NCBI GenBank assembly: GCA_963575745.1
Contig: CAUYUJ010000003.1
Span: 1,240,001-1,304,000 of the forward strand
Length of the DNA: 64,000 bases
Source: Prorocentrum cordatum
Taxonomy: Eukaryota
Direction: 5' to 3'
Below the pieces are notes generated by a model. The model was not told where the DNA came from, made no database searches, and was given only the letters and a program-made list of their open reading frames with translations. How positions within the stretch are numbered: the first letter of the stretch is position 1; every line of letters begins with the position of its first letter. The translations under genes were made by a program, and so were the position numbers. Shown here in pieces: positions 1-64,000 of the stretch.

Positions 1-590
1 GCCACGAAGCGCTGTACTGGGTGGGGGGGACGCAGGCGGGCGGACCTACTGGGGGGGCCTTCGGAGGAGCTCCCTATGTGGCCGGGAAGCGCTGTACTGG
101 GTGGGGAGGGGGGGCGCATGCGCCACGAAACGCTGTACTGGTTGTGGCGGACGCATGCGGGCGGTCCCACTGGGACCTTCGGTGGAGCTCCCTATGAACC
201 CACGATGCGCTGTACTAGGTGTGGCAGACGCATGCGGGCATCCCCACTGGGGCCTTCAGTGGAGCTCCCTACGAGGCCACGAAACCCTGTACTGGGTGTG
301 GCGGACGCATGCGGGCACCCCCACTGGGGCCTTCGGAGGAGCTCCCTATGGGGTCACGAAGCGCTGTACTGGGTGTGGCAGACGCATGCCGCCACCCCCA
401 TTGGGGCCTTCGGTGGATCTCTCTCTGGGGCCACGAAACGTGTGAGGGGTGTCCCACAGTGAGGGTGGTGACAGGAGGAGGGAGGAGGGGGGGGAGGAGT
501 AGGAGAGGAGAGGAGAAGAGAGGAGAGGAACACAGGGACCGTCTATTCAAAACGAGGACCCAACACCACAGAATGTTGAGGAAAAAACAC
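1..590. repeat. ~77-bp tandem satellite with a GA-rich spacer and short tail
   Basis: About 6 copies of gccacgaaacgctgtactgggtgtggcggacgcatgcggg...ggagctccctat over 1-440, then (gagga)n. Confidence 0.85.
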
Positions 591-2021
591 CGCGGCCAAA
601 GATTACCCACGCCATCCTTAACAACCCTACCGCAGACACGCCTGCTGCACCCCACAGAAAAGCCATTACCACATGGTCCCCCAAAGCAGGGGTCGCCATA
701 CACGTGCGCCAACCACCTCCAATGCTCAGAACTCCCATTGCCTGCCCGCCCATTGAGGACCTCCTTACGCAGCGATGGCTGCAAGAGGTACCGGCGCACC
801 GCCTCGCGCCACAGACATACGCCACACTGCAAATATGCTTCCCAGCTCAAGTATGCCAGGAGCCCCCTAAACATAACATTTACGCGCAACACAACGTGAC
901 CGACAGTCGTGGGCGCATCTTTGCACGCGACACTAGGGACCAACACTTTGACGAGCACATTGAGACAACGCGATCAGACCAAACACGATACGAGGAATAC
1001 CTCGCCAGCCTCTACACACGCAGCAACCAACAAGACGCACCGTTCACACAAGCACCACCGTAGAAGGCAATGCCACGACTAGTCAAGGCGCCGCCGAAAC
1101 TCATGCCAACGGCTAACCACAACGACAGCAACAGCACGCGTGAACGACCATTCAAAACACAGCTAAGCACAACCGTGGCAGTACGCAGGGCACAGCCACG
1201 ACATCGACCGCATATACCAGCAGCGCTTCGACTGCCGCAGATCATAGGCATCTGACCCCCCTCCCTCCACTCCAGCCGGCACGCCAAGGGGCCAGCGACT
1301 AAGTATTCATTACTCTCATCTCCCCCCTCAGGACGCTAGCAGCGACAGAGGCTCCTTGCGCTGCCACTCTCCCCATCATACGTTTGCGTTGAAAGTGGCC
1401 CTGTCCCCGCAGCGCTGTCCTTCTACCCTAGGCTACAACCATTTTGGCGCGGCGGCGGGGGAATGCCCTGACACCCCCACCGTGGACTACCGACCACAAA
1501 CACCTTGGCGTGCAATACTCCCTCTCAACACACCCTGATTTAGACACCTTGTCCTTCCGTTTTGCGCAACCAGTTGCAGGCATCTAATTTCCCAAACTGC
1601 TCGCGCAATGGGTCCGTGCTAAGCCCGAGAATAATCTTCAAAACGCACGAAGGACCTGGGACCAAGGCGGTTCAGCGCGACCCCGAAAAAACCCTGGGCA
1701 GCAACCCAAGAACGGCCACGTGTTGCCTGCCACATGATGTTTCAATGCCCGCTTTAAATTTTAAGCGTGCTTGCAGGCATGACCAGACGGCAGCCGGGGG
1801 AGACTTACTTGGGGCACTGGGGGATCAGACCATGACTCATCCAGTGGTGCAGCACCGGCCAGCGTCGGTCACCATGTTTCATTGATTGCCCCTTTCACAA
1901 GTACCACTTGTTTTCTGACATCGCACACATACGAGGCACCTGTTCCCTTACCTACTGTTGCGCGCCTGAATATATTTGAATGCTCTTGCAGAAGCAGCAC
2001 TTGTTCGCCTTAGGGGTCGGT

Positions 2022-2114
2022 TATGAAACGTTCTAGCGCGATGGCAAAAAGGGCCCCCGAGAGGTCAAACGGTAGCGAATGGCGTGCTGTCACACGTGAC
2101 ACTTGCTCAATATC
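2022..2114 (-). repeat. 3' LTR-like direct repeat (~92 bp)
   Basis: tagcgcgatggcaa...gtcaaacggtagcgaatggcgtgctgtcacacgtgac...tgctcaatatc matches 11399-11492 at roughly 75-80% by eye; begins TG on the minus strand. Confidence 0.75.
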
Positions 2115-3149
2115 ACACCCGTGAAACGTTGTCACGAGCTTGCCGGTGGATCGCGTAGTCACGCTGAGAGCCTCGAAAGGCGGCAAGCAGAGTATCCCCA
2201 GTCGGGATAGCAGTCAAGGTGCGCAGTAACATCACTTCCCTGCTGAGAGAGCTCACTCTGGCCCTCGCGAAATGTTTTTTTTTTACCTCCTTCAATGCCA
2301 ACTCTGGGTCCGGAGACACATCATATGACCCCGCACGCAAAACCAGAAAACCAATAGGTATGGCTTTTGCAAGACAAGCCACAGCCGTTATACTCGTGTT
2401 GATCCAACGGATTCTATCAAAAAAACAAACGTGGATGCAGTACTCCTATTTCTTCATGACCATTCGTCCACATGTCTTGCCTCAGACTACTTAGATATGT
2501 ACTTAAACGCTTGTCGTCTGCATTCCCCAGAACATGTGGTGTCAATTGATCTTCGAGGCTTTTACAATCAGTCTTTCACAAATGTCTCATTGTCAAAGCT
2601 GTCTTTTCTTTCCACTTGGTTGGCAACTTATGCCCGGCGCCAAGCATCCCTCGCGCGTCGGCGATGGCAGCGCGAATACGCACGCCAGACTCCACACCCC
2701 ACTAACATGGCAACGCTTCTGCATGAAGCGTAGACTCATCACATACTCGTCTGGTGACCTTACTTGACGCGCATATAGGGTGGACGCCGTCGCTGTTCCC
2801 CTCGATGAACCCAGGACCGGCTAGTCCGTGAAACCTGGCCCTTTTGAGACCTGAGCGGCCCAACAGTTCCCCTTCATATCATATTCATCTGCTCAGCTGG
2901 CGCCAATAACTGAAAATGATTACAATACATGAATCGCATAACGCAGCGCCTCCCTTGCACGTTAGCCCGCGAAGTGCGGACTGCGCGGCGTCCTCCAGGA
3001 CGCGATTGGCCTGCTTGAGGCGGAGTGCCTTCGCGTGACTCACTGCTGCCTGCAGGCGGCTCGCGCGATGCAACAGTTCAGGTTTGCATTGTCGCGTAAA
3101 CCAAAACAAAGCACTTACAACTTACCTGAGCTGAGATACCTCTCCTTCG

Positions 3150-3245
<96 letters not shown>

Positions 3246-6200
3246 CTGGGGAGAGAGCCGCCCCTCGGATAGGATACTGTTTCGATTTGTTCAATGTCAC
3301 CCTTTGCCGATACACTGACGGCGCAACCTGCATCTTGAACAACTTCCAATCCGCATCCGCGGAAATTACCAAACTTTTCGCGAATAGTGAACTCTGCTGA
3401 CGCGAAATCAATGATCTCCTGGCCTTTGGCGTCCGCAGCCCAAAGAGCGCCGTCTACATGTGTTCTCACCGCGCGAGCGATTCTATTATTGTCGTTAAGT
3501 GCACTGACTAAGGCTGGCACAGCGCGGCTCTCCCTAAGTCCGCGAGCTTCGAATCTCTGACGGTTATTTTTCCATGAACCCGCGTCGCGCGCGCCGTGGA
3601 CTGACGCGCGCGCGATAAGAGCTCCACCATCTGGCGCCCCCATCGAGTCCGTCAGGAGGTGGCTTGAGCAGCATGGGGCGGTCTAACTCCAGCCCCTGGA
3701 AGCAGGCAGACGTGATCCCCGCGCACTTCAGCGCCTGCTTTGTTCCTGCTGCCCGCGATGCAATGAAAGTTCGGCCCAAGCTCGCACGTCGGCGAACCCG
3801 TGCGTACACCCAGCGAGTATTCTAAGCCTCCTCGCGAAAAAAAGTCTACTCTCGTGCTGCGGCGCAACCGGTGGTCCACCCGGCCTGCGGAAGTGCTCAT
3901 TTTATCACCCATATCAATCCAGTGGTTTGATACCATGCAATATCCTTCGTCAAAGAGCTTCTGAAGTTCCACGGGGTCTACAGACACGGCAGCGTTGAAC
4001 TTCCGCCATTGTCCCCGTTCATCTTGACTGGCAAGTCTTTATCCACTCTTAACGACTTCAGATTCACAATGGTACACCAGGCTTTTGGCACTTTGCAGGT
4101 TTCTTGCGATTGTGTCCTGTTGACTGTATGCTCACTAAAGAACCCAACAAGTGATTCATGTGGCTCCACCGCCATCGAAGCTTGTCTGCTCTCGAGAAGA
4201 TTCACACCTGGCCCCGATGTGCCCGCTTTTTGTATGGCCTCGAACAGCGGGTTCGATGGTTCGGGAGCTGGTTATGACATAGAATCGGATGTTCTTCCCG
4301 TTGCGCCATCTCCATTATCTACTCTCCTGCGCATCACTTCACTGCGACTTTGCACGCCATGAAGAACATCATCCAACAGCGATCTCTGCAAATGTGCCCG
4401 GGCCACCTGCGATGACCCCGGCGCTGGCGGCGGCGCAGGGGCGACCATTTCGTCTCCATGGCCATCGTCTTCTCCTGTTTGGCGAAACGCTTCATCGATA
4501 GCCTCAGGGTCCCCAAGGGCCCGGTAGCATGCCATCTGTCATTGACGGTGGCACGGCCGCCGGTTGTTCGGCGGGCTGAGCTTCTTGCAAGTCTCAACGC
4601 TCGTCAAAGAGCGATTGTTGTTGGCCGCGTGGAGGCGCGTGCCTTTCGACTCCTCCGCCAGGGTGTCTAGGTCTTGATGCGCCGATGCTTCCGCCGTTGT
4701 ACACGGTCGAAGCGCGTCGATAGCTACACAAACAGGCACCCCTTCGGCGATTACCCATGCGCTTTTACAATCAAAACCAACGATCCGTGACCCGGTGCTC
4801 CACTTGGCGGTGACCTCGCCGTCAGCCGGCGCTCTGCGAAAGCATGCTACATCACCGACCTGGCATTCGCAATCCAGAGGCGTAGCTTTCCGGAGAGGGC
4901 TCACGCGGCCCCACTCCCGACGTCGTGCTCTGCGAACGCATGCCCCGCAGAGGCGCGGATCGCAGCTTGGCGAGAAAACTCGTCAGCTCCGTCCTCGGCG
5001 ACGTTTGCTAACGCGCCTAGGTCGAACGCCTCGTAGTCGTCGCGCTGACTTCCAGGCGCGAGAGGCATTCGTCTGAGTGCCCACTGAGCAAATGCAAAAC
5101 CACTCACTCGCGACCTCTCGCTCTCAGCGTCAGACTTCCGACGCGGTCGAAATAACCTCGCCAAGACCGACGACATTTGTATCATGCGCAACCTTCTTGA
5201 ATATATCCTTTCAGAGTCCCCCGCGTCTCTCAGCGCGGCCGATCTGCCCTGGGGATTCGACTCCAGCACCGCGGAGGTGGATCCCTTCCATTGCAAGAAT
5301 ACGCCTCGGTTGTGTAGTCCACGATCCAATGCCATCCTCTTCGGTTTGCTTGCCCACGAACACGAGCATTGTTGGAGCGCTGCAAGACATGCTCGTGAAG
5401 ATTGTGCCCCCCCTCCTTGTTTGACAGAAATGCCGCGCTGAAGCGCGCCCCCCCAGCCAGCGATGTTCAAGATTCAAGAAGGCATAGTAAACCCCGAAAT
5501 TGCCTCTTACTTCCAAACAGTCGATGCCAGTCTCATGATTGACGCAGAATGTCTCGGGCAAGGCTACCTCGTGTGTCTGAGCTAGCGGCTTATGGTGTTC
5601 ACAAGATCACATTTGCGATTCTTCGCAACTTCAATGCACCCAGAAGACATTCTGGAGGCCCGCAACAGTTGGATCATAACACGGTTCGGGAACATGTCAG
5701 AACTGCCCGCGACGTCGCCTGATCGCGATCCTCGCGCGGAGAGGGGCCATTAACCGTGCTTTCCTTCTGGCCCCCTCAAGCTTCGGATATCCTGGAAGGT
5801 CGCTCTGCTCCAAGAGGTCTTGTTCTTCGTCGCGCGAGCGTTCTGCTGGCGCGCTTGCGACGTCGCCATCACCGATGATCGCGCCCATTTTGCTTCGACC
5901 TCTCTCTGCCGCAACTTCGGCAGAGAAGGCTGCGAACACAAGCCAGTCCCAAATGACCTTCTCTGCGAAATCTCGGAGGGGAGTTTCAGAACTTCTGACT
6001 CGCGATGTCCGCGTCTGACTCTAGGTGGGAAATCAGCGCGCTGGCGACCTCTTGGTCCGAGCGAGTTAACCCGTAAACAAGCGCGGTTCTTACAGGGCCA
6101 CTAGATTGAACCACTTCCGAGAAATACTCGCTGAGTGCACTGTAATTGGATGGCGCGGCATTGGCGATGATGAGATCATGATTGCGCTCGACGACGTCTT

Positions 6201-7589
6201 CCTCCTCTCCGCCCCCCCACTCTGGGCGCGCCGCCGCGTCGCCAGAGGCCGGGCAGGCGAACGAGATGCCGATGGAGTAGGGCAGCGCCCCCGCCAGGTT
6301 GGTGCCAGCCCGTCCGCGGCGCAGATCGGCGTTGCTGATCACTTCCTCGACGATCTCCTTGTCCGTCGCGTCCATGCTGGGAGAATTCAGCTCTGCAACG
6401 CATGCCGAGAACAGCTCGTCCTCAACGTCGAACTGCTCGAAGCCCTCGCAATACTTGTCGCGAGCCTCCGACCCGTCGTCGTCGTCGGGCGATCGCTCAG
6501 CGCGAGACGAGTGCACGGGCATGCTGCCCCAATTTGAAATACGAAGGCGCGGCGGCTGCGCGGATGTAGCCAACCTCTCGCGCGCCTCTGCGTCGCGAGA
6601 TGACGCCATGTCAACCCTGTCCTCGGCGCCCACCCAGTCCCGCGAGCCCCCCTTCCCCCCCCGCGGTGGACTTCTTCCGCGTGGGCCAGGCGGGCGGGAA
6701 CTTGATCTGCGCGTTGCAAGGATCTCTCTGTTGATACTGACGCGCGCCAGATTGCGGCTGTCGGTCTCCTCGACGCGACCAACAGTGGCATCGCTCGGAA
6801 AGCTCTTCGGATCGACGTACGCGATGAATTTGCGCCTCTTTGATGTGCCCAACAAGCTTTCCAACTGAGAACTGCCAACATCTATCTAAAGGCTCGAAAT
6901 CCACGACTGGATCTCCGGTCCTGTCACCGCCCACCTTCAGGCCCCTGTCTGGAGATCCTGATGCGTCGGACTCGGCGCTCTTCTCGCGGCGCCCCCCTGC
7001 CGCGCCGGCAGGCGGCGGCGGGGGGGGCGGCAGCGGCGCCACCTTCTTTGGAGCCTCCCGAGGAGGCGGCGACGGCGCCCGCTCCTCTATCAGATGCGCA
7101 GGAGGCGGCGCCCAGGGCTTGAGCGCAGCGGCCGGCTGCCGACCTGCGCGCCAGAGGCGCCTCCGAGTGCAGGCCGGCAGAAGACGAAGCGGCACGCGGC
7201 GCGCTCGCAAAATTCGCGCCCGGGGGCGCCGGGAAGTGACCAGTGGCGGCGTAGTCCGTGACCCACCTGACCAACTTCACGCGGTCAGCGGGAATGCGGC
7301 CAACTTGTCCATCATTTTCTTGAAGTCGCCCTCGTCGAACTCGTCGCCTCTGCGACCCTTCCAGATGGCCCTGGGATGACTCCTGATCACCTTCGCGACG
7401 TCCTCGTCGTCGACTCCGTCGAGGATGTCGTGGCGGGGGCGCTTCTCCTCGCGACGAGCTAGCTCAGGCCCGCGATGGCTTCCCTTGACCATCGGAGCAG
7501 GCGGCGGCACGGCGCGCCTCTCGGAGGACGTGGTGATGGCCGAGAACATATTGTCAGTGGCGCCGTTCGCCATGTCCTTGGCCCACTCA

Positions 7590-7990
7590 CTCCTACGCAT
7601 GCAGTCATTGCATCTTCCCCCGCAGGTCCACGCATCCCACTCGTGGCTGCTCGGGTAGGCTGAAGTGTAGAAGATGCCATAGCTCTTGAGGAACTGATTG
7701 ATGGCGCACGCAATAGCGACTGAGCGATGCCTGCCCGACTTGCAGACAACGCACGCCGATTCCGAGGCAGAACAATCTGCCAAACGCATCGCGATGTGCT
7801 CCACGATGTCTAAGAAGCGCGTGTTGCCAGCCGAATTCCTCAGAATGTTCGGGCGGTGGCCGATGTGGCGCGTCGACGCAGGGTCATCCAGCGCCCTCGT
7901 GTCCACCGAGATGTACCTGTCAAACTCAGCCATCCCCTCGTCACCTTCACACAAAACATCGACAATGACCTTGCCTGCGCGGCTCCTGGG
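7590..7990 (-). other. RapZ C-terminal-like (CxxGxHRSV) domain inside the copia polyprotein region
   Basis: ORF 7277..8089: VDTRALDDP...HIGH...VVCKSGRHRSVAIA, resembling RapZ-C DVRFLPNP...GCTGGxHRSV; followed by CGGRCNDC. Confidence 0.6.
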
Positions 7991-10900
7991 AGCGAGCTCG
8001 CGACTGGAACGAAGGTTGCTGCGGATGTAGTCCGCCGGCATGTCTGAGCCAGAAACTTGTGGACCCTGCTCGAAGCGCTCCGCGCCCAACGTGATCGCAA
8101 CGAACTTCGCGCCCTGCGGCTGCGGAGGAGTGTCCGCGGCCTTGGGGAATCTCGCGGCAGCGACCTGGGCGCCCTCTTCGTCGCTGGAGTGATCGACGAT
8201 GCCGCGGGGCGCGGCGCAGCGCGGCTGGTCGCTGGCGGCTCGATGCGAGACGTGCAGCGGACGGATAGAATGCGCCTTGTGACCTGATCAAACTGATCAA
8301 GGCGAATGAAAATAATACCAGAGCGAGCACAACGACGCATCTCCACTTCACCTTCCTGGCTGAGGATGGCACGACCCGCGGCGAGATCTTTCGCGACGCC
8401 GAGAAACGCCTGCGCTTGGCGAGACAGCAGCGAAGGAACACGATCATAATCTTTCAACCGATTGGATTCCAAACAACCGTTCTCGGCGCCGAAGCTACGG
8501 AACGGAAAATTGTCTCACCTGTTGTCGAACTACTGGCCCGGCCCCCAACGCCGCCGCTGGCGCTGCACCCTCTGCGAACCCATCTTGTACAATTATATAT
8601 ATATATATATATATATTCTGCGTCAAGAGCCGATGCTCTACCGCGGCAACAAGCATTGCAGCCCACGTCTAAAGTGGCCCATGCACCGGCGTCCTCGAAA
8701 TCATCGATCGCACGAAGTCTCGACATCGCCGATGCTTCGGCCGACGCAAGAAATGCTGGCACCACGAACCCGACAGGGGCGCTATCCGCAACCTCGGCGA
8801 CGCAATCGCGAAGCTTGCAAGGCGCTCAACTCGCCTGCGCGGATGTCGCCCGCGCCCCGACAGATCGACATAGCACGCGTAGAGAACATCTCCAGCACAA
8901 CATTAAGCTCTTCACAGGTGATACGGCGATCATATCCCGTGCACTTCTCGATTGCCTCCGCCCGGAGGTTGGAAACGCGTTCAACTGTCTTGGCGGTGGC
9001 CTTCTTGTCCTGCGCGAGCTGTCTGGGCCGCGCGCCAATGCGCGCCGAGCGCTGACAAAAGAACGCGCGAACAACGTCGGGCGCGCTGCCCCTATTGTCC
9101 ACGCGGTCGCGCGGACACTCGCCCCGACGGCACAGCGCCTCGCGCCGCCCCTCCCTGGCCTCGCCCCCGCAGTCTTCACGCGCGCGAGCAACGAAGCGAG
9201 CCGTCGAGCCGCGCCGCCGAAAGAGTCCTACATCCACGAGCACGCGGGCGAGGCAGCGGGGGGCCCGGCGGCCCCCCGCCCAAGGGAGAAGAACTCGAAG
9301 ATAGCAGAACTCTGCCGCCCTAAAGTTTCGCACCAGAAGTTTCCGCGAAGTGGCCGTCTTCTTTCGGAGTGAAGCTACCGCCGGCCCAAGTTCAGAGCTG
9401 AATCTAATCCTCGCTCGGCATCTTGACCCCGCGACCCCGCGCGACGCAGTCAGGCGTCGACTTGAGAGCGCGATCGCAGCTGGGCCCTCGGCGCTGCCCA
9501 ATGGCAAACGCGGCGCCATGACAAGGAACGGAAGTCGGACCTGGAAAAGACCCCGCCTCAAAGTCTTCGTCGGAAACGCGAGCCATCGAGGAGCTCTCGA
9601 CCGATCGGGCGGCCACGGGCGCAAGAACCCCCATCCGCCAGCCTCCGCCGAGATCAGGGGGTCGCCCCCTCCAGGCCCCTGAACCAAAATAGCCTCGGAC
9701 TGCTCGAGACGCCCCTTGCAGGCGTGACTCTGCGCGCGCCCACGCTGCAAACTACGCTGACCATCGCAGTTCCCCCCGATCGCGCGAGCATGCTCTACGA
9801 CGCGCGACGCGAGATGAGAAAGAAGAACAGAAGCGGGTAACATCGGGACCAACAACCAGCGCCTCCTCTTTGCTTTCTGGTGCATGATGATGAATGGGTG
9901 AAGATATAGCTACGGCCCCCATAGATGCGAACTCCTGTTCGTCATCGTCCTAGCGCAACTGGATCTGTCGCTCGCCAGGAGGCGCTGCCATCGCTGCCCT
10001 GGGTTTGCCCTTGCACTCCGGGCCCCCAAACTGGTCCACTTCGTTGTGAGTTTATCATATTGAGCGTTTCTTGATCTCCTGACATATCTCTGCGCGATCT
10101 CCTAGGCTCGGCGCCCTCTTGCGGCCGCCCTTGGATGGCCAGGGCGTGCGGTTGCAGCCCTCACCCCCGCCCTTCCCTCTGCCCTCGCTCCTTCCCTCGG
10201 CGCCAAAAACTGCTGCCGGGCCCTCCTGGGTCACGCCGGGAGCTTCTTCCTCTGCGTACCAAGCCTTGACCGCATATTCAACCGCCTCGGCGTCGAGCTC
10301 GCCATCCCCCATGGGCGGGGGCCTAGCGAGCGCGCGATTCCCCGTCGCCCCAGGCGTGCTCCTCGGCGCAGACGCCCCGGGCTCTGTCGCCCCAACCGCG
10401 CCCCGGTGCAGAGCTGGGCGCGCAGTATCCGCAGGGGCCCACCTCCCCAGGGCAATGCCCCCCCTGCTGGCGCCAGCCGTCGTCTGCAGCGTGGGAGGCG
10501 CACGGCGGCCTGGAGGGGCGCACCTTTGCCTTTGCCCTTGCTCCTGTTGGGGTAGCTGGGCTTGCGTTGCGTCCGCGCCGCGAGGCTGAATCCTCTGCTG
10601 GACTCACCCTTACCCGTCTGGCGGATGTGAGCGCGGCCGTGCTGGAGGACCAAAACGTCTTTGATCTTGTCGATGGTCGTCGCATTCACTGCGAATGTCA
10701 ACGCCATCAGGTTCTCCGAAGGTGGAAGGCCTGCATGGTCGTAAAGAAAGGGCCCAAACATGTCGCCAGATCGTCACTCATCACAAGCTTAGGATCTAGC
10801 TTGGAGATAAGCTTCAAACCAGCGCTTCCCGCGGGAAATGCACGAGGCCATCGGCTCGCCGCCCTGTCGGGGCAGCGCCCGTAAGGTCTTTGCCCCGCCT

Positions 10901-11380
10901 GGAACAGGATCTTGGCTTCCTGTGCCTCCACGGGGAAGGGTGAAGTACGAATCGCCAGCGCAAGCTGATCGATTCCCTTCGGTGTCAGAAGCGCGTCTGT
11001 TACCGATATGCACGGCAATATCGAGCGCGTCGCCTCTGAGGCCCTCTCAACCTTGTTGACAGCTGAGATGACAATATGCTGCTGGGATTATCCCGCCTCG
11101 GAGTCCACTGAGGCCAAGGCGGCGCTCATGCGCATCCCCGCGAGGAATTCCCAGTCGTGGAATTTGTGCGCCGTTCCATCGTAGATGCAAGAGCCACTCT
11201 TCGTCTCTGATCGCGTCAACGCGTCAGCGTTCGACCGCTAGCGACGAAGAGGCAGCGCCGCGGCGGCAAGGCCAAGCAAGGCACAGCCCCCTAATGAGGG
11301 AGACTGCTCAGCAAGTTAAGGCGATTGCTTTCTCCGGAGAGACGAGCGCGCAGTGGCGCGATGCGTGGGTCGCGTCGCAG

Positions 11381-11492
11381 AGCCGCTGCCAGTGTGAATA
11401 TGATTCGCTTTTTAGCGCAATGGCAAGAGGGGCCCTTAAATGTCAAACGGCAGCGAGTGGCGCGCTGTCACACGTGACGTATGCTCAATATC
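11381..11492 (-). repeat. 5' LTR-like repeat plus putative primer-binding site
   Basis: Partner of 2022-2114. On the minus strand it ends ...ttcaca and is followed after 1 nt by tggcagcggct (a TGG-starting PBS-like sequence, 11391-11381). Confidence 0.7.
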
Positions 11493-12372
11493 TGAATACA
11501 TGGAGGTGGCACGGCGGTTGGGAATAGGACTTGGCGGTGGTGGAGGCCATGATTCACCAAGCACTGCAGCGCCGACCAGCGGCGGCCACCATTTATCGTT
11601 GATTGCCCGAGCACAAGCATCGCACAGTTTGACCAAAGGGGAGCCGCCCAAGAATTGCTCACAAAAAAGGCACCTGTTTCTTTGCTCACGCTTGTACGCC
11701 TGAGTAGATGTGACTGCTCCAGCTTAAACGGTAGCAACCTATGGATTGCATGCATGGAGGTGGCACGGGGGTTGGGACTAGCACCTCCCATGGGCCCAGC
11801 TGAAGACTGTGGTAGGGGGTGGGGGTGGAGGACTCAGCACCGACCAACTTCGGCCACATTCTCCCTTTGAGCACCCCGACACAACAGCACATGTGCTGAC
11901 CCTACGGGTCGTTCCCCAGAAACTGCATACTAGACAGGCGCCGTTCACTTGCTAACTTCTGGGCGCCTGAATATGACGTGGAGGTGGAACGGGGTTGGGG
12001 CGATTGGGGGGGGAGCAGCACCCACCAACGCCACATCAACGCATTGACTGCCCCAACATACGCGGCACAGTTTTTAAGCGCCGAGGCCGACAAACGCCCA
12101 TGGCCAGCATACATTTGCTGCAGTCCAATCGCTGCGCTTCTGACCCCGAGGAATACAAGTAGGGACATACATAGACACAGCACGCTTTTCCTGCCATTCA
12201 GCAGCCCAGCCACCATCTGTGTTCAGCCCACATTATGGTCCTTACTATGCCCATCGCACCATCAACTCCCATGTGCCTGATCCTTTTTATATGGCAGCAA
12301 TTCGTACCGAATCGTGTTGTTGATGCGCTTCCATGCTTGAGTGTTCCTGTGACCTACTGAGATACATGATGA

Positions 12373-12421
12373 TTATATATATATATCTTTCGCTCTCTCT
12401 CTCTCTCTCGCGTTCTCTCTG

Positions 12422-12454
<33 letters not shown>

Positions 12455-12620
12455 ATGTATATCTCTGTCTCTCTGTCTATATCTCTCTCTATTTCTTTAT
12501 CTCCCTCTATATTGCTATCTCTATATATATATATATATACACACCACACTCTCTCACACTCTCTCACATTCTCTCATTATCTCTCACTATCTCTCTCTCT
12601 CACTCTCTCTCTCTCTCTTG
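12373..12620. repeat. (CT)n/(AT)n microsatellite tract
   Basis: Visible directly. Confidence 0.9.
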
Positions 12621-12799
12621 TGTTATCTTTCACGCTCGCTCGAAACAGGTTGGATCCTTACCGGGGGCGAGCGACAAAAAGGCGGGGGAAGCGGCGGAGG
12701 AGGAGGAGCAACAACAGCAGGAGGAACAGAGGGTGAAAAGGGGAGCGGGGAGGACGATGGCGAGGAGGGACGGAAACAGGAAGAGGAACAACCAAAGGA

Positions 12800-13665
12800 G
12801 GATAACAGTGAGGGGGCGGGCGCGGGCGACGCGGGCGTCGAGCCGGCGGACCTCGTGGCCCTCACATTCCCTGTCGATGGCGCCCTCCTCCCCCACCTTT
12901 TCCTCCTCCTCCTCCTGTTCCTCCCCCTCCTCCACCTGGAAAGCATTCGAAAACAGCCCGCAGGCGCCGAAAATCTTGATTTGTACACTGAACGCGGTTT
13001 GGGTCGCAAGTTCAAGTTCCCCACCTGGAACGAATGCAAAAGAAACCCGCCGCAGGCGCCGAAGTTTTGGTTTGTTCAGTGAACGTAGGTTGGGTCGCGG
13101 GTGGGTCGCGGGCTCTCCACCTCCACCTGGAAGGAATTCAAAAACAACCCGCCGCAGGCGCCTAACATTTTGATTTGTGCAGAGAAGGCGGTTTGGGTCG
13201 CGGGTGGGTCGCAGGCTCACCACCTGGAGCGAATGCAAAGAAGGCCGCCGCAGGAGACGAACATTTTACGTGGGTCGCGGGGTGGGTCGCGGGTGGGTCG
13301 CCAGTGGGTCGCGGGCGGGGTTTGGGTCGCGGGTGGGTCACAATTTCTCCATCTGGAACGAATGCCAAAAAAAAAAAACGCAGGCGCCGAACATTTTGGG
13401 TGGGTCGCGGGGTGGGTCGCGGGTGGGTCGCGGGTGGGTCGCCGTGGGTCGCGGGTGGGTCGCGGTGGGTCGCGGGTGGGTCGCGGGTGGGTCGCGGGTG
13501 GGTCGCGGGGTGGGTCGCGGGTGGTTCGCAGGTGGGTCGCGGGGTGGGTCGCGGGTGGGTCGCGGGGCGGGTTGCGGGTGGGAAAACGACAACAAACAAC
13601 AACCGACAACAACAACAACATCAACAGCAACAACAACAACAGCAACAACAACATCCAGCACCACC

Positions 13666-13747
<82 letters not shown>

Positions 13748-13758
13748 CCACCACCACC

Positions 13759-13812
<54 letters not shown>

Positions 13813-15380
13813 CCGCATCGCGGAATTCCACTTCAGCCACGCACCCAGGGACAGTGAATGACCGCTCGGTTCAACCCCCTCACTCTGATATATTGATACG
13901 CCCCGCAATTTCGGATAAGAGTGAGGGGGCGGGCGCGGGCGACGCGGGCGTCGAACCGGCGGACCTCGTGGCCCTCACCGTCCCTGTCGATGGCGCCCTC
14001 CTCCTCCTCCTTCTCGTTTTCCTCCTCCTTTTGCTCGTCCCCCTCCTCCACCTAGAAGGAATTTAAGAACAGCCCGCCGCAAACGCCGAACATTTTGATT
14101 TGTACACTGAACGCGGTGTGGGTCGCGGTGGGTCGCGGGTGGGTCGCGGGTGGGTCGCGGGGTGGGTCGCGGGTGGTTTGCAGGTGGGTCGCGGGGTGGG
14201 TCGCGGGTGGGTCGCGGGGCGGGTCGCGGGTGGGAAAACGACAACAAACAACAACCGACAACAACAACAACATCAACAGCAACAACAACAACAACAGCAT
14301 CAACAACAACCACCACCACCACCAACAACAATAACAACAATCCGCATCGCGGAATTCCACTTCAGCCACGCACCCAGGGACAGTGAATGACCGCTCGGTT
14401 CAACCCCCTCACTCTGATATATTGATACGCCCCGCAATTTCGGATAAGAGTGCGGGCGACGCGGGCGTCGAACCGGCGGACCTCGTGGCCCTCACCGTCC
14501 CTGTCGATGGCGCCCTCCTCCTCCTCCTTCTCGTTTTCCTCCTCCTTTTGCTCGTCCCCCTCCTCCACCTAGAAGGAATTTAAGAACAGCCCGCCGCAAA
14601 CGCCGAACATTTTGATTTGTACACTGAACGCGGTGTGGGTCGCAGGTTCTCCACCTGGAACGAATGCGAAAGAAACCCGCCGCAGGAGCCGAAGTTTTGG
14701 CTTGTTCAATGCACGTAGGTTGGGTAGCGGGTGGGTCGCGGGCTCTCCACCTCCACCTGGAAAGGATTCAAAAACAGCCCGCCGCAAGCGCCTAACATTT
14801 TGATGTGTACACTGAACGCGGTTTGGGTCGCGGGTGGGTCGCAGGTTCTCCACCTGGAACGAATGCAAAAAAAGCCCGACGCAGGCGCCGAAAACTTTGG
14901 GTGGGTCGCGGGGTGGGTCGCGGGTGGGCCGCAGTGGGTGGCGGGTGGGACGCGGGCGCGGTTTGGGTCGCGGGTGGGTCGCAGGTTCTCCACCTGGAAC
15001 GAATGCAAAAAAACGCCGCAGGAGCCGAACAATTTGGGTGGGTCGAGGGGTGGGTCGCGGGTGGGCCGCAGTGGGTGGCGGGTGGGACGCGGGCGCGGTT
15101 TGGGTCGCGAGTGGGTCGCAGGTTTTCCACCTGGAACAAATGCAAAACAAAAAAACGTCGCAAGCGCCGATCAATTTGGGTGGGTCGCGCGGTGGGTCGC
15201 GGGTGGGTCGCGGGTGGGTCGCGGGTGGGTCGCGGGTGGGTCGCGGGGTGGGTCGCGGGGTGGGTCGCGGGTGGGTCGCGGGTGGGTCGCAGGGTGGGTC
15301 GCGGGTGGGTCGCGGGGCGGGTCGGGTGGGACGACGACAACAAAGAACAACAACAAACAACACCATCAACAACAACAAAA
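12800..15380. repeat. 11-bp gggtcgcgggt minisatellite complex with (CAA)/(CAC) tracts and internal duplications
   Basis: Dozens of gggtcgcgggt copies; 13810-14120 is duplicated at 14339-14640. Confidence 0.9.
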
Positions 15381-15640
15381 ATTTTAAGACCGTTCGCCCT
15401 TATATGCTCGAGTGTCCAATAACGCGTATTTCCCAAACCCTCGATACCCGCCCTGCTCGTCTTCGATCGAACCCCTTTTGGGGGCATACCATTATTCCCT
15501 GCAGGCCGGGCCCCGGCAAGCGGCGGGGCGGCCGCGGACCGTCGGCCTGGCCAGCGGCAGCGCTGATCGGCGGGGCGGCCGCGGACCGTCGACCCGACCC
15601 CAAGAGGGACGGACAGGGGACCGACCACGACGACGACGAA

Positions 15641-15680
<40 letters not shown>

Positions 15681-16630
15681 TCGAGGACGACGGCGACGAC
15701 GGCGACGACGAGCGAAAGCGAGAGCGAGAGAGAACGACAGCAGGGCCACGAAGGGCACGAAATAGGCCACGAAGGGCGACAGCGGGGACACGAAGGGAAT
15801 GCGTATGGGGCCACGAAGAGCGCGAACGAGCGGGGGCCACGAAGGGCAGATAATGCGGGGCCACAAAAGTCAACTATGGGGCCGCTCAGGGTAGCAACTG
15901 GGCCTCGTAGGACAGCGAGGGGGACACAACGTGGATACGAAGGGCACGCACATGGGGCCACAAAGGGCGCGACTCCTGGGTGCCTGGGTGTCGGGAGCGC
16001 GGCGCTTGGGCAAATTGCAGGAAATTCCAACGCAGGGCTATTCTTCAGTAAGTTGCAAGCAAATCTCCAGCGCGCGATTCCAGAGCGCCGGGAGAGCGAT
16101 TCCTGCAAAAATTGAAAGGAAATCCCAAGCGAGAGCGCGACTCCTGAATAAAATGCGAGGACGTCTCGGGCGGGAGCGGGGGTCCTGGCTAAATTGTGAG
16201 AAAATCTCAGACGGGAGCCGTTGTTGTTGTAACCCGGGGGCCATGGGCCCAGTTCGAGCAGGAAGACGTTCCTTGTCCAAAAACAAGGTGCGAGCGTCGA
16301 AGGACACACTTTGATTTGGAAAAAGCAATATGCACCGGTGGGGGGGATCAACAATAATTATTCAGAATTGAGAACTCAACAACAGCAACAATCATTTTAA
16401 GACTGTTCGCCCTTATCTGATCGAGTGTCCAATAACGCGTATTTTCCACCCTCCGATACCCGCCCTCTTCGTCTTCGATCGAATTCCCTTTGGGGGGCAT
16501 ACCTTTCTTCCCTGCAGGCCGGGCCCCGGCAACCGGCGGGGCGGCTCCGCCTGGCCAGCGGCAGTGCTGATCGGCGGGGCGGCCGCGGACCGTCGACCCG
16601 ACCCCAAGAGGGACGGACAGAGGACCGACC

Positions 16631-16685
<55 letters not shown>

Positions 16686-19426
16686 AGACGACGAGCGAAA
16701 GCGAGAGCGAGCAAGAACGACAGCAGGGCCACGAAGGGCACCAAGTAGGCCACGAAGGCCGACAGCGGGGACACGAAGGGAATGCGTATCGGGCCACGAA
16801 GAGCGCGAACGAGCCGGGGCCACGAAGGGCAGATAATGCGGGGCCACAGAAGGCAACGATGGGGCCACTGAGGGTAGCAACTGGGCCACGTAGGACAGTG
16901 AGGGGGCCACTAACGGCGACAGCGGGGCGACGTAGGGCATGCACATGGGGCCACAACGGGCGAGAACGAGCGGGGGCCACGAAGGGAATACGTATGTTGG
17001 GCCACAGAGGGCAAGGACGGGACCACTGAGCGCAGCAACGGGGCCACGAAGGGCAGCGAGGGGGCCACGAAGGGCTGCAACGGGGCCACGAAGGGCATGC
17101 AGCTGGGGCCACCAAGGGCGCGAACGAGCGGGGGCCACGAAGGGCATACATATATGGGGCCACGAAGGGCAGCGAGGGGGCCACGAAGGGCTGCAACGGG
17201 GCCACGAAGGGGAGCGAGGGGGCCACGAACGGCTGCAACGGGGCCACGAAGGGCTGCAACGGGGCCGCGAAGGGCAGCGATGGGGGCCACGAAGGGCTGC
17301 AACGGGGCCACGAAACAAAGCGAGGGGGCCACGAAGGGCAGCGAGGGGGTCTCAAAACAAAGTCCGGGGCCACGAAGGGCTGCAACGGGGCCACGAAACA
17401 AAACGAGGGGGCCAGGAAGGGCTGCAACGGGGCCACGAAGGGCAGCGAGATCCCGATTCCTAGGTAATCTGTGAGGGGGTCCTAAGCGTGAACGCGACTC
17501 CTGGGTGCCTGGGTGTCGGGAGCGCGGCGCTTGAATAAATTACAAGAATTCCCATGCAAGGGCGCTATCCGTCAGCAAGTCTCCAGCGAAAGCGCGACTC
17601 CAGAGCGCCGGGAGAGCGATTCCTGCAAAAATTGAAAGGAAATCCCAAGCGAGAGCGCGACTCCTGAATAAAGTGCGAGGACGTCTCGGGCGGGGACGGG
17701 GGTCCTGGCTAAATTGTGAGAAAATCTCAGACGGGAGCCGTTGTTGTTGTAACCCAGGGGCCATGGGCCCAGTTCGAGCAGGAAGACTTTCCTTGACAAA
17801 AAAACAGGGTGCGAGCGTCGAAGGACACACTTTGATTGAGAAAAAGCAATGTGCACCGGTGGGGGGGATCAACCATAATTATTCTGAATTGAAAATTCAA
17901 CAACAACAGCAATCATTTTAAAACGGTTCGCCCTTATCTGATCGAGTGTCCAATAACGCGTATTTCCCACCCCCCGATACCCGCCCTCTTCGTCTTCGAT
18001 CGAACCCCTTTTGGGGGGTATACCTTTCTTTCCTGCAGGCTGGGCCCCGGCAAGCGGCGGGGCGGCTCGGCCTGGCCAGCGGCAGTGCTGATCGGCGGGG
18101 CGGCCGCGGACCGCCGACCCGACCCCAAGGGGGACGGACAGAGGACCGACCACGACGACGACGACGTCGACGACGACGGCGACGACGACGGAGACGACGA
18201 GCGAAAGCGAGAGCGAGCAAAAACGACAGCAGGGCCACGAAGGGCACCAAGTAGGCCACGAAGGCCGACAGCGGGGACACGAAGGGAATGCGTATCGGGC
18301 CACGAAGAGCGCGAACGAGCCGGGGCCACGAAGGGCAGATAATGCGGGGCCACAGAAGGCAACGATGGGGCCACTGAGGGTAGCAACTGGGCCATGCACA
18401 TGGGCATGCACATGGGGCCACAACGGGCGAGATCGAGCGGGGGCCACGAAGGGAATACGTATGTTGGGCCACGGAGGGCAAGGACGGGACCACTGAGGGC
18501 AGCAACGGGGCCACGAAGGGCAGCGAGGGGGCCACGAAGGGCGACAGCGGGGCCACGAAGGGCATGCATCTGGGGCCACCAAGGGCGCGAACGAGCGGGG
18601 CCACGAAGGACATACATATATGGGGCCACGAAGGGCAGCGAGGGGGCCACGAAGGGCTGCAACGGGGCCGCGAAGGGGAGCGAGGGGGCCACGAACGGCT
18701 GCAACGGGGCCACGAAGGGCTGCAACGGGGCCACGAAGGGCAGCGAGGGGGCCACGAAGGGCTGCAACGGGGCCACGAAACAAAGCGAGGGGGCCACGAA
18801 GGGCAGCCAGGAGGCCACGAAGGGCAGCGAGGAGGCCACGAAGGGCAGCGAGGGGGTCACAAAACAAAGTCAGGGGGCCACGAAGGGCTGCAACGGGGCC
18901 ACGAAACAAAGCGAAGGGGCCAGGAAGGGCTGCAACGGGGCCACGAAGGGCAGCGAGATCCCGTTTCCTAGGTAATCTGTGAGGGAGTCCTAAGCGTGAG
19001 CGCGACTCCTGGGTGCCTGGGTGTCGGGAGCGCGGCGCTTGAATAAATTACAAGAATTCCCATGCAAGGGCGCTATCCGTCAGCAAATCTCCAGCGAGAG
19101 CGCGACTCGAGAGCGCCGGGAGAGCGATTCCTGCATAAATTGTAAGGACGTCCCAAGCGAGAGCGCGATTCCTCAATAAAATGTAAGAAATCTCGGGCGG
19201 GAGCGGGGGTCCTGGCTAAATTGTGAGGAGGTATCAGGCGGGAGCCGTTGTTGTTGTAACCCGGGGGCCAGGGGCCCAACTTGAACAGGAAAATGTTCCC
19301 TGTCAAAAAAGAAGGTGCGAGCGTCGAGGGGCACACTTTGATTGAGAAAAACCATATGCACCAATGGGGAGGGGGATCAACAATAATTATTCTTCAAAAA
19401 TGAAACTTCAACAACCACAACAACAC

Positions 19427-19482
<56 letters not shown>

Positions 19483-19484
19483 CC

Positions 19485-19527
<43 letters not shown>

Positions 19528-19650
19528 CGATCAACAACAACAACAACAACAACAATATCAACATCAACAACACGCCACATCGCGAAATTCAACTTCGGCC
19601 ACGCACCCAGGGACAGCGAATGACCGGTCGGCTCAGCCCCCTCACTCTGA
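15370..19650. repeat. Higher-order tandem repeat: 3 units of ~1.0-1.5 kb with expanding gggccacgaaggg subrepeats
   Basis: The unit-start motif gttcgcccttat...tcgagtgtccaataacgcgtattt recurs at ~15392, ~16405 and ~17926. Confidence 0.9.
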
Positions 19651-19752
19651 CGAGGAAGGAGGAGGAATAATGGGAACATGAGGAAGAAGAGGACGAGGAG
19701 CAGGAGAAAGAGGACAAAGAGGAGGAACAACAGGAAGAGGAAACGGAGGAGA

Positions 19753-19783
<31 letters not shown>

Positions 19784-20497
19784 AACCGACGAAGAGGAGG
19801 AACTGAGGGGGGAAAGGAGGAACCGACGAAGAGGAGGAAAAGGGAATGAGGAGGAGAAGGAGTAGGACGAGGGAGGATGACAAACAATAAAACGGATAAC
19901 TGCAGGAGGAAGAGGAGGAACAGGAAAAGGAGGACGAGCAGGAGGAGGACGAATGTCATATTGTGATTAACAATTCCATGGGGGGGAGAAAACACACATA
20001 ATAATAGCAACAATAATATGAGCACGAATGATGATAATACTAATAATCCTAATACTAACGATAGCAACATGAATAACAACATTTTAGCAATAATAGTGAT
20101 AATAATACTAATAATGCTGCGAATGATAGGAATAGTAAAAATATTAATAACAGTGATAATTATAAGAAAAATGAAAACAACGAAAAATAATGATAATGAT
20201 GATAATAATCATGAAACTACGAATGGGAACAATACTAATATTCGTACCAATAATAATAGTAATAAAATTCCAGTAATAACAACGATGATGCTGATAATAG
20301 TAATAATAATACCAATACTAATAATGACGATGGTGATAATAATAATAATAATAATACGAATAATAATGCTACTAATAGTGGTAATATAATAATACTAATA
20401 TCAAAAATGATAATTATAATAATAATAATAATTATTAATTACTAATAATAATAAAAATAATAATAATAATAATAAATTATAATAACAATAATAATGA
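19650..20497. repeat. (GGA)n tract followed by an AT-rich (TAA)n tract
   Basis: Visible directly. Confidence 0.9.
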
Positions 20498-21128
20498 TAA
20501 GCGTTCCCCTGCTAGGGCGAATCTCGGGGTGGCGCCCGCCAGATTGAACATCAACGGGGCGGCGCAGGTGATTAGCGCCGACGCCCGGCCGCCAACGATG
20601 GGCAAGGTGGGGGTGTTTGGAGGCGGGTGCGAGCCAGGGGGGTCGAACCGATGCGGGCCTGCGGGCAATGCGGGCTGGACGAAAATTGGCGCAGCAACGG
20701 GGGGGATTTGCCAAGCAGCTCACGTCGCCGATTTTCCGAGCGTCCCCTGGCACCGAAAAGGGCCATGCGTCGAGGACTGGCCCATCGGCGGGGCGACCGA
20801 AACAAGCTGCGCGCAGCAGGTTTTGCAACCCCACTTTTCCTTTCCAAGCCTTTTTTCGTCCGACCCGAGCTAGGCGGGTAGTCCTCCTCCCTCCCTGTCG
20901 CCGTCCTCGCCGCTGTCCCCAACCCTGCCTGCGTCCGTTTCCAGCGGCCGCTCTCTTCGTCGACGACGACGACGACGAACACGACGACGGCGACGACGGG
21001 ACGAGGACGAGGACAACGGACGGCGCAAGGCAGACGGCGACGGCGGCGACGACGACGACGCACTGCGGATGCCCTATGAGGGGGGGGGGGGGCTGCGCAG
21101 GCCCGCTGTAATCGACGACGGCGGCGGC

Positions 21129-21159
<31 letters not shown>

Positions 21160-21748
21160 GGACGAGGTCGAGGACAACGGACAGCATACGGCAGACGGCA
21201 AACGGCGGCGACGACGACCACGACGACCGACGAAGACAAAGACGACGACGACAGGGACGACGAACAAATAAAGACGACGACGACGACGACGCCTGAGAGG
21301 GAGAACAGAAATTCGCGTCGGATGTGTACGGCCCTTACTTCTATACAAAAAAAATCGTTTTGAGGTTGTCATGCATGGGGGGTACACGATCCCCTCGGCG
21401 GTGCCAGCGACGACCCCTTGGCGCCCGTGTTGCATATATATATAGAGAGAGAGAGAGAGAGATTTCGCGGCCCGCGGGGTCTATTCATCAGCCCCGGGGT
21501 GTACCCTTTTGTGACTCACAAGAAATCATTAAGCGTAGGGGAGGGAGAAGGAAGAGGAGGAGGAGACCAGATGGTTTCGAGGGCCCGCTCGAAGGCATGT
21601 TTTCGGGGATATCTCGAGCGAAGCGCTGATGCTGAAACGAAAGTGTTAAACACCCACGGGCTTTACAATACTCCCTTTCATTGGCCATCTTGGAGGTCAT
21701 CCGAAATCGTTCCGAACATACGCCTAACAAACGCTCTTGGCGCACCTC

Positions 21749-23516
21749 ATTACCTAACAGCAAAGACTGATAGGTTTCTAGTAGTGTCAAAACAAAGCAT
21801 CACGACTCCCCAGGGGGTCTGGGCGGCATCCGGACAGGGATCCGCAGAAGTCGTTTTAAGCAAACAAAACACACTTCGTGGTCTTCGAGGTCCCAGAACT
21901 CCACTCCCGGGCCACATTCTGAATGCCCGGAGCCAACTGTAAGCCACTTCGTGCTCTTCGAGTGCCCAGAACTCCATTCCCGGGCCACATTTTGAATGCC
22001 CGGAGCGAACTGTAGGCCACCTCGTGCTCTTCGAATTTCCAGAACTCCAATCCCGGGCCACATTTTGAATGCCCGGAGCCAACTGCAGGCCACTTCGTGC
22101 TCTTCGAGTTCCCAGAACTCCACTCCCGGGCCACATTTTCAATGCCCAGAGCCAACTGTAGGCCACTTCGTGCTCTTCGAATTCCCAGAACTCCATTCTT
22201 GGGCCGCGTTTTTCAATGCCCGGAGCCAACTGTAAGAGGATCAGGGGCAAGAGCACGAGGAGGAGGAGGACGAGCAAGACGAGGAGGACGAGGACGAGCA
22301 CGAGGAGGAGGAGGAGCAGGAAAAGGAGGACGAGCAGGAGGAGGAGGAGGAGGACGAGCAGGAGGAGGAGGACGAGCAGGAGGAGGAGGACGACCAGGAG
22401 GAGGAGGAGGGGAGGGGGAGGACGACCAATACGAGGAGGAGGAGGAGGAGGGGAGGGCGGCCGGCTGCCCTGGCCGGCTGCCCCGACCGGCCACATTTTC
22501 AATGCCTAGAGCCAACTGTAGGCCACTTCGTGGTCTTCGAGTTCCCAGAACTCCATTCCTGGGCATGATTTTGGATGCCCGGAGCCAACTATAGGCCACT
22601 TCGTGTTCTTCGAATTCCCAGAACTCCATTGCCGGGCCACATTTTGAATGCTGAGGCAGGCTGATGCTGAGGCTGAGGCAGGCTGAAGCTGAGGAAGGCT
22701 GAGGCTGAGGCTGAGGCCGAGGCTGAAGGCAGATTGAGGCTGAGGCTGAAGCAAGCTGAGGCTGAGGCTGACGCAGGCTGAGGCTGAGGCTGAGGCAGGC
22801 TGATGCTGAGGCAGGCGCAGGCTGAGGCCGAGGCTGATGCAGGCTGATGCTGAGGCAGGCTGAGGCTGAGGCCGAGGCTGAAGGCAGACTGAGGCTGAGG
22901 CTGAAGCAGGCTGAGGCTGAGGCTGACGCAGGCTGAGGCTGAGGCTGAGGCTGAGGCAGGCTGAGGCTGAGGCAGGCTGAGGCTGAAGCTGAGGCTAAGG
23001 CAGGCTCAGGCTGAGGCTGAGGCTGCAGGCAGACTGAGGCTGAGGCTGAAGCAAGCTGAAGCTGAGGCTGAGGCAGGCTGAGGCTGAGGCTGAGGCTGAG
23101 GCAGGCTTATGCTAAAGCAGGCTGAGGCTGAGGCTGAGGCTGCTGCGGGCTGAGGCTGAAGCAATTGCCTTAAGCTAAAGCTGAGGCTGACGCAGGCTGA
23201 GGCTGAGGCAGAGGCTGAGGCTGATGCTGAGGCAGGCGCAGGCTGAGGCTGAGGCTGCTGCAGGCTGAGGCTGAGGCAGGCTGAGGCTGAGGCCGAGGCC
23301 GACGGCAGACGGCAGACTGAGGCTGAGGCTGAAGCAGGCTGAGGCTGAGGCTGAGGCTGAGGCTGATGCAGGGTGACGCTGAGGCAGGCTGAGGCTGAGG
23401 CCGAGGCTGAAGGCAGACTGAGGCTGGGGCTGAAGCAGACTGAGGCTGAGGCTGAGGCAGTCTGAAGCTGAGGCTGAGGCTGAGGCTGAAGCCGAAGCAG
23501 GCTGAGGCTGAGGCTG
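21749..23516. mobile_element. Putative non-autonomous element: hairpin head + 73-bp tandem array + (GCTGAG)n
   Basis: Head attacctaacag...ctgataggtttctagtag is shared with 60179; 73-bp units at 21870-22650; (gctgag)n at 22650-23516. Confidence 0.6.
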
Positions 23517-23869
23517 TGACTGCGAATGCCGTTGCCGCTGCGACTGTCATCGCGAATGCGACTACGACTGCGAGAACAGCAGAATTATACAACTGGATTC
23601 CCATCTGAATATTAAGGGGAATGCTTCCATATGCTCCTACACATCGCTGTTTGGTTGCTTTGCCAGGATATTGTTTCGAGGATACCTCAGGCGAGCCGCC
23701 CATTTCTGGAGGTCCACAGATTAGACCCACGACTTCAACATCCTCATTTCTGGGGATGACTCTGGCGAAACGCCAGTTTTTAGAAGAAGACGTCTCAATA
23801 CACGACCTTCAACTACTTCGCGATGTGGCGAAGATGTCTCTGGCGAAAAGCTCTGTTTTCAAAACCGCC

Positions 23870-25800
23870 ACGTCAGGGCAGCGACGCCGCCCCGCCGCCG
23901 CCCCCCCTCTGAAACCCCCTCCGGGCCGATGACCAAAGTCCATTGCGCGACTCTTCGGATCTAATCGCGCTGCCCGTCATCCGCCACGTCGGGGCCGCGA
24001 CGCCACCTCGCCGCCCCCCCCCCCTCCCTGGATCCCCCACTCGACCGACAATTCCCCCCTTGTTCCCGTAAACAACGTCCTTCGCGCGACCCTTCGAGTC
24101 TAAGCGCTCTTCCCGCCATCCGCCGCGCGAGTCTCGAGGAGCAGCGCCGCCGCCGCCCCCCCTCTGGATCCCCCTCCGGGCCAATAAGCTACGCCCATCG
24201 CGCGACTCTCCGAGTCTGACCGAGCTCCCCGTCATCCGCCACGTCGGGGCCGCGGCGCCACCCCGCCGCCACCTCCTCCCTAGACCTCCACTTGATAATC
24301 AATATCCCCTTCTGGACCCGCAAACGACGCCCATCGCCCGTCTCTTCGAGTCGAAGCTCGCTTTTTTGGAACCGCAGCCCCAGATCACGGGGTCTCGCGA
24401 GCTATCGCAGGGCCCGCCGCGTGGTCAACCGGCGCGCGTGCGCGCCTGCTGGCGTCGCATACGAAGCTGCCGCCCGCTGGCGGGGGGCTCGCGCATCAGC
24501 ACTCGGCCCTCTGGCCAAGGGACTGGCGGCAGGCAAGGAAACTCCAAGCGGCGCGACGCAGTGGGCGCGGAGAAGCATGGCGCGCGGATTCTGGAGCCGC
24601 CCTTACCAGCAGCGCGAAGTCGGCAACGCTCCAGGGTGGTGAAACGAGGGAGGCAGACAGACGGACCGACCACCTGTCTGCGGGCTGCGGGCCGAGCCAA
24701 ACGCAAAGTCACCGCCGCAGCAGGCCGGGGGACAGCGAAATGGCAAGAGACGCGCCAGCGTTGGGGAACAAAACGAACTAAATTGTACAACGGCGGAAAC
24801 CTCACCAGGGCGAGAGCAAAACTTTGTCGAGTCTAAACGCAGCGGTCACTGTCGGCTCTCACGGGCCACGGGGGAGTACTGCGGCAGCTTCCCATTCTGC
24901 TTGATCCGAAGGACGCGGAATTGGTTGGCGTAGTCGACCGCAAACAACCGGACGCAGGCACGCGGGAAGCCCAGCCACTGGGTAACTGTCGGGCTCCACG
25001 CGAGCCATCTGGCGAGCGCGATGTCCGCTGCGTTTACAGCCGGGGGCAGACCTCGCTGAAGGTCCTCAACTCCGTTGCGGCGAGGTAGCAGATACTTCGG
25101 TCCGCGGGCTGGTGCTTAGCGCGCACAAAGGCCTGTGGCGCCGGGATATATCCTGAGCCCCCTCGAGCCAAATGACCGGGTGGCAGCGAAACAGCGAGGT
25201 GATCGAGGCCCCGACCTGTCCCGACACTTGGGCGTCCACGCATCCCCCGTAGCAGTTGCAACTGCTGCGTCGCCGAGTTGAGCAACTCCATGGCGTCGCC
25301 CTGCCGCGATGCCCTGGCCCCCCTATAGAGATCGGACCGCGACGACGCTCGCCCTCTGGCGAGAATGGCACGGCAAGCTCGGTGATAGTTCCTTGTGCCG
25401 CGCACTGGCTCGCCCCCATCATCGGCGTCAGTCGATGTCACGGAGCTCCACGGTGATCGCGCCGTCACCGAGCGCTCGGCCCTCCAGCGCGGGCGACTTC
25501 GGCTACCGATGGCGCAAAGAAGAAGGATGAACGAAACAAGTCCCGCCATCGACTGCGCGCATGCTGCGCGGGGGCTCGCGACCCCGCCGACGCGCGAGAA
25601 ACGCCGGAAATCGCTCGAGCCAAGGCCGTGCCAAGCGCGCCCCCCGTCATCCGCCGAGCGAGTCTCGAGGGGCAGCGCCGCCGCCACTTCCCCCTCGACC
25701 GCCCCACGTGAGGAGGATGCCCCTCGGGGCCCGCAAACGACGCCCACAGCGCGACTCTTCGAATCCAAGCGCGCCCCCCGTCGCCCGCCAGTCAAATTCA
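23870..25800. repeat. Degenerate ~130-bp modules (cgcgactcttcg...cccgtcatccgcc)
   Basis: Related copies across 23870-24360 and again at 25635-25790. Confidence 0.55.
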
Positions 25801-26383
25801 GCGCGGATTTCGTGCCCAGAGAAGACGGAGCCCCGGGACTAACGGCGCGCGCCGAGGGCGCCCCCTGTCAAAAGCCTAAGCTACAGCCAATAACCTGAGC
25901 TCCAGCTCTGCCGGGGCGGCGGCGGGAGGGGGCTCTGCCGGGGCCGGGGGGGCCCTGCCCCGCCTGCGCCCCGCTTCTTGGGCGAGGCTGGGGGGCGCGA
26001 GAATCCGCTGGGCCCCCGCCCCGGAAGGCCGGGGGGCCCGAGGTGGCCGCCCCCTTTTTCTCAGGCGGCCGAAGATGCACCCGAGATGGTCAAGGGTGCC
26101 CTCCAAGAGAAACCCGAAGTCCAATTCATTGATTTTCTACATGCTTTTGAAGGATTCGGGCGCCGACGGTCCCGGACAGAGGCCTCCAGGATCGCCCCGG
26201 AGGAATCCGAGACAGCCCCGCGGCGGCCCATGGGGCTCCTAAGACGGCCCCGAGAAAGTCACCAGACGGCCGCGAAGTGCCCCCTGACTGCGCAACGGGG
26301 CGCTCGAAACGGCGCCCGACGACGCCCGTCGGGCCACGGGCACCTCGAGACAATCAGGAGGGCTCCCGAGACCCGCCCCCCCC

Positions 26384-26422
<39 letters not shown>

Positions 26423-27715
26423 AGTTTCAAAGACCTCTCAAGAGGCCTCCTCCTGCGACGGCCCCAACCCACGACGGCCCCATGAGCCCTCGAGCGAACC
26501 CGAGCACCGTCGGGGGCGCCCAGGATCGGCGGCGCTAGCCGGAGGCCACGGCAACGAAGGCACGCTGCGCGCGCCGCGCGCCGCGCGGGTGTCGTGCCGC
26601 ATGAGTGCCCGCACCTCCTTCGCCCCTGCTATATTGCGAGCAACGGCGATGGCCCCTGCGGCCGGGCGCCTCGACATCGGGCCCAGCGACTGCGCGCGCC
26701 TGGGCTTCGAGAAATCTCCGCGAACGTTCGCGGACTTCCCTGTTGGCGGGTCCTTGTGCGTGCCGCGCAACGCATCGACAAGGCTGACGGCCGCTTTATC
26801 CAGTTCGCCCCGCGGGTGCTGGCACTCCGTTTGCCCATCACTTCGATAATCCGCCATGCGAACGGATCGCGCCATGTCCACGGCACTCTGAAACACTACC
26901 GACGAAAACGTAAACCCAAACCTCCACTCGCGCCGAAACTGCGATTCCACCCGGCGCGTCACGATGCGGGACCAGTGCCAATTCCACGCGGGGCGCCGCT
27001 GGCCCACGTCGATGGCGCTCGTTGGCCTGCCACTCAGGCAGATCTGGCGTTCCATCGTCAAACTTGACCGAGCATAGGAATGCCACCCAAAAAACAACGG
27101 AACGATTTGATCCACCATGTGGTGTCCAGTATGCACGAAACCACGCACGCGGGGCGCGTATGTTTCCATAAGCTCCCACAGCCGAAACTGCACCGATTCC
27201 AGATGAACGTTCGCCGCTCTGTCTTCCATCCTGCTCGTCCTCGCGAGAGCGCGCTCGTCTCCGTCTCCGCCGCAAGGGCACTCGGGCCTTTTCGCACCTG
27301 CCCGTCCACGTTCTGTACAAGAGTTTGCGCCTCTCTGGCCCCTACGGCCCCCTGGACACTCCACGCCGCTGCTGGGCTTCCGCTCTCCTTCTGTGCATGC
27401 GACCTACCAGACAGAAGCTCGAACGCACCCTGCCGCAACCTGTTCGCGTCTACTTCGTCCACAAGCGACTTCTCCATCATGACGGCATTCAAAATCTGCA
27501 GGTCCATGTCGACAAGGTGGCGCAAGACGTCCCCAAAACGCCTCCATGAGGGGGCCCAGACGGGGGGCCCGAACGGACATTTCGAGCCCTTGGCTTCGGA
27601 ACCCACCAGGAGGCGCCCTTGAAGTCTCTGCCCCGAAACCCACCCACAGTGGTTGCACGGGCATGAATCCTCCGACCAAATCAAACGGTCGGCGGGTGTG
27701 GCGCAAGCCCTTAAA

Positions 27716-30327
27716 ATCCACGTCCGGAAGTGACGTGTTGCCCGAGGCAGGTCGCGCAGCGGAGCGGAAACCCTAATGCAACGTATCCTATGTTTCCAAT
27801 GATTGCATTATTATTTGGTATTGCATTGTCTTATATTATTACGTCTCCCCCCCTAACCCCCCCGCCCCAGGCCACGCCACACCCACCGACCCAAAGGTCG
27901 TGGACCCCTCCTGGGCTTCAGCACCAACATAAACCTACGGGAAACCGATGATTCGGACCCCTTGGGCATCTTGGGGGTCTACGACGACGTCAAGACGGCT
28001 CAAGATGGCCCCAAGACGGGCCAAGACGGCCCCAAGACGGCCCAAGATGGCCCCAAGATGGCCCAAGAAGCCCCCAAGACGGCCCAAGAGGGCGCCAAAA
28101 CGCCCACAAGAGCGCCTCCAGCGGCCACAAAGTTTGACTCTCCTATAGGTTTTGAACGATTTTAGCGTTCTCGCCTTTTTCGGCTCTGACAAGCCCATGA
28201 CGGCCCAAGCAGCCTCCAAAATGGCCCCACAAAGACTCGAGAAGCACCCAATGGGGGCCCCAAGACGCCCTCAGAGGGCCCCAAGACGGCCAAAAGAGGC
28301 CCCTAAAACGGTCCAAGAGGCCCCCAAGACGGCCAACGAGGACCCCAACAGAGCCCCAAGGCGGCCGCGAGGGGCCTCCAAGATGGCCTCCGAAGGGGCC
28401 AGACGGCGTAAGAGCGCCTCACGACGGCCCAAAAGGTCCCCAGGAGGCCCCAAGAGGCCCCAAAGAAGCCCCAAAGAGGCCCCAAGAGGACCCCAAGAGG
28501 CTCCCAAGAGGCGCCCAAAGCTGCCACGAGGCACAAGAACGACTGGACTGTACGTGCTCCGGACGTGCACCCCGCGAAGCGAGAGGAATCCACGTCCGGA
28601 AGTGACGTGTTGCCGGAGGCAGGTCGCGCAGCGGAGCCGAAGCCCTAATGCAACGTATCCTATGTATCCAATGATTGCATAATTGCTTGGTATTGCATTG
28701 CATTATATTATTATGTCTCCCCCCCTAACCCCCCCGCCCCAGGCCACGCCACATCCACCGACCCAAAGGTCGTGGACCCCTCCTGGGCTTCAACACCAAC
28801 ATAAACCTACGGGAAACCGATGATTCGGACCCCTTGGGCATCTTGGGGGTCTACGACGACGTCAAGACGGCTCAAGATGGCCCCAAGACGGGCCAAGACG
28901 GCCCCAAGACGGCCCAAGATGGCCCCAAGATGGCCCAAGAAGCCCCCAAGACGGCCCAAGAGGGCGCCAAAAACGCCCACAAGAGCGCCTCCAGCGGCCA
29001 CAAAGTTTGACTCTCCTATAGGTTTTGAACGATTTTAGCGTTCTCGCCTTTTTCGGCTCTGACAAGCCCATGACGGCCCAAGCAGCCTCCAAAATGGCCC
29101 CACAAAGACTCGAGAAGCACCCAATGGGGGCCCCAAGACGCCCTCAGAGGGCCCCAAGACGGCCAAAAGAGGCCCCCAAGACGGTCCAAGAGGCCCCCAA
29201 GACGGCCAACGAGGACCCCAACAGAGCCCCAAGGCGGCCGCGAGGGGCCTCCAAGATGGCCTCCGAAGGGGCCAGACGGCGTAAGAGCGCCTCACGACGG
29301 CCCAAAAGGTCCCCAGGAGGCCCCAAGAGGCCCCAAAGAAGCCCCAAAGAGGCCCCAAGAGGACCCCAAGAGGCTCCCAAGAGGCGCCCAAAGCTGCCAC
29401 GAGGCACAAGAACGACTGGACTGTACGTGCTCCGGACGTGCACCCCGCGAAGCGAGAGGAATCCACGTCCGGAAGTGACGTGTTGCCGGAGGCAGGTCGC
29501 GCAGCGGAGCGGAAGCCCTAATGCAACGTATCCTATGTATCCAATGATTGCATAATTGCTTGGTATTGCATTGCATTATATTATTATGTCTCCCCCCCTA
29601 ACCCCCCCGCCCCAGGCCACGCCACATCCACCGACCCAAAGGTCGTGGACCCCTCCTGGGCTTCAACACCAACATAAACCTACGGGAAACCGATGATTCG
29701 GACCCCTTGGGCATCTTGGGGGTCTACGACGACGTCAAGACGGCTCAAGATGGCCCCAAGACGGGCCAAGACGGTCCCAAGACGGCCCAAGATGGCCCCA
29801 AGATGGCCCAAGAAGCCCCCAAGACGGCCCAAGAGGGCGCCAAAAACGCCCACAAGAGCGCCTCCAGCGGCCACAAAGTTTGACTCTCCTATAGGTTTTG
29901 AACGATTTTAGCGTTCTCGCCTTTTTCGGCTCTGACAAACGGCCCAAGCAGCCTCCAAAATGGCCCCACAAAGACTCGAGAAGCACCCAATGGGGGCCCC
30001 AAGACGCCCTCAGAGGGCCCCAAGACGGCAAAAAGACGCCCCCAAAACGGTCCAAGAGGCCCCCAAGACGGCCAACGAGGACCCCAACAGAGCCCCAAGG
30101 CGGCCGCGAGGGGCCTCCAATATTGCCTCCGAAGGGGCCAGACGGCGTAAGAGCGCCTCACTACGGCCCAAAAGGTCCCCAGGAGGCCCCAAGAGGCCTC
30201 AAAGAAGCCCCAAAGAGGCCCCAAGAGGACCCCAAGAGGCTCCCAAGAGGCGCCCAAAGCTGCCACGAGGCACAAGAACGACTGGACTGTACGTGCTCCG
30301 GACGTGCACCCCGCGAAGCGAGAGGAA
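27716..30327. repeat. Three near-identical ~873-bp tandem units with ccccaagacgg subrepeats
   Basis: atccacgtccggaagtgacgtgttgcc at 27716, 28588 and 29461; near-identical ORF-track translations offset by 873. Confidence 0.95.
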
Positions 30328-30499
30328 TCGTGTGCGCACGCCCTTGCATCCTGCCAACCAGAACTAAAAACTCTCGAATCGCAGCCGCTGGCGATGCTTA
30401 CTTGCAAAACCACAACGCACATTGACGACGCGAGGAAAGGCGAATGCATGGGGACGAATGTGGTGCAAAGGTGAGATGGAAGAAGACAAGAATGGATAC

Positions 30500-30590
30500 C
30501 ATCACGCATCGGTGAATGTCCAAGCCGTTCCACTCTGCAACACGCCGCGCATACTCCGGGTTGGGCTTCCCGAGGCTGACCGCGCGTGTG
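30500..30590 (-). CDS. PGP: PGP exon 10 (AVSLGKPNPEY...RCVM)
   Basis: GKP motif and the xxMV lead-in to GDRLDTD; donor ATG|gtatcc. The 5' boundary is ambiguous (30590, 30582 or 30575). Confidence 0.87.
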
Positions 30591-33375
30591 CCCAGAGGAC
30601 CGATGCGTCCCTTCCTGGCGGGGGAGGAGCAGACGTGGGAGCAGGGGGGGAAGAGGAGGGGGAGGAAACATAGCCACAACGACCCGAGCGCGTCAGCTCC
30701 CCTGCGACCGCCCGCCCTTAACTCACCTTACCGCCAGCACACGGCTGGCTGTCCGCTCCGTCCCTCGTGCAGCGCATGATCCGTCCACTACCACAGAAAC
30801 CAACGTCCAGAGCCAACAAAGAACTCACATTATGCCTCTGTGGGTAAGCTTGCACTGATAAGATAAGGCGTCATACTCCAGTCTTCCCGCATGGCAGACC
30901 CGAACTGGATCGACCTGCGACATCGGATCGGATCGGAAACGGAAGGGATCGCCGACCAGTCGTCCCCAATTGGACCACCGCGCCTGGCTCTGGCAGGCCA
31001 TGGCCGATGCCAGCGAATCGAACCGAATCGAATCGAGTTGGAATCGCAGCCCCAGCCAGCGAATCGAATCACATCGAATCGGATTGCAGGCGGCCCTGGC
31101 TCGTCCCCAGGGCAAGCGTACCCGTCGGTCGGAAGAAGTGGGTGGAAACACGAAGTAGAAAAGCGCTGGAAGTAGATTGGGCTTCCGCCCGCACCCCGAA
31201 GAGGAGGGAAGAGGGAAAACCAATCGACTCTTGAAGTAGGAAGGCGCCCAGAGCAGATTAGGACCTGGGAATCCAAAAATACCTACTTTCAACGACTGGC
31301 ATGTTGATCCCCAGACCCATGGGGCCGCCGTCCCGAGCGAGCAGCTCGATCTTTTGCCCACCCCTCGCGCGTGCTCTGGGGCCCGACCCCCCGTCACCGA
31401 GAGGCCGAGGCGGTGCGGCGCGTGCCTCACAGCCAAGGATGCACGAAGCCAGGGACACACAAATAAACAGACACAAATCCCGGGATTCCCCTACATGTTT
31501 CCACATGTTCTGGAGTTTCGTCTTCCCCCCCCACTACCCCGTATTTTCCTGTATGTTCCTGGGGGTCGACGTTGATGTGTATCTCCGTGTTATGTCCCTC
31601 CTAAAACAGTTCTGCAAAAGAGCGCGCGCGTTGCCGTGCACGGTATGCTCATGTCGTGACGACCTGCTCGGTGGCCTCCGACAACGCGTGGATCGCTAAA
31701 CCTTGATCGATCGCGGCTTCCCGATAGCGCGGATCGTTCGATTATTGGCCGACCCTGGGCTACTGTCGGTGATCAATCTTGAACGCCCGCGTTGGGGTCA
31801 GCGCGGTTTCGACACGAAACCAACCTGTCGTAAAACGCCTGTTCCCCGGAGTCCTCCCTCGAGAACGTTGTCTTCCTCGCACGCGTCTATTGATCACTAT
31901 CAACCCGCCACCGTACCCCCTGACACTTTGAGGCTTAGTAGACTACAAAGTGGTTGGGAAAGCTCGTGAGGGCCTCCCCCATCTCATCACAAAGTGCCGT
32001 GTGCATACCTCAGCTTCTCCCGAGGATTCCTGGGCGCAAGGACGCATCCCTGGGGCCCTCCAAGACTCTCGAAGGCTGCCAGGACGGCCTCGGAAGGCCG
32101 CCAAGATAGCCTATAATTGCCTCAAGACGCACTCAAGAGCCCATAAGAAGCACCCGACAGACCCCTACGAGAGTCCCCACGACACCCCCAAGAGACTCTC
32201 CAGAAGACCCTCGAGAGGCCCAAACATTGATTTCCCCAATGTGTTTCAATGTGTTTCGCCTTCCACGCTCTTCCAGCGACGATCGGTTCACTTGCGGCCT
32301 TCGAAGCCACTGAGAGCCCCAAGACGGCCCCAAGAGGAGCCCCAGATGGCCGAAAAATGCCGAGGACGGCAGGAGGGTCCGAAGACGGCCCACGAGGGTC
32401 GCAAAGGGTACCCAAGACTGCTCCACCAGCCTCAAGACGGCCCCAATCAAACCCGTGAGCTCTCCAGCCTCAAAAAGTGGAGATGAGAGGCGTTACATAT
32501 GAAAGCCTTCTCGAAAGGCCACCACACAGAGCAATTCGCTCGCAAGGTGGCCGGTTTGCCGCAGGCAGCTGGATATTCTTCTTGCAAGGCGAATTCCCAA
32601 AACTGCTCCACCCTTACGGAAACTTTGGCAGGCCGCAAACGGAGGCCCCAAAGCAGACCAGCCCACATCACGCCACCCTGCACCTTCCTGCCCGAGGTGG
32701 TGGGGATGCCCAGTCCTGTGCGCTGCGCATGCGTCACATGCAGCCTTGCGGGTGGTAAGAAACATAACAACAATCGTACCTCGATCAACCGCAACACTGT
32801 CGCAAATGAGGCAGTGAACACGATTGATACTTGAAGCTGTTGGTTTTCCTAGTCATTGTGCGCGTCAACACATCCCCAGACACACGCACCCACCCACCCA
32901 CCTACTCAGCTACTCACCCACCCACCCACACACGCTCAGCTGACTCCAAACCGCAAAAGCAACGCAACGGGCCAAGTTTGCTTCGAATTGACTTCCTTAT
33001 GAAGACGTGCAGCAATCGAGGCAAGACACACGCGCACGCACAGACTCGTTCCTCCGACACGCCGCTGAGTTGAAAACGACAGAAGCATTTTAAAGGGACA
33101 TGTTTACCACGAGTTAGCTTTCTTGTGAAGCAGGCCGGTAGTCTGCCCCCCCCCCCCACACGCGCACTGGTTCCTCCTCTGGCGCTGTGTGTCACGAACG
33201 CGTGGCACGCTGACCCGATGTTCATGTCAGATGATCTCTCACACACGCACACCACAACAGCAAAAAAAAAGCGCGCACACACACAGACGCGCACACACAC
33301 ACACACTTGAGCGTCGCGGCCTCGTACGCAGCGTAGCGGCGTACAAGGTCCGAGAGCTAGAAGCGAGGCACGTAG

Positions 33376-33411
<36 letters not shown>

Positions 33412-36400
33412 TTCGCACACACAAAGACACACACGCACATACATGCGCACCTTGTCCACGAGGGGCGGAAGCGATGCAAAGGCGAGGGCATCCATCTGTA
33501 ATTGATCGTCATGACGATGTCGCAAGGCTGAAACACACTGCGAGGGGAGCGAGAGCGCACTGGATCCCCATGGGCACACTAGAGCGAGGGAAGAGAGAGG
33601 GCCAGAGAGAAGATGAAGCGAGGAGAGAAGCAGGAAACACATCTGACTGTTCCAGCGCGACTTATGTTTGCTGCGTTTGCTCCCTCAACCTCCCCTCTCC
33701 TCTCCCTCCTCCTTTTCCGAGTCGGGGCCCATTGCAAATATTTGACTCCCTTGCCCTTACCCGTACAAGACGCTCAACGGCCTCCGTGGACAGAATATCG
33801 GCCACACTGCCGGGATACATTCCGTTCACGTTCTTTGCGCTTTCATTCCCCTCAGCTTGCCTCCGTCTTCTCCCAGGAGCAAGAAGCGCGAAATGAGACT
33901 AGAGAGAGAAGAGGGGAGGAGGGAGACGAAGGAAAAAAAAGGAGAGGAGCAACAAGTGCTCGGACCGTTAGAACGGTTATGAGCACACATGCAAGCAGAA
34001 GCCGAAGCAGGGCAACGATGGCAACCACTCTGCAGGGAAGCACCCGGAGAAGGTCGAACACACTAGAACAAGAAGCGGGCCAAGCCTCGATCGCGGGTAA
34101 CAAGCAGCCGTTCCCAGGGAGTAGACAGTCGCCCACCCTGGGCGGAGCGGGCCGCAGGGAGCAAAACTGCAGTGGCTGCGGTTGCGATGACAGGGCGACG
34201 ACATTGACCACGAGCATGACTGCGACGATGACTGCGGTCCTGACCAAGGAGAAAGCGCGGTTCACGGGCGCTTGGGTGCGAGGCAGTCCTCGACACGCCG
34301 AAATTCGCCCCCCCAACCCCCCCAAACATCCCAAGCGCCCAGCGCACCAGAACCTCCACCAGCCTCCCCACACCCCGACACGTCGATGCCGATAATGATG
34401 AAGTTGTGCTAGGGGAATTAAGCGGCGATGCCACCTGTTCGTCCATCTGAGCTCGGCACCTGAGCGCCTGTCACCCACGCTCTCGGTCGCCAATCCATCG
34501 ACCGATTCTGGGCCGCCGCTGGCGCTCAACGTGGAACGCTGGCGGCGGGGTCACCGCCGATCGACACGACGCGAACGTGCCGTACACCATCGTGGGGCCC
34601 AGGACAGGGCTCGCGCTTAACAGTGTTCTCGTTCGGTCTTCGCTCTCCTTCGATCTGTCCTCGTTCCACCTTTTTGCTGCAAAGCCAAAGATCAGAACGA
34701 GAGCGGTCCGCGAGATCGGGCCCAGAATGGCCACGGCCAGGCGCGGTGGTGGCAGATGGAATGCCTCCAGCGGATCTGTACAATCGGACCTAGGCCAGAA
34801 GAGCATAAGACAAAGCCAGGACGAGGATTACATCGGGTGAGGATACGTCGTGATACTTCGAGAATCTCTGAAATCTGGCGGATCTGAAGGATGTCTTGGG
34901 CGCCGCGGTCTTCTCAGAACGTTCTGGAACGTTCTCAGGCGTTATGGAGTGCTCTGAACGGATTGATCCTCGTTCTAGCCCCGTCCGGGTGATAGCGTGA
35001 TGGCAAGATGGACTCAACAGGGTCAAGAGAACGGACACGTACTCCCATGCCAAGCGCTGTAATATTCTGCTTTTCGCACGGGCATTTGTACACTGTGACT
35101 GACGGAAGCGCGAGTTCTCTGAGCGGCCGCGCATGAATCAGGGCCCTCCTGATCCGTCGTGTCCATTACATCCGAAGTTGTCTGGTTTCCCGAAACAATA
35201 CGACGCCCAAATCCCCGCTCTTCGCTACCGCGCCGATGGTCATCCGAGAGAACATCATCCATTCACACCCGAACTCCGTCAAACAGATGCAAACGTACAG
35301 CGCTACGCGCAATCAGCCGAAGAACATTCGACGGCACTGACGTGCACACGTTTGCCCTTTCGGCGCTCAAAAGTGGCAACAAACCGACTCGGGCACCCGA
35401 AATCGCCCACATATGGTACCTGCACGCCTAGTTGGACGCCCGACATGGGTACCGAAAAAATGGGCACGATGCCCAACAACAAATGTTGTCCCAAACCAAC
35501 AGCGGCCGCTGTTGGGCAGGCGGCCTTCTGTCTCAAATGTGCACAAGCCGCGGCGACACCGACAGCGAGTCTTGTTCAAAATGAACAGGAACCGCTGTTG
35601 GGCATTGTACCCGTTCTTTCCGTACTAATTTCGGGCGTCCAGAGCCTAAGCTGATGCGACTAGCCCCGCTGAGTCCGGGCCTGGTAAATCAACGTGCGAA
35701 ACGCTGTACAAGACTGGACGGAACCTGCACTTGCAACTGGGAAGCCGTGAACGCGGCAGTGTGCCATCCTTTAACGCGTGTGTCATGTTCTCAGCGTTGA
35801 CTGCTGCAACTCACGGGTCGCATGTTCAGCGATTGCCCTCAACCACAAGAGCAGTCGCAGCTGCTGCTGAATCTGAAGAGCGGCCTACCCCAGTGAACCC
35901 AAACCACAAGCGAAACCAGAAGTGAAGGTACGGCGGGTTCGTGTAGTGACGACGTTGGCGCTGGTTTCTGACACCGCGTGGATCTTTCAACGTTTAACGA
36001 TCGCGAACGCGCTGAAGTTACCGCGGCGTCGGCACGGCGCGAGCCCACCGCATTTGAATAGTTAGAGATGTGTGTTCGAAAGATTGTGAACAGCTTCCAG
36101 ACAACTCACTCTGACCACAGCGAGTATTATCAAGTGCGTTTGGCGTTTGTGTCTTTATCTCTCTGCTGTTCTCTTTCTATGTATGTATGTATATATGCAT
36201 ATATATGTATGTCTGTACATGCATGTGTATACTATATGTACTTTATTTATTTATATATACATATATGTGTGCCCCAGCCCGTCCCCCTCTTTTTTGCGGC
36301 TCGGCCAGAGAGCCTTGTTCAGGAGGGAGCGGGGGCCTTAGTGCTACTGGGGGCCCATGGAGACGCCTGAGCATGGAGCCCCCGGGGATCTGAGCATACA

Positions 36401-39400
36401 CACGGCGCCAGCTTCGCCGGCACGACCGTGCTGTCCCGGACCCGGGGGCCCAGGCAGAGACACGGGAGGTGGCCCAAGATGACTACGGAGTCCAAGGACG
36501 GCTGAACCGCTCATACACGGAGGGACATGGGGCATAATCTTCTCCGGGTGATGCCATATGCCCCAACCCGTCCCCCTGTTTTTTGCGGCTCAGCCAGAGA
36601 GCCTTGTTCAGGAGGGAGCGGGGGCCTTAGTGCTACCGGGGGCCCAAAGAGACGCCTGAGAATGGAGCCCCCGGGGGTTTGAGCGTACACATGGCGCCAG
36701 CTTCGCCGGCACGACCGTGTTGTCCCGGACCCGGGGACCTTCAGGACCAATCTCCCGGCCACCAGGGTGCACACTAGGACCACGCTACCCTTCCATGGAC
36801 CCCATTTCTGTCCTGTAAGGACGTTCCCCCCATGCCCTCCCTAGCCTGGATTAAACCTAGCCGCCTACCTGACAAGGGAGGAGGAGGGGAGGGGCATGAG
36901 AGAGTGTCTATAAGGAAAAGTGAGGTAGGTGGAGCGGGAAAAAATAGCGGATCAGGAGCGACGCGAGTGTCCGAGCGCCCCGAACGTCGGCTTCCTGTGG
37001 CTCGCTGAGCTGGCATGCGGCCAGCGCTGCAACTGCATCTCGCACATATACTCGGGCTGACTTGGCAGAGGCCCATCGCCCTTTGAGGAGCGTTTCCTTT
37101 AACGATCCGTGGGCGAGAAAATCAGCTGTGGCCAGCACTCTTCTGAAGGGGTAAAGGGTGACCTTCCTTTCTTCCAGCCCCAGTGCGGCGACAGCCCGCC
37201 TGAAGAGGCGGCCAAAACTCGCCGCGTGTCAGTCCGAGGGGCTTTTCGTCTGGACCGAGCGGTCCGACGTGAGTTTGTGGCAGGCGAGCGGCGGTTGCTG
37301 AACACGCGACCGCCAGCACAGCGCGGCCTCCCCGCAGGCCGGTCTTCGCCCCACGAGGAGCCAGGATAGCGGTGGAGCGCGCGGGGAAAAATCGGACGCC
37401 CTGCCGCTGGAGCCCAGCATCTCGTCCGACTTTCAAAAAGCACGAGTAGCCACGCATGAGGAGCGCAGCCGCGCGGCCGTGGCCCCACTAGTGGACGGCC
37501 CCGGCGATGGCTGCTGCAAACAGGGGCGACCGCGGCAGGGCCCGCTTGTCGGCCCCAGCCACAAACGCGTCTTCTGCAGCTTGCAGCCCAGCTTGGGCTT
37601 GCCACTGAGTGGCGGCGCGACGCAGGCCACGGCTGCCAAACCGCTGACCACCTCCAGCAGTGAGCCGCCTTCGCGCCACACATGCTTGATGCAGGCGGCC
37701 ACGCACTCATAGGCCGCCTGCTGCACCCAGAAGACTAGAAGCCGGCGCGCGGCGAGCATATAGCGCTCGCGGGTGACCCGCGCCAAGCGAGCGTCACCGA
37801 AGGGCTGGGCCTCGCGCCGCCGGCGCGTCGGCTGCTCGCCGCACCAGCGCCTCGCGGCTCACGGAGCAGGCAGCCCCATCAGGCCACGTCGAATTAGCGG
37901 GACGGGACGTCATCAGGGTTCTCGTCTGCATCGATGGGGGCGCACATCGGGTACTTGCCAGAGGCCAGGAGGTCTGCCGCGGGGCCGCGCATCCAGTGCC
38001 AGCGCCGTCGCGCGCTGCACCTCCCCTTTGCTCGGACACTGGCGGCGACCTGCGAACCCAGGAGGTGGAGGTGCCAGAACCGGAACCTCGCGGCGGTCCG
38101 CGACATCCACTTGATGGCGTTGACCGCGGCGCCGACCTCGAGCTCCTTGAGGCGGGCGTCCTCGCGCCACGGGTGGCCGTGTCCAATCGACCGCGTCCAC
38201 AGGTTCGACCGCAACCCTGAGCGGACCAACGCCTTGGCTTCGAATGGCGCTTGCAGATCGAGCCCCACGTCCGCCCCCCCCCGCTGGCGGCCCCCAGGTA
38301 CTCGAGGACCAGCTGCTGCGCGAGGTCCGTATCCAGCGCCCCCGTCGACTCGAAGTCGGGCGCGTGGCCCCAGGACTCTGGGGCTGCGCCGGCGATCAGG
38401 AACGGCAAGATGGGGGGCCCGCCCTGCTGGATTTCTTGAACCAGGAGCTGTGCGAGGACGTGCGCCACGACCTGCACCGAGGAGGAGTTGCCGATGAGCG
38501 ACGACCTGATGACCCCTGTTCCTCGGCTCGGTACAGACTCCTTCACGGCAACACGCACACGGCCCGGGGGGGGGGGAATGGTCTCGCGCTCATCTGCCGA
38601 GGGGATCGGCCACGCAGTGCGCGAGGTGTTTCCACAGCAGTAACTGATCTTCAAAGTAGTACGATGGCGAGACGCACCTGGTCTCCGCCCCCCTCGCGAT
38701 GGCGGCCTCGCTCCCGCCCCTGATATCCGCGCCCGGCGCTGGCGGCGAGGCCTGTTTGCGCAACTTTGCAGCGGTGTGGAGCGCGTGAGATGGACCGAGC
38801 CCGCCCCAGCCGTCCTCGGCCCAGGCAGGGAACTCCCTGGGGGCAACATGCAGCTTCACCTTGTGGCACCTCACCTCCCCGGTGACATCAATCACTCCTG
38901 TGCGCGGCTGCGGGGCACATGACAACCAGCAAAACCTTGGCATCCTAGCCAAGCTTCCGTACATCGCCTCGACCCTGCACGGCTTGGCCCCCGGCTGCCG
39001 CGAAATGGGGAGCGAGTCCTCCGCGTTCACCCCAGCGACTGCCTCAACGAGCTGGCGGGTCTGCCTCGCGCAGAGGGCCAGCTTGACAGCCTCGATGGCG
39101 CGCGGCCCCTCGAAGCGCAGGCTGCTCTTGTCGCCCGCGAGGGCCCTGCTTGGTCGCGCGGAGCCCGCTGAGGTCGGAGCGCGGCGAGCTGGCAGTCGCA
39201 ATGGCGGCGCTGGCGGTCTCGGCGGCTGGGCGCGTGACCTCGGCCTGGCCCTGGGAGCTGAGCTTGTTGATGTCCTCGAGCTCGACCACGCCCGGCCACC
39301 GCTGCCACTCGCGCCGCTTGGCTGCCTCGTCGATCACCGACGACGCGCGCGCAGCCACGCGGCGCGGGCACCGAGGCAGCGCCGCCCAAGCTGCGCCCAC

Positions 39401-42400
39401 GCTGCAGAACAGGTCGAAGAGTGCAACGGCGGGCAGCGGGCAGCTCTCCATGAGCAGCATGGGCGGGAGCTGGGCAACCATGGCACCCCTCGGGGTGAGA
39501 GCGGGCGCCTCCTCGCCTACGTGCTTGGCTACTACCGCCACCCCGTATTCAATGGGCCCTGTCAAGTAGCACAGGCCACCGCCCTCCTCGCTCGCGTCGG
39601 GGGCCAGCGCAAACGAATCGAAGGGCGCCCGGATGTCAGTGAACGTGAGCGGCAGAAGGCTGATGGCGGACAGCAGCTCGGCGCGGGCCCCGCTCGGCAG
39701 CTTGAGCGGCTCGGCCAGCGCCTTGCCCTCGCTCTCGGAAGCAGCCCCAAGCCCAGGGGCAATCCACACCTGATTCAGCGTGGCGAACAGCGGCCGCCCG
39801 AACACAAAGGCCCGCGCCAGGCGCCCCAGGATCATAAGGCATGCCTTGTGGGTCACCCACGCTGTCTCCAGGAGCCACCTGGCCGTGCGCCCGATGTCGA
39901 TGAGGTTATCGATGGTGTTCGCCATGCGCCCGGCAGTGCTGTCCACTAGGGCCCACATGCTGACAACGCGCCCCACCCTGCCGGCGGCCTTATTCTCCGC
40001 CCACGGAACCCCTGCATTGCGGTGGGCCTCCCGCTGTCTGAGCCGGCGCAGCGCAGCCGGCAGCCCGCGCAGGTGGGGCGCGCCCGACTGGTTGCACGAC
40101 GACCACAAGTGCGCCTGTTCCTCGCCCAGGACGGTGACAGTCCAGGAGGAGCTCGGCGCGGGGCTGACGAGGTCCGTCTCGGCAATCCGCTGACACTCGT
40201 TCTGCGGGGCCATGTTGAAGAACAGCTGAGTGACCTGGGTGACGCAGTCCGCTGGGGTGCTCTTCCCAACGACAGCGAACGCCCCTGCAGCCGCAGCTCC
40301 CCGTCATAGCTGAAGATGCCCTCCTCCACGATGGGCTTGCAGATGCCCAAGTTGACGGGGTGCTCGCCGATGGCGCACCACACCTCGTCGCTCCCCACCT
40401 GCACTGCGCCCTTTGGCACCCTGCTCGGCCACTCAGCTACCGGCTTGAAGAGACACGACGGTATCAGGAGCCACTCCTGGACATGAGGGGCGGCCAAGTT
40501 GATCGCCTTCATCGACCGCGCTGGGCCGGCGGCCGGCAACCCGGGCATGAGCTCGCCCAGCGCCGAGGGGCATGCTCTCTGCGCCCCCTGCCCGCCGCGC
40601 GACATGCCCCCGCCCCCCGCGACCTGGCCCCAGTCGAGCTCCCCCAGTTTGGCAAGCGGCTGCCGGCAGAAGCAGGCCGCCGCCTCGCCGATTAGCGCCA
40701 GCGCGGCGCGCCGCCCCCAGCTTGCGAGGCGCGGCCCCGCCAGGGGCGGGCCGCCGGCGCGGCCCGTGGCCTCGGAGTTGAGCCCGCTGACCACGGCCCA
40801 CTCGAGCCCCCCGCAGCATCCTTTCCCCGCGAATTCGGCGTCCTGCTCCGCCTGCTGGAAGGGCCTGCTGGAAGGGCCCCTGCCGCGGCAGGGGGGGCGG
40901 GGGGAGGTCTCTGCGACGCGCCCCCCGCGGATCTGGCTGAGCCTCACCAGCTGGGCGGAGCTGCGCCCCGAACTCGCCCGGGCCCTGGCGACGGGCGCCA
41001 CCCGACGCCATCGCGTGCTCGACCCGGGCCACGCTGCTGCTGCTGCCTGCGACTGAAGCGCCTTCACTGCTGGGCGCCCCGCCTGCGGGGGGCTGAAGTG
41101 CGGCCGCCCTCGATGTCTCCAGCGGCTGTGCACGTTGAGGATGGGCGGGCGAAGCCGCCGCCCTATCTCCGCGACCGACTCCCATGTCCCGAGTCGGGCC
41201 ATCACTCGACAACCCTAGCTCCCCCCGTCGACTCTGGGCTCCGCCTTCAATTTGCTGGTCCTGCTGGCGTAGCCCTTGCTGCTCTCGTTTGCAAGTCGAG
41301 GGTGCCGCGCCTGCAGCTGCTTGAACGCTGGGCCGCTGGATGCTGCGGGCCGCTGGGGGCCCGGCTCCGTCGGCGAGTCCGGCGCCGGCGTCGCGCGGCG
41401 CGCTGGCCCGGCCCCCGCTCTGGCCCACGCGAGGGCGCGCCCCCTCGGGCGACCGCCCCTGGCCGAGCCCCACGAAGGATGTCTTCTTCTGCAGGGGCCT
41501 CGACCACAGCTCCTGGCGCCTCAGCTCGGCGCGCGCCCCGCGCCCGGCCGCCATCTCTACCCGCCGCGAGGCCGCGCTGGGCTCCGCGTCGACCAGCGCG
41601 AGCGCGAGCCGCCGCGCAGCGTGCCAGCCTCTGTCCTTGATGGCCTTGATCCTCCCCTTGAACTCCTGCAAGTCCACGTCGAGAGCCTGCGTCGCCTGGC
41701 CCATGAACGCGAGATCCAGCACTCGAGTCTGTGTCCAGAACAGACTGGCCCCCGCGTGCCCGACAGTTTTTTTCCCCCGGGGGGGCAGGACCAAGGTTAC
41801 CTGTCTATCTGGCTGGGGCAGCTCCAGAGGCTGCCTCTTCCTTCTCCCGAACTCGTTCCAGGAGGGCCAGCATTCGATGGGGTCTGTGGGAGGCTGTCTG
41901 GCCTCGCACTCAGAAGACTTACTGCATGCTGCATGTGCCCCACTCCTCGCCTTGACGACTGGGTCACTCGCGCGGATATTTTGCGCGAGTGAAGGTGGGG
42001 GGCATTCGCGACCCAACAAAAAGCAACGTCGCGTGGTGTGCGCACCACATGTCGTGCAGAAATGCAGGACGGCCTCGCTCGATCTGTCGTCATTGTCAGA
42101 TCTGGTGACAACAGCGTGGGCCAACGCATGGCCCACGTCAAAACTGAAAACGCCCTTCCAGGTTTTGCTCGGCCCAGGGCAGCCACGCCAAAGGGCGAGT
42201 TTCAGCATCTTTGCTGAGCAGAAAACATATTATACATCTTGCTCTACCGTCATCTTGCTTCTCCCAACAGTGCCACCCCCCAGATTTGAGGAACCTTGCC
42301 CGCGGTCCCGGGGGTGGGCGCTCGAATTTTCCCCTCGGGAACACGCAGAACTCTGGCCAGCACACGGGCCGCAAAAGCTAGCTTGTCCAAGGAAACATTC

Positions 42401-44361
42401 AGCACCTCCGAAAACTGGGGAGAAGGCGAAGGGTGGAGGGAGAGGGAATGCTTGGCGAGGGCGTCTGCGTTCCAACTCCCAACTGCTATTCTTCTCTCTC
42501 TGTCAGGGAGGGAGTCGATGACGCTTCTAGCTCGATGGGCAGGTGTGTGAGGCACTTCGGGCACATGATCCCGTTCCTCGTGTAAAAAAGCTCCTCTCCT
42601 CATTCCTGCACGCCGATGTCGCTGATCCACTTGATGAGAGGGATCAGTTTCACATAACTTCACTGTGTCTCACTCCAGAGTATGGCACGAAGAACGGGAT
42701 CAGCGACATTGCCTGGTGCTCCGCCGCCTGCGGGGTCTGGGGCAGGACGTCCCAGACGGCTCCTACGGCATAGGCAATGATGTCCTCATCAGGGCCTAAA
42801 AAGATCCAGGCGTACGCGGCCCTAGAAAGTTCTCAAATTGTGTGCCGTGCACACGATCCGTCCATGCAAACATCGCATCCTCTTAAGTCGATACTCCCCC
42901 AAGGCACTTCCTCCTTCTGTGGGTTGAAGAGGCGGGGGGTGGGGTCACTGTGAGGGGGAGGGTAGCTGTTTTCAGGGTGTTCCATCTTCAGTTCATCCCA
43001 GAAGCTCCTGCAATCACTTTTGGCTGCCTCCTGCAGCCATCCTGCATTATCACCTGCAACTTCTAGGCGCACAGCTACTACTTCAGGGTGCTGGCGAGGC
43101 CGGCGGCGCCGCCTTCGCGGCGGCGCTCGGGCGGCGCCTCGTCGGCGGGGCAGCCGCCGGGCGGCGCGCGGTGGCAGGCGCCTGCGGCGGCGGCGACCCC
43201 GAGCGGCGCGGCGGCACCGCCCGCCCTGCTCTGCGGAGGGCCGCTTCGAGATCCAGGATGTGCGGGCCCTGCTCGTCTCGGAGCACAGGCGCGCAGTGCC
43301 GCCCGGAAACCATCACCTTGCTCAGCCTGCCGTGGCGCGTCGCCAACGGGGCGTCGTTGATGATTTCGCGGGCGACGAACCGCCGAGCCTCAATGTCCAG
43401 AGCCGCGGAAGCACACATTCGTCACGGGGTACGCAGGGCACGCGCAACAGGTGCCCACGCCCGCGTCATGCCGCGCGATCCGCGCGCAAATCGCGCCACC
43501 AACAAATTCAAGTTTGGCAATCCGCTTTCGCGCCATTCGGCGCGGCCAAGCGTGCCAGAAAATTGCCCCACAGGGCACGGGGATGGCCGAGAAGAACCCC
43601 GAAATGATACGACGAGACGACCCCGCTGGGACCAGTGCTCCAGGGGGGGCTCTGGCAAAATAAAGTCCCAAGAAGCTCCTCGATAAGCTTATCATGAGTT
43701 TCTTCTCGTGAGCTTCTCAAGCGCTTCTCATACGCTTCTCATAAGCCTCGCAGTCGCTGCCCAAATAGTTCTCATACACTTATTACAAACTAGCCATGCA
43801 ATTCTCATAAGCTTATCATGAGCTTGTTCAAGCGCTTCTCACACGCTTCTCATAAGTTTATCATAGTTTCTTATAGTTTTTCATCTGCCTCTCATAAGCT
43901 TCTCAAGCGCTTCACATAAACTTCCAAGGAGAGAAACCTCCGTTTATCTTGGGTGTTTGGAATGGCACCCATGTTGGTTGGGAAAAGGATCACAGTGGTT
44001 GACATGTCGTATAGTTGGTCGTATTTTCTGCAATTTCCAGTTCGACCCCCCCCTTCGGATCGTCGCCTGCGTCGACGCTCCCAACCGGCGCCGCCGGTCC
44101 AGCGCCGACGCCGGCCGGCCCGAGGTTGGGAGGGGGGGGGTTCGAACCCCCCCACCCCCTTGAATCCACGGAGGGAGGCCCGGTTCCGCCCCCCGTCCCC
44201 AAACGCCTACAGAATGCGCTTTTTCCCAAATAAATGTTTCTCTTTTTGTTTGTTGTTTGTTTTTCTCTCTCTCTCTCTCTCTCTCTTTCTTTCTCAGTTT
44301 TGCTTGTTTTTCTTTTGGTGTGTTTTTTGTTTTTCTCTCTCTCTCTCTCTCTCTTTCTCTT

Positions 44362-44432
<71 letters not shown>

Positions 44433-45304
44433 CTAAAACACCACTACTCCGAACATCGCGGCATGAAGCGGGGGTCGCCTATCAGCGGGGTCGCTGTTCG
44501 TGGCGTAGAAGAAGCAGTCATAGTGCTTTTGAAACACCAATGAACTCTTCACAATCTTGTGGTCCGCCGGCCAGGTCTAACTGGCAAGAGCGCTGAAGTA
44601 GAGATCTGGCTGTGCGCGGATCCGCTGCCCCCGTGGAGGGAGGCCAACAGTCGCAGCCAGAGAGTGGAAAAAAGGAAGTGTAGGTGGGAGGGGGGGCATA
44701 GCGACTTGAAAGGGAGAGGAAATGAAGGGCAGAGGGGGTGGCAGCGAATCGAGGAGAATCTACATCACCCAACTTCGCGCATCGCGCCCTGCGATGCACG
44801 ACGCGCGGTTATCTTCGCTCCCTCGCGAGGCCATCTTGGAAAAAGGCAGCTCCCCGGCCGAGGCCTCGACGCGAGAAGCGCGATTATCTTTGCGCCCCGT
44901 GGGGGCTGCCTGGGGAACGGCCAGGAGGGAGACTGCAATGGCACGGGGTCAGACGCATGGTCTTCCATGCGCAGGCCGCGGCCGCGGCCGCGCCGACCGA
45001 TTGACAAGGGTCAACTGGCGAGGGGCGCGCAAGAAATGCTGCGGGCGGCTCGGCGACGGCCTTTCCCGACTAGTTCAGGGCGGTGTCCCAGCCGACGACG
45101 ACGCCGTCGTAGTGCTCCGCGGCCACGGTGGCCGCAAGCGCCGCCAGCCTCGTGTCCTCGGGAGCGCTCGGTGACCGCCAACGCGCGCATGGGAGGCGGC
45201 GGTGGCCGAGCAAAGATGCAGATGCGGGCGTGCACACGAGGGGTGGCTGGCCCCAGGAGGGGCAGGCGTTTGATGTTTTTTCCTCCTAACCCTCCCTCCT
45301 CTTC

Positions 45305-45338
<34 letters not shown>

Positions 45339-45414
45339 GTATCAGCATCAGCATCAGCATCATCATCATCAGCATCAGCATCAGCATCAGCATCAGCATC
45401 AGCATCAGCATCAG

Positions 45415-45461
<47 letters not shown>

Positions 45462-45462
45462 G

Positions 45463-45500
<38 letters not shown>

Positions 45501-45519
45501 GCATCATCATCAGCATCAG

Positions 45520-45589
<70 letters not shown>

Positions 45590-45636
45590 AGCATCAGCAT
45601 CAGCATCAGCATCAGCATCAGCATCATCAGCATCAG

Positions 45637-45677
<41 letters not shown>

Positions 45678-48600
45678 GCATCAGCATCAGCATCAGCATC
45701 AGCATCAGCATCAGCATCATCGTCATCATCATCATCCGCCCATTCATCTTCTCTCATCCCCCATTCCTCCCATTGCGAACAACTCCTCCGGAGCCTCGGG
45801 TCTGCCGGCCGGGTCTTGTGAACGTTTTCGTATTCGGCGCTTCGACATGGGGCACGGGAGGGGGGCGGCTCCAGACGTCTGCTTAAATGCGATGGTTTGC
45901 GACAGTGCGTCCCATGTGGGAGACTCTACCTGCTTGAAACAGGCGCCAAAAACAGCCAAGATCTACTCCAGGGGGGGGGAAGGGGGTGCGAGGGGCCCCC
46001 GGCGTGGATCTTGACGGCTCAGCTCTCGTGTGACGTTTGCATCCGCAGCGGGAACTCGCGCCAAAGTTTAGACTAGGTCCCGTAGTGTTTCTGACGACCC
46101 CGTCGGGCTAATTCGAGTGCCCCAGATCCAAGCCGTATGTCGCCTCGAACATGGCGGAGCACAATGCCGACGCATTTCTTGTTGACACTTCGGTGGCAAC
46201 TCAAGGGAGCCTCCCATACCACTCGTCGGCTCCTGTGAACCTGCGCTAATCGACGCTAGTCGGCGCCAAATCGACGCTGAATCGGCTCTAGTTCATCGAC
46301 TCCCAAACGCTATATAATCGACGCTCGTCGACGCTAGGCTCACATGATTTGCTACCGAATGACACGGGAGGTCTTCCCAGGTTGAGATGCTGACAATGAA
46401 ATGGAGCCCCTCGCGGAGCAGTCCGGAGCGCCGTCAGAGCCAGGCCGCGCGCGGCGCGCGGCCCGCGAGCTCACCGTGGCGGCGCAGGCCCGTGGAGCCA
46501 GATGGGCCCGGGGAAAGAGGGAGGGGAAACAGGTGGAGGAACTAAAGAACGCCCTCGTTCGCTTCTCGGGTCCGGCGCAAAAGAGGCGGGATAGCAAAGG
46601 AGGGCTGAGCGAATCAGCTCACGTAGCTCGTGTTCTCGGCGCCTCCCGGCGCCTCCAGGGCGCTGGGGTATCGACGAAAGCGCCTGGCGGCGAGGAGCCT
46701 CGTGGAGGGGCTGGGGACACCAGGGCCCTCCCATCAGGTCGGGACAGCCTGCCCTTGCCTGCGGTCGGACCAGTCGCGTGGAAGGCACCGGGCGCGCCGC
46801 CGACTCCCCTCCCCCCCCCCTAGAGCGAAGGCCTCCTAGATGGGGTCCGAATAGACGGGGTCGGAGGAACTCGCCGCATCGCCGATACATCGGCGATGCA
46901 TCGCCGATGCGTGGGAGATGCATCGGCGATGCACTGGCGACGTCGGCGATGAATCGGCGACGTCGGCGTGGAGAAAATCGGGCCCCACATCAAGCCGCAT
47001 CGCCGAAGCATCGGCGATGCAGCGCGATCGCCTACACAAAGCGGGCCCCAGCACCGACACCCGGGCGTCCTCGAAGGTCTCGGCGTCCTCCGCTGGCCCG
47101 CCGGAGGATTCGATGCCCACGCGGCGGAGCTCGTCCACGAGGCCCTGGCCGCCTGGCCCGGTCGCGGCGCGGCTCTCCGCGCCGTCGACGGCCACGACGA
47201 CGGCGATTGCTGCGGCGGCGGCGGCGACGACGACGACATCATCATCAGCTCTGGGCAGCGAAGGGTACGGGAACAATCCAAGCCTGTGAAGCACACCCTG
47301 CTTTATAGAGTATAGTCGGCACGCGGGCCCACGACATGGGCTCTGGCCTGCTCGCGCCCTGTAGGGGGATTCGGGGCGAGATAGCACCCCCGCTAGGGCC
47401 CACAACTATGGGTCAGTCGAGCGAACAAGCCGAATTTTACGCAGAGGTGCCGAATTCGCGGCCGAGACGGATGCGGGGACAGAGGGAGAGGGGGAGCCCT
47501 GCACAATTGTATGTAAGATTTGTTCGGGCGAGTTCTGGCTCGGCAGCGACTTAGCTCTAGACTTTGCTTTGGCCTTTGGGTGGGCCTTCGCTTTCTACAC
47601 AAAATGAACGGCGGCAGACTGCGACACGAAACCCTGTTCAACGAATGTAGCGAATCTCGAACTGCTAGCCCGAAGTCGATTCTGAAACACTACATTGGGG
47701 TCTCGAGGGGCTCTACTTCTAACTACTGGCCCTTCATGAAGTGGCCCAACAGCTTCTGGGCCTCGCGCTCCAACGAGCCGCGCGGCGCCGCCCCGCGCTT
47801 CTTCGCCCCGCTCCGGAGGCGGAGGGCCTTGAGCAGCACCTCCTCCAAGTCCGCCTTCGAACGGTCGAACGCGATGGTCAGCCGCGCCGTCTCCCGCTTG
47901 CTCTCCTTCCGCTTGGTCTCCTTGACTTTGCAGTGCTTCACGTCGTTGACAAGGTCGTCCAGCGTCGGCTCGTCCTGGACCTGCTGCGCCCAGTACGCCT
48001 GCACCTTCTGCAGCCCCCCCCCCGCCATGGCCCTGTCGCCCTCCGCCTTCCCAGCGCCCAACAGTAGAGCCACCCGCATATGAACAGATGGTGGCCCCTG
48101 CTTCTGGACCGCGGTCTCCTTCCCCCTATTCCTGGATCTCCGCGATCTCCTGCGACCTCGCATGGCGCGCGCGGCCCGTCGCCTTCGTCTGCGTGAAGAT
48201 GAGGCAGGATGTCGGGGTGATGAACGCGCGGGCCGAGGTCCCGGCCAGGCTCAGCTTGGCGATCAGGAGGACCAGCTGCAGCAGCTTGCTCTGTTGGTCG
48301 CCGTCGCTGGTCGCGATCTTGTGCGCCCTGCGCCTGGCGCCCGGCCCGTCGGCGTCGCCGCCGGCCACTTGCTTGGGCGCCCGCTGGGGGGGAGGGGGGG
48401 CGCGGCCGAGCAGCGGCGGCGCGCGAAGCTGGCGAGTGCGAGCTCGAAGGTCACTCAAAACTCCAGCCGAACAATCATACAACGGGCACATCAATGATGA
48501 CGGTGCTATCAGAGCCGCAAGCGTGCGCGGTTGAGCTTTGCATTTGCCGCGTTGATGAGCAGACTGAACACGACGCAAAGCCATGTCCTTACACGAGTGC

Positions 48601-51600
48601 ACACTCTGACAATATGGGCACTGATTAGCGACGACGATGAGGTTCAGCGGGTCGTGGATGTTATGGCGCGTGATGCAGTGCTGTTCGAGTGCCTATACGT
48701 ACAGAAACGAGCAGGACAATCAGCACGTTGACAACACCAATGTTTCTAACTTGCCCGAGTCGAAGTTTGCGCGTAGATGTTGCGCGGGCGAGTTCGCCCC
48801 CATCACGTCGGCTCCGCGGTTGTCCGTTTCGGCCCCTGGCGGCGGAATACAAACCGAATAAGTCTCAGCCCTCGCAGCGGCAACATCCAGCCGGAGAAGA
48901 TCTCGAGCAAGGTGATGGTCCCAAGACAGCAAAAGTACGCTGGTCCCTACTCGTCCCCTAAGTCCATGAGCGTCGTCGAGTCGCAGGGCGGCTCTAAGAT
49001 CCTCTTGAAACTGCAGGGCCCCGGGGTTAGCTCCAGGGCAGACCTCGACATTTCGCGCCGTCGGTAGACCTTCCAACGAGAGCCGTCCGAATAAGGCTGT
49101 GAGTAGCGGAGCATGGCGTTCTGGGCGTCGCACAAGAGCGCGCCACTATCCTAGTCGACGTGCCTGCAGTTCGGAAGCCTCCACCACCTGAACGCCCCCC
49201 TGTCCGATGACGTCCTAATCCCCCTCGTCGTGCCCCGCCTAGCCTGACCCATCACTGCTTTTCGCTCAGCGCTAGCGATGAGAGAGTCGAGATGACGAAG
49301 TTGACGAGCTGAGAGGACATATACTTCTACAGTTGCAAGCGAAGTATTCTGAACTTTGCCAATGGAGACATTGCGCTTAAAATGATGAGGTCCCCTGGTG
49401 CACCAAAACTGGCCCATGGAATTAAAAAATTCGGCTGTGGTTTTCCGTATGAACTGATGTCCCGGTCCGAAAGATGGGCGCAGAGCAAGCCGGCCACCCA
49501 GAAGTCGAACAACACTCTTGACTTCACCTGGGAACTTCAATGCACCGTCGCGGACGCGGCGCACCCCCTGACGAGCTCCAGCCCCGCAGAGACGCGGCAA
49601 CACTTCAAGATTTTCCCGATTCGCTCCAGATCACAATCCAAGAGCTCACTGACTCGATGGCTCTTGCGCTCTAGATCTCCCAGTGGGCGACCTCGAGGAA
49701 GTACAAGTTGCCTACTTAAGTCGTCGGCGCAACCTGTAAGAGCCAAGTCAACCTGCTTGCTCGGGTCCAGAAAAACGATTCGCGGTTAAGATGCCCCCCG
49801 TCCTCTCCGCCTCGTAATCCTCAACCTCAAATTCCTTGACCGTTCGACTCCATTCATCCAGAGCGGGCTGAAAGGCTTCCACAGAAATGCATACTTGCCA
49901 CGGGTCGCCCATCAAACCGCCCTGCTGCATCCTCATTAGCACCTCCCCATCCACTCTCATCAAAGACACCAAGGCACATCTGTAGCGCTGTTGTCCCTGG
50001 AAGAACAAGTGAATGGGCATCATTCTACGTTGTGCGACATCCTGAGCTGATCATGCGGCACTAGCGAAGGCGTTGCTGAGAACATGGAACATGGTGAAAG
50101 AGCTCAGCTTCAACTTCTCGAACCTCCACGCCGCGACTTGTCGCGTGAGAATTGGAGCCTCACGGCGACGATGTGGGATGCACCCATGCATGCAATCAGA
50201 GCGTCGAGGCGCCTCAAGATGAGCAGCGTACCACCATGTACCCATGACTGCCGGCAGGTGTATGACCCGCTTGCTCTTTGGGCCCGTAACGTCACCACGC
50301 TTATGAAGTCCTGCCCCTCGACTATGATGCCAATAGATCGGCGCGCAGCTAGACTGATGTAGTTGGCATAGAGCTCACCCTAGGAGATCCCGAACTCGAA
50401 CGTTCTCAACTGGAGCCTTTCCAACCCCAACTCCCAGACCTCTAGTTGATATCGAGCGGGTGGGGCGCAGGGTCGCGTGCCAGACCTCCAAGGGGGCGGC
50501 GCCCACAGGGCGCGCCATCCGTTTTTTTTGTTGCCTCAATAACATACTCCTGGAGCATTTCGACGTCGTTCCTGGCGAGCTCGGGGACCTCCGGGTCCAA
50601 CTGCGCGGTCGCACCTGGGACCGCGAATTGGTTCCTCCACTCCTCGAACGACGGCGCCTCCTCACACAGCGTGCCTCCTTCCGCCCCTGGCTTTTTCCAT
50701 GCCTCCACCCACTCCTTCTTCGTTGGCTGTCCAACTTGGCCGGCTCGGCAATCTCAATTTTTTCGCCCCCAGCGAGAACCCCAAGAGACGAGCCCAATGA
50801 TGGGCCCCACGATGCCCACGTTGCCTCCATGCCGCATGCAATCCTTCAAGATAATGCCCCTTCCTGGTATCCCGCGCGGCGCGGCGGGCAGCTCCGAGTC
50901 TACGAGACAGAACGCGTAAATGTGCTTCAATCTCCTCCAAGCGTGCATCATCAGCCGATGACCGAGATTCACGCAGTTCCCGTCGTCGATTGATGAGTAT
51001 GGACAAGCGCTCGGTCGCATCCTCCCCATAGTCCCTCGATGGCGATGGCTCTGTCCTAAGATGCCACTCGAGCGCAAACGTTCCCCACATATCCCATCAA
51101 ACTGTCAGGATATAAGTTTGACAAGTGCTGTTGCCAAATAGGTCCTTCAGCCTCCACAGTCGAATTTAGCTCCGTGGGGAAAAATGCCCTGCCCTGGCCA
51201 GTAGTAACCGCCAGCATAAGTGACATCATAGTTCCAACCTTGGCTCCTGTGCTCAACTGTGTCGTGAGTGAGGGCGTAATGAAATGCCAAACTGGCTGGG
51301 GCATGATCTCGAAGTCTACGAGTTGAAATAGATTGCAACTGCCTTCCCAACTGATGAAAGGGGTCCCGCTTGAACGACGTGGTCGATAAGAGAGCTACGA
51401 TAATGAGGGCCAACGCACGCGTGCCCACCGCGAGTCGATGTTTACAAATAAAGCCCATGCAATTCACAAGTCGCTCGAACCCGAGAACCTGCCATGCGTT
51501 CTGGCCGTGCTCCCAGATAACCTATTACTGTGGTCTGCTGGTACACGAATTCGCGACCAACCTTCTGCTGGCCCATGCCGTCATTGAGGTCCATCATGAT

Positions 51601-52231
51601 GAAGGGGGGAGTGCGGTGTCGGCAGCGGTTAAGCTGATCATGCAGCCACGTGACCAGGGTGCGGGCCGTGCGCTCGTAGAGGCTGCGCTCTTTCCACTTG
51701 GTAGCACGTGGAGGAAAGTATAAGACAATCGTTTGCACATCATATTCTCCTGACACCAGCCTGACGCTCAGCCCCCAACCTTGTACAGCTTCAAGCGGAA
51801 GTTGAACCTCTCGTATATGCCCGGAGCGAAAACGATTCCCGAAAACGAGAGAAACTCCAGCCGACTTGTTTGTCAGATGCGATGGCGTCCAGCCTGCGCC
51901 CAGTACGAGACGACCTTCACACTTGAACTGAAAAGCTTCCAGTGTATCAGGTAGCCGGGTCAGAGAGCGCCGTTGGGTACCCACAAGGCCGACCAGGTCG
52001 TAAAAGGAGGTGCCCTTGATGATCTCCGCAAGCCGCAGGCCCGTTGCCGAGAGCGGGTTATACAGCAAGGTTCGCCATACTCTGGTCGCCATCCGTCGCG
52101 CGCCCCAGCAGGGGCCGAACCGACATTCAGTTCGGGCGAGCACCTCGGTGTGTGAATGTGGTTGCAATGCCTTGTCGCCAGCAAAGAATGCTAGGACCAG
52201 ACGGCGACTCGACGACGACGACGACGACGAC

Positions 52232-52286
<55 letters not shown>

Positions 52287-52301
52287 GCAACCACGAAGCG
52301 C

Positions 52302-52346
<45 letters not shown>

Positions 52347-55300
52347 TGCCGACACCGTCGGAGCGCCCGTCGTGTTTGCCGCCGCCACGGGGCAGTGGGG
52401 ACAGTGGGGACAATGGGCAGAAAGGGACCATGGTGGGGACAGTGGTGGGGGCAGTGGGAAGACTGGAACCGTGGTGGGGACAGTGGTGGGGACAGTGGTG
52501 ACAGTGGTGGGAGGAGTGGTAACAGTGGGGACAGTGACAGTGGTGGGTACGGTGGTGGTGGGGACAGTGGCGACGTCGGCGGCGGCGGCGTGGCGGGCGG
52601 GCGGGCGGGCGGGCGGCGACGGCGACGGCGACGGAGACGGAGATGGCGGTGGCTGGTGCAGACCGCGGGACCCCCCAGGCGCTAACCAGCCAACTTGGCG
52701 CAGAACGAGCGCTGGGGCAACTGCGAGTAAGGAGAGGGGGAGGCGGCGGCAGGCGAATCGCGACAGCTCCCGAATGGAGTGCATAACATAAGGCCCATCC
52801 TTGCGGATATCACTCCTTTTGAGGTCCGCGGAGCCCCACGCCATGCTCCCCCCTCTCCAACTAAGGAAACGTCGAGGGGAACGAAAACGGAAACCCCACG
52901 AGCTCGAGTCGTGTGGGAGTGGGGAAAACAAGTGCCCCCCAAAAACCATGTGAGACCTGCCATACTATGGTTCGCACTCCATCAGAAGTCGATTGAACAT
53001 GTCATTACGTAACTGACACTCGATGGCGCAGACAGGCTTCTTGAACGGCAAGGGTATACAGAACTGCCCATGTGCCAGAGTATGACTTTTCCGAGAGGAG
53101 GGCTTCACGTCGAGCAGAGCTGCTGGAAAAAGAAGACACGTTCAATGCCAATGCCTACCTGAGCAGCAAACTACGATCGAGTTTGATTGGAGAGGACGCG
53201 CTAGAGGACACAAGACCCTTACAAGGGCCACATTGCCACAGGCGTGTAACTAGAGGGCAGGGGTCGCGAAACACACGACATAAGGAGAGCATCGTTTGTT
53301 CGCGGCGATAACAATCGTTGTGGAGGGGGGGGGAAGAGGGGGGGCGGGGGAGGCATAGAATAACGCCTCCTCCCCTCGCCGCAGGGGTCCGGCACCCCAG
53401 AGTGCGGTGCCGGACGCACTGCGGCAGTGCCGGGGACGCCGTGGGGAAGGGGAAGCGTTACGTTGTGGGCGGGGGAGGGGGGGGACATAACGCGAGTTAT
53501 GGCCCAGAGGGTGCACTCTCGACCCTCGATTTGGCAGGGCCGATCTACTACTCAAACCCGTCTGTACTCACGGTGCCGCTGAAGTCCCCCAAGCCATTCG
53601 GGGGCGCTGGCCCCCCAGAATCCGCGGGACACCGGGCCGACACAGCCGCCACGTTGGGCTTCCCCTCGCTGCCTATGACGTAGACCCGCTGGGCACTGGG
53701 GTGCTCCCGGCTGATGTAGCGCGCGGCGAACACGCCAGAAGTCGGGGAACAAATGCAGGAAGATAATGTCATGACAGAATTGGCTCAGGATACATTTCAG
53801 GATTTCGAGGATACCCAACGGCCCTTGCCAATGAAGCGCGTGTGGAAAATTTGGGAAGGCTGCAAATCCTGGAAACTTGGAAATCCTGGAACGTATCATT
53901 ATCATGACCTCTTGCTCCTCTGAAAATCCATGGCGCAAACATAAACCGTAGGAGGCCCGCGCGGATGTCTCATAATATCGGCGCCGGACCCCCCTGGCGG
54001 CGCCAGCGGCCGATCCAAGAAATCCACGTGGACCTCCGAACGTTCATGTGTGTGCCATGACTGCTCCCCGAAGCAGGAACGCACTCGTCCGCGACGCAGT
54101 CGACGCCCATGCCAGCGAGCTTCTCCTGCAGCTGCTCGCTGCTCCTGGGGCGGCTCGGCTCGCGGGCGCAACGCACATCCGCATCCGCGGCCTCGCGGGC
54201 CAGGCCCTCGGGCCGCCACGCCGCAGAGACGGGGCGCCGCGCGGAGGGTGTCCGCACGACCGCGTACCCGCGGGATCCCGCCCCGGAGTCCAGACCGCGA
54301 GGGCGCAGACGTGGACACGCTCGCCGCTCGTGATCGGCAGGCAGTGGGCGCTCGGGCAACTCTCGCGGCACGAGAGAGGCGCCGTGCTCAGGGCGAGGCG
54401 GAGCGCCGAGGAAGCGGGCTCGGAGAGGGGAGCGCCGAGGATGGGAGAGCGAAAAGCAGGGAGGGCGAGCAGATGCCTGGAGCTACGACGAGTTTCGGGA
54501 GGGAGAGGCCGGTCCAGAAAGAGAGAAATAGAGAGAGAGAGAGAGCGCCCGAGCCAACGACACCGCCGTCTGGCACCTCGGGCCGTCGGTGGCACGTCTC
54601 TCGGGACTGGCACGGCTGTTGGCCGATTTCCCCCCCTAGATGGGACTTTCTGGTGTTCTTTTCGGGTTCCACGCGGCCTGTCCCCACTGGGGTGGTGGGA
54701 TGGTGGGGCTGAGATACCATGGCCCAGTGGGGACGGAGATCGGTTAAACGAAACTGACTCTGCGTGCATTCAAGACTGTCAGTGCGCCTGTGCCTGCGTG
54801 ATTTCGACGTGAAACCGTACAGGCCACCAGCGGCAATAAACGGGCATCACGGTGAACCCTGGCATGTCACGTCCTCCCTGGCCCCCGCCGAACACCCCTT
54901 GCGAACTGCGCACCTCGGTCCTGGAGGAGGTATTGGTCACAAAGAATACCCTCTTCCCAAGGCTTCGCAAGTACCCGATCGTCTCGGGCACGTGGGGCAG
55001 CAAGTCTCCCGCCTCGGCTACCGCAGAAGGCTCGCAAGACCATCGAATGCGTGAGGCTGGCGCAGGTCAGAAAGCACAATGAGAGAGACAGAGAGAGAGA
55101 GAGACGACGACGACAAGGGAGCAGGTGCTTTGATGGCGACGGCGTGGGAGTGCTGAAAGGGGGGTGTGGATGGACGAGGGACAAGGAAAGGAGCGCTGGC
55201 GGACAGAAGACTGAAGTGCGCGAAAGTGCAGGAGGGGAGGACAGGGGACGACGACAGGATCGAGGAGGCGAAATGAGTGGAGCAGAGGACGGGGAGGGGA

Positions 55301-58300
55301 GGGGGTATGAAGACAGAGGAGGGGAGAGGAGGAGGAGGAGGAGGAGGAGGAAAAAGCAGAGGACCAGTGCACAACCAAGACGCATGAACGATGTTGGAAT
55401 AAAACCTGCCTCCAATCTCCCTCTTCATAGGCCCCTGCAAATATTCCTTTTCAATGAGGGGCGTGCCCCGTTGGGAGACAACCGTTTGAAGATCCTGAGG
55501 CGTGCCAAAACACTATCCTCGGGACTCCAGCGCCACGACTCAATCTGACTATTGCGTCTTGACGACCCCGAATCGTGCCAAAACACCATTCCTGGGACTT
55601 CAACACCGAACATCAACGTAACTGTTGCGCCCTGAGAATCCTGTATCGTTCCAGAAACCATTTCTGATACGTTGCCTATGGGAATCGTGAAGCCCTTGCC
55701 TTGCAAATGTTTAAGACTAATGCGCGCGGCGCTAAGGCGAGAACCACATGTTGAAAAGGAACCGCCCTGAATCAGTGAAACCAGGGAACCCGTACAACGC
55801 GTTTCAGAAGAATGTGCGCGGCGCCGGGGCGAGAGCCATGTTTTGAAAACGGCCCGCCCTCAACTCGGGAAACTCTTGCATTTTTGAAAACGGATGTTCA
55901 CGGCGCTGACGGGCGAGAGCCACATTTTGAAAACCACCCGCCCTCCATCTGTGAACCTGTGCTCAACTGTTGTAAGCTTCGGGGTCATAAACGGCCAAGA
56001 GACGCGTCCAGCGAAACGCCCGGCCGCCCTTCTGACTGGCCCCGGGGCGCGACAGGGAGGAGTGATTGATGCGGAAGAGAAGAAAAAGAAAGAGGATAGT
56101 GGAGGAGGAGAATTGAGAGGGAGGAGCATGGATGAGAATGGGGGAGAATTGATAGGGAGGAGAATGGAGGAGGAGGACGGGAAAAAAGGATTTCTTGGTC
56201 GTCTGCCCCTGGCCGAACTCTGCCGCGCTGCCCCGTGCTCCCCGCAGCCGCAACGCGCGCGCGGCGCGCACTCGGGCCAGGCAGCCCCCCGCGCGCGGCT
56301 GGCCGCGAGAAGGCGGCAGTAAGCGGAGGAGAAGGAGGAGGAGGAGCGAGCGAGGAACGGAGATGGAGAAGGAGGAGGAGGGAAGATTTTCCCGTTGCAC
56401 GGGCTTCAGACCGATTGGCCCTTAGTTAGCACGCGAGCGAGCGAGGAAGAAGGGGAAGAGAAGGAGAAGGAGGAGAAAGGAGGAGGAGGCATGGGGGAGG
56501 AGTAGGAGTAGGAGGAGGAGGAGGAGGAAGAGGAGGAGGAGGAGGACGAGGAGAAAGAGGAGGAAAAAGGGGAGGAGGAGGTGGAGAAGAACGAGGAGAT
56601 GGAGGAGGAGGAGGAGGAGGAGGAGGAGGAGGAGGAGGAGGAGGAGGGGGAGGAGGAGGGAGGAGAAGCGAGGCATGGAGGAGGAGGAGGAGGAGGAGGA
56701 GGAGGAGGAGATTTCCGAGATTTCCCCCCAGGGCCCATTCTGGGATATCTCTTCTTCGAGCGTCTTCCCATTCGAGGTGGCTCTGCATATGTCGTATCGT
56801 GATGGATTCATCGCCTCCTCCCCGATGGTCAATGGCGCCCTTTATCCTCATCCAGATGTCGCCGTTGCCGAAGTGGTACGTTTTAGTCCTGTGTCTTCTA
56901 CGCCTCCAGTTCTTCGCCAATACTTCAGAGTCTGTCCAGTAGATGATGGGACCCTGCGAGTTCTGCAACACGCTGAGTAGTGCCCACATCTCCGCTCGGT
57001 TGTTCGTCTGTCTTGGTCCAGGTAGTGGACCTCGCATAGTTGCTCGTACAGTTGTCTGGTCCATGCACGCCCATCCCCATCCGCACCTGCGGTACCGTCG
57101 GTCTGCTGACATGGCTCCTCCACTGCCGTCGCCGCAGAAGTGTAGTGGGAAGTCGTCTGCGATCAGTTGTCCGTGCAGTACGTCGCCGTCGCAGGTGTGC
57201 GAGGGTTCCGTAGTGCATGGTGGTGGGCGAGAAAGAGGATGAGGAGGCGGAGGAGTAGGAGCAGGAGGAGGAGGAGGAGGAGGAGAAGGAGGAGGAAGGA
57301 GAAGCAAGGCATGGAGGAGAAAAAGGAGGAGGATGAGGAGGAAGAGGATGAGGAGGAAGAACAGGAAGAGGAAGAGGAAGAGGAGAAGGAAGGAGAAGCG
57401 AGGCATGGATAAGGAGGAGGAGGAGGAAGAGGAGGAGGAGGATTAAGAGGAGGAGGAGGAGGAGGAGGAGGAAGAGGAGGAGGAGGAGGAGGAGGAGGAG
57501 CAGGGGAGGAGGAGGAGGGGGAGGAGGCGGAGGAGGAGGCATGAGGAAGAGGGGGAAGAGAAGAGGCAGGAGAAGCGAGGCAAGGAATAGGACAAGGAGG
57601 AAGAGGAGGAGGAGGGGACGAAGGAGGAGACGAAGGAGGAGGAGGAGGAAGAGCAGGAAGAGCAGGAAGCAGGAGAAGCGAGGCATGGAGAAGGAGGATA
57701 AGGAGGTGGAGGAGGAGGACGAGGAGGAAGAGGAGGATGAGGAATGAGGAGGAGGAGTAGGAAGAGGAAGCGGAAGAGGAGGAGGAAGAGAAGGAGGAGG
57801 AGGAGGAGGAGGAGGAGGACGAAAAGGGGGAGGAGGGCGAGGAAGGAGGAACGAGGCACAGGGAATATGGAGGAGGAGGGGAGGAGGAAGATGAGGAACA
57901 GACTGGGGAGGGGGAGGAGGATGAAGAGGAAGAAGAGGAGCAGGAGGATGATGAACGAGGACAAACTGTGCATGGAGGAGGAGGACGAGGAAGAGGTGGA
58001 GGAGGAGAAAGAGGACGGAGAAACGAGGCATGGAGGAGGAGGGGGAAGAGGAGGAGGTGGAGAATAAGGGGAAATAGGAGGAGGAGATGGCTGATTATGA
58101 TGAGGATGAGACGGAGGATGAGGAGGAGGATAAGGAGAAGCGACGCATGGAGGAGGATGGGGCGGAGGAGAAGGAACAGGAGGAGAAGGCGGAGGAGGAC
58201 GAGGAGGACGACGAGGAAGACGAATAGGGGGAGGCGGAGGAAGAGGAGGCGGAAGAGGAGGAAGAGGAAGAGGAGGAGGAGAACCAGGAGGAGGATGAGG

Positions 58301-61300
58301 AGGAGGAGGGGGGGTGAGGAGAGAGGAGAAAGGAGGAGGGGGGGAGGATGAGGATGAAGGAGGCATGGAAAAAAGGAGGAAGATGAAGGGAAGGAGGAGG
58401 AGGAGGAGGAGGAGGAGGAGGAGGAAGAGGCAGAGGAGGCGGATGATGACGAGGAGGAGGACGACGACGAGGAGGATTACGACGAGGACGAATAGGAGGA
58501 GGCGGAGGACGAGGAGGAGGAAGCGGAGGAGGGGGGGAGGAGGAGAAAGGAAAACGGAGGAGGGGGAGGAGGGGGAGGAGGAGAGGAAATGAGGCAGGGA
58601 GAAGGGGGAGCAGGAGGAGGAGGGGGAAGGAGAAGCGAGGCCTGGATGAGGAGGGGCAGGAGGCGGATGAGGAGGAAAAGGATGATGGGGGAGGGAACAG
58701 GAAGAGGGGGATGAGGAGAAGGAGGAGGAAGAATAGAAACGAAGCGTGGCTGAGGAGGAGGAGGATGTGCATGAGGATGATGATGATGGTGCCGGTGCTT
58801 CTAGACATGATGCTGATGCTGCTGATGCTGCTGATGCTGATGATGATGATGCTGGTGATGCTGATGTTGATGATGCTGATGCTGCTGATGATGATAAAGA
58901 AAAGGAGGAGAACGAGGAGGGGGAGGACGAGGAGGAAAAGCGCGCCATGGAGGAGGACGGGGGGGAAAGGAAGGAGGAGGAGGAGGAGGGTGAGAAGCGA
59001 AGAATGGAGGAGGAGTAACACCCTTTAACAAAAAATGTGCGCGGCACTAGGGCGGAAACCGCATGTTGAAAGTGAGCCTCCCTCAACCCGTGAAGCTGTT
59101 GCAAGCTGTTGAAACGAATGTGCGCGGCGCTAAAGCGAGAACCACTTTTTGAAAACGAACCGCCCTCCATCCGTGAAGCTCTTGCAAATGTTCTGAAACA
59201 AATGCGCGCGGCAATATGGCGAGAACCACATTTTGAAAACGAGCCGCCCTCAATCCGTTTCATTCGTGCACCACTTTGGAAACGTTTGCGCGGCGCTGAT
59301 GCGAGGACCGCATTTCGAAAACGAGCCGCCCTCCATCCGTGAAACTATGGCAACGCTTTCCAAACGAATGTGCGCGGCGCTAAGGCGAGAACCGCATTTT
59401 GAACACGAGCACCCCTCAATCCGTTAAACACTGGCAACGTTTTCAAAACCAATGTGCGCGGCGCTGGCGCGAAAACCACATTTTGAGAACGAGCCGCCCC
59501 CCGTCTGTGAATATGTTGCAAACGTTTGAAACCCATGTGCGCGGCGCTAAGGAGACAACCACATTTTGAAAACGAGCCGCCCCCCATCCGTGAAGCCATT
59601 GCAACGTTTTCAAAACGAATGTGCGCGGCGCTGAGCGAAAATCACATTTTGAAAACGAGCCGCCCTCAATATGTGAAGCTCTTGCAAATGCTTGAAACCA
59701 ATGCGCGCGGCGCTAAAGTGAGGGCCACACGTTGAAAACGAGTCGCCCTCCATCCGTGAAACTCTTGCATTTTTTTGTGAAACGAATGTGCGCGGCGCTG
59801 GGGCGAAAACCACATTTCGAAAACGAGCCGCCCTCCATCCGTGAAGTTCTTGCATTTGTTACGAACGTGCGCGGCGCTGAAACGAGAACAACATTATATA
59901 AATCAGCCGCCCTCGATCCGTTAAACTCTTTGTGCGTTTTTTAAACGAATGCGCGCGGCGCTAAAGCGAGAACCACATTTTGAAAACGAGCCGCCCTCCA
60001 TCCGTGAAGCTCTTGCAAATGTTTGAAGCGAATGTGCGCGGCGCTAGGCAACATTCTTAACATTAGCCACCTTTCATCCGTGAAGCTCTTGCAACGCTTC
60101 TGAAACGAATGTGCGCGGCACAGGGGCGAGAACCACATTTTGGAAACGACCCGCCCTCCATCCTTGAAGCTCTTGCATATTACCTAACAGCTTGTACTGA
60201 TAGGTTTCTAGTAGGGTCAGAAGAGAGCATCATGACACCCCAGAGGGGGTCCGGGCGGAAGCCGGTAAAAACCGGGAGAATCCGGCGGAGCTCATTCCGT
60301 GCGTGCAGGTACGCACGGGAGCCACCTCGGCGCCATCGGAGGTGCGTTCCGTGCGTGCAGGCACGCACGGGGGCCACCTCGGCGCCATCGGAGGTGCGTT
60401 CCGTGCGTGCAGGTACGCACGGGGGCCACCTCGGCGCCATCGGAGGTGCGTTCCGCGCGCGCAGGTACGCACGGGAACCACCTCGGCGCCATCGGAGAAG
60501 CGTTCCGCGCGCGCAGGTACGCGCGGGGGCCACCTCGGCGCCATCGGAGGTGAGTTCCGTGGGCGCAGGTACGCACGGGAACCACCTCGGCGCCATCGGA
60601 GGCGCGGCTGAGGCAGGCTGAGGCTGAGGCTGAGGCTGAGGCGCAGGAGTATGCGGGAGCGCAGCAGGCTGAGGCTGAGGCAGGCTGAGGCTGAGGCTGA
60701 GGCTGATGCAGGCTGAGGCTGAGGCAGGCTGAGGCCGAAGGGGTATGCGGGAGCGCAGCAGGCTGAGACTGACGCAGGCTGAGGCTGAGACTGAGGCTGA
60801 TGCAGGCTGAGGCTGACGCAGGCTGAGCTGACTTGTCCTGTGTACCTCTCCAGTGTCACAGAAGATGCATCTGTAGCTTCCTCGTCGCATTAGGGGCTCC
60901 AGCGTCACCGAATGTGTCCTTATACCGTCGCTGTCGTGCCGCGGGGCGCTTCAGCGGGCAATCATGCGCATGAAGTACGCAACGCGCCTGCGCGCTCACG
61001 AAGAGGGCCAGGGCGCCCTGTCGCCTGCGGGCGACCGCGCGGGCTTGCCCCCGCAACAGCCAAAAAGGGCATGCCCACACGCCGGGTACAGCCTAAAAGG
61101 GCTTTCGTCTGCCTGTTCCTTGCCTCCCGCTCTCCTCCTGAGCACGTTTCGTTTGAGGCTGAACCCATTGATAGCAGTGTCTCGTTTGGACTTACATCCA
61201 TTGATAGCAGCGTCTCGTTTGGAATGAACACAAAAACCATGTGCTGTCTCGTTGATAGCAGTGCCTCCTTTGCAGAGACATCAACTATTGATAGCAGCGT

Positions 61301-62314
61301 CTCGTTTCCAGACGCATCCGTAGTAGTAAGTAGTAGTGTCCCGTTCGATATTAAATCCATTGATACTCGTGTCTCGTTTGGGGCGGAAACCATTGATAGC
61401 AGCATCTCGTTTGCACCTACACCCCTGCATAGCAGCGTCTCGTTTGGAATGAGCACAATAAGAATGTGCTGTCTCGTTGATAGTAGTGCCTCCTTTGCAG
61501 ACACGTCCACTATTGATCGCAGCGTTTCGCTTCCAGTCAAATCCGAACATGAATCTAAAGAAGAATGCTTCCATATATGCTCATACACATGGCTGTTAGG
61601 TTGTTTTGCTGGGATAATTGTTGAACACAATATGCGCGGCGCTGAAACGAGAACAACATTTTCAAAACAAACCGCCCTCAATCCGTGAAACTTGTGCAAC
61701 AAGTTTTCAGAACGTACGGGCGACAACCACATTTCGAAAACGAGCCCCCCTCCATCCGTGAAGCTCTTGCAACGCTTTTGAAACGAATGTGCCCCGCGCT
61801 AACAATAAAACCACATTTTGAAAACGAGCCGCCCTGCATCCGTGAAGCCCTTGCAAATGTTTGAAACGAATGTGCGCGGCGCTAAGGCGAGAGCCACAAA
61901 CCACCCTCAATCCGTGAAACTCTGGCAAATTTTTGAAACGGATGCGAGCGGCGCTAAGGAGAGAACCACATCATTCTTCTGGTGCGGGAATAACGCTTCT
62001 GCGTGCGGGAAGCGTTATCCTTTTGCCGGAAAGGGGGGGGGGGCTGAAATACTCCATGAGGCTAAGCACGCTCGGGAGGCCTGGAGGCGCTCGCGCCGTG
62101 CCCGATAAAGACTCGGGAGGGGATGCTTGCTCGCGTCGGGGCATGGGCCGAGGCTGGGCAGCGCCCGAGAAAGCGGGGCGTGGGGCCCGGTACGCGCGCT
62201 CCGCGCTGAGCCGCCCGCGTGGTAGAGCGTGCCGTCGCAGTCGAGCAGGAAGGCGTCGTAGTCGCGGAGCAGGTCCGCCACGGTGGCCGGCGAGCCTGAC
62301 TCCACGGCCTCCAT
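30500..62314 (-). CDS. PGP: Multi-exon HAD-IIA phosphatase (phosphoglycolate / glycerol-3-phosphate phosphatase family); 10 exons, 3'-incomplete in window
   Basis: Hand-spliced product: MEAVESGSPATVADLLRDYDAFLLDCDGTLYH-AGDLLPHVPETIGYLRSLGKRVFFVTNTSSR-SSEQLQEKLAGMGVDCVADECVP-SGVFAARYISREHPSAQRVYVIG-GQGLVDELRRVGIESSGGPAEDAETFE-DTRLAALAATVAAEHYDGVVVGWDTALNY-HKIVKSSLVFQKHYDCFFYATNSDPADR-VGDCLLPGNGCLLPAIE-AACDACAAHRTGHPHHLG-TRAVSLGKPNPEYARRVAEWNGLDIHRCVM. It has HAD motif I (DCDGT), motif II (VTN), VVVGWD, ATNxD, PGNG and GKP in the expected order, with compatible exon phases and no stops. Confidence 0.92.
32692..32744 (-). CDS. PGP: PGP exon 9 (AACDACAAHRTGHPHHLG)
   Basis: Phase-0 acceptor caag|GCT continues AIE-AAC. 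The 3' boundary is ambiguous (32692, 32684 or 32677) and family similarity is weak. Confidence 0.62.
34086..34137 (-). CDS. PGP: PGP exon 8 (VGDCLLPGNGCLLPAIE)
   Basis: PGxG cap motif; acceptor cccag|G; donor CGAG|gcttgg. Confidence 0.87.
35433..35641. mobile_element. MITE-like element with ~48-bp imperfect TIRs
   Basis: Left end tggacgcccgacatgggtaccgaaaaaatgggcacgatgcccaacaac versus reverse complement of right end tggacgcccgaaattagtacggaaagaacgggtacaatgcccaacagc; no clear TSD. Confidence 0.7.
36269..36739. repeat. ~180-bp direct repeat pair (36269-36450, 36559-36739) at the 3' end of the YR element
   Basis: gccagagagccttgttcaggagggagcgggggccttagtgctac... occurs twice, separated by ~108 bp. 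Confidence 0.9.
41730..43080 (-). mobile_element. 5'-truncated LINE 3' fragment (RNase H + Cys-rich C-terminus) nested in the YR element
   Basis: VCMDGSC, LPQTPQAAE, NADALAK RNase H-like motifs; FCTTCGAHTTRRCFLLGRECP. Confidence 0.62.
43675..43925. repeat. Short aagcttctca/ataagctt tandem repeat
   Basis: Visible directly. Confidence 0.7.
44240..44432. repeat. (CT)n microsatellite just inside the intron 7 donor
   Basis: Visible directly. Confidence 0.9.
44479..44562 (-). CDS. PGP: PGP exon 7 (HKIVKSSL...FYATNSDPAD)
   Basis: Not in the ORF track; ATNxD motif; donor ATAG|gcgacc; inferred acceptor gcgga|C is non-AG. Confidence 0.88.
45071..45156 (-). CDS. PGP: PGP exon 6 (DTRLAAL...DGVVVGWDTALN)
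   Basis: Not in the ORF track; read by hand. VVVGWD motif; acceptor cgag|GAC; donor TA|gtcggg. Confidence 0.88.
45308..45735. repeat. (CTG)n then (CAT/CAG)n microsatellite
   Basis: Visible directly. Confidence 0.95.
47070..47152 (-). CDS. PGP: PGP exon 5 (GQGLVDELRRVGI...ETFE)
   Basis: GLxxELxxxG...GGP pattern; acceptor ccag|GC; donor CGAG|gacgcc (GA). Confidence 0.85.
47240..52190 (-). mobile_element. Degenerate near full-length LINE (APE endonuclease + RT) with a downstream extra ORF, in PGP intron 4
   Basis: APE-like LLYNPLSA...DLVGLVGT...SAGV...LYFPP...MDLND (from ATG 52092); RT motifs LSNAFAS (~50070), QGGLMGDP (~49915), CADDL (~49730); frameshifted; ends near a (TGA)n tract. Ends approximate. 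Confidence 0.85.
47723..48410 (-). pseudogene. Broken ~220-aa ORF of unknown function 3' of the LINE RT
   Basis: ORFs 48126..48602 and 47723..48163 join across a stop/frameshift: LLQLVLLIAKLSL...GPPSVH...GAAPRGSLEREAQKLL; protein-like composition. Confidence 0.5.
52205..52650. repeat. (GAC)n and (gacagtggt)n repeats
   Basis: Visible directly. Confidence 0.9.
53673..53739 (-). CDS. PGP: PGP exon 4 (SGVFAARYI...RVYVI)
   Basis: AAxY...VYVIG family pattern; donor ATAG|gcagcg; no AG at the inferred acceptor (ccgact|TCT). Confidence 0.83.
54075..54144 (-). CDS. PGP: PGP exon 3 (SSEQLQEKLAGMG...ECVP)
   Basis: Acceptor cccag|G; donor CCT|gcttcg (GC); matches the family pattern SRxQYxKKFxxLG without gaps. 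Confidence 0.85.
54921..55012 (-). CDS. PGP: PGP exon 2 (AGDLLPHV...VTNTSS)
   Basis: LRSLGKRVFFVTN motif II; acceptor gag|GCG; donor CCAG|gaccga (GA). Confidence 0.9.
56440..59020. repeat. ~2.6-kb polypurine (GGA)n tract
   Basis: Visible directly; interrupted by the RNase H fragment; recurrent gaagcgaggcatgga punctuation. Confidence 0.95.
56712..57222 (-). pseudogene. Isolated LINE-type RNase H fragment
   Basis: Open frame FCGDGSGG...RRCGWG...GPLPGPRQTNNRAE...YWTDSE...NGDIW...MQSH...GN; the first three RNase H carboxylates are present. Confidence 0.85.
60179..60828. mobile_element. Second member of the hairpin-head family: head + 52-bp array + (GCTGAG)n
   Basis: Head shared with 21749; 52-bp period (60305, 60357, 60409, 60461, 60513, 60565); inserted in the 80-bp satellite. 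Confidence 0.6.
61140..61540 (-). repeat. 30-bp coding-like repeat (NETLLSMxxx) with a 225-bp higher-order duplication
   Basis: ccattgatagcagcgtctcgttt units; 61207-61310 duplicated at 61432-61537; open on both strands. Confidence 0.7.
62219..62314 (-). CDS. PGP: PGP exon 1 (MEAV...DCDGTLYH)
   Basis: HAD motif I FLLDCDGTLY; donor CAC|gcgggc. A pyrimidine-rich cctcctccag|G acceptor lies 16 nt upstream of the ATG, so the exon may begin at 62330. Confidence 0.9.
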
Positions 62315-64000
62315 GCTCGTGGCGCCTCCCCTGGAGGAGGGAGCAGGGAATCTTCCGTGGTCCCATGCGAACCGATGCTAGTCGACGCTAATGGGTGCTA
62401 ATCGACCCTAAGTCGACGCTGATCGAGGCTCACGCACGCAAGCGCACTCTAAAGACGGAATCTCGAGGACATACGAGGCTCCCATGAAATGCCATCGAAG
62501 GAATTGGCTTCGTGGTCGCTCAGCCCTGACAATGTATGATAGGTAGCCCAACGTCACGAAAAGCGGATATAACCTCCGCGGCATCGCGCCGCCCTGGAGC
62601 CTCTCCAACCCAAGCCGAGGGGCTCGAAGCACAGTGACCTTCGCCCCCACACGGGTGACCTGAGGCAATCCCAGGACAAGCTGCGCCTTCTCCAGACCAG
62701 GCTTGGGACGAGCTGAACCTGGCGTTGATGCTTGTCTGCCAGGCTGGGCCCAGCTTGAGTGTTATTGGGCCCCCACTCTCTAGCCAGCGAGCTCTGTGGC
62801 AAGGCCTCCCGTTCCGCTGTGGGAAGCAATCGAAAACGAAACTGGATGTCTGCAGTGCCATGGGTCTTGCGAGACCATACCGTACTTCTGAGGACCCTCC
62901 TTCATCACCACCGCCCCTCCCTCATCCTGCAGCGGCGTTGGGCACTACATGGCGCACTATGCTCTCGCACCGGCGTGCCGCATCCCGCATCTGGCTGAAT
63001 AGCGAGCCGAAACAGCTCTGTCACGGGGGCAAAGCAAAAAGGTGAAGCGAAGGCAGTGGCCTCGCCTCCCCTGACTGATTGCACCAGACCGTGTCCTTCG
63101 GGTGCCGCAAGCCTTGGCAGCGAACCGTATGTCGCACAAGTGCAGTGGAAGAAAGAGAAAGGGAAGGAGGACGAGGGGGAGGAAGCAGGACGAGGACGAC
63201 GAGGACGACGAGGAAGACCACGACGGCATAGCGGGCATGTAAGGAGGATCCGCGGGCACATGCCACAGAGGCGGGAGGAACGAGACGGGCGCAGAGCAAG
63301 CTGGTTTCTCGTGCGGTCGCCCGAGCGCACAGGACTGCCTCACGGCACGTTGACTCCTACACTAATGCATGGAAAGATCTACGACGACTCGGGTGCCCTT
63401 GTTCAGACGACCCCCGCATCCCCTGACAAACAAGGTCACAAAAGGGTACGCCACCAGCTGTGCGAAACGAGCCCCTTTGATCGCCCGCTGGGGATCAGAG
63501 CGAAAGTCTCGAAAGTTGGAGGCGGCCAGGGGGTTGAGCTAATTTGGTTGGGCCTCTAAATAAAATCGGTCAAGAAGGGAGGGGGGGACGCCAAATCCGC
63601 TCAAAATCGGTCCCCAGACCCCTCCCAGGGTCCATCTGGCGCAGTTCTTAACACCCGATCCGTTTTTGACGGTCCAGGGACCCGGAAACGGTCCCCAAGG
63701 GACCGGAAAAGCCCAAAACATCCCCGAACCCAGAACCCAGAACCCCGAACCTCCGCCTCCCTTCCTGCTGGCCAGAAACAGTGGTGGGCCGCTTCAGACT
63801 TCCAGCTGTCTTCACCAGGACATGAACAACATCGGGCACGAATTAGCTACTCGGCGATCTCGAAGAGCTGGCGGGTCCAGAGGAAAAAACGGCCGCCACT
63901 GCTGCTCTGAGGATGCTCTCAGAGAGCTCAGGTGCTCCGTATCCCAAGGTTGCGCCTGAACACTTCCCTCCCAAGGTGTCTCGGAGGAAGAATCGGTACA

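What the first reader, a model, noticed from the sequence alone, without database searches (positions are those of the whole stretch)
30500..62314. Intron 3' ends copy the upstream exon end, even where that is not AG
Seen (minus strand), exon end versus intron end: i2 CCAG/ccag, i4 ATAG/ccag, i5 CGAG/cgag, i7 ATAG/ccag, i8 CGAG/caag, i3 CCT/act, i9 CTCGG/ctggg, i6 CTA/gga. Five introns whose upstream exon ends in AG have AG acceptors. Three whose exon does not (i3, i6, i9) have no AG at the homology-defined junction and repeat the last 1-2 exon bases instead, while keeping GC/GT donors. Intron 1 is the exception (CAC|gc...ag), though it can slide along a GCGGG repeat. Established: dinoflagellates use GT/GC/GA donors, but acceptors are normally modelled as AG. 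Inference: the 3' splice site may be set by identity to the 5' exon end (repeat-guided or TSD-derived), and AG-only gene finders would mis-model such genes.
Basis: partly seen in the sequence, partly recalled or inferred. Interest (0 to 1): 0.8.

Follow-up and report, generated by a model that had tools for sequence, protein, structure and literature searches.

The report
Dinoflagellate intron spliced without AG
In a phosphatase gene of the red-tide alga Prorocentrum cordatum, one intron really is cut out at a 3' end that lacks the usual AG, and this truncated the public gene model; the proposed rule that the intron end copies the exon end does not hold up.

Summary
The locus is a minus-strand HAD-IIA phosphatase gene (4-nitrophenylphosphatase/PGP-like) of Prorocentrum cordatum with at least 10 introns.

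- **Intron 3 is confirmed as non-AG.** RNA contigs from 4 runs of 4 studies join 54075 directly to 53739. Intron 3 (335 nt) is therefore removed as GC..CT (equally TG..AC or CT..GA).
- **The NCBI model is truncated.** P0001 reads through this donor into a stop, so the annotation ends at intron 3.
- **Intron 9 is refuted as placed.** A transcript-derived ORF (P0024) puts the exon 10 acceptor at ccag|GAAGGG (30614). A normal GA..AG junction then fits the homologs.
- **Intron 6 is untested by RNA.** All 21 homologs favour GT..GA by 16 bits.
- **The AG/AG matches are ordinary.** They are the standard AG|G consensus. The real excess repeat is intron start = next exon start (6 of 7), the published introner target-site-duplication footprint.
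- **The copies at the non-AG introns are at chance level.** They are 2 nt and 1 nt long.
- **Intron 3 has a terminal inverted repeat.** It is 10-11 bp and gives a stable fold, resembling Amoebophrya non-canonical introner elements. This evidence is only suggestive.

This is a new member of a known kind.

The parts
62219..62314 (-). Exon 1 (ATG at 62314; contains the HAD motif DCDGT)
   Evidence: 100% match to P0001. A loose end at 55012 reads ...CTCTACCAC in 4 of 4 runs. Translation.
55013..62218 (-). Intron 1, 7206 nt, GC..AG; GCGGG repeated at intron start and exon 2 start
   Evidence: E1-E2 joint implied by loose ends. Contains an RNase H ORF and long (GAG)n and 84-bp arrays.
54921..55012 (-). 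Exon 2
   Evidence: RNA contig pieces 54919-55012 with 0 differences in 4 of 4 runs.
54145..54920 (-). Intron 2, 776 nt, GA..AG within a 6-nt slide (CCAGGA repeat)
   Evidence: Joint 54142->54919 skips 776 nt, both = 6, in 4 of 4 runs.
54075..54144 (-). Exon 3
   Evidence: RNA contig pieces 54075-54142 with 0 differences in 4 of 4 runs.
53740..54074 (-). Intron 3, 335 nt, non-AG: GC..CT (or TG..AC, CT..GA); phase 0; shortest intron
   Evidence: Joint 53739->54075 skips 335 nt, ends AG..GC on the + strand, both = 2, one contig in each of 4 runs (depths 201, 42, 7, 24). The nearest intronic AG ends 44 nt upstream.
54061..54071 (-). 5' arm of the intron 3 terminal inverted repeat (intron positions +4 to +14)
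   Evidence: 11-bp stem (9 Watson-Crick + 2 G-U). 10 nt at 90% complementarity (I5). Kept in the MFE and centroid folds.
53742..53752 (-). 3' arm of the intron 3 terminal inverted repeat (intron positions -13 to -3)
53673..53739 (-). Exon 4
   Evidence: RNA contig pieces 53663-53739. The 10 extra nt and 2 differences arise because the intron 4 start resembles the exon 5 start.
47153..53672 (-). Intron 4, 6520 nt, GC..AG
   Evidence: The loose end at 53663 reads the exon 5 sequence in 4 of 4 runs.
47070..47152 (-). Exon 5
   Evidence: tblastn with homologs; loose end.
45157..47069 (-). Intron 5, 1913 nt, GA..AG; 7-nt CGAGGAC repeat across the boundaries
   Evidence: homology only.
45071..45156 (-). 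Exon 6
   Evidence: tblastn; model.
44563..45070 (-). Intron 6, 508 nt, probable non-AG: GT..GA (or AG..GG); phase 2; second shortest; no RNA test
   Evidence: HMM score 453.6 against 437.2 for the best GC..AG alternative. All 21 homologs have the same spacing, and P0004 is identical to the model over GWDTALNYHKIVKSSLVFQ.
44479..44562 (-). Exon 7
   Evidence: tblastn. The 3' part and donor are confirmed by P0024.
34138..44478 (-). Intron 7, 10341 nt, GC..AG
   Evidence: The junction is reproduced in P0024.
34086..34137 (-). Exon 8
   Evidence: P0024.
32716..32744 (-). Exon 9, 29-nt micro-exon (AACDACAAHR), flanked by GC..AG (i8) and GA..AG (i9); skipped in the MMETSP transcript
   Evidence: Homology. 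P0024 joins E8 directly to E10.
30500..30614 (-). Exon 10; acceptor ccag|GAAGGG, donor ATG|gtatcc
   Evidence: P0024 is identical across it.

Best explanation
**What the locus is.** It is the P. cordatum HAD-IIA phosphatase gene. Seven of its first nine introns are ordinary dinoflagellate G(C/A)..AG introns. Their boundary repeats (AG|GH ... AG|GH, 3-7 nt) are the splice consensus plus the known footprint of introner target-site duplication. The repeats do not guide splicing.

**The non-AG introns.**
- Intron 3 is a genuine intron removed precisely at a non-AG 3' end (GC..CT). This step is shown.
- Intron 6 probably behaves the same way (GT..GA). This step is inferred from homology.
- These two are the shortest introns. 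They lack the AG|G context on both sides.

**Mechanism (inferred).**
- Intron 3 carries a 10-11 bp inverted repeat that starts 3 nt inside the 5' cut and ends 2 nt before the 3' cut.
- I infer that it is an introner-like, hairpin-closed non-canonical intron of the kind described in Amoebophrya.
- It is most likely removed by a tolerant dinoflagellate spliceosome that uses its normal GC donor.
- The terminal helix, not an AG and not the 2-nt exon-end copy, brings the junctions together and fixes the 3' cut.
For: **Shown.**
- The joint 53739/54075 is present in one contig of each of 4 runs from 4 studies, one of them a poly(A) metatranscriptome. Spliced depth is 201 against 3.4-3.9 for unspliced intron contigs in X1.
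- The spliced sequence is the top-scoring junction of 2866 in-frame candidates against a profile of 21 homologs. It scores 453.6 against 437.1 for the best GY/GA..AG candidate.
- All 21 homologs have EC[VIM]PS without a gap.
- No AG lies within 44 nt upstream of the cut.

**Suggestive.**
- The terminal stem is 11 bp. Only 1 of 72 non-cognate end pairings reaches 11 bp.
- The repeat finder reports arms at 53742-53751 and 54062-54071.
- The stem closes the intron in both the MFE and centroid folds. z = -4.63, and 0 of 100 shuffles fold as well.
- The control intron 2 has z = -1.11.
- i3 and i6 are the two shortest of 9 introns, a 1 in 36 arrangement.

**Literature (passages read).**
- Amoebophrya non-canonical introns have 8-20 nt inverted repeats and 3-5 nt direct repeats at their boundaries (PMC7789003).
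- Introner elements were found in 2.4% of P. cordatum introns (supplement of PMC10666404).
Against: - The duplex energy of the i3 ends (-21.5 kcal/mol) is average for this GC-rich gene. Non-cognate pairings average -19.1 with sd 7.0, and four canonical introns pair more strongly.
- Strongly structured 335-nt windows are not rare in the canonical introns. 4 of 25 controls have z <= -4 and the lowest is -5.32, against -6.0 for i3 in the same script.
- The direct repeat is 2 nt, below the 3-5 nt of the Amoebophrya definition.
- No second copy of i3 lies in the window, and its terminal motif is not enriched: 18 matches against 22.3 expected.
- i6 shows no convincing terminal helix (z = -1.65, with 7 of 100 shuffles as good).
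- i3 also has an ordinary-looking GC donor (GCTTCG, compare i8 GCTTGG) and a pyrimidine-rich tail (22 of the last 30 nt). A plain spliceosomal reading therefore needs no hairpin.
- The C-terminal 56 residues of the transcript are not encoded anywhere in the window, so the mRNA could come from another copy.
Confidence: 0.5

Rival explanations
1. Plain relaxed spliceosomal 3' site. Intron 3 is an ordinary U2-type intron with a GC donor, a branch point and a pyrimidine tract. Its AG has been lost. The second step uses the first tolerated position at a set distance from the branch point, and the terminal helix is incidental.
For: - The donor GCTTCG resembles the i8 donor GCTTGG.
- 22 of the last 30 nt are pyrimidines, among the highest values in the gene.
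- No AG lies within 44 nt upstream of the cut, and none lies in the exon before ATCAG, about 29 nt in, so nothing competes.
- The end-duplex energy is not exceptional.
- Structured windows are common in these introns (4 of 25 with z <= -4).
Against: - If the homology-defined i6 junction is right, an AG ending 14 nt upstream of the cut and the AAG ending 7 nt into the exon are both passed over. A distance or scanning rule does not predict this.
- An 11-bp contiguous stem starting at +4 would occlude the 5' splice-site region.
- Only 1 of 72 control pairings gives such a stem.
Confidence: 0.3
2. The mRNA comes from another genomic copy (a paralog or retrogene parent) with identical exons. The window holds a partial or decaying copy whose intron 3 and 6 ends are not the ones actually used.
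For: - The last 56 residues of the transcript ORF P0024 are not encoded in the 30.5 kb downstream, nor anywhere else in the window. A 5-mer scan gave only 2 chance hits.
- In X1, one low-depth contig leaves the window sequence at 54009.
- P. cordatum has many duplicated genes (PMC10666404, passages).
Against: - Exons 2 and 3 match with 0 differences, and exon 4 with none inside the exon, in 4 of 4 runs.
- P0024 is identical over 70 residues to E7+E8+E10.
- Unspliced contigs matching the interior of intron 3 (53869-54042, 1 difference each) are present in X1.
- The mean intron length is 4.7 kb and this gene has a 10.3-kb intron, so a very long intron 10 is possible.
- The NCBI model P0001 was built on this locus.
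Confidence: 0.08
3. The 3' cut is chosen by identity between the intron end and the upstream exon end, that is, by repeat-guided splicing.
For: - i3 ends in ..ct and its upstream exon ends in ..CT. i6 shares one A.
- Identical 4-6 nt at both intron ends were noted long ago in Amphidinium (PMC2488372, passage).
Against: - 2-nt and 1-nt copies are matched or exceeded in 3 of 30 and 14 of 30 non-cognate pairings.
- The third example (i9) was a misplaced junction.
- In the canonical introns the exon-end/intron-end side is not enriched (2.43 against 2.07), while the other side is (6 of 7 against 15 of 42).
- i1 has no such copy at all.
Confidence: 0.07
4. Artefact. The joint is created by reverse-transcriptase template switching or by contig assembly across a 2-nt repeat and a hairpin, or the genome assembly has wrong bases at the acceptor.
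For: The skipped segment is structured and flanked by a 2-nt repeat. Those are the conditions in which template switching occurs (my own knowledge; no paper was read for this).
Against: - The same joint is the dominant form in 4 runs of 4 studies (depth 201 against about 4 unspliced in X1).
- It restores the reading frame and the exact homolog spacing.
- Turning ..ct into ..ag needs two base errors.
Confidence: 0.03

Closest known systems
Introner-like-element (ILE) derived introns of Symbiodinium and Polarella (Roy et al., bioRxiv 10.1101/2020.10.14.339549; passages read)
   Same: - GC/GA/GT donors and AG acceptors followed by GH.
- Short direct repeats in which the first bases of the intron recur at the start of the downstream exon (NNNNgact...agGACT, AGGH).
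- Here 6 of 7 canonical introns repeat 2 nt or more in that way.
   Different: - Those introns end in AG. Intron 3 (and probably intron 6) does not, and it lacks the GH after the 3' cut.
- Membership of a multi-copy element family could not be tested here.
Non-canonical introns / introner elements of Amoebophrya (Farhat et al. 2021, PMC7789003; abstract and passages read)
   Same: - RNA-supported introns without GT-AG.
- They are short.
- They carry an 8-20 nt inverted repeat between the two intron ends that can form a hairpin joining the exon borders, plus a short direct repeat over the boundaries.
   Different: - There more than 60% of introns are non-canonical and U1 snRNA was not detected. 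Here it is 1 (perhaps 2) of 9 introns in a free-living core dinoflagellate.
- The donor here is the species' commonest (GC).
- The direct repeat is 2 nt, not 3-5.
- No family copies have been seen.
Identical bases at both intron ends in Amphidinium carterae (Bachvaroff & Place 2008, PMC2488372; passage read)
   Same: That paper reports that some intron-exon boundaries lack GT-AG, and that 4-6 identical bases occur at both ends of the intron.
   Different: It is a brief remark with no dinucleotides given. No RNA-seq-level support or structure analysis appears in the passage read.
Euglenid nonconventional introns and Fritillaria borealis non-canonical introns (review PMC11282704; passages read)
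   Same: - Non-GT-AG borders.
- Terminal inverted repeats that bring the ends together, starting at +4 in euglenids.
- TSD-like repeats at the junctions.
- A suspected MITE origin.
   Different: - The euglenid motif is CAG at +4..+6 pairing with CTG at -8..-6, and the introns lack a pyrimidine tract. i3 pairs +4..+14 with -13..-3 using other bases and has a pyrimidine-rich tail.
- Fritillaria favours AG-AC and AG-AT.
HAD-IIA phosphatases (PGP, pyridoxal phosphate phosphatase/chronophin, p-nitrophenyl phosphatase, NagD)
   Same: - Pfam Hydrolase_6 in P0001 and Hydrolase_like in P0024.
- The homolog P0004 matches PDB 4bkm (PDXP/PGP chimera) at 7e-29 and NPPases at about 4e-28.
- The DCDGT motif lies in exon 1.
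   Different: Nothing unusual in the protein. The substrate is unknown.

Membership tests
Dinoflagellate G(T/C/A)..AG spliceosomal introns | GT, GC or GA at the 5' end and AG at the 3' end | tested here: met
   Met for i1, i2, i4, i5, i7, i8 and i9 (7 of 9). RNA or transcript-ORF support exists for i1, i2, i4, i7 and the i9 acceptor. The remaining junctions rest on homology only.
Dinoflagellate G(T/C/A)..AG spliceosomal introns | AG at the 3' end, applied to intron 3 | tested here: not met
   The joint 53739/54075 with a 2-nt slide gives GC..CT, TG..AC or CT..GA in 4 of 4 runs.
Dinoflagellate G(T/C/A)..AG spliceosomal introns | AG at the 3' end, applied to intron 6 | tested here: inconclusive
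   There is no RNA test. Homology prefers GT..GA by 16.4 bits over the best GC..AG junction, and 21 of 21 homologs have no indel there.
ILE/introner-derived introns with TSD footprint (Roy et al.) | The first bases of the intron are repeated at the start of the downstream exon (GHNN or AGGH) | tested here: met
   A repeat of 2 nt or more in 6 of 7 canonical introns against 15 of 42 non-cognate pairings. The total repeat averages 5.0 against 3.57 nt, p = 0.003. Not met for i3 and i6 (d = 0).
ILE/introner-derived introns with TSD footprint (Roy et al.) | The intron belongs to a multi-copy family of similar elements | not testable with these tools
   No whole genome is held. Within the window there is no second copy of i2, i3 or i6 apart from simple repeats.
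Amoebophrya-type non-canonical introner element (Farhat et al. 2021), applied to intron 3 | Splice sites other than GT-AG, confirmed by RNA | tested here: met
Amoebophrya-type non-canonical introner element (Farhat et al. 2021), applied to intron 3 | Inverted repeat of 8-20 nt between the first and last 30 nt of the intron | tested here: met
   10 nt at 90% complementarity. 11 bp with 2 G-U pairs at +4..+14 / -13..-3. Controls reach 11 bp in 1 of 72 pairings, but the duplex energy is not exceptional.
Amoebophrya-type non-canonical introner element (Farhat et al. 2021), applied to intron 3 | Direct repeat of 3-5 nt overlapping the exon/intron boundaries | tested here: not met
   Only 2 nt (CT) are shared.
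Euglenid nonconventional introns | CAG at +4..+6 pairing with CTG at -8..-6; no pyrimidine tract | tested here: not met
   i3 has TCG at +4..+6, its stem partner lies at -13..-3, and 22 of its last 30 nt are pyrimidines.
Euglenid nonconventional introns | Excised as a full-length circle after the conventional introns are removed | not testable with these tools
   This needs circular-RNA or lariat data.
U12-type (minor spliceosome) introns | 5' splice site RTATCCTT | tested here: not met
   i3 starts GCTTCGGG and i6 starts GTCGGGAA. The consensus is recalled from my own knowledge. Only the intron 10 donor (gtatccatt) resembles it.
HAD-IIA phosphatase | Hydrolase_6 N-terminal and Hydrolase_like C-terminal domains above the Pfam cut-offs, plus a DxDxT nucleophile motif | tested here: met
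   P0001 scores 68 bits for PF13344 (cut-off 27) and P0024 scores 71.1 bits for PF13242 (cut-off 22). DCDGT is in exon 1.

The most novel reading that the evidence does not exclude
Free-living core dinoflagellates such as P. cordatum have a second, hidden class of introns.
- They are short and hairpin-clamped, lack GY..AG ends and lie outside AG|G protosplice sites.
- They are excised precisely by a structure-guided route related to Amoebophrya introner elements or euglenid nonconventional introns.
- Every dinoflagellate annotation pipeline insists on AG, so these introns are systematically missed.
- If so, a sizeable share of the 85,849 P. cordatum gene models may be truncated or split like this one.
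Probability: 0.25. Interest if true: 0.7.

Novelty: new member of a known kind. Interest (0 to 1): 0.4.

Why it matters
- **Annotation.** Dinoflagellate genes are annotated with tools that accept GT/GC/GA donors but only AG acceptors. Here that rule cut a conserved 300-residue enzyme down to a 145-residue model ending in intron read-through.
- **Scale.** If two of ten introns in an arbitrary housekeeping gene are non-AG, the problem may be common in P. cordatum. Its share of AGG acceptors (79.7%) is already oddly low compared with 93-97% in other free-living species (PMC10666404, Table 2, passage).
- **Evolutionary link.** The finding connects free-living dinoflagellates to the non-canonical introns of their parasitic relatives.
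- **A test case.** It offers a concrete intron on which to ask whether a hairpin can replace the AG signal.
- **What the repeats are.** The boundary repeats are a relic of how introns arose, not a splicing guide.

Tried and rejected
**Searches that gave nothing usable**
1. Whole-genome search: no genome is held for this window. Paralogs and element families could not be examined.
2. RNA test of i6, of the i9 donor and of exon 9 inclusion. Reads were laid on 52650-55100, chosen to avoid the long tandem arrays found.
   - A scan of metagenome contigs with a 24-nt exon 7 string found 0 stretches.
   - The search for related loci with P0024 found only one 38%-identical relative.
   - The search of representatives with P0001 returned no same-species N-terminal fragment; the best foreign hit had 71% identity.
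   - The second homologous-protein search returned 22 proteins, none above 74% identity.
3. The search of earlier findings: nothing for this genome, and only two unrelated Ostreococcus notes by words.

**Alternative readings of i3 that were rejected**
4. U12-type: the donor does not match.
5. Nested or recursive splicing: the last step would still need AG at the genomic 3' end.
6. An antisense GT..AG intron: on the + strand GT begins at 53741 and AG ends at 54076. That would skip 336 nt, not the observed 335 (read).

**Alternative junctions that were rejected**
7. i2 as GT..AG (GAG|gtgcgc .. gcgag|CAG, one residue shorter): rejected by the 776-nt joint.

**Tests of an element family and of structure**
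9. Terminal motif GTCGGGGAACA with up to 2 mismatches: 18 matches against 22.3 expected, so no enrichment.
10. blastn of i2, i3 and i6 against the window: no further copies except a CT-rich simple repeat.
11. End-duplex energy as a measure of the i3 hairpin: not distinctive.
12. Fold of i6: z = -1.65, no clear closing helix in the centroid.

**ORFs inside introns**
13. Pfam on 8 long ORFs: only one hit, RNase H.

**Calls that returned format or size errors**
14..

Full report
**What the locus is.**
- The first 40 codons from the ATG at 62314 (minus strand) retrieved one protein with 100% identity. This is P0001, an NCBI 'unnamed protein product [Prorocentrum cordatum]' that UniRef names 4-nitrophenylphosphatase. 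The window is therefore P. cordatum DNA.
- A second search with the real part of P0001 gave 22 proteins among 320 candidates. Twenty-one of them (P0002-P0022, 307-350 aa, 60-74% identical in the query region) come from transcript-sized contigs or transcriptomes.
- tblastn of these proteins and three-frame reading of the minus strand located ten exons between 62314 and 30500.
- Joined in a script, the exons give a 774-nt open frame. Its translation is 54-70% identical to the 21 homologs.
- Pfam finds Hydrolase_6 in P0001 and Hydrolase_like in P0024. The homolog P0004 matches solved PGP/PDXP and NPPase structures. The gene is an ordinary HAD-IIA phosphatase.

**Checking the observation in the sequence.**
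- In my model the donors are GC (i1, i3, i4, i7, i8), GA (i2, i5, i9) and GT (i6, i10). This fits the species-wide 51.4% GC, 23.8% GA and 24.7% GT (PMC10666404, Table 2, passage).
- The five AG/AG matches are the usual AG|G context and need no special explanation.

**RNA evidence.**
- A run search with 53600-55100 listed 20 runs of 7 studies holding 0.04-0.16 of the sampled words. That is the share expected if only exons 2-4 are present.
- I laid four runs from four studies on 52650-55100. I chose this stretch because introns 1, 4 and 5 hold long tandem arrays.
- In each of the 4 runs, one contig (depths 201, 42, 7 and 24) covers exons 2, 3 and 4 with no differences inside the exons. Each contig shows two joints.
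- The first joint, 54142->54919, skips 776 nt with a 6-nt slide. This includes the GA..AG placement of intron 2.
- The second joint, 53739->54075, skips 335 nt. Its ends on the + strand are AG..GC with a 2-nt slide. On the gene strand this is GC..CT, TG..AC or CT..GA.
- No placement gives AG.
- Loose ends read the end of exon 1 and the start of exon 5.
- X1 also holds low-depth contigs (3.4-3.9) inside intron 3, which are probably unspliced RNA.
- A profile of the 21 homologs ranks the RNA-verified junction first among 2866 in-frame candidates, 16.5 bits above the best G(T/C/A)..AG candidate.

**Intron 9.**
- A search with exon 10 returned P0024, an MMETSP transcript ORF of 127 aa.
- Its first 70 residues are identical to exon 7 (from 44521, out of frame) + exon 8 + exon 10, with exon 10 starting at 30614 directly after ccag.
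- With the donor CACAG|gactgg at 32716, the junction is GA..AG. The protein reads AAHRKGRIGPLG, with the proline and glycine in the conserved columns.
- In this transcript the 29-nt exon 9 is skipped, which shifts the frame. Whether exon 9 is included in other transcripts was not tested.

**Intron 6.**
- I could not obtain RNA for it.
- Homology is strong. All 21 homologs have the same spacing between GWD and K, and P0004 is identical to the model over GWDTALNYHKIVKSSLVFQ.
- The GT..GA (or AG..GG) junction scores 453.6 against 437.2 for the best canonical alternative, GC..AG at 45082/44576, which inserts a residue.
- Because the same kind of margin was borne out by RNA at intron 3, I put about 75% on a non-AG intron 6.

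**Is the repeat more than chance, and on which side?**
- For the seven canonical introns, the number of positions over which the junction can slide averages 5.0. In 42 non-cognate pairings of the same donors and acceptors it averages 3.57 (p = 0.003).
- Split by side, intron start = next exon start is 2 nt or more in 6 of 7 introns against 15 of 42 controls.
- Exon end = intron end is hardly above control (2.43 against 2.07).
- This is the footprint Roy et al. describe for introner-like elements (NNNNgact...agGACT; GH after the 3' site).
- Bachvaroff and Place noted identical 4-6 nt at both intron ends in 2008.
- For the non-AG introns, the shared 2 nt and 1 nt are matched or exceeded in 3 of 30 and 14 of 30 control pairings.

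**What distinguishes introns 3 and 6.**
- They are the two shortest of nine introns: 335 and 508 nt, against 776-10341 nt for the rest.
- Their upstream exons do not end in AG, and their downstream exons do not start with G.
- Intron 3 has an 11-bp stem (9 Watson-Crick, 2 G-U) between +4..+14 and -13..-3. The repeat finder reports it as 10 nt at 90% complementarity.
- The stem closes the intron in the MFE and centroid folds. z = -4.63, and 0 of 100 shuffles fold as well.

**Cautions on the structure evidence.**
- The end-duplex energy is average for this gene.
- 4 of 25 control windows from canonical introns reach z <= -4.
- No other copy of intron 3 and no motif enrichment is seen in the window.
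- Intron 6 shows no clear helix.
- Intron 3 also has a normal-looking GC donor and a pyrimidine-rich tail.

**Mechanism.**
- Shown: precise removal of intron 3 at a non-AG end in poly(A) RNA.
- Inferred: it is an introner-like, hairpin-closed non-canonical intron as in Amoebophrya. It is probably handled by a tolerant spliceosome, with the helix placing the 3' cut.
- The main rival is a plain relaxed 3' site with no role for the helix.
- A paralogous source of the mRNA cannot be excluded, because the last 56 residues of P0024 are not encoded in the window.

**Comparison and novelty.**
- Boundary repeats and their TSD origin are published.
- Non-canonical introns with inverted and direct repeats are published for Amoebophrya, euglenids and Fritillaria.
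- For core dinoflagellates, the passages I read describe 'nearly universal AG splice acceptors' (PMC12584245) and pipelines modified only for donors.
- My four literature searches found no report of RNA-supported non-AG acceptors in Prorocentrum. Subscription papers and bioRxiv supplements were not searchable.
- I class this as a new member of a known kind.

**Practical consequence.** The public model P0001 is E1-E3 plus read-through to a stop.

Noticed in passing
window 32716-32744 (-), with 34086 and 30614: A 29-nt micro-exon (exon 9, AACDACAAHR) is skipped in the MMETSP transcript behind P0024. Exon 8 is joined directly to exon 10, which shifts the frame and splits the protein into two ORFs. 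This may explain why no full-length same-species protein was found.
   Followed up: partly
window 1-30499 (-) and 30497-30505: The last 56 residues of the transcript ORF (GDRLDTDIDMAIRAG...) are not encoded anywhere in the window. Either intron 10 exceeds 30.5 kb or this locus is a partial copy. The exon 10 donor reads ATG|gtatccatt, which resembles the U12-type 5' motif (motif recalled, not tested).
   Followed up: partly
window 56429-57442 (-), 57235-58729, 59034-60177, 60295-60831: Intron 1 holds an ORF with an RNase H domain (Pfam E = 2.9e-6), probably a retroelement remnant. It also holds a 1.5-kb (GAG)n array, a 1.1-kb satellite of 84/166-bp units, and 52-bp and 6-bp arrays.
   Followed up: partly
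window 53663-53672 and 47143-47152 (-): The first 10 nt of intron 4 (GCAGCGAGGG) match the first 10 nt of exon 5 (GCGGCCAGGG) at 8 of 10 positions. The RNA contigs therefore align 10 nt into the intron. This looks like a longer, decayed boundary duplication.
   Followed up: no
window 32680-32715 and 30585-30614 (-); 54057-54084 and 53731-53757 (-): Read-through past the donors of introns 9 and 3 encodes peptides resembling what the acceptor side encodes (RTGHPHHLG against RKGRIGPLG; CVPASG against CSPTSG). It may be chance in GC-rich DNA or the relic of a duplicated junction.
   Followed up: no
window 54009 (X1 contig) and 54701-54733: In run X1, one low-depth contig leaves the window sequence at 54009. 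A 2063-nt contig of depth 68 matches only 33 nt inside intron 2. These are hints of related sequence elsewhere in the genome or of a repeat.
   Followed up: no
window 28300-30400 (-): tblastn noise hits recur at about 870-bp spacing (30195, 29329, 28456) with near-identical translated strings. This indicates a tandem repeat of about 0.87 kb just downstream of exon 10.
   Followed up: no
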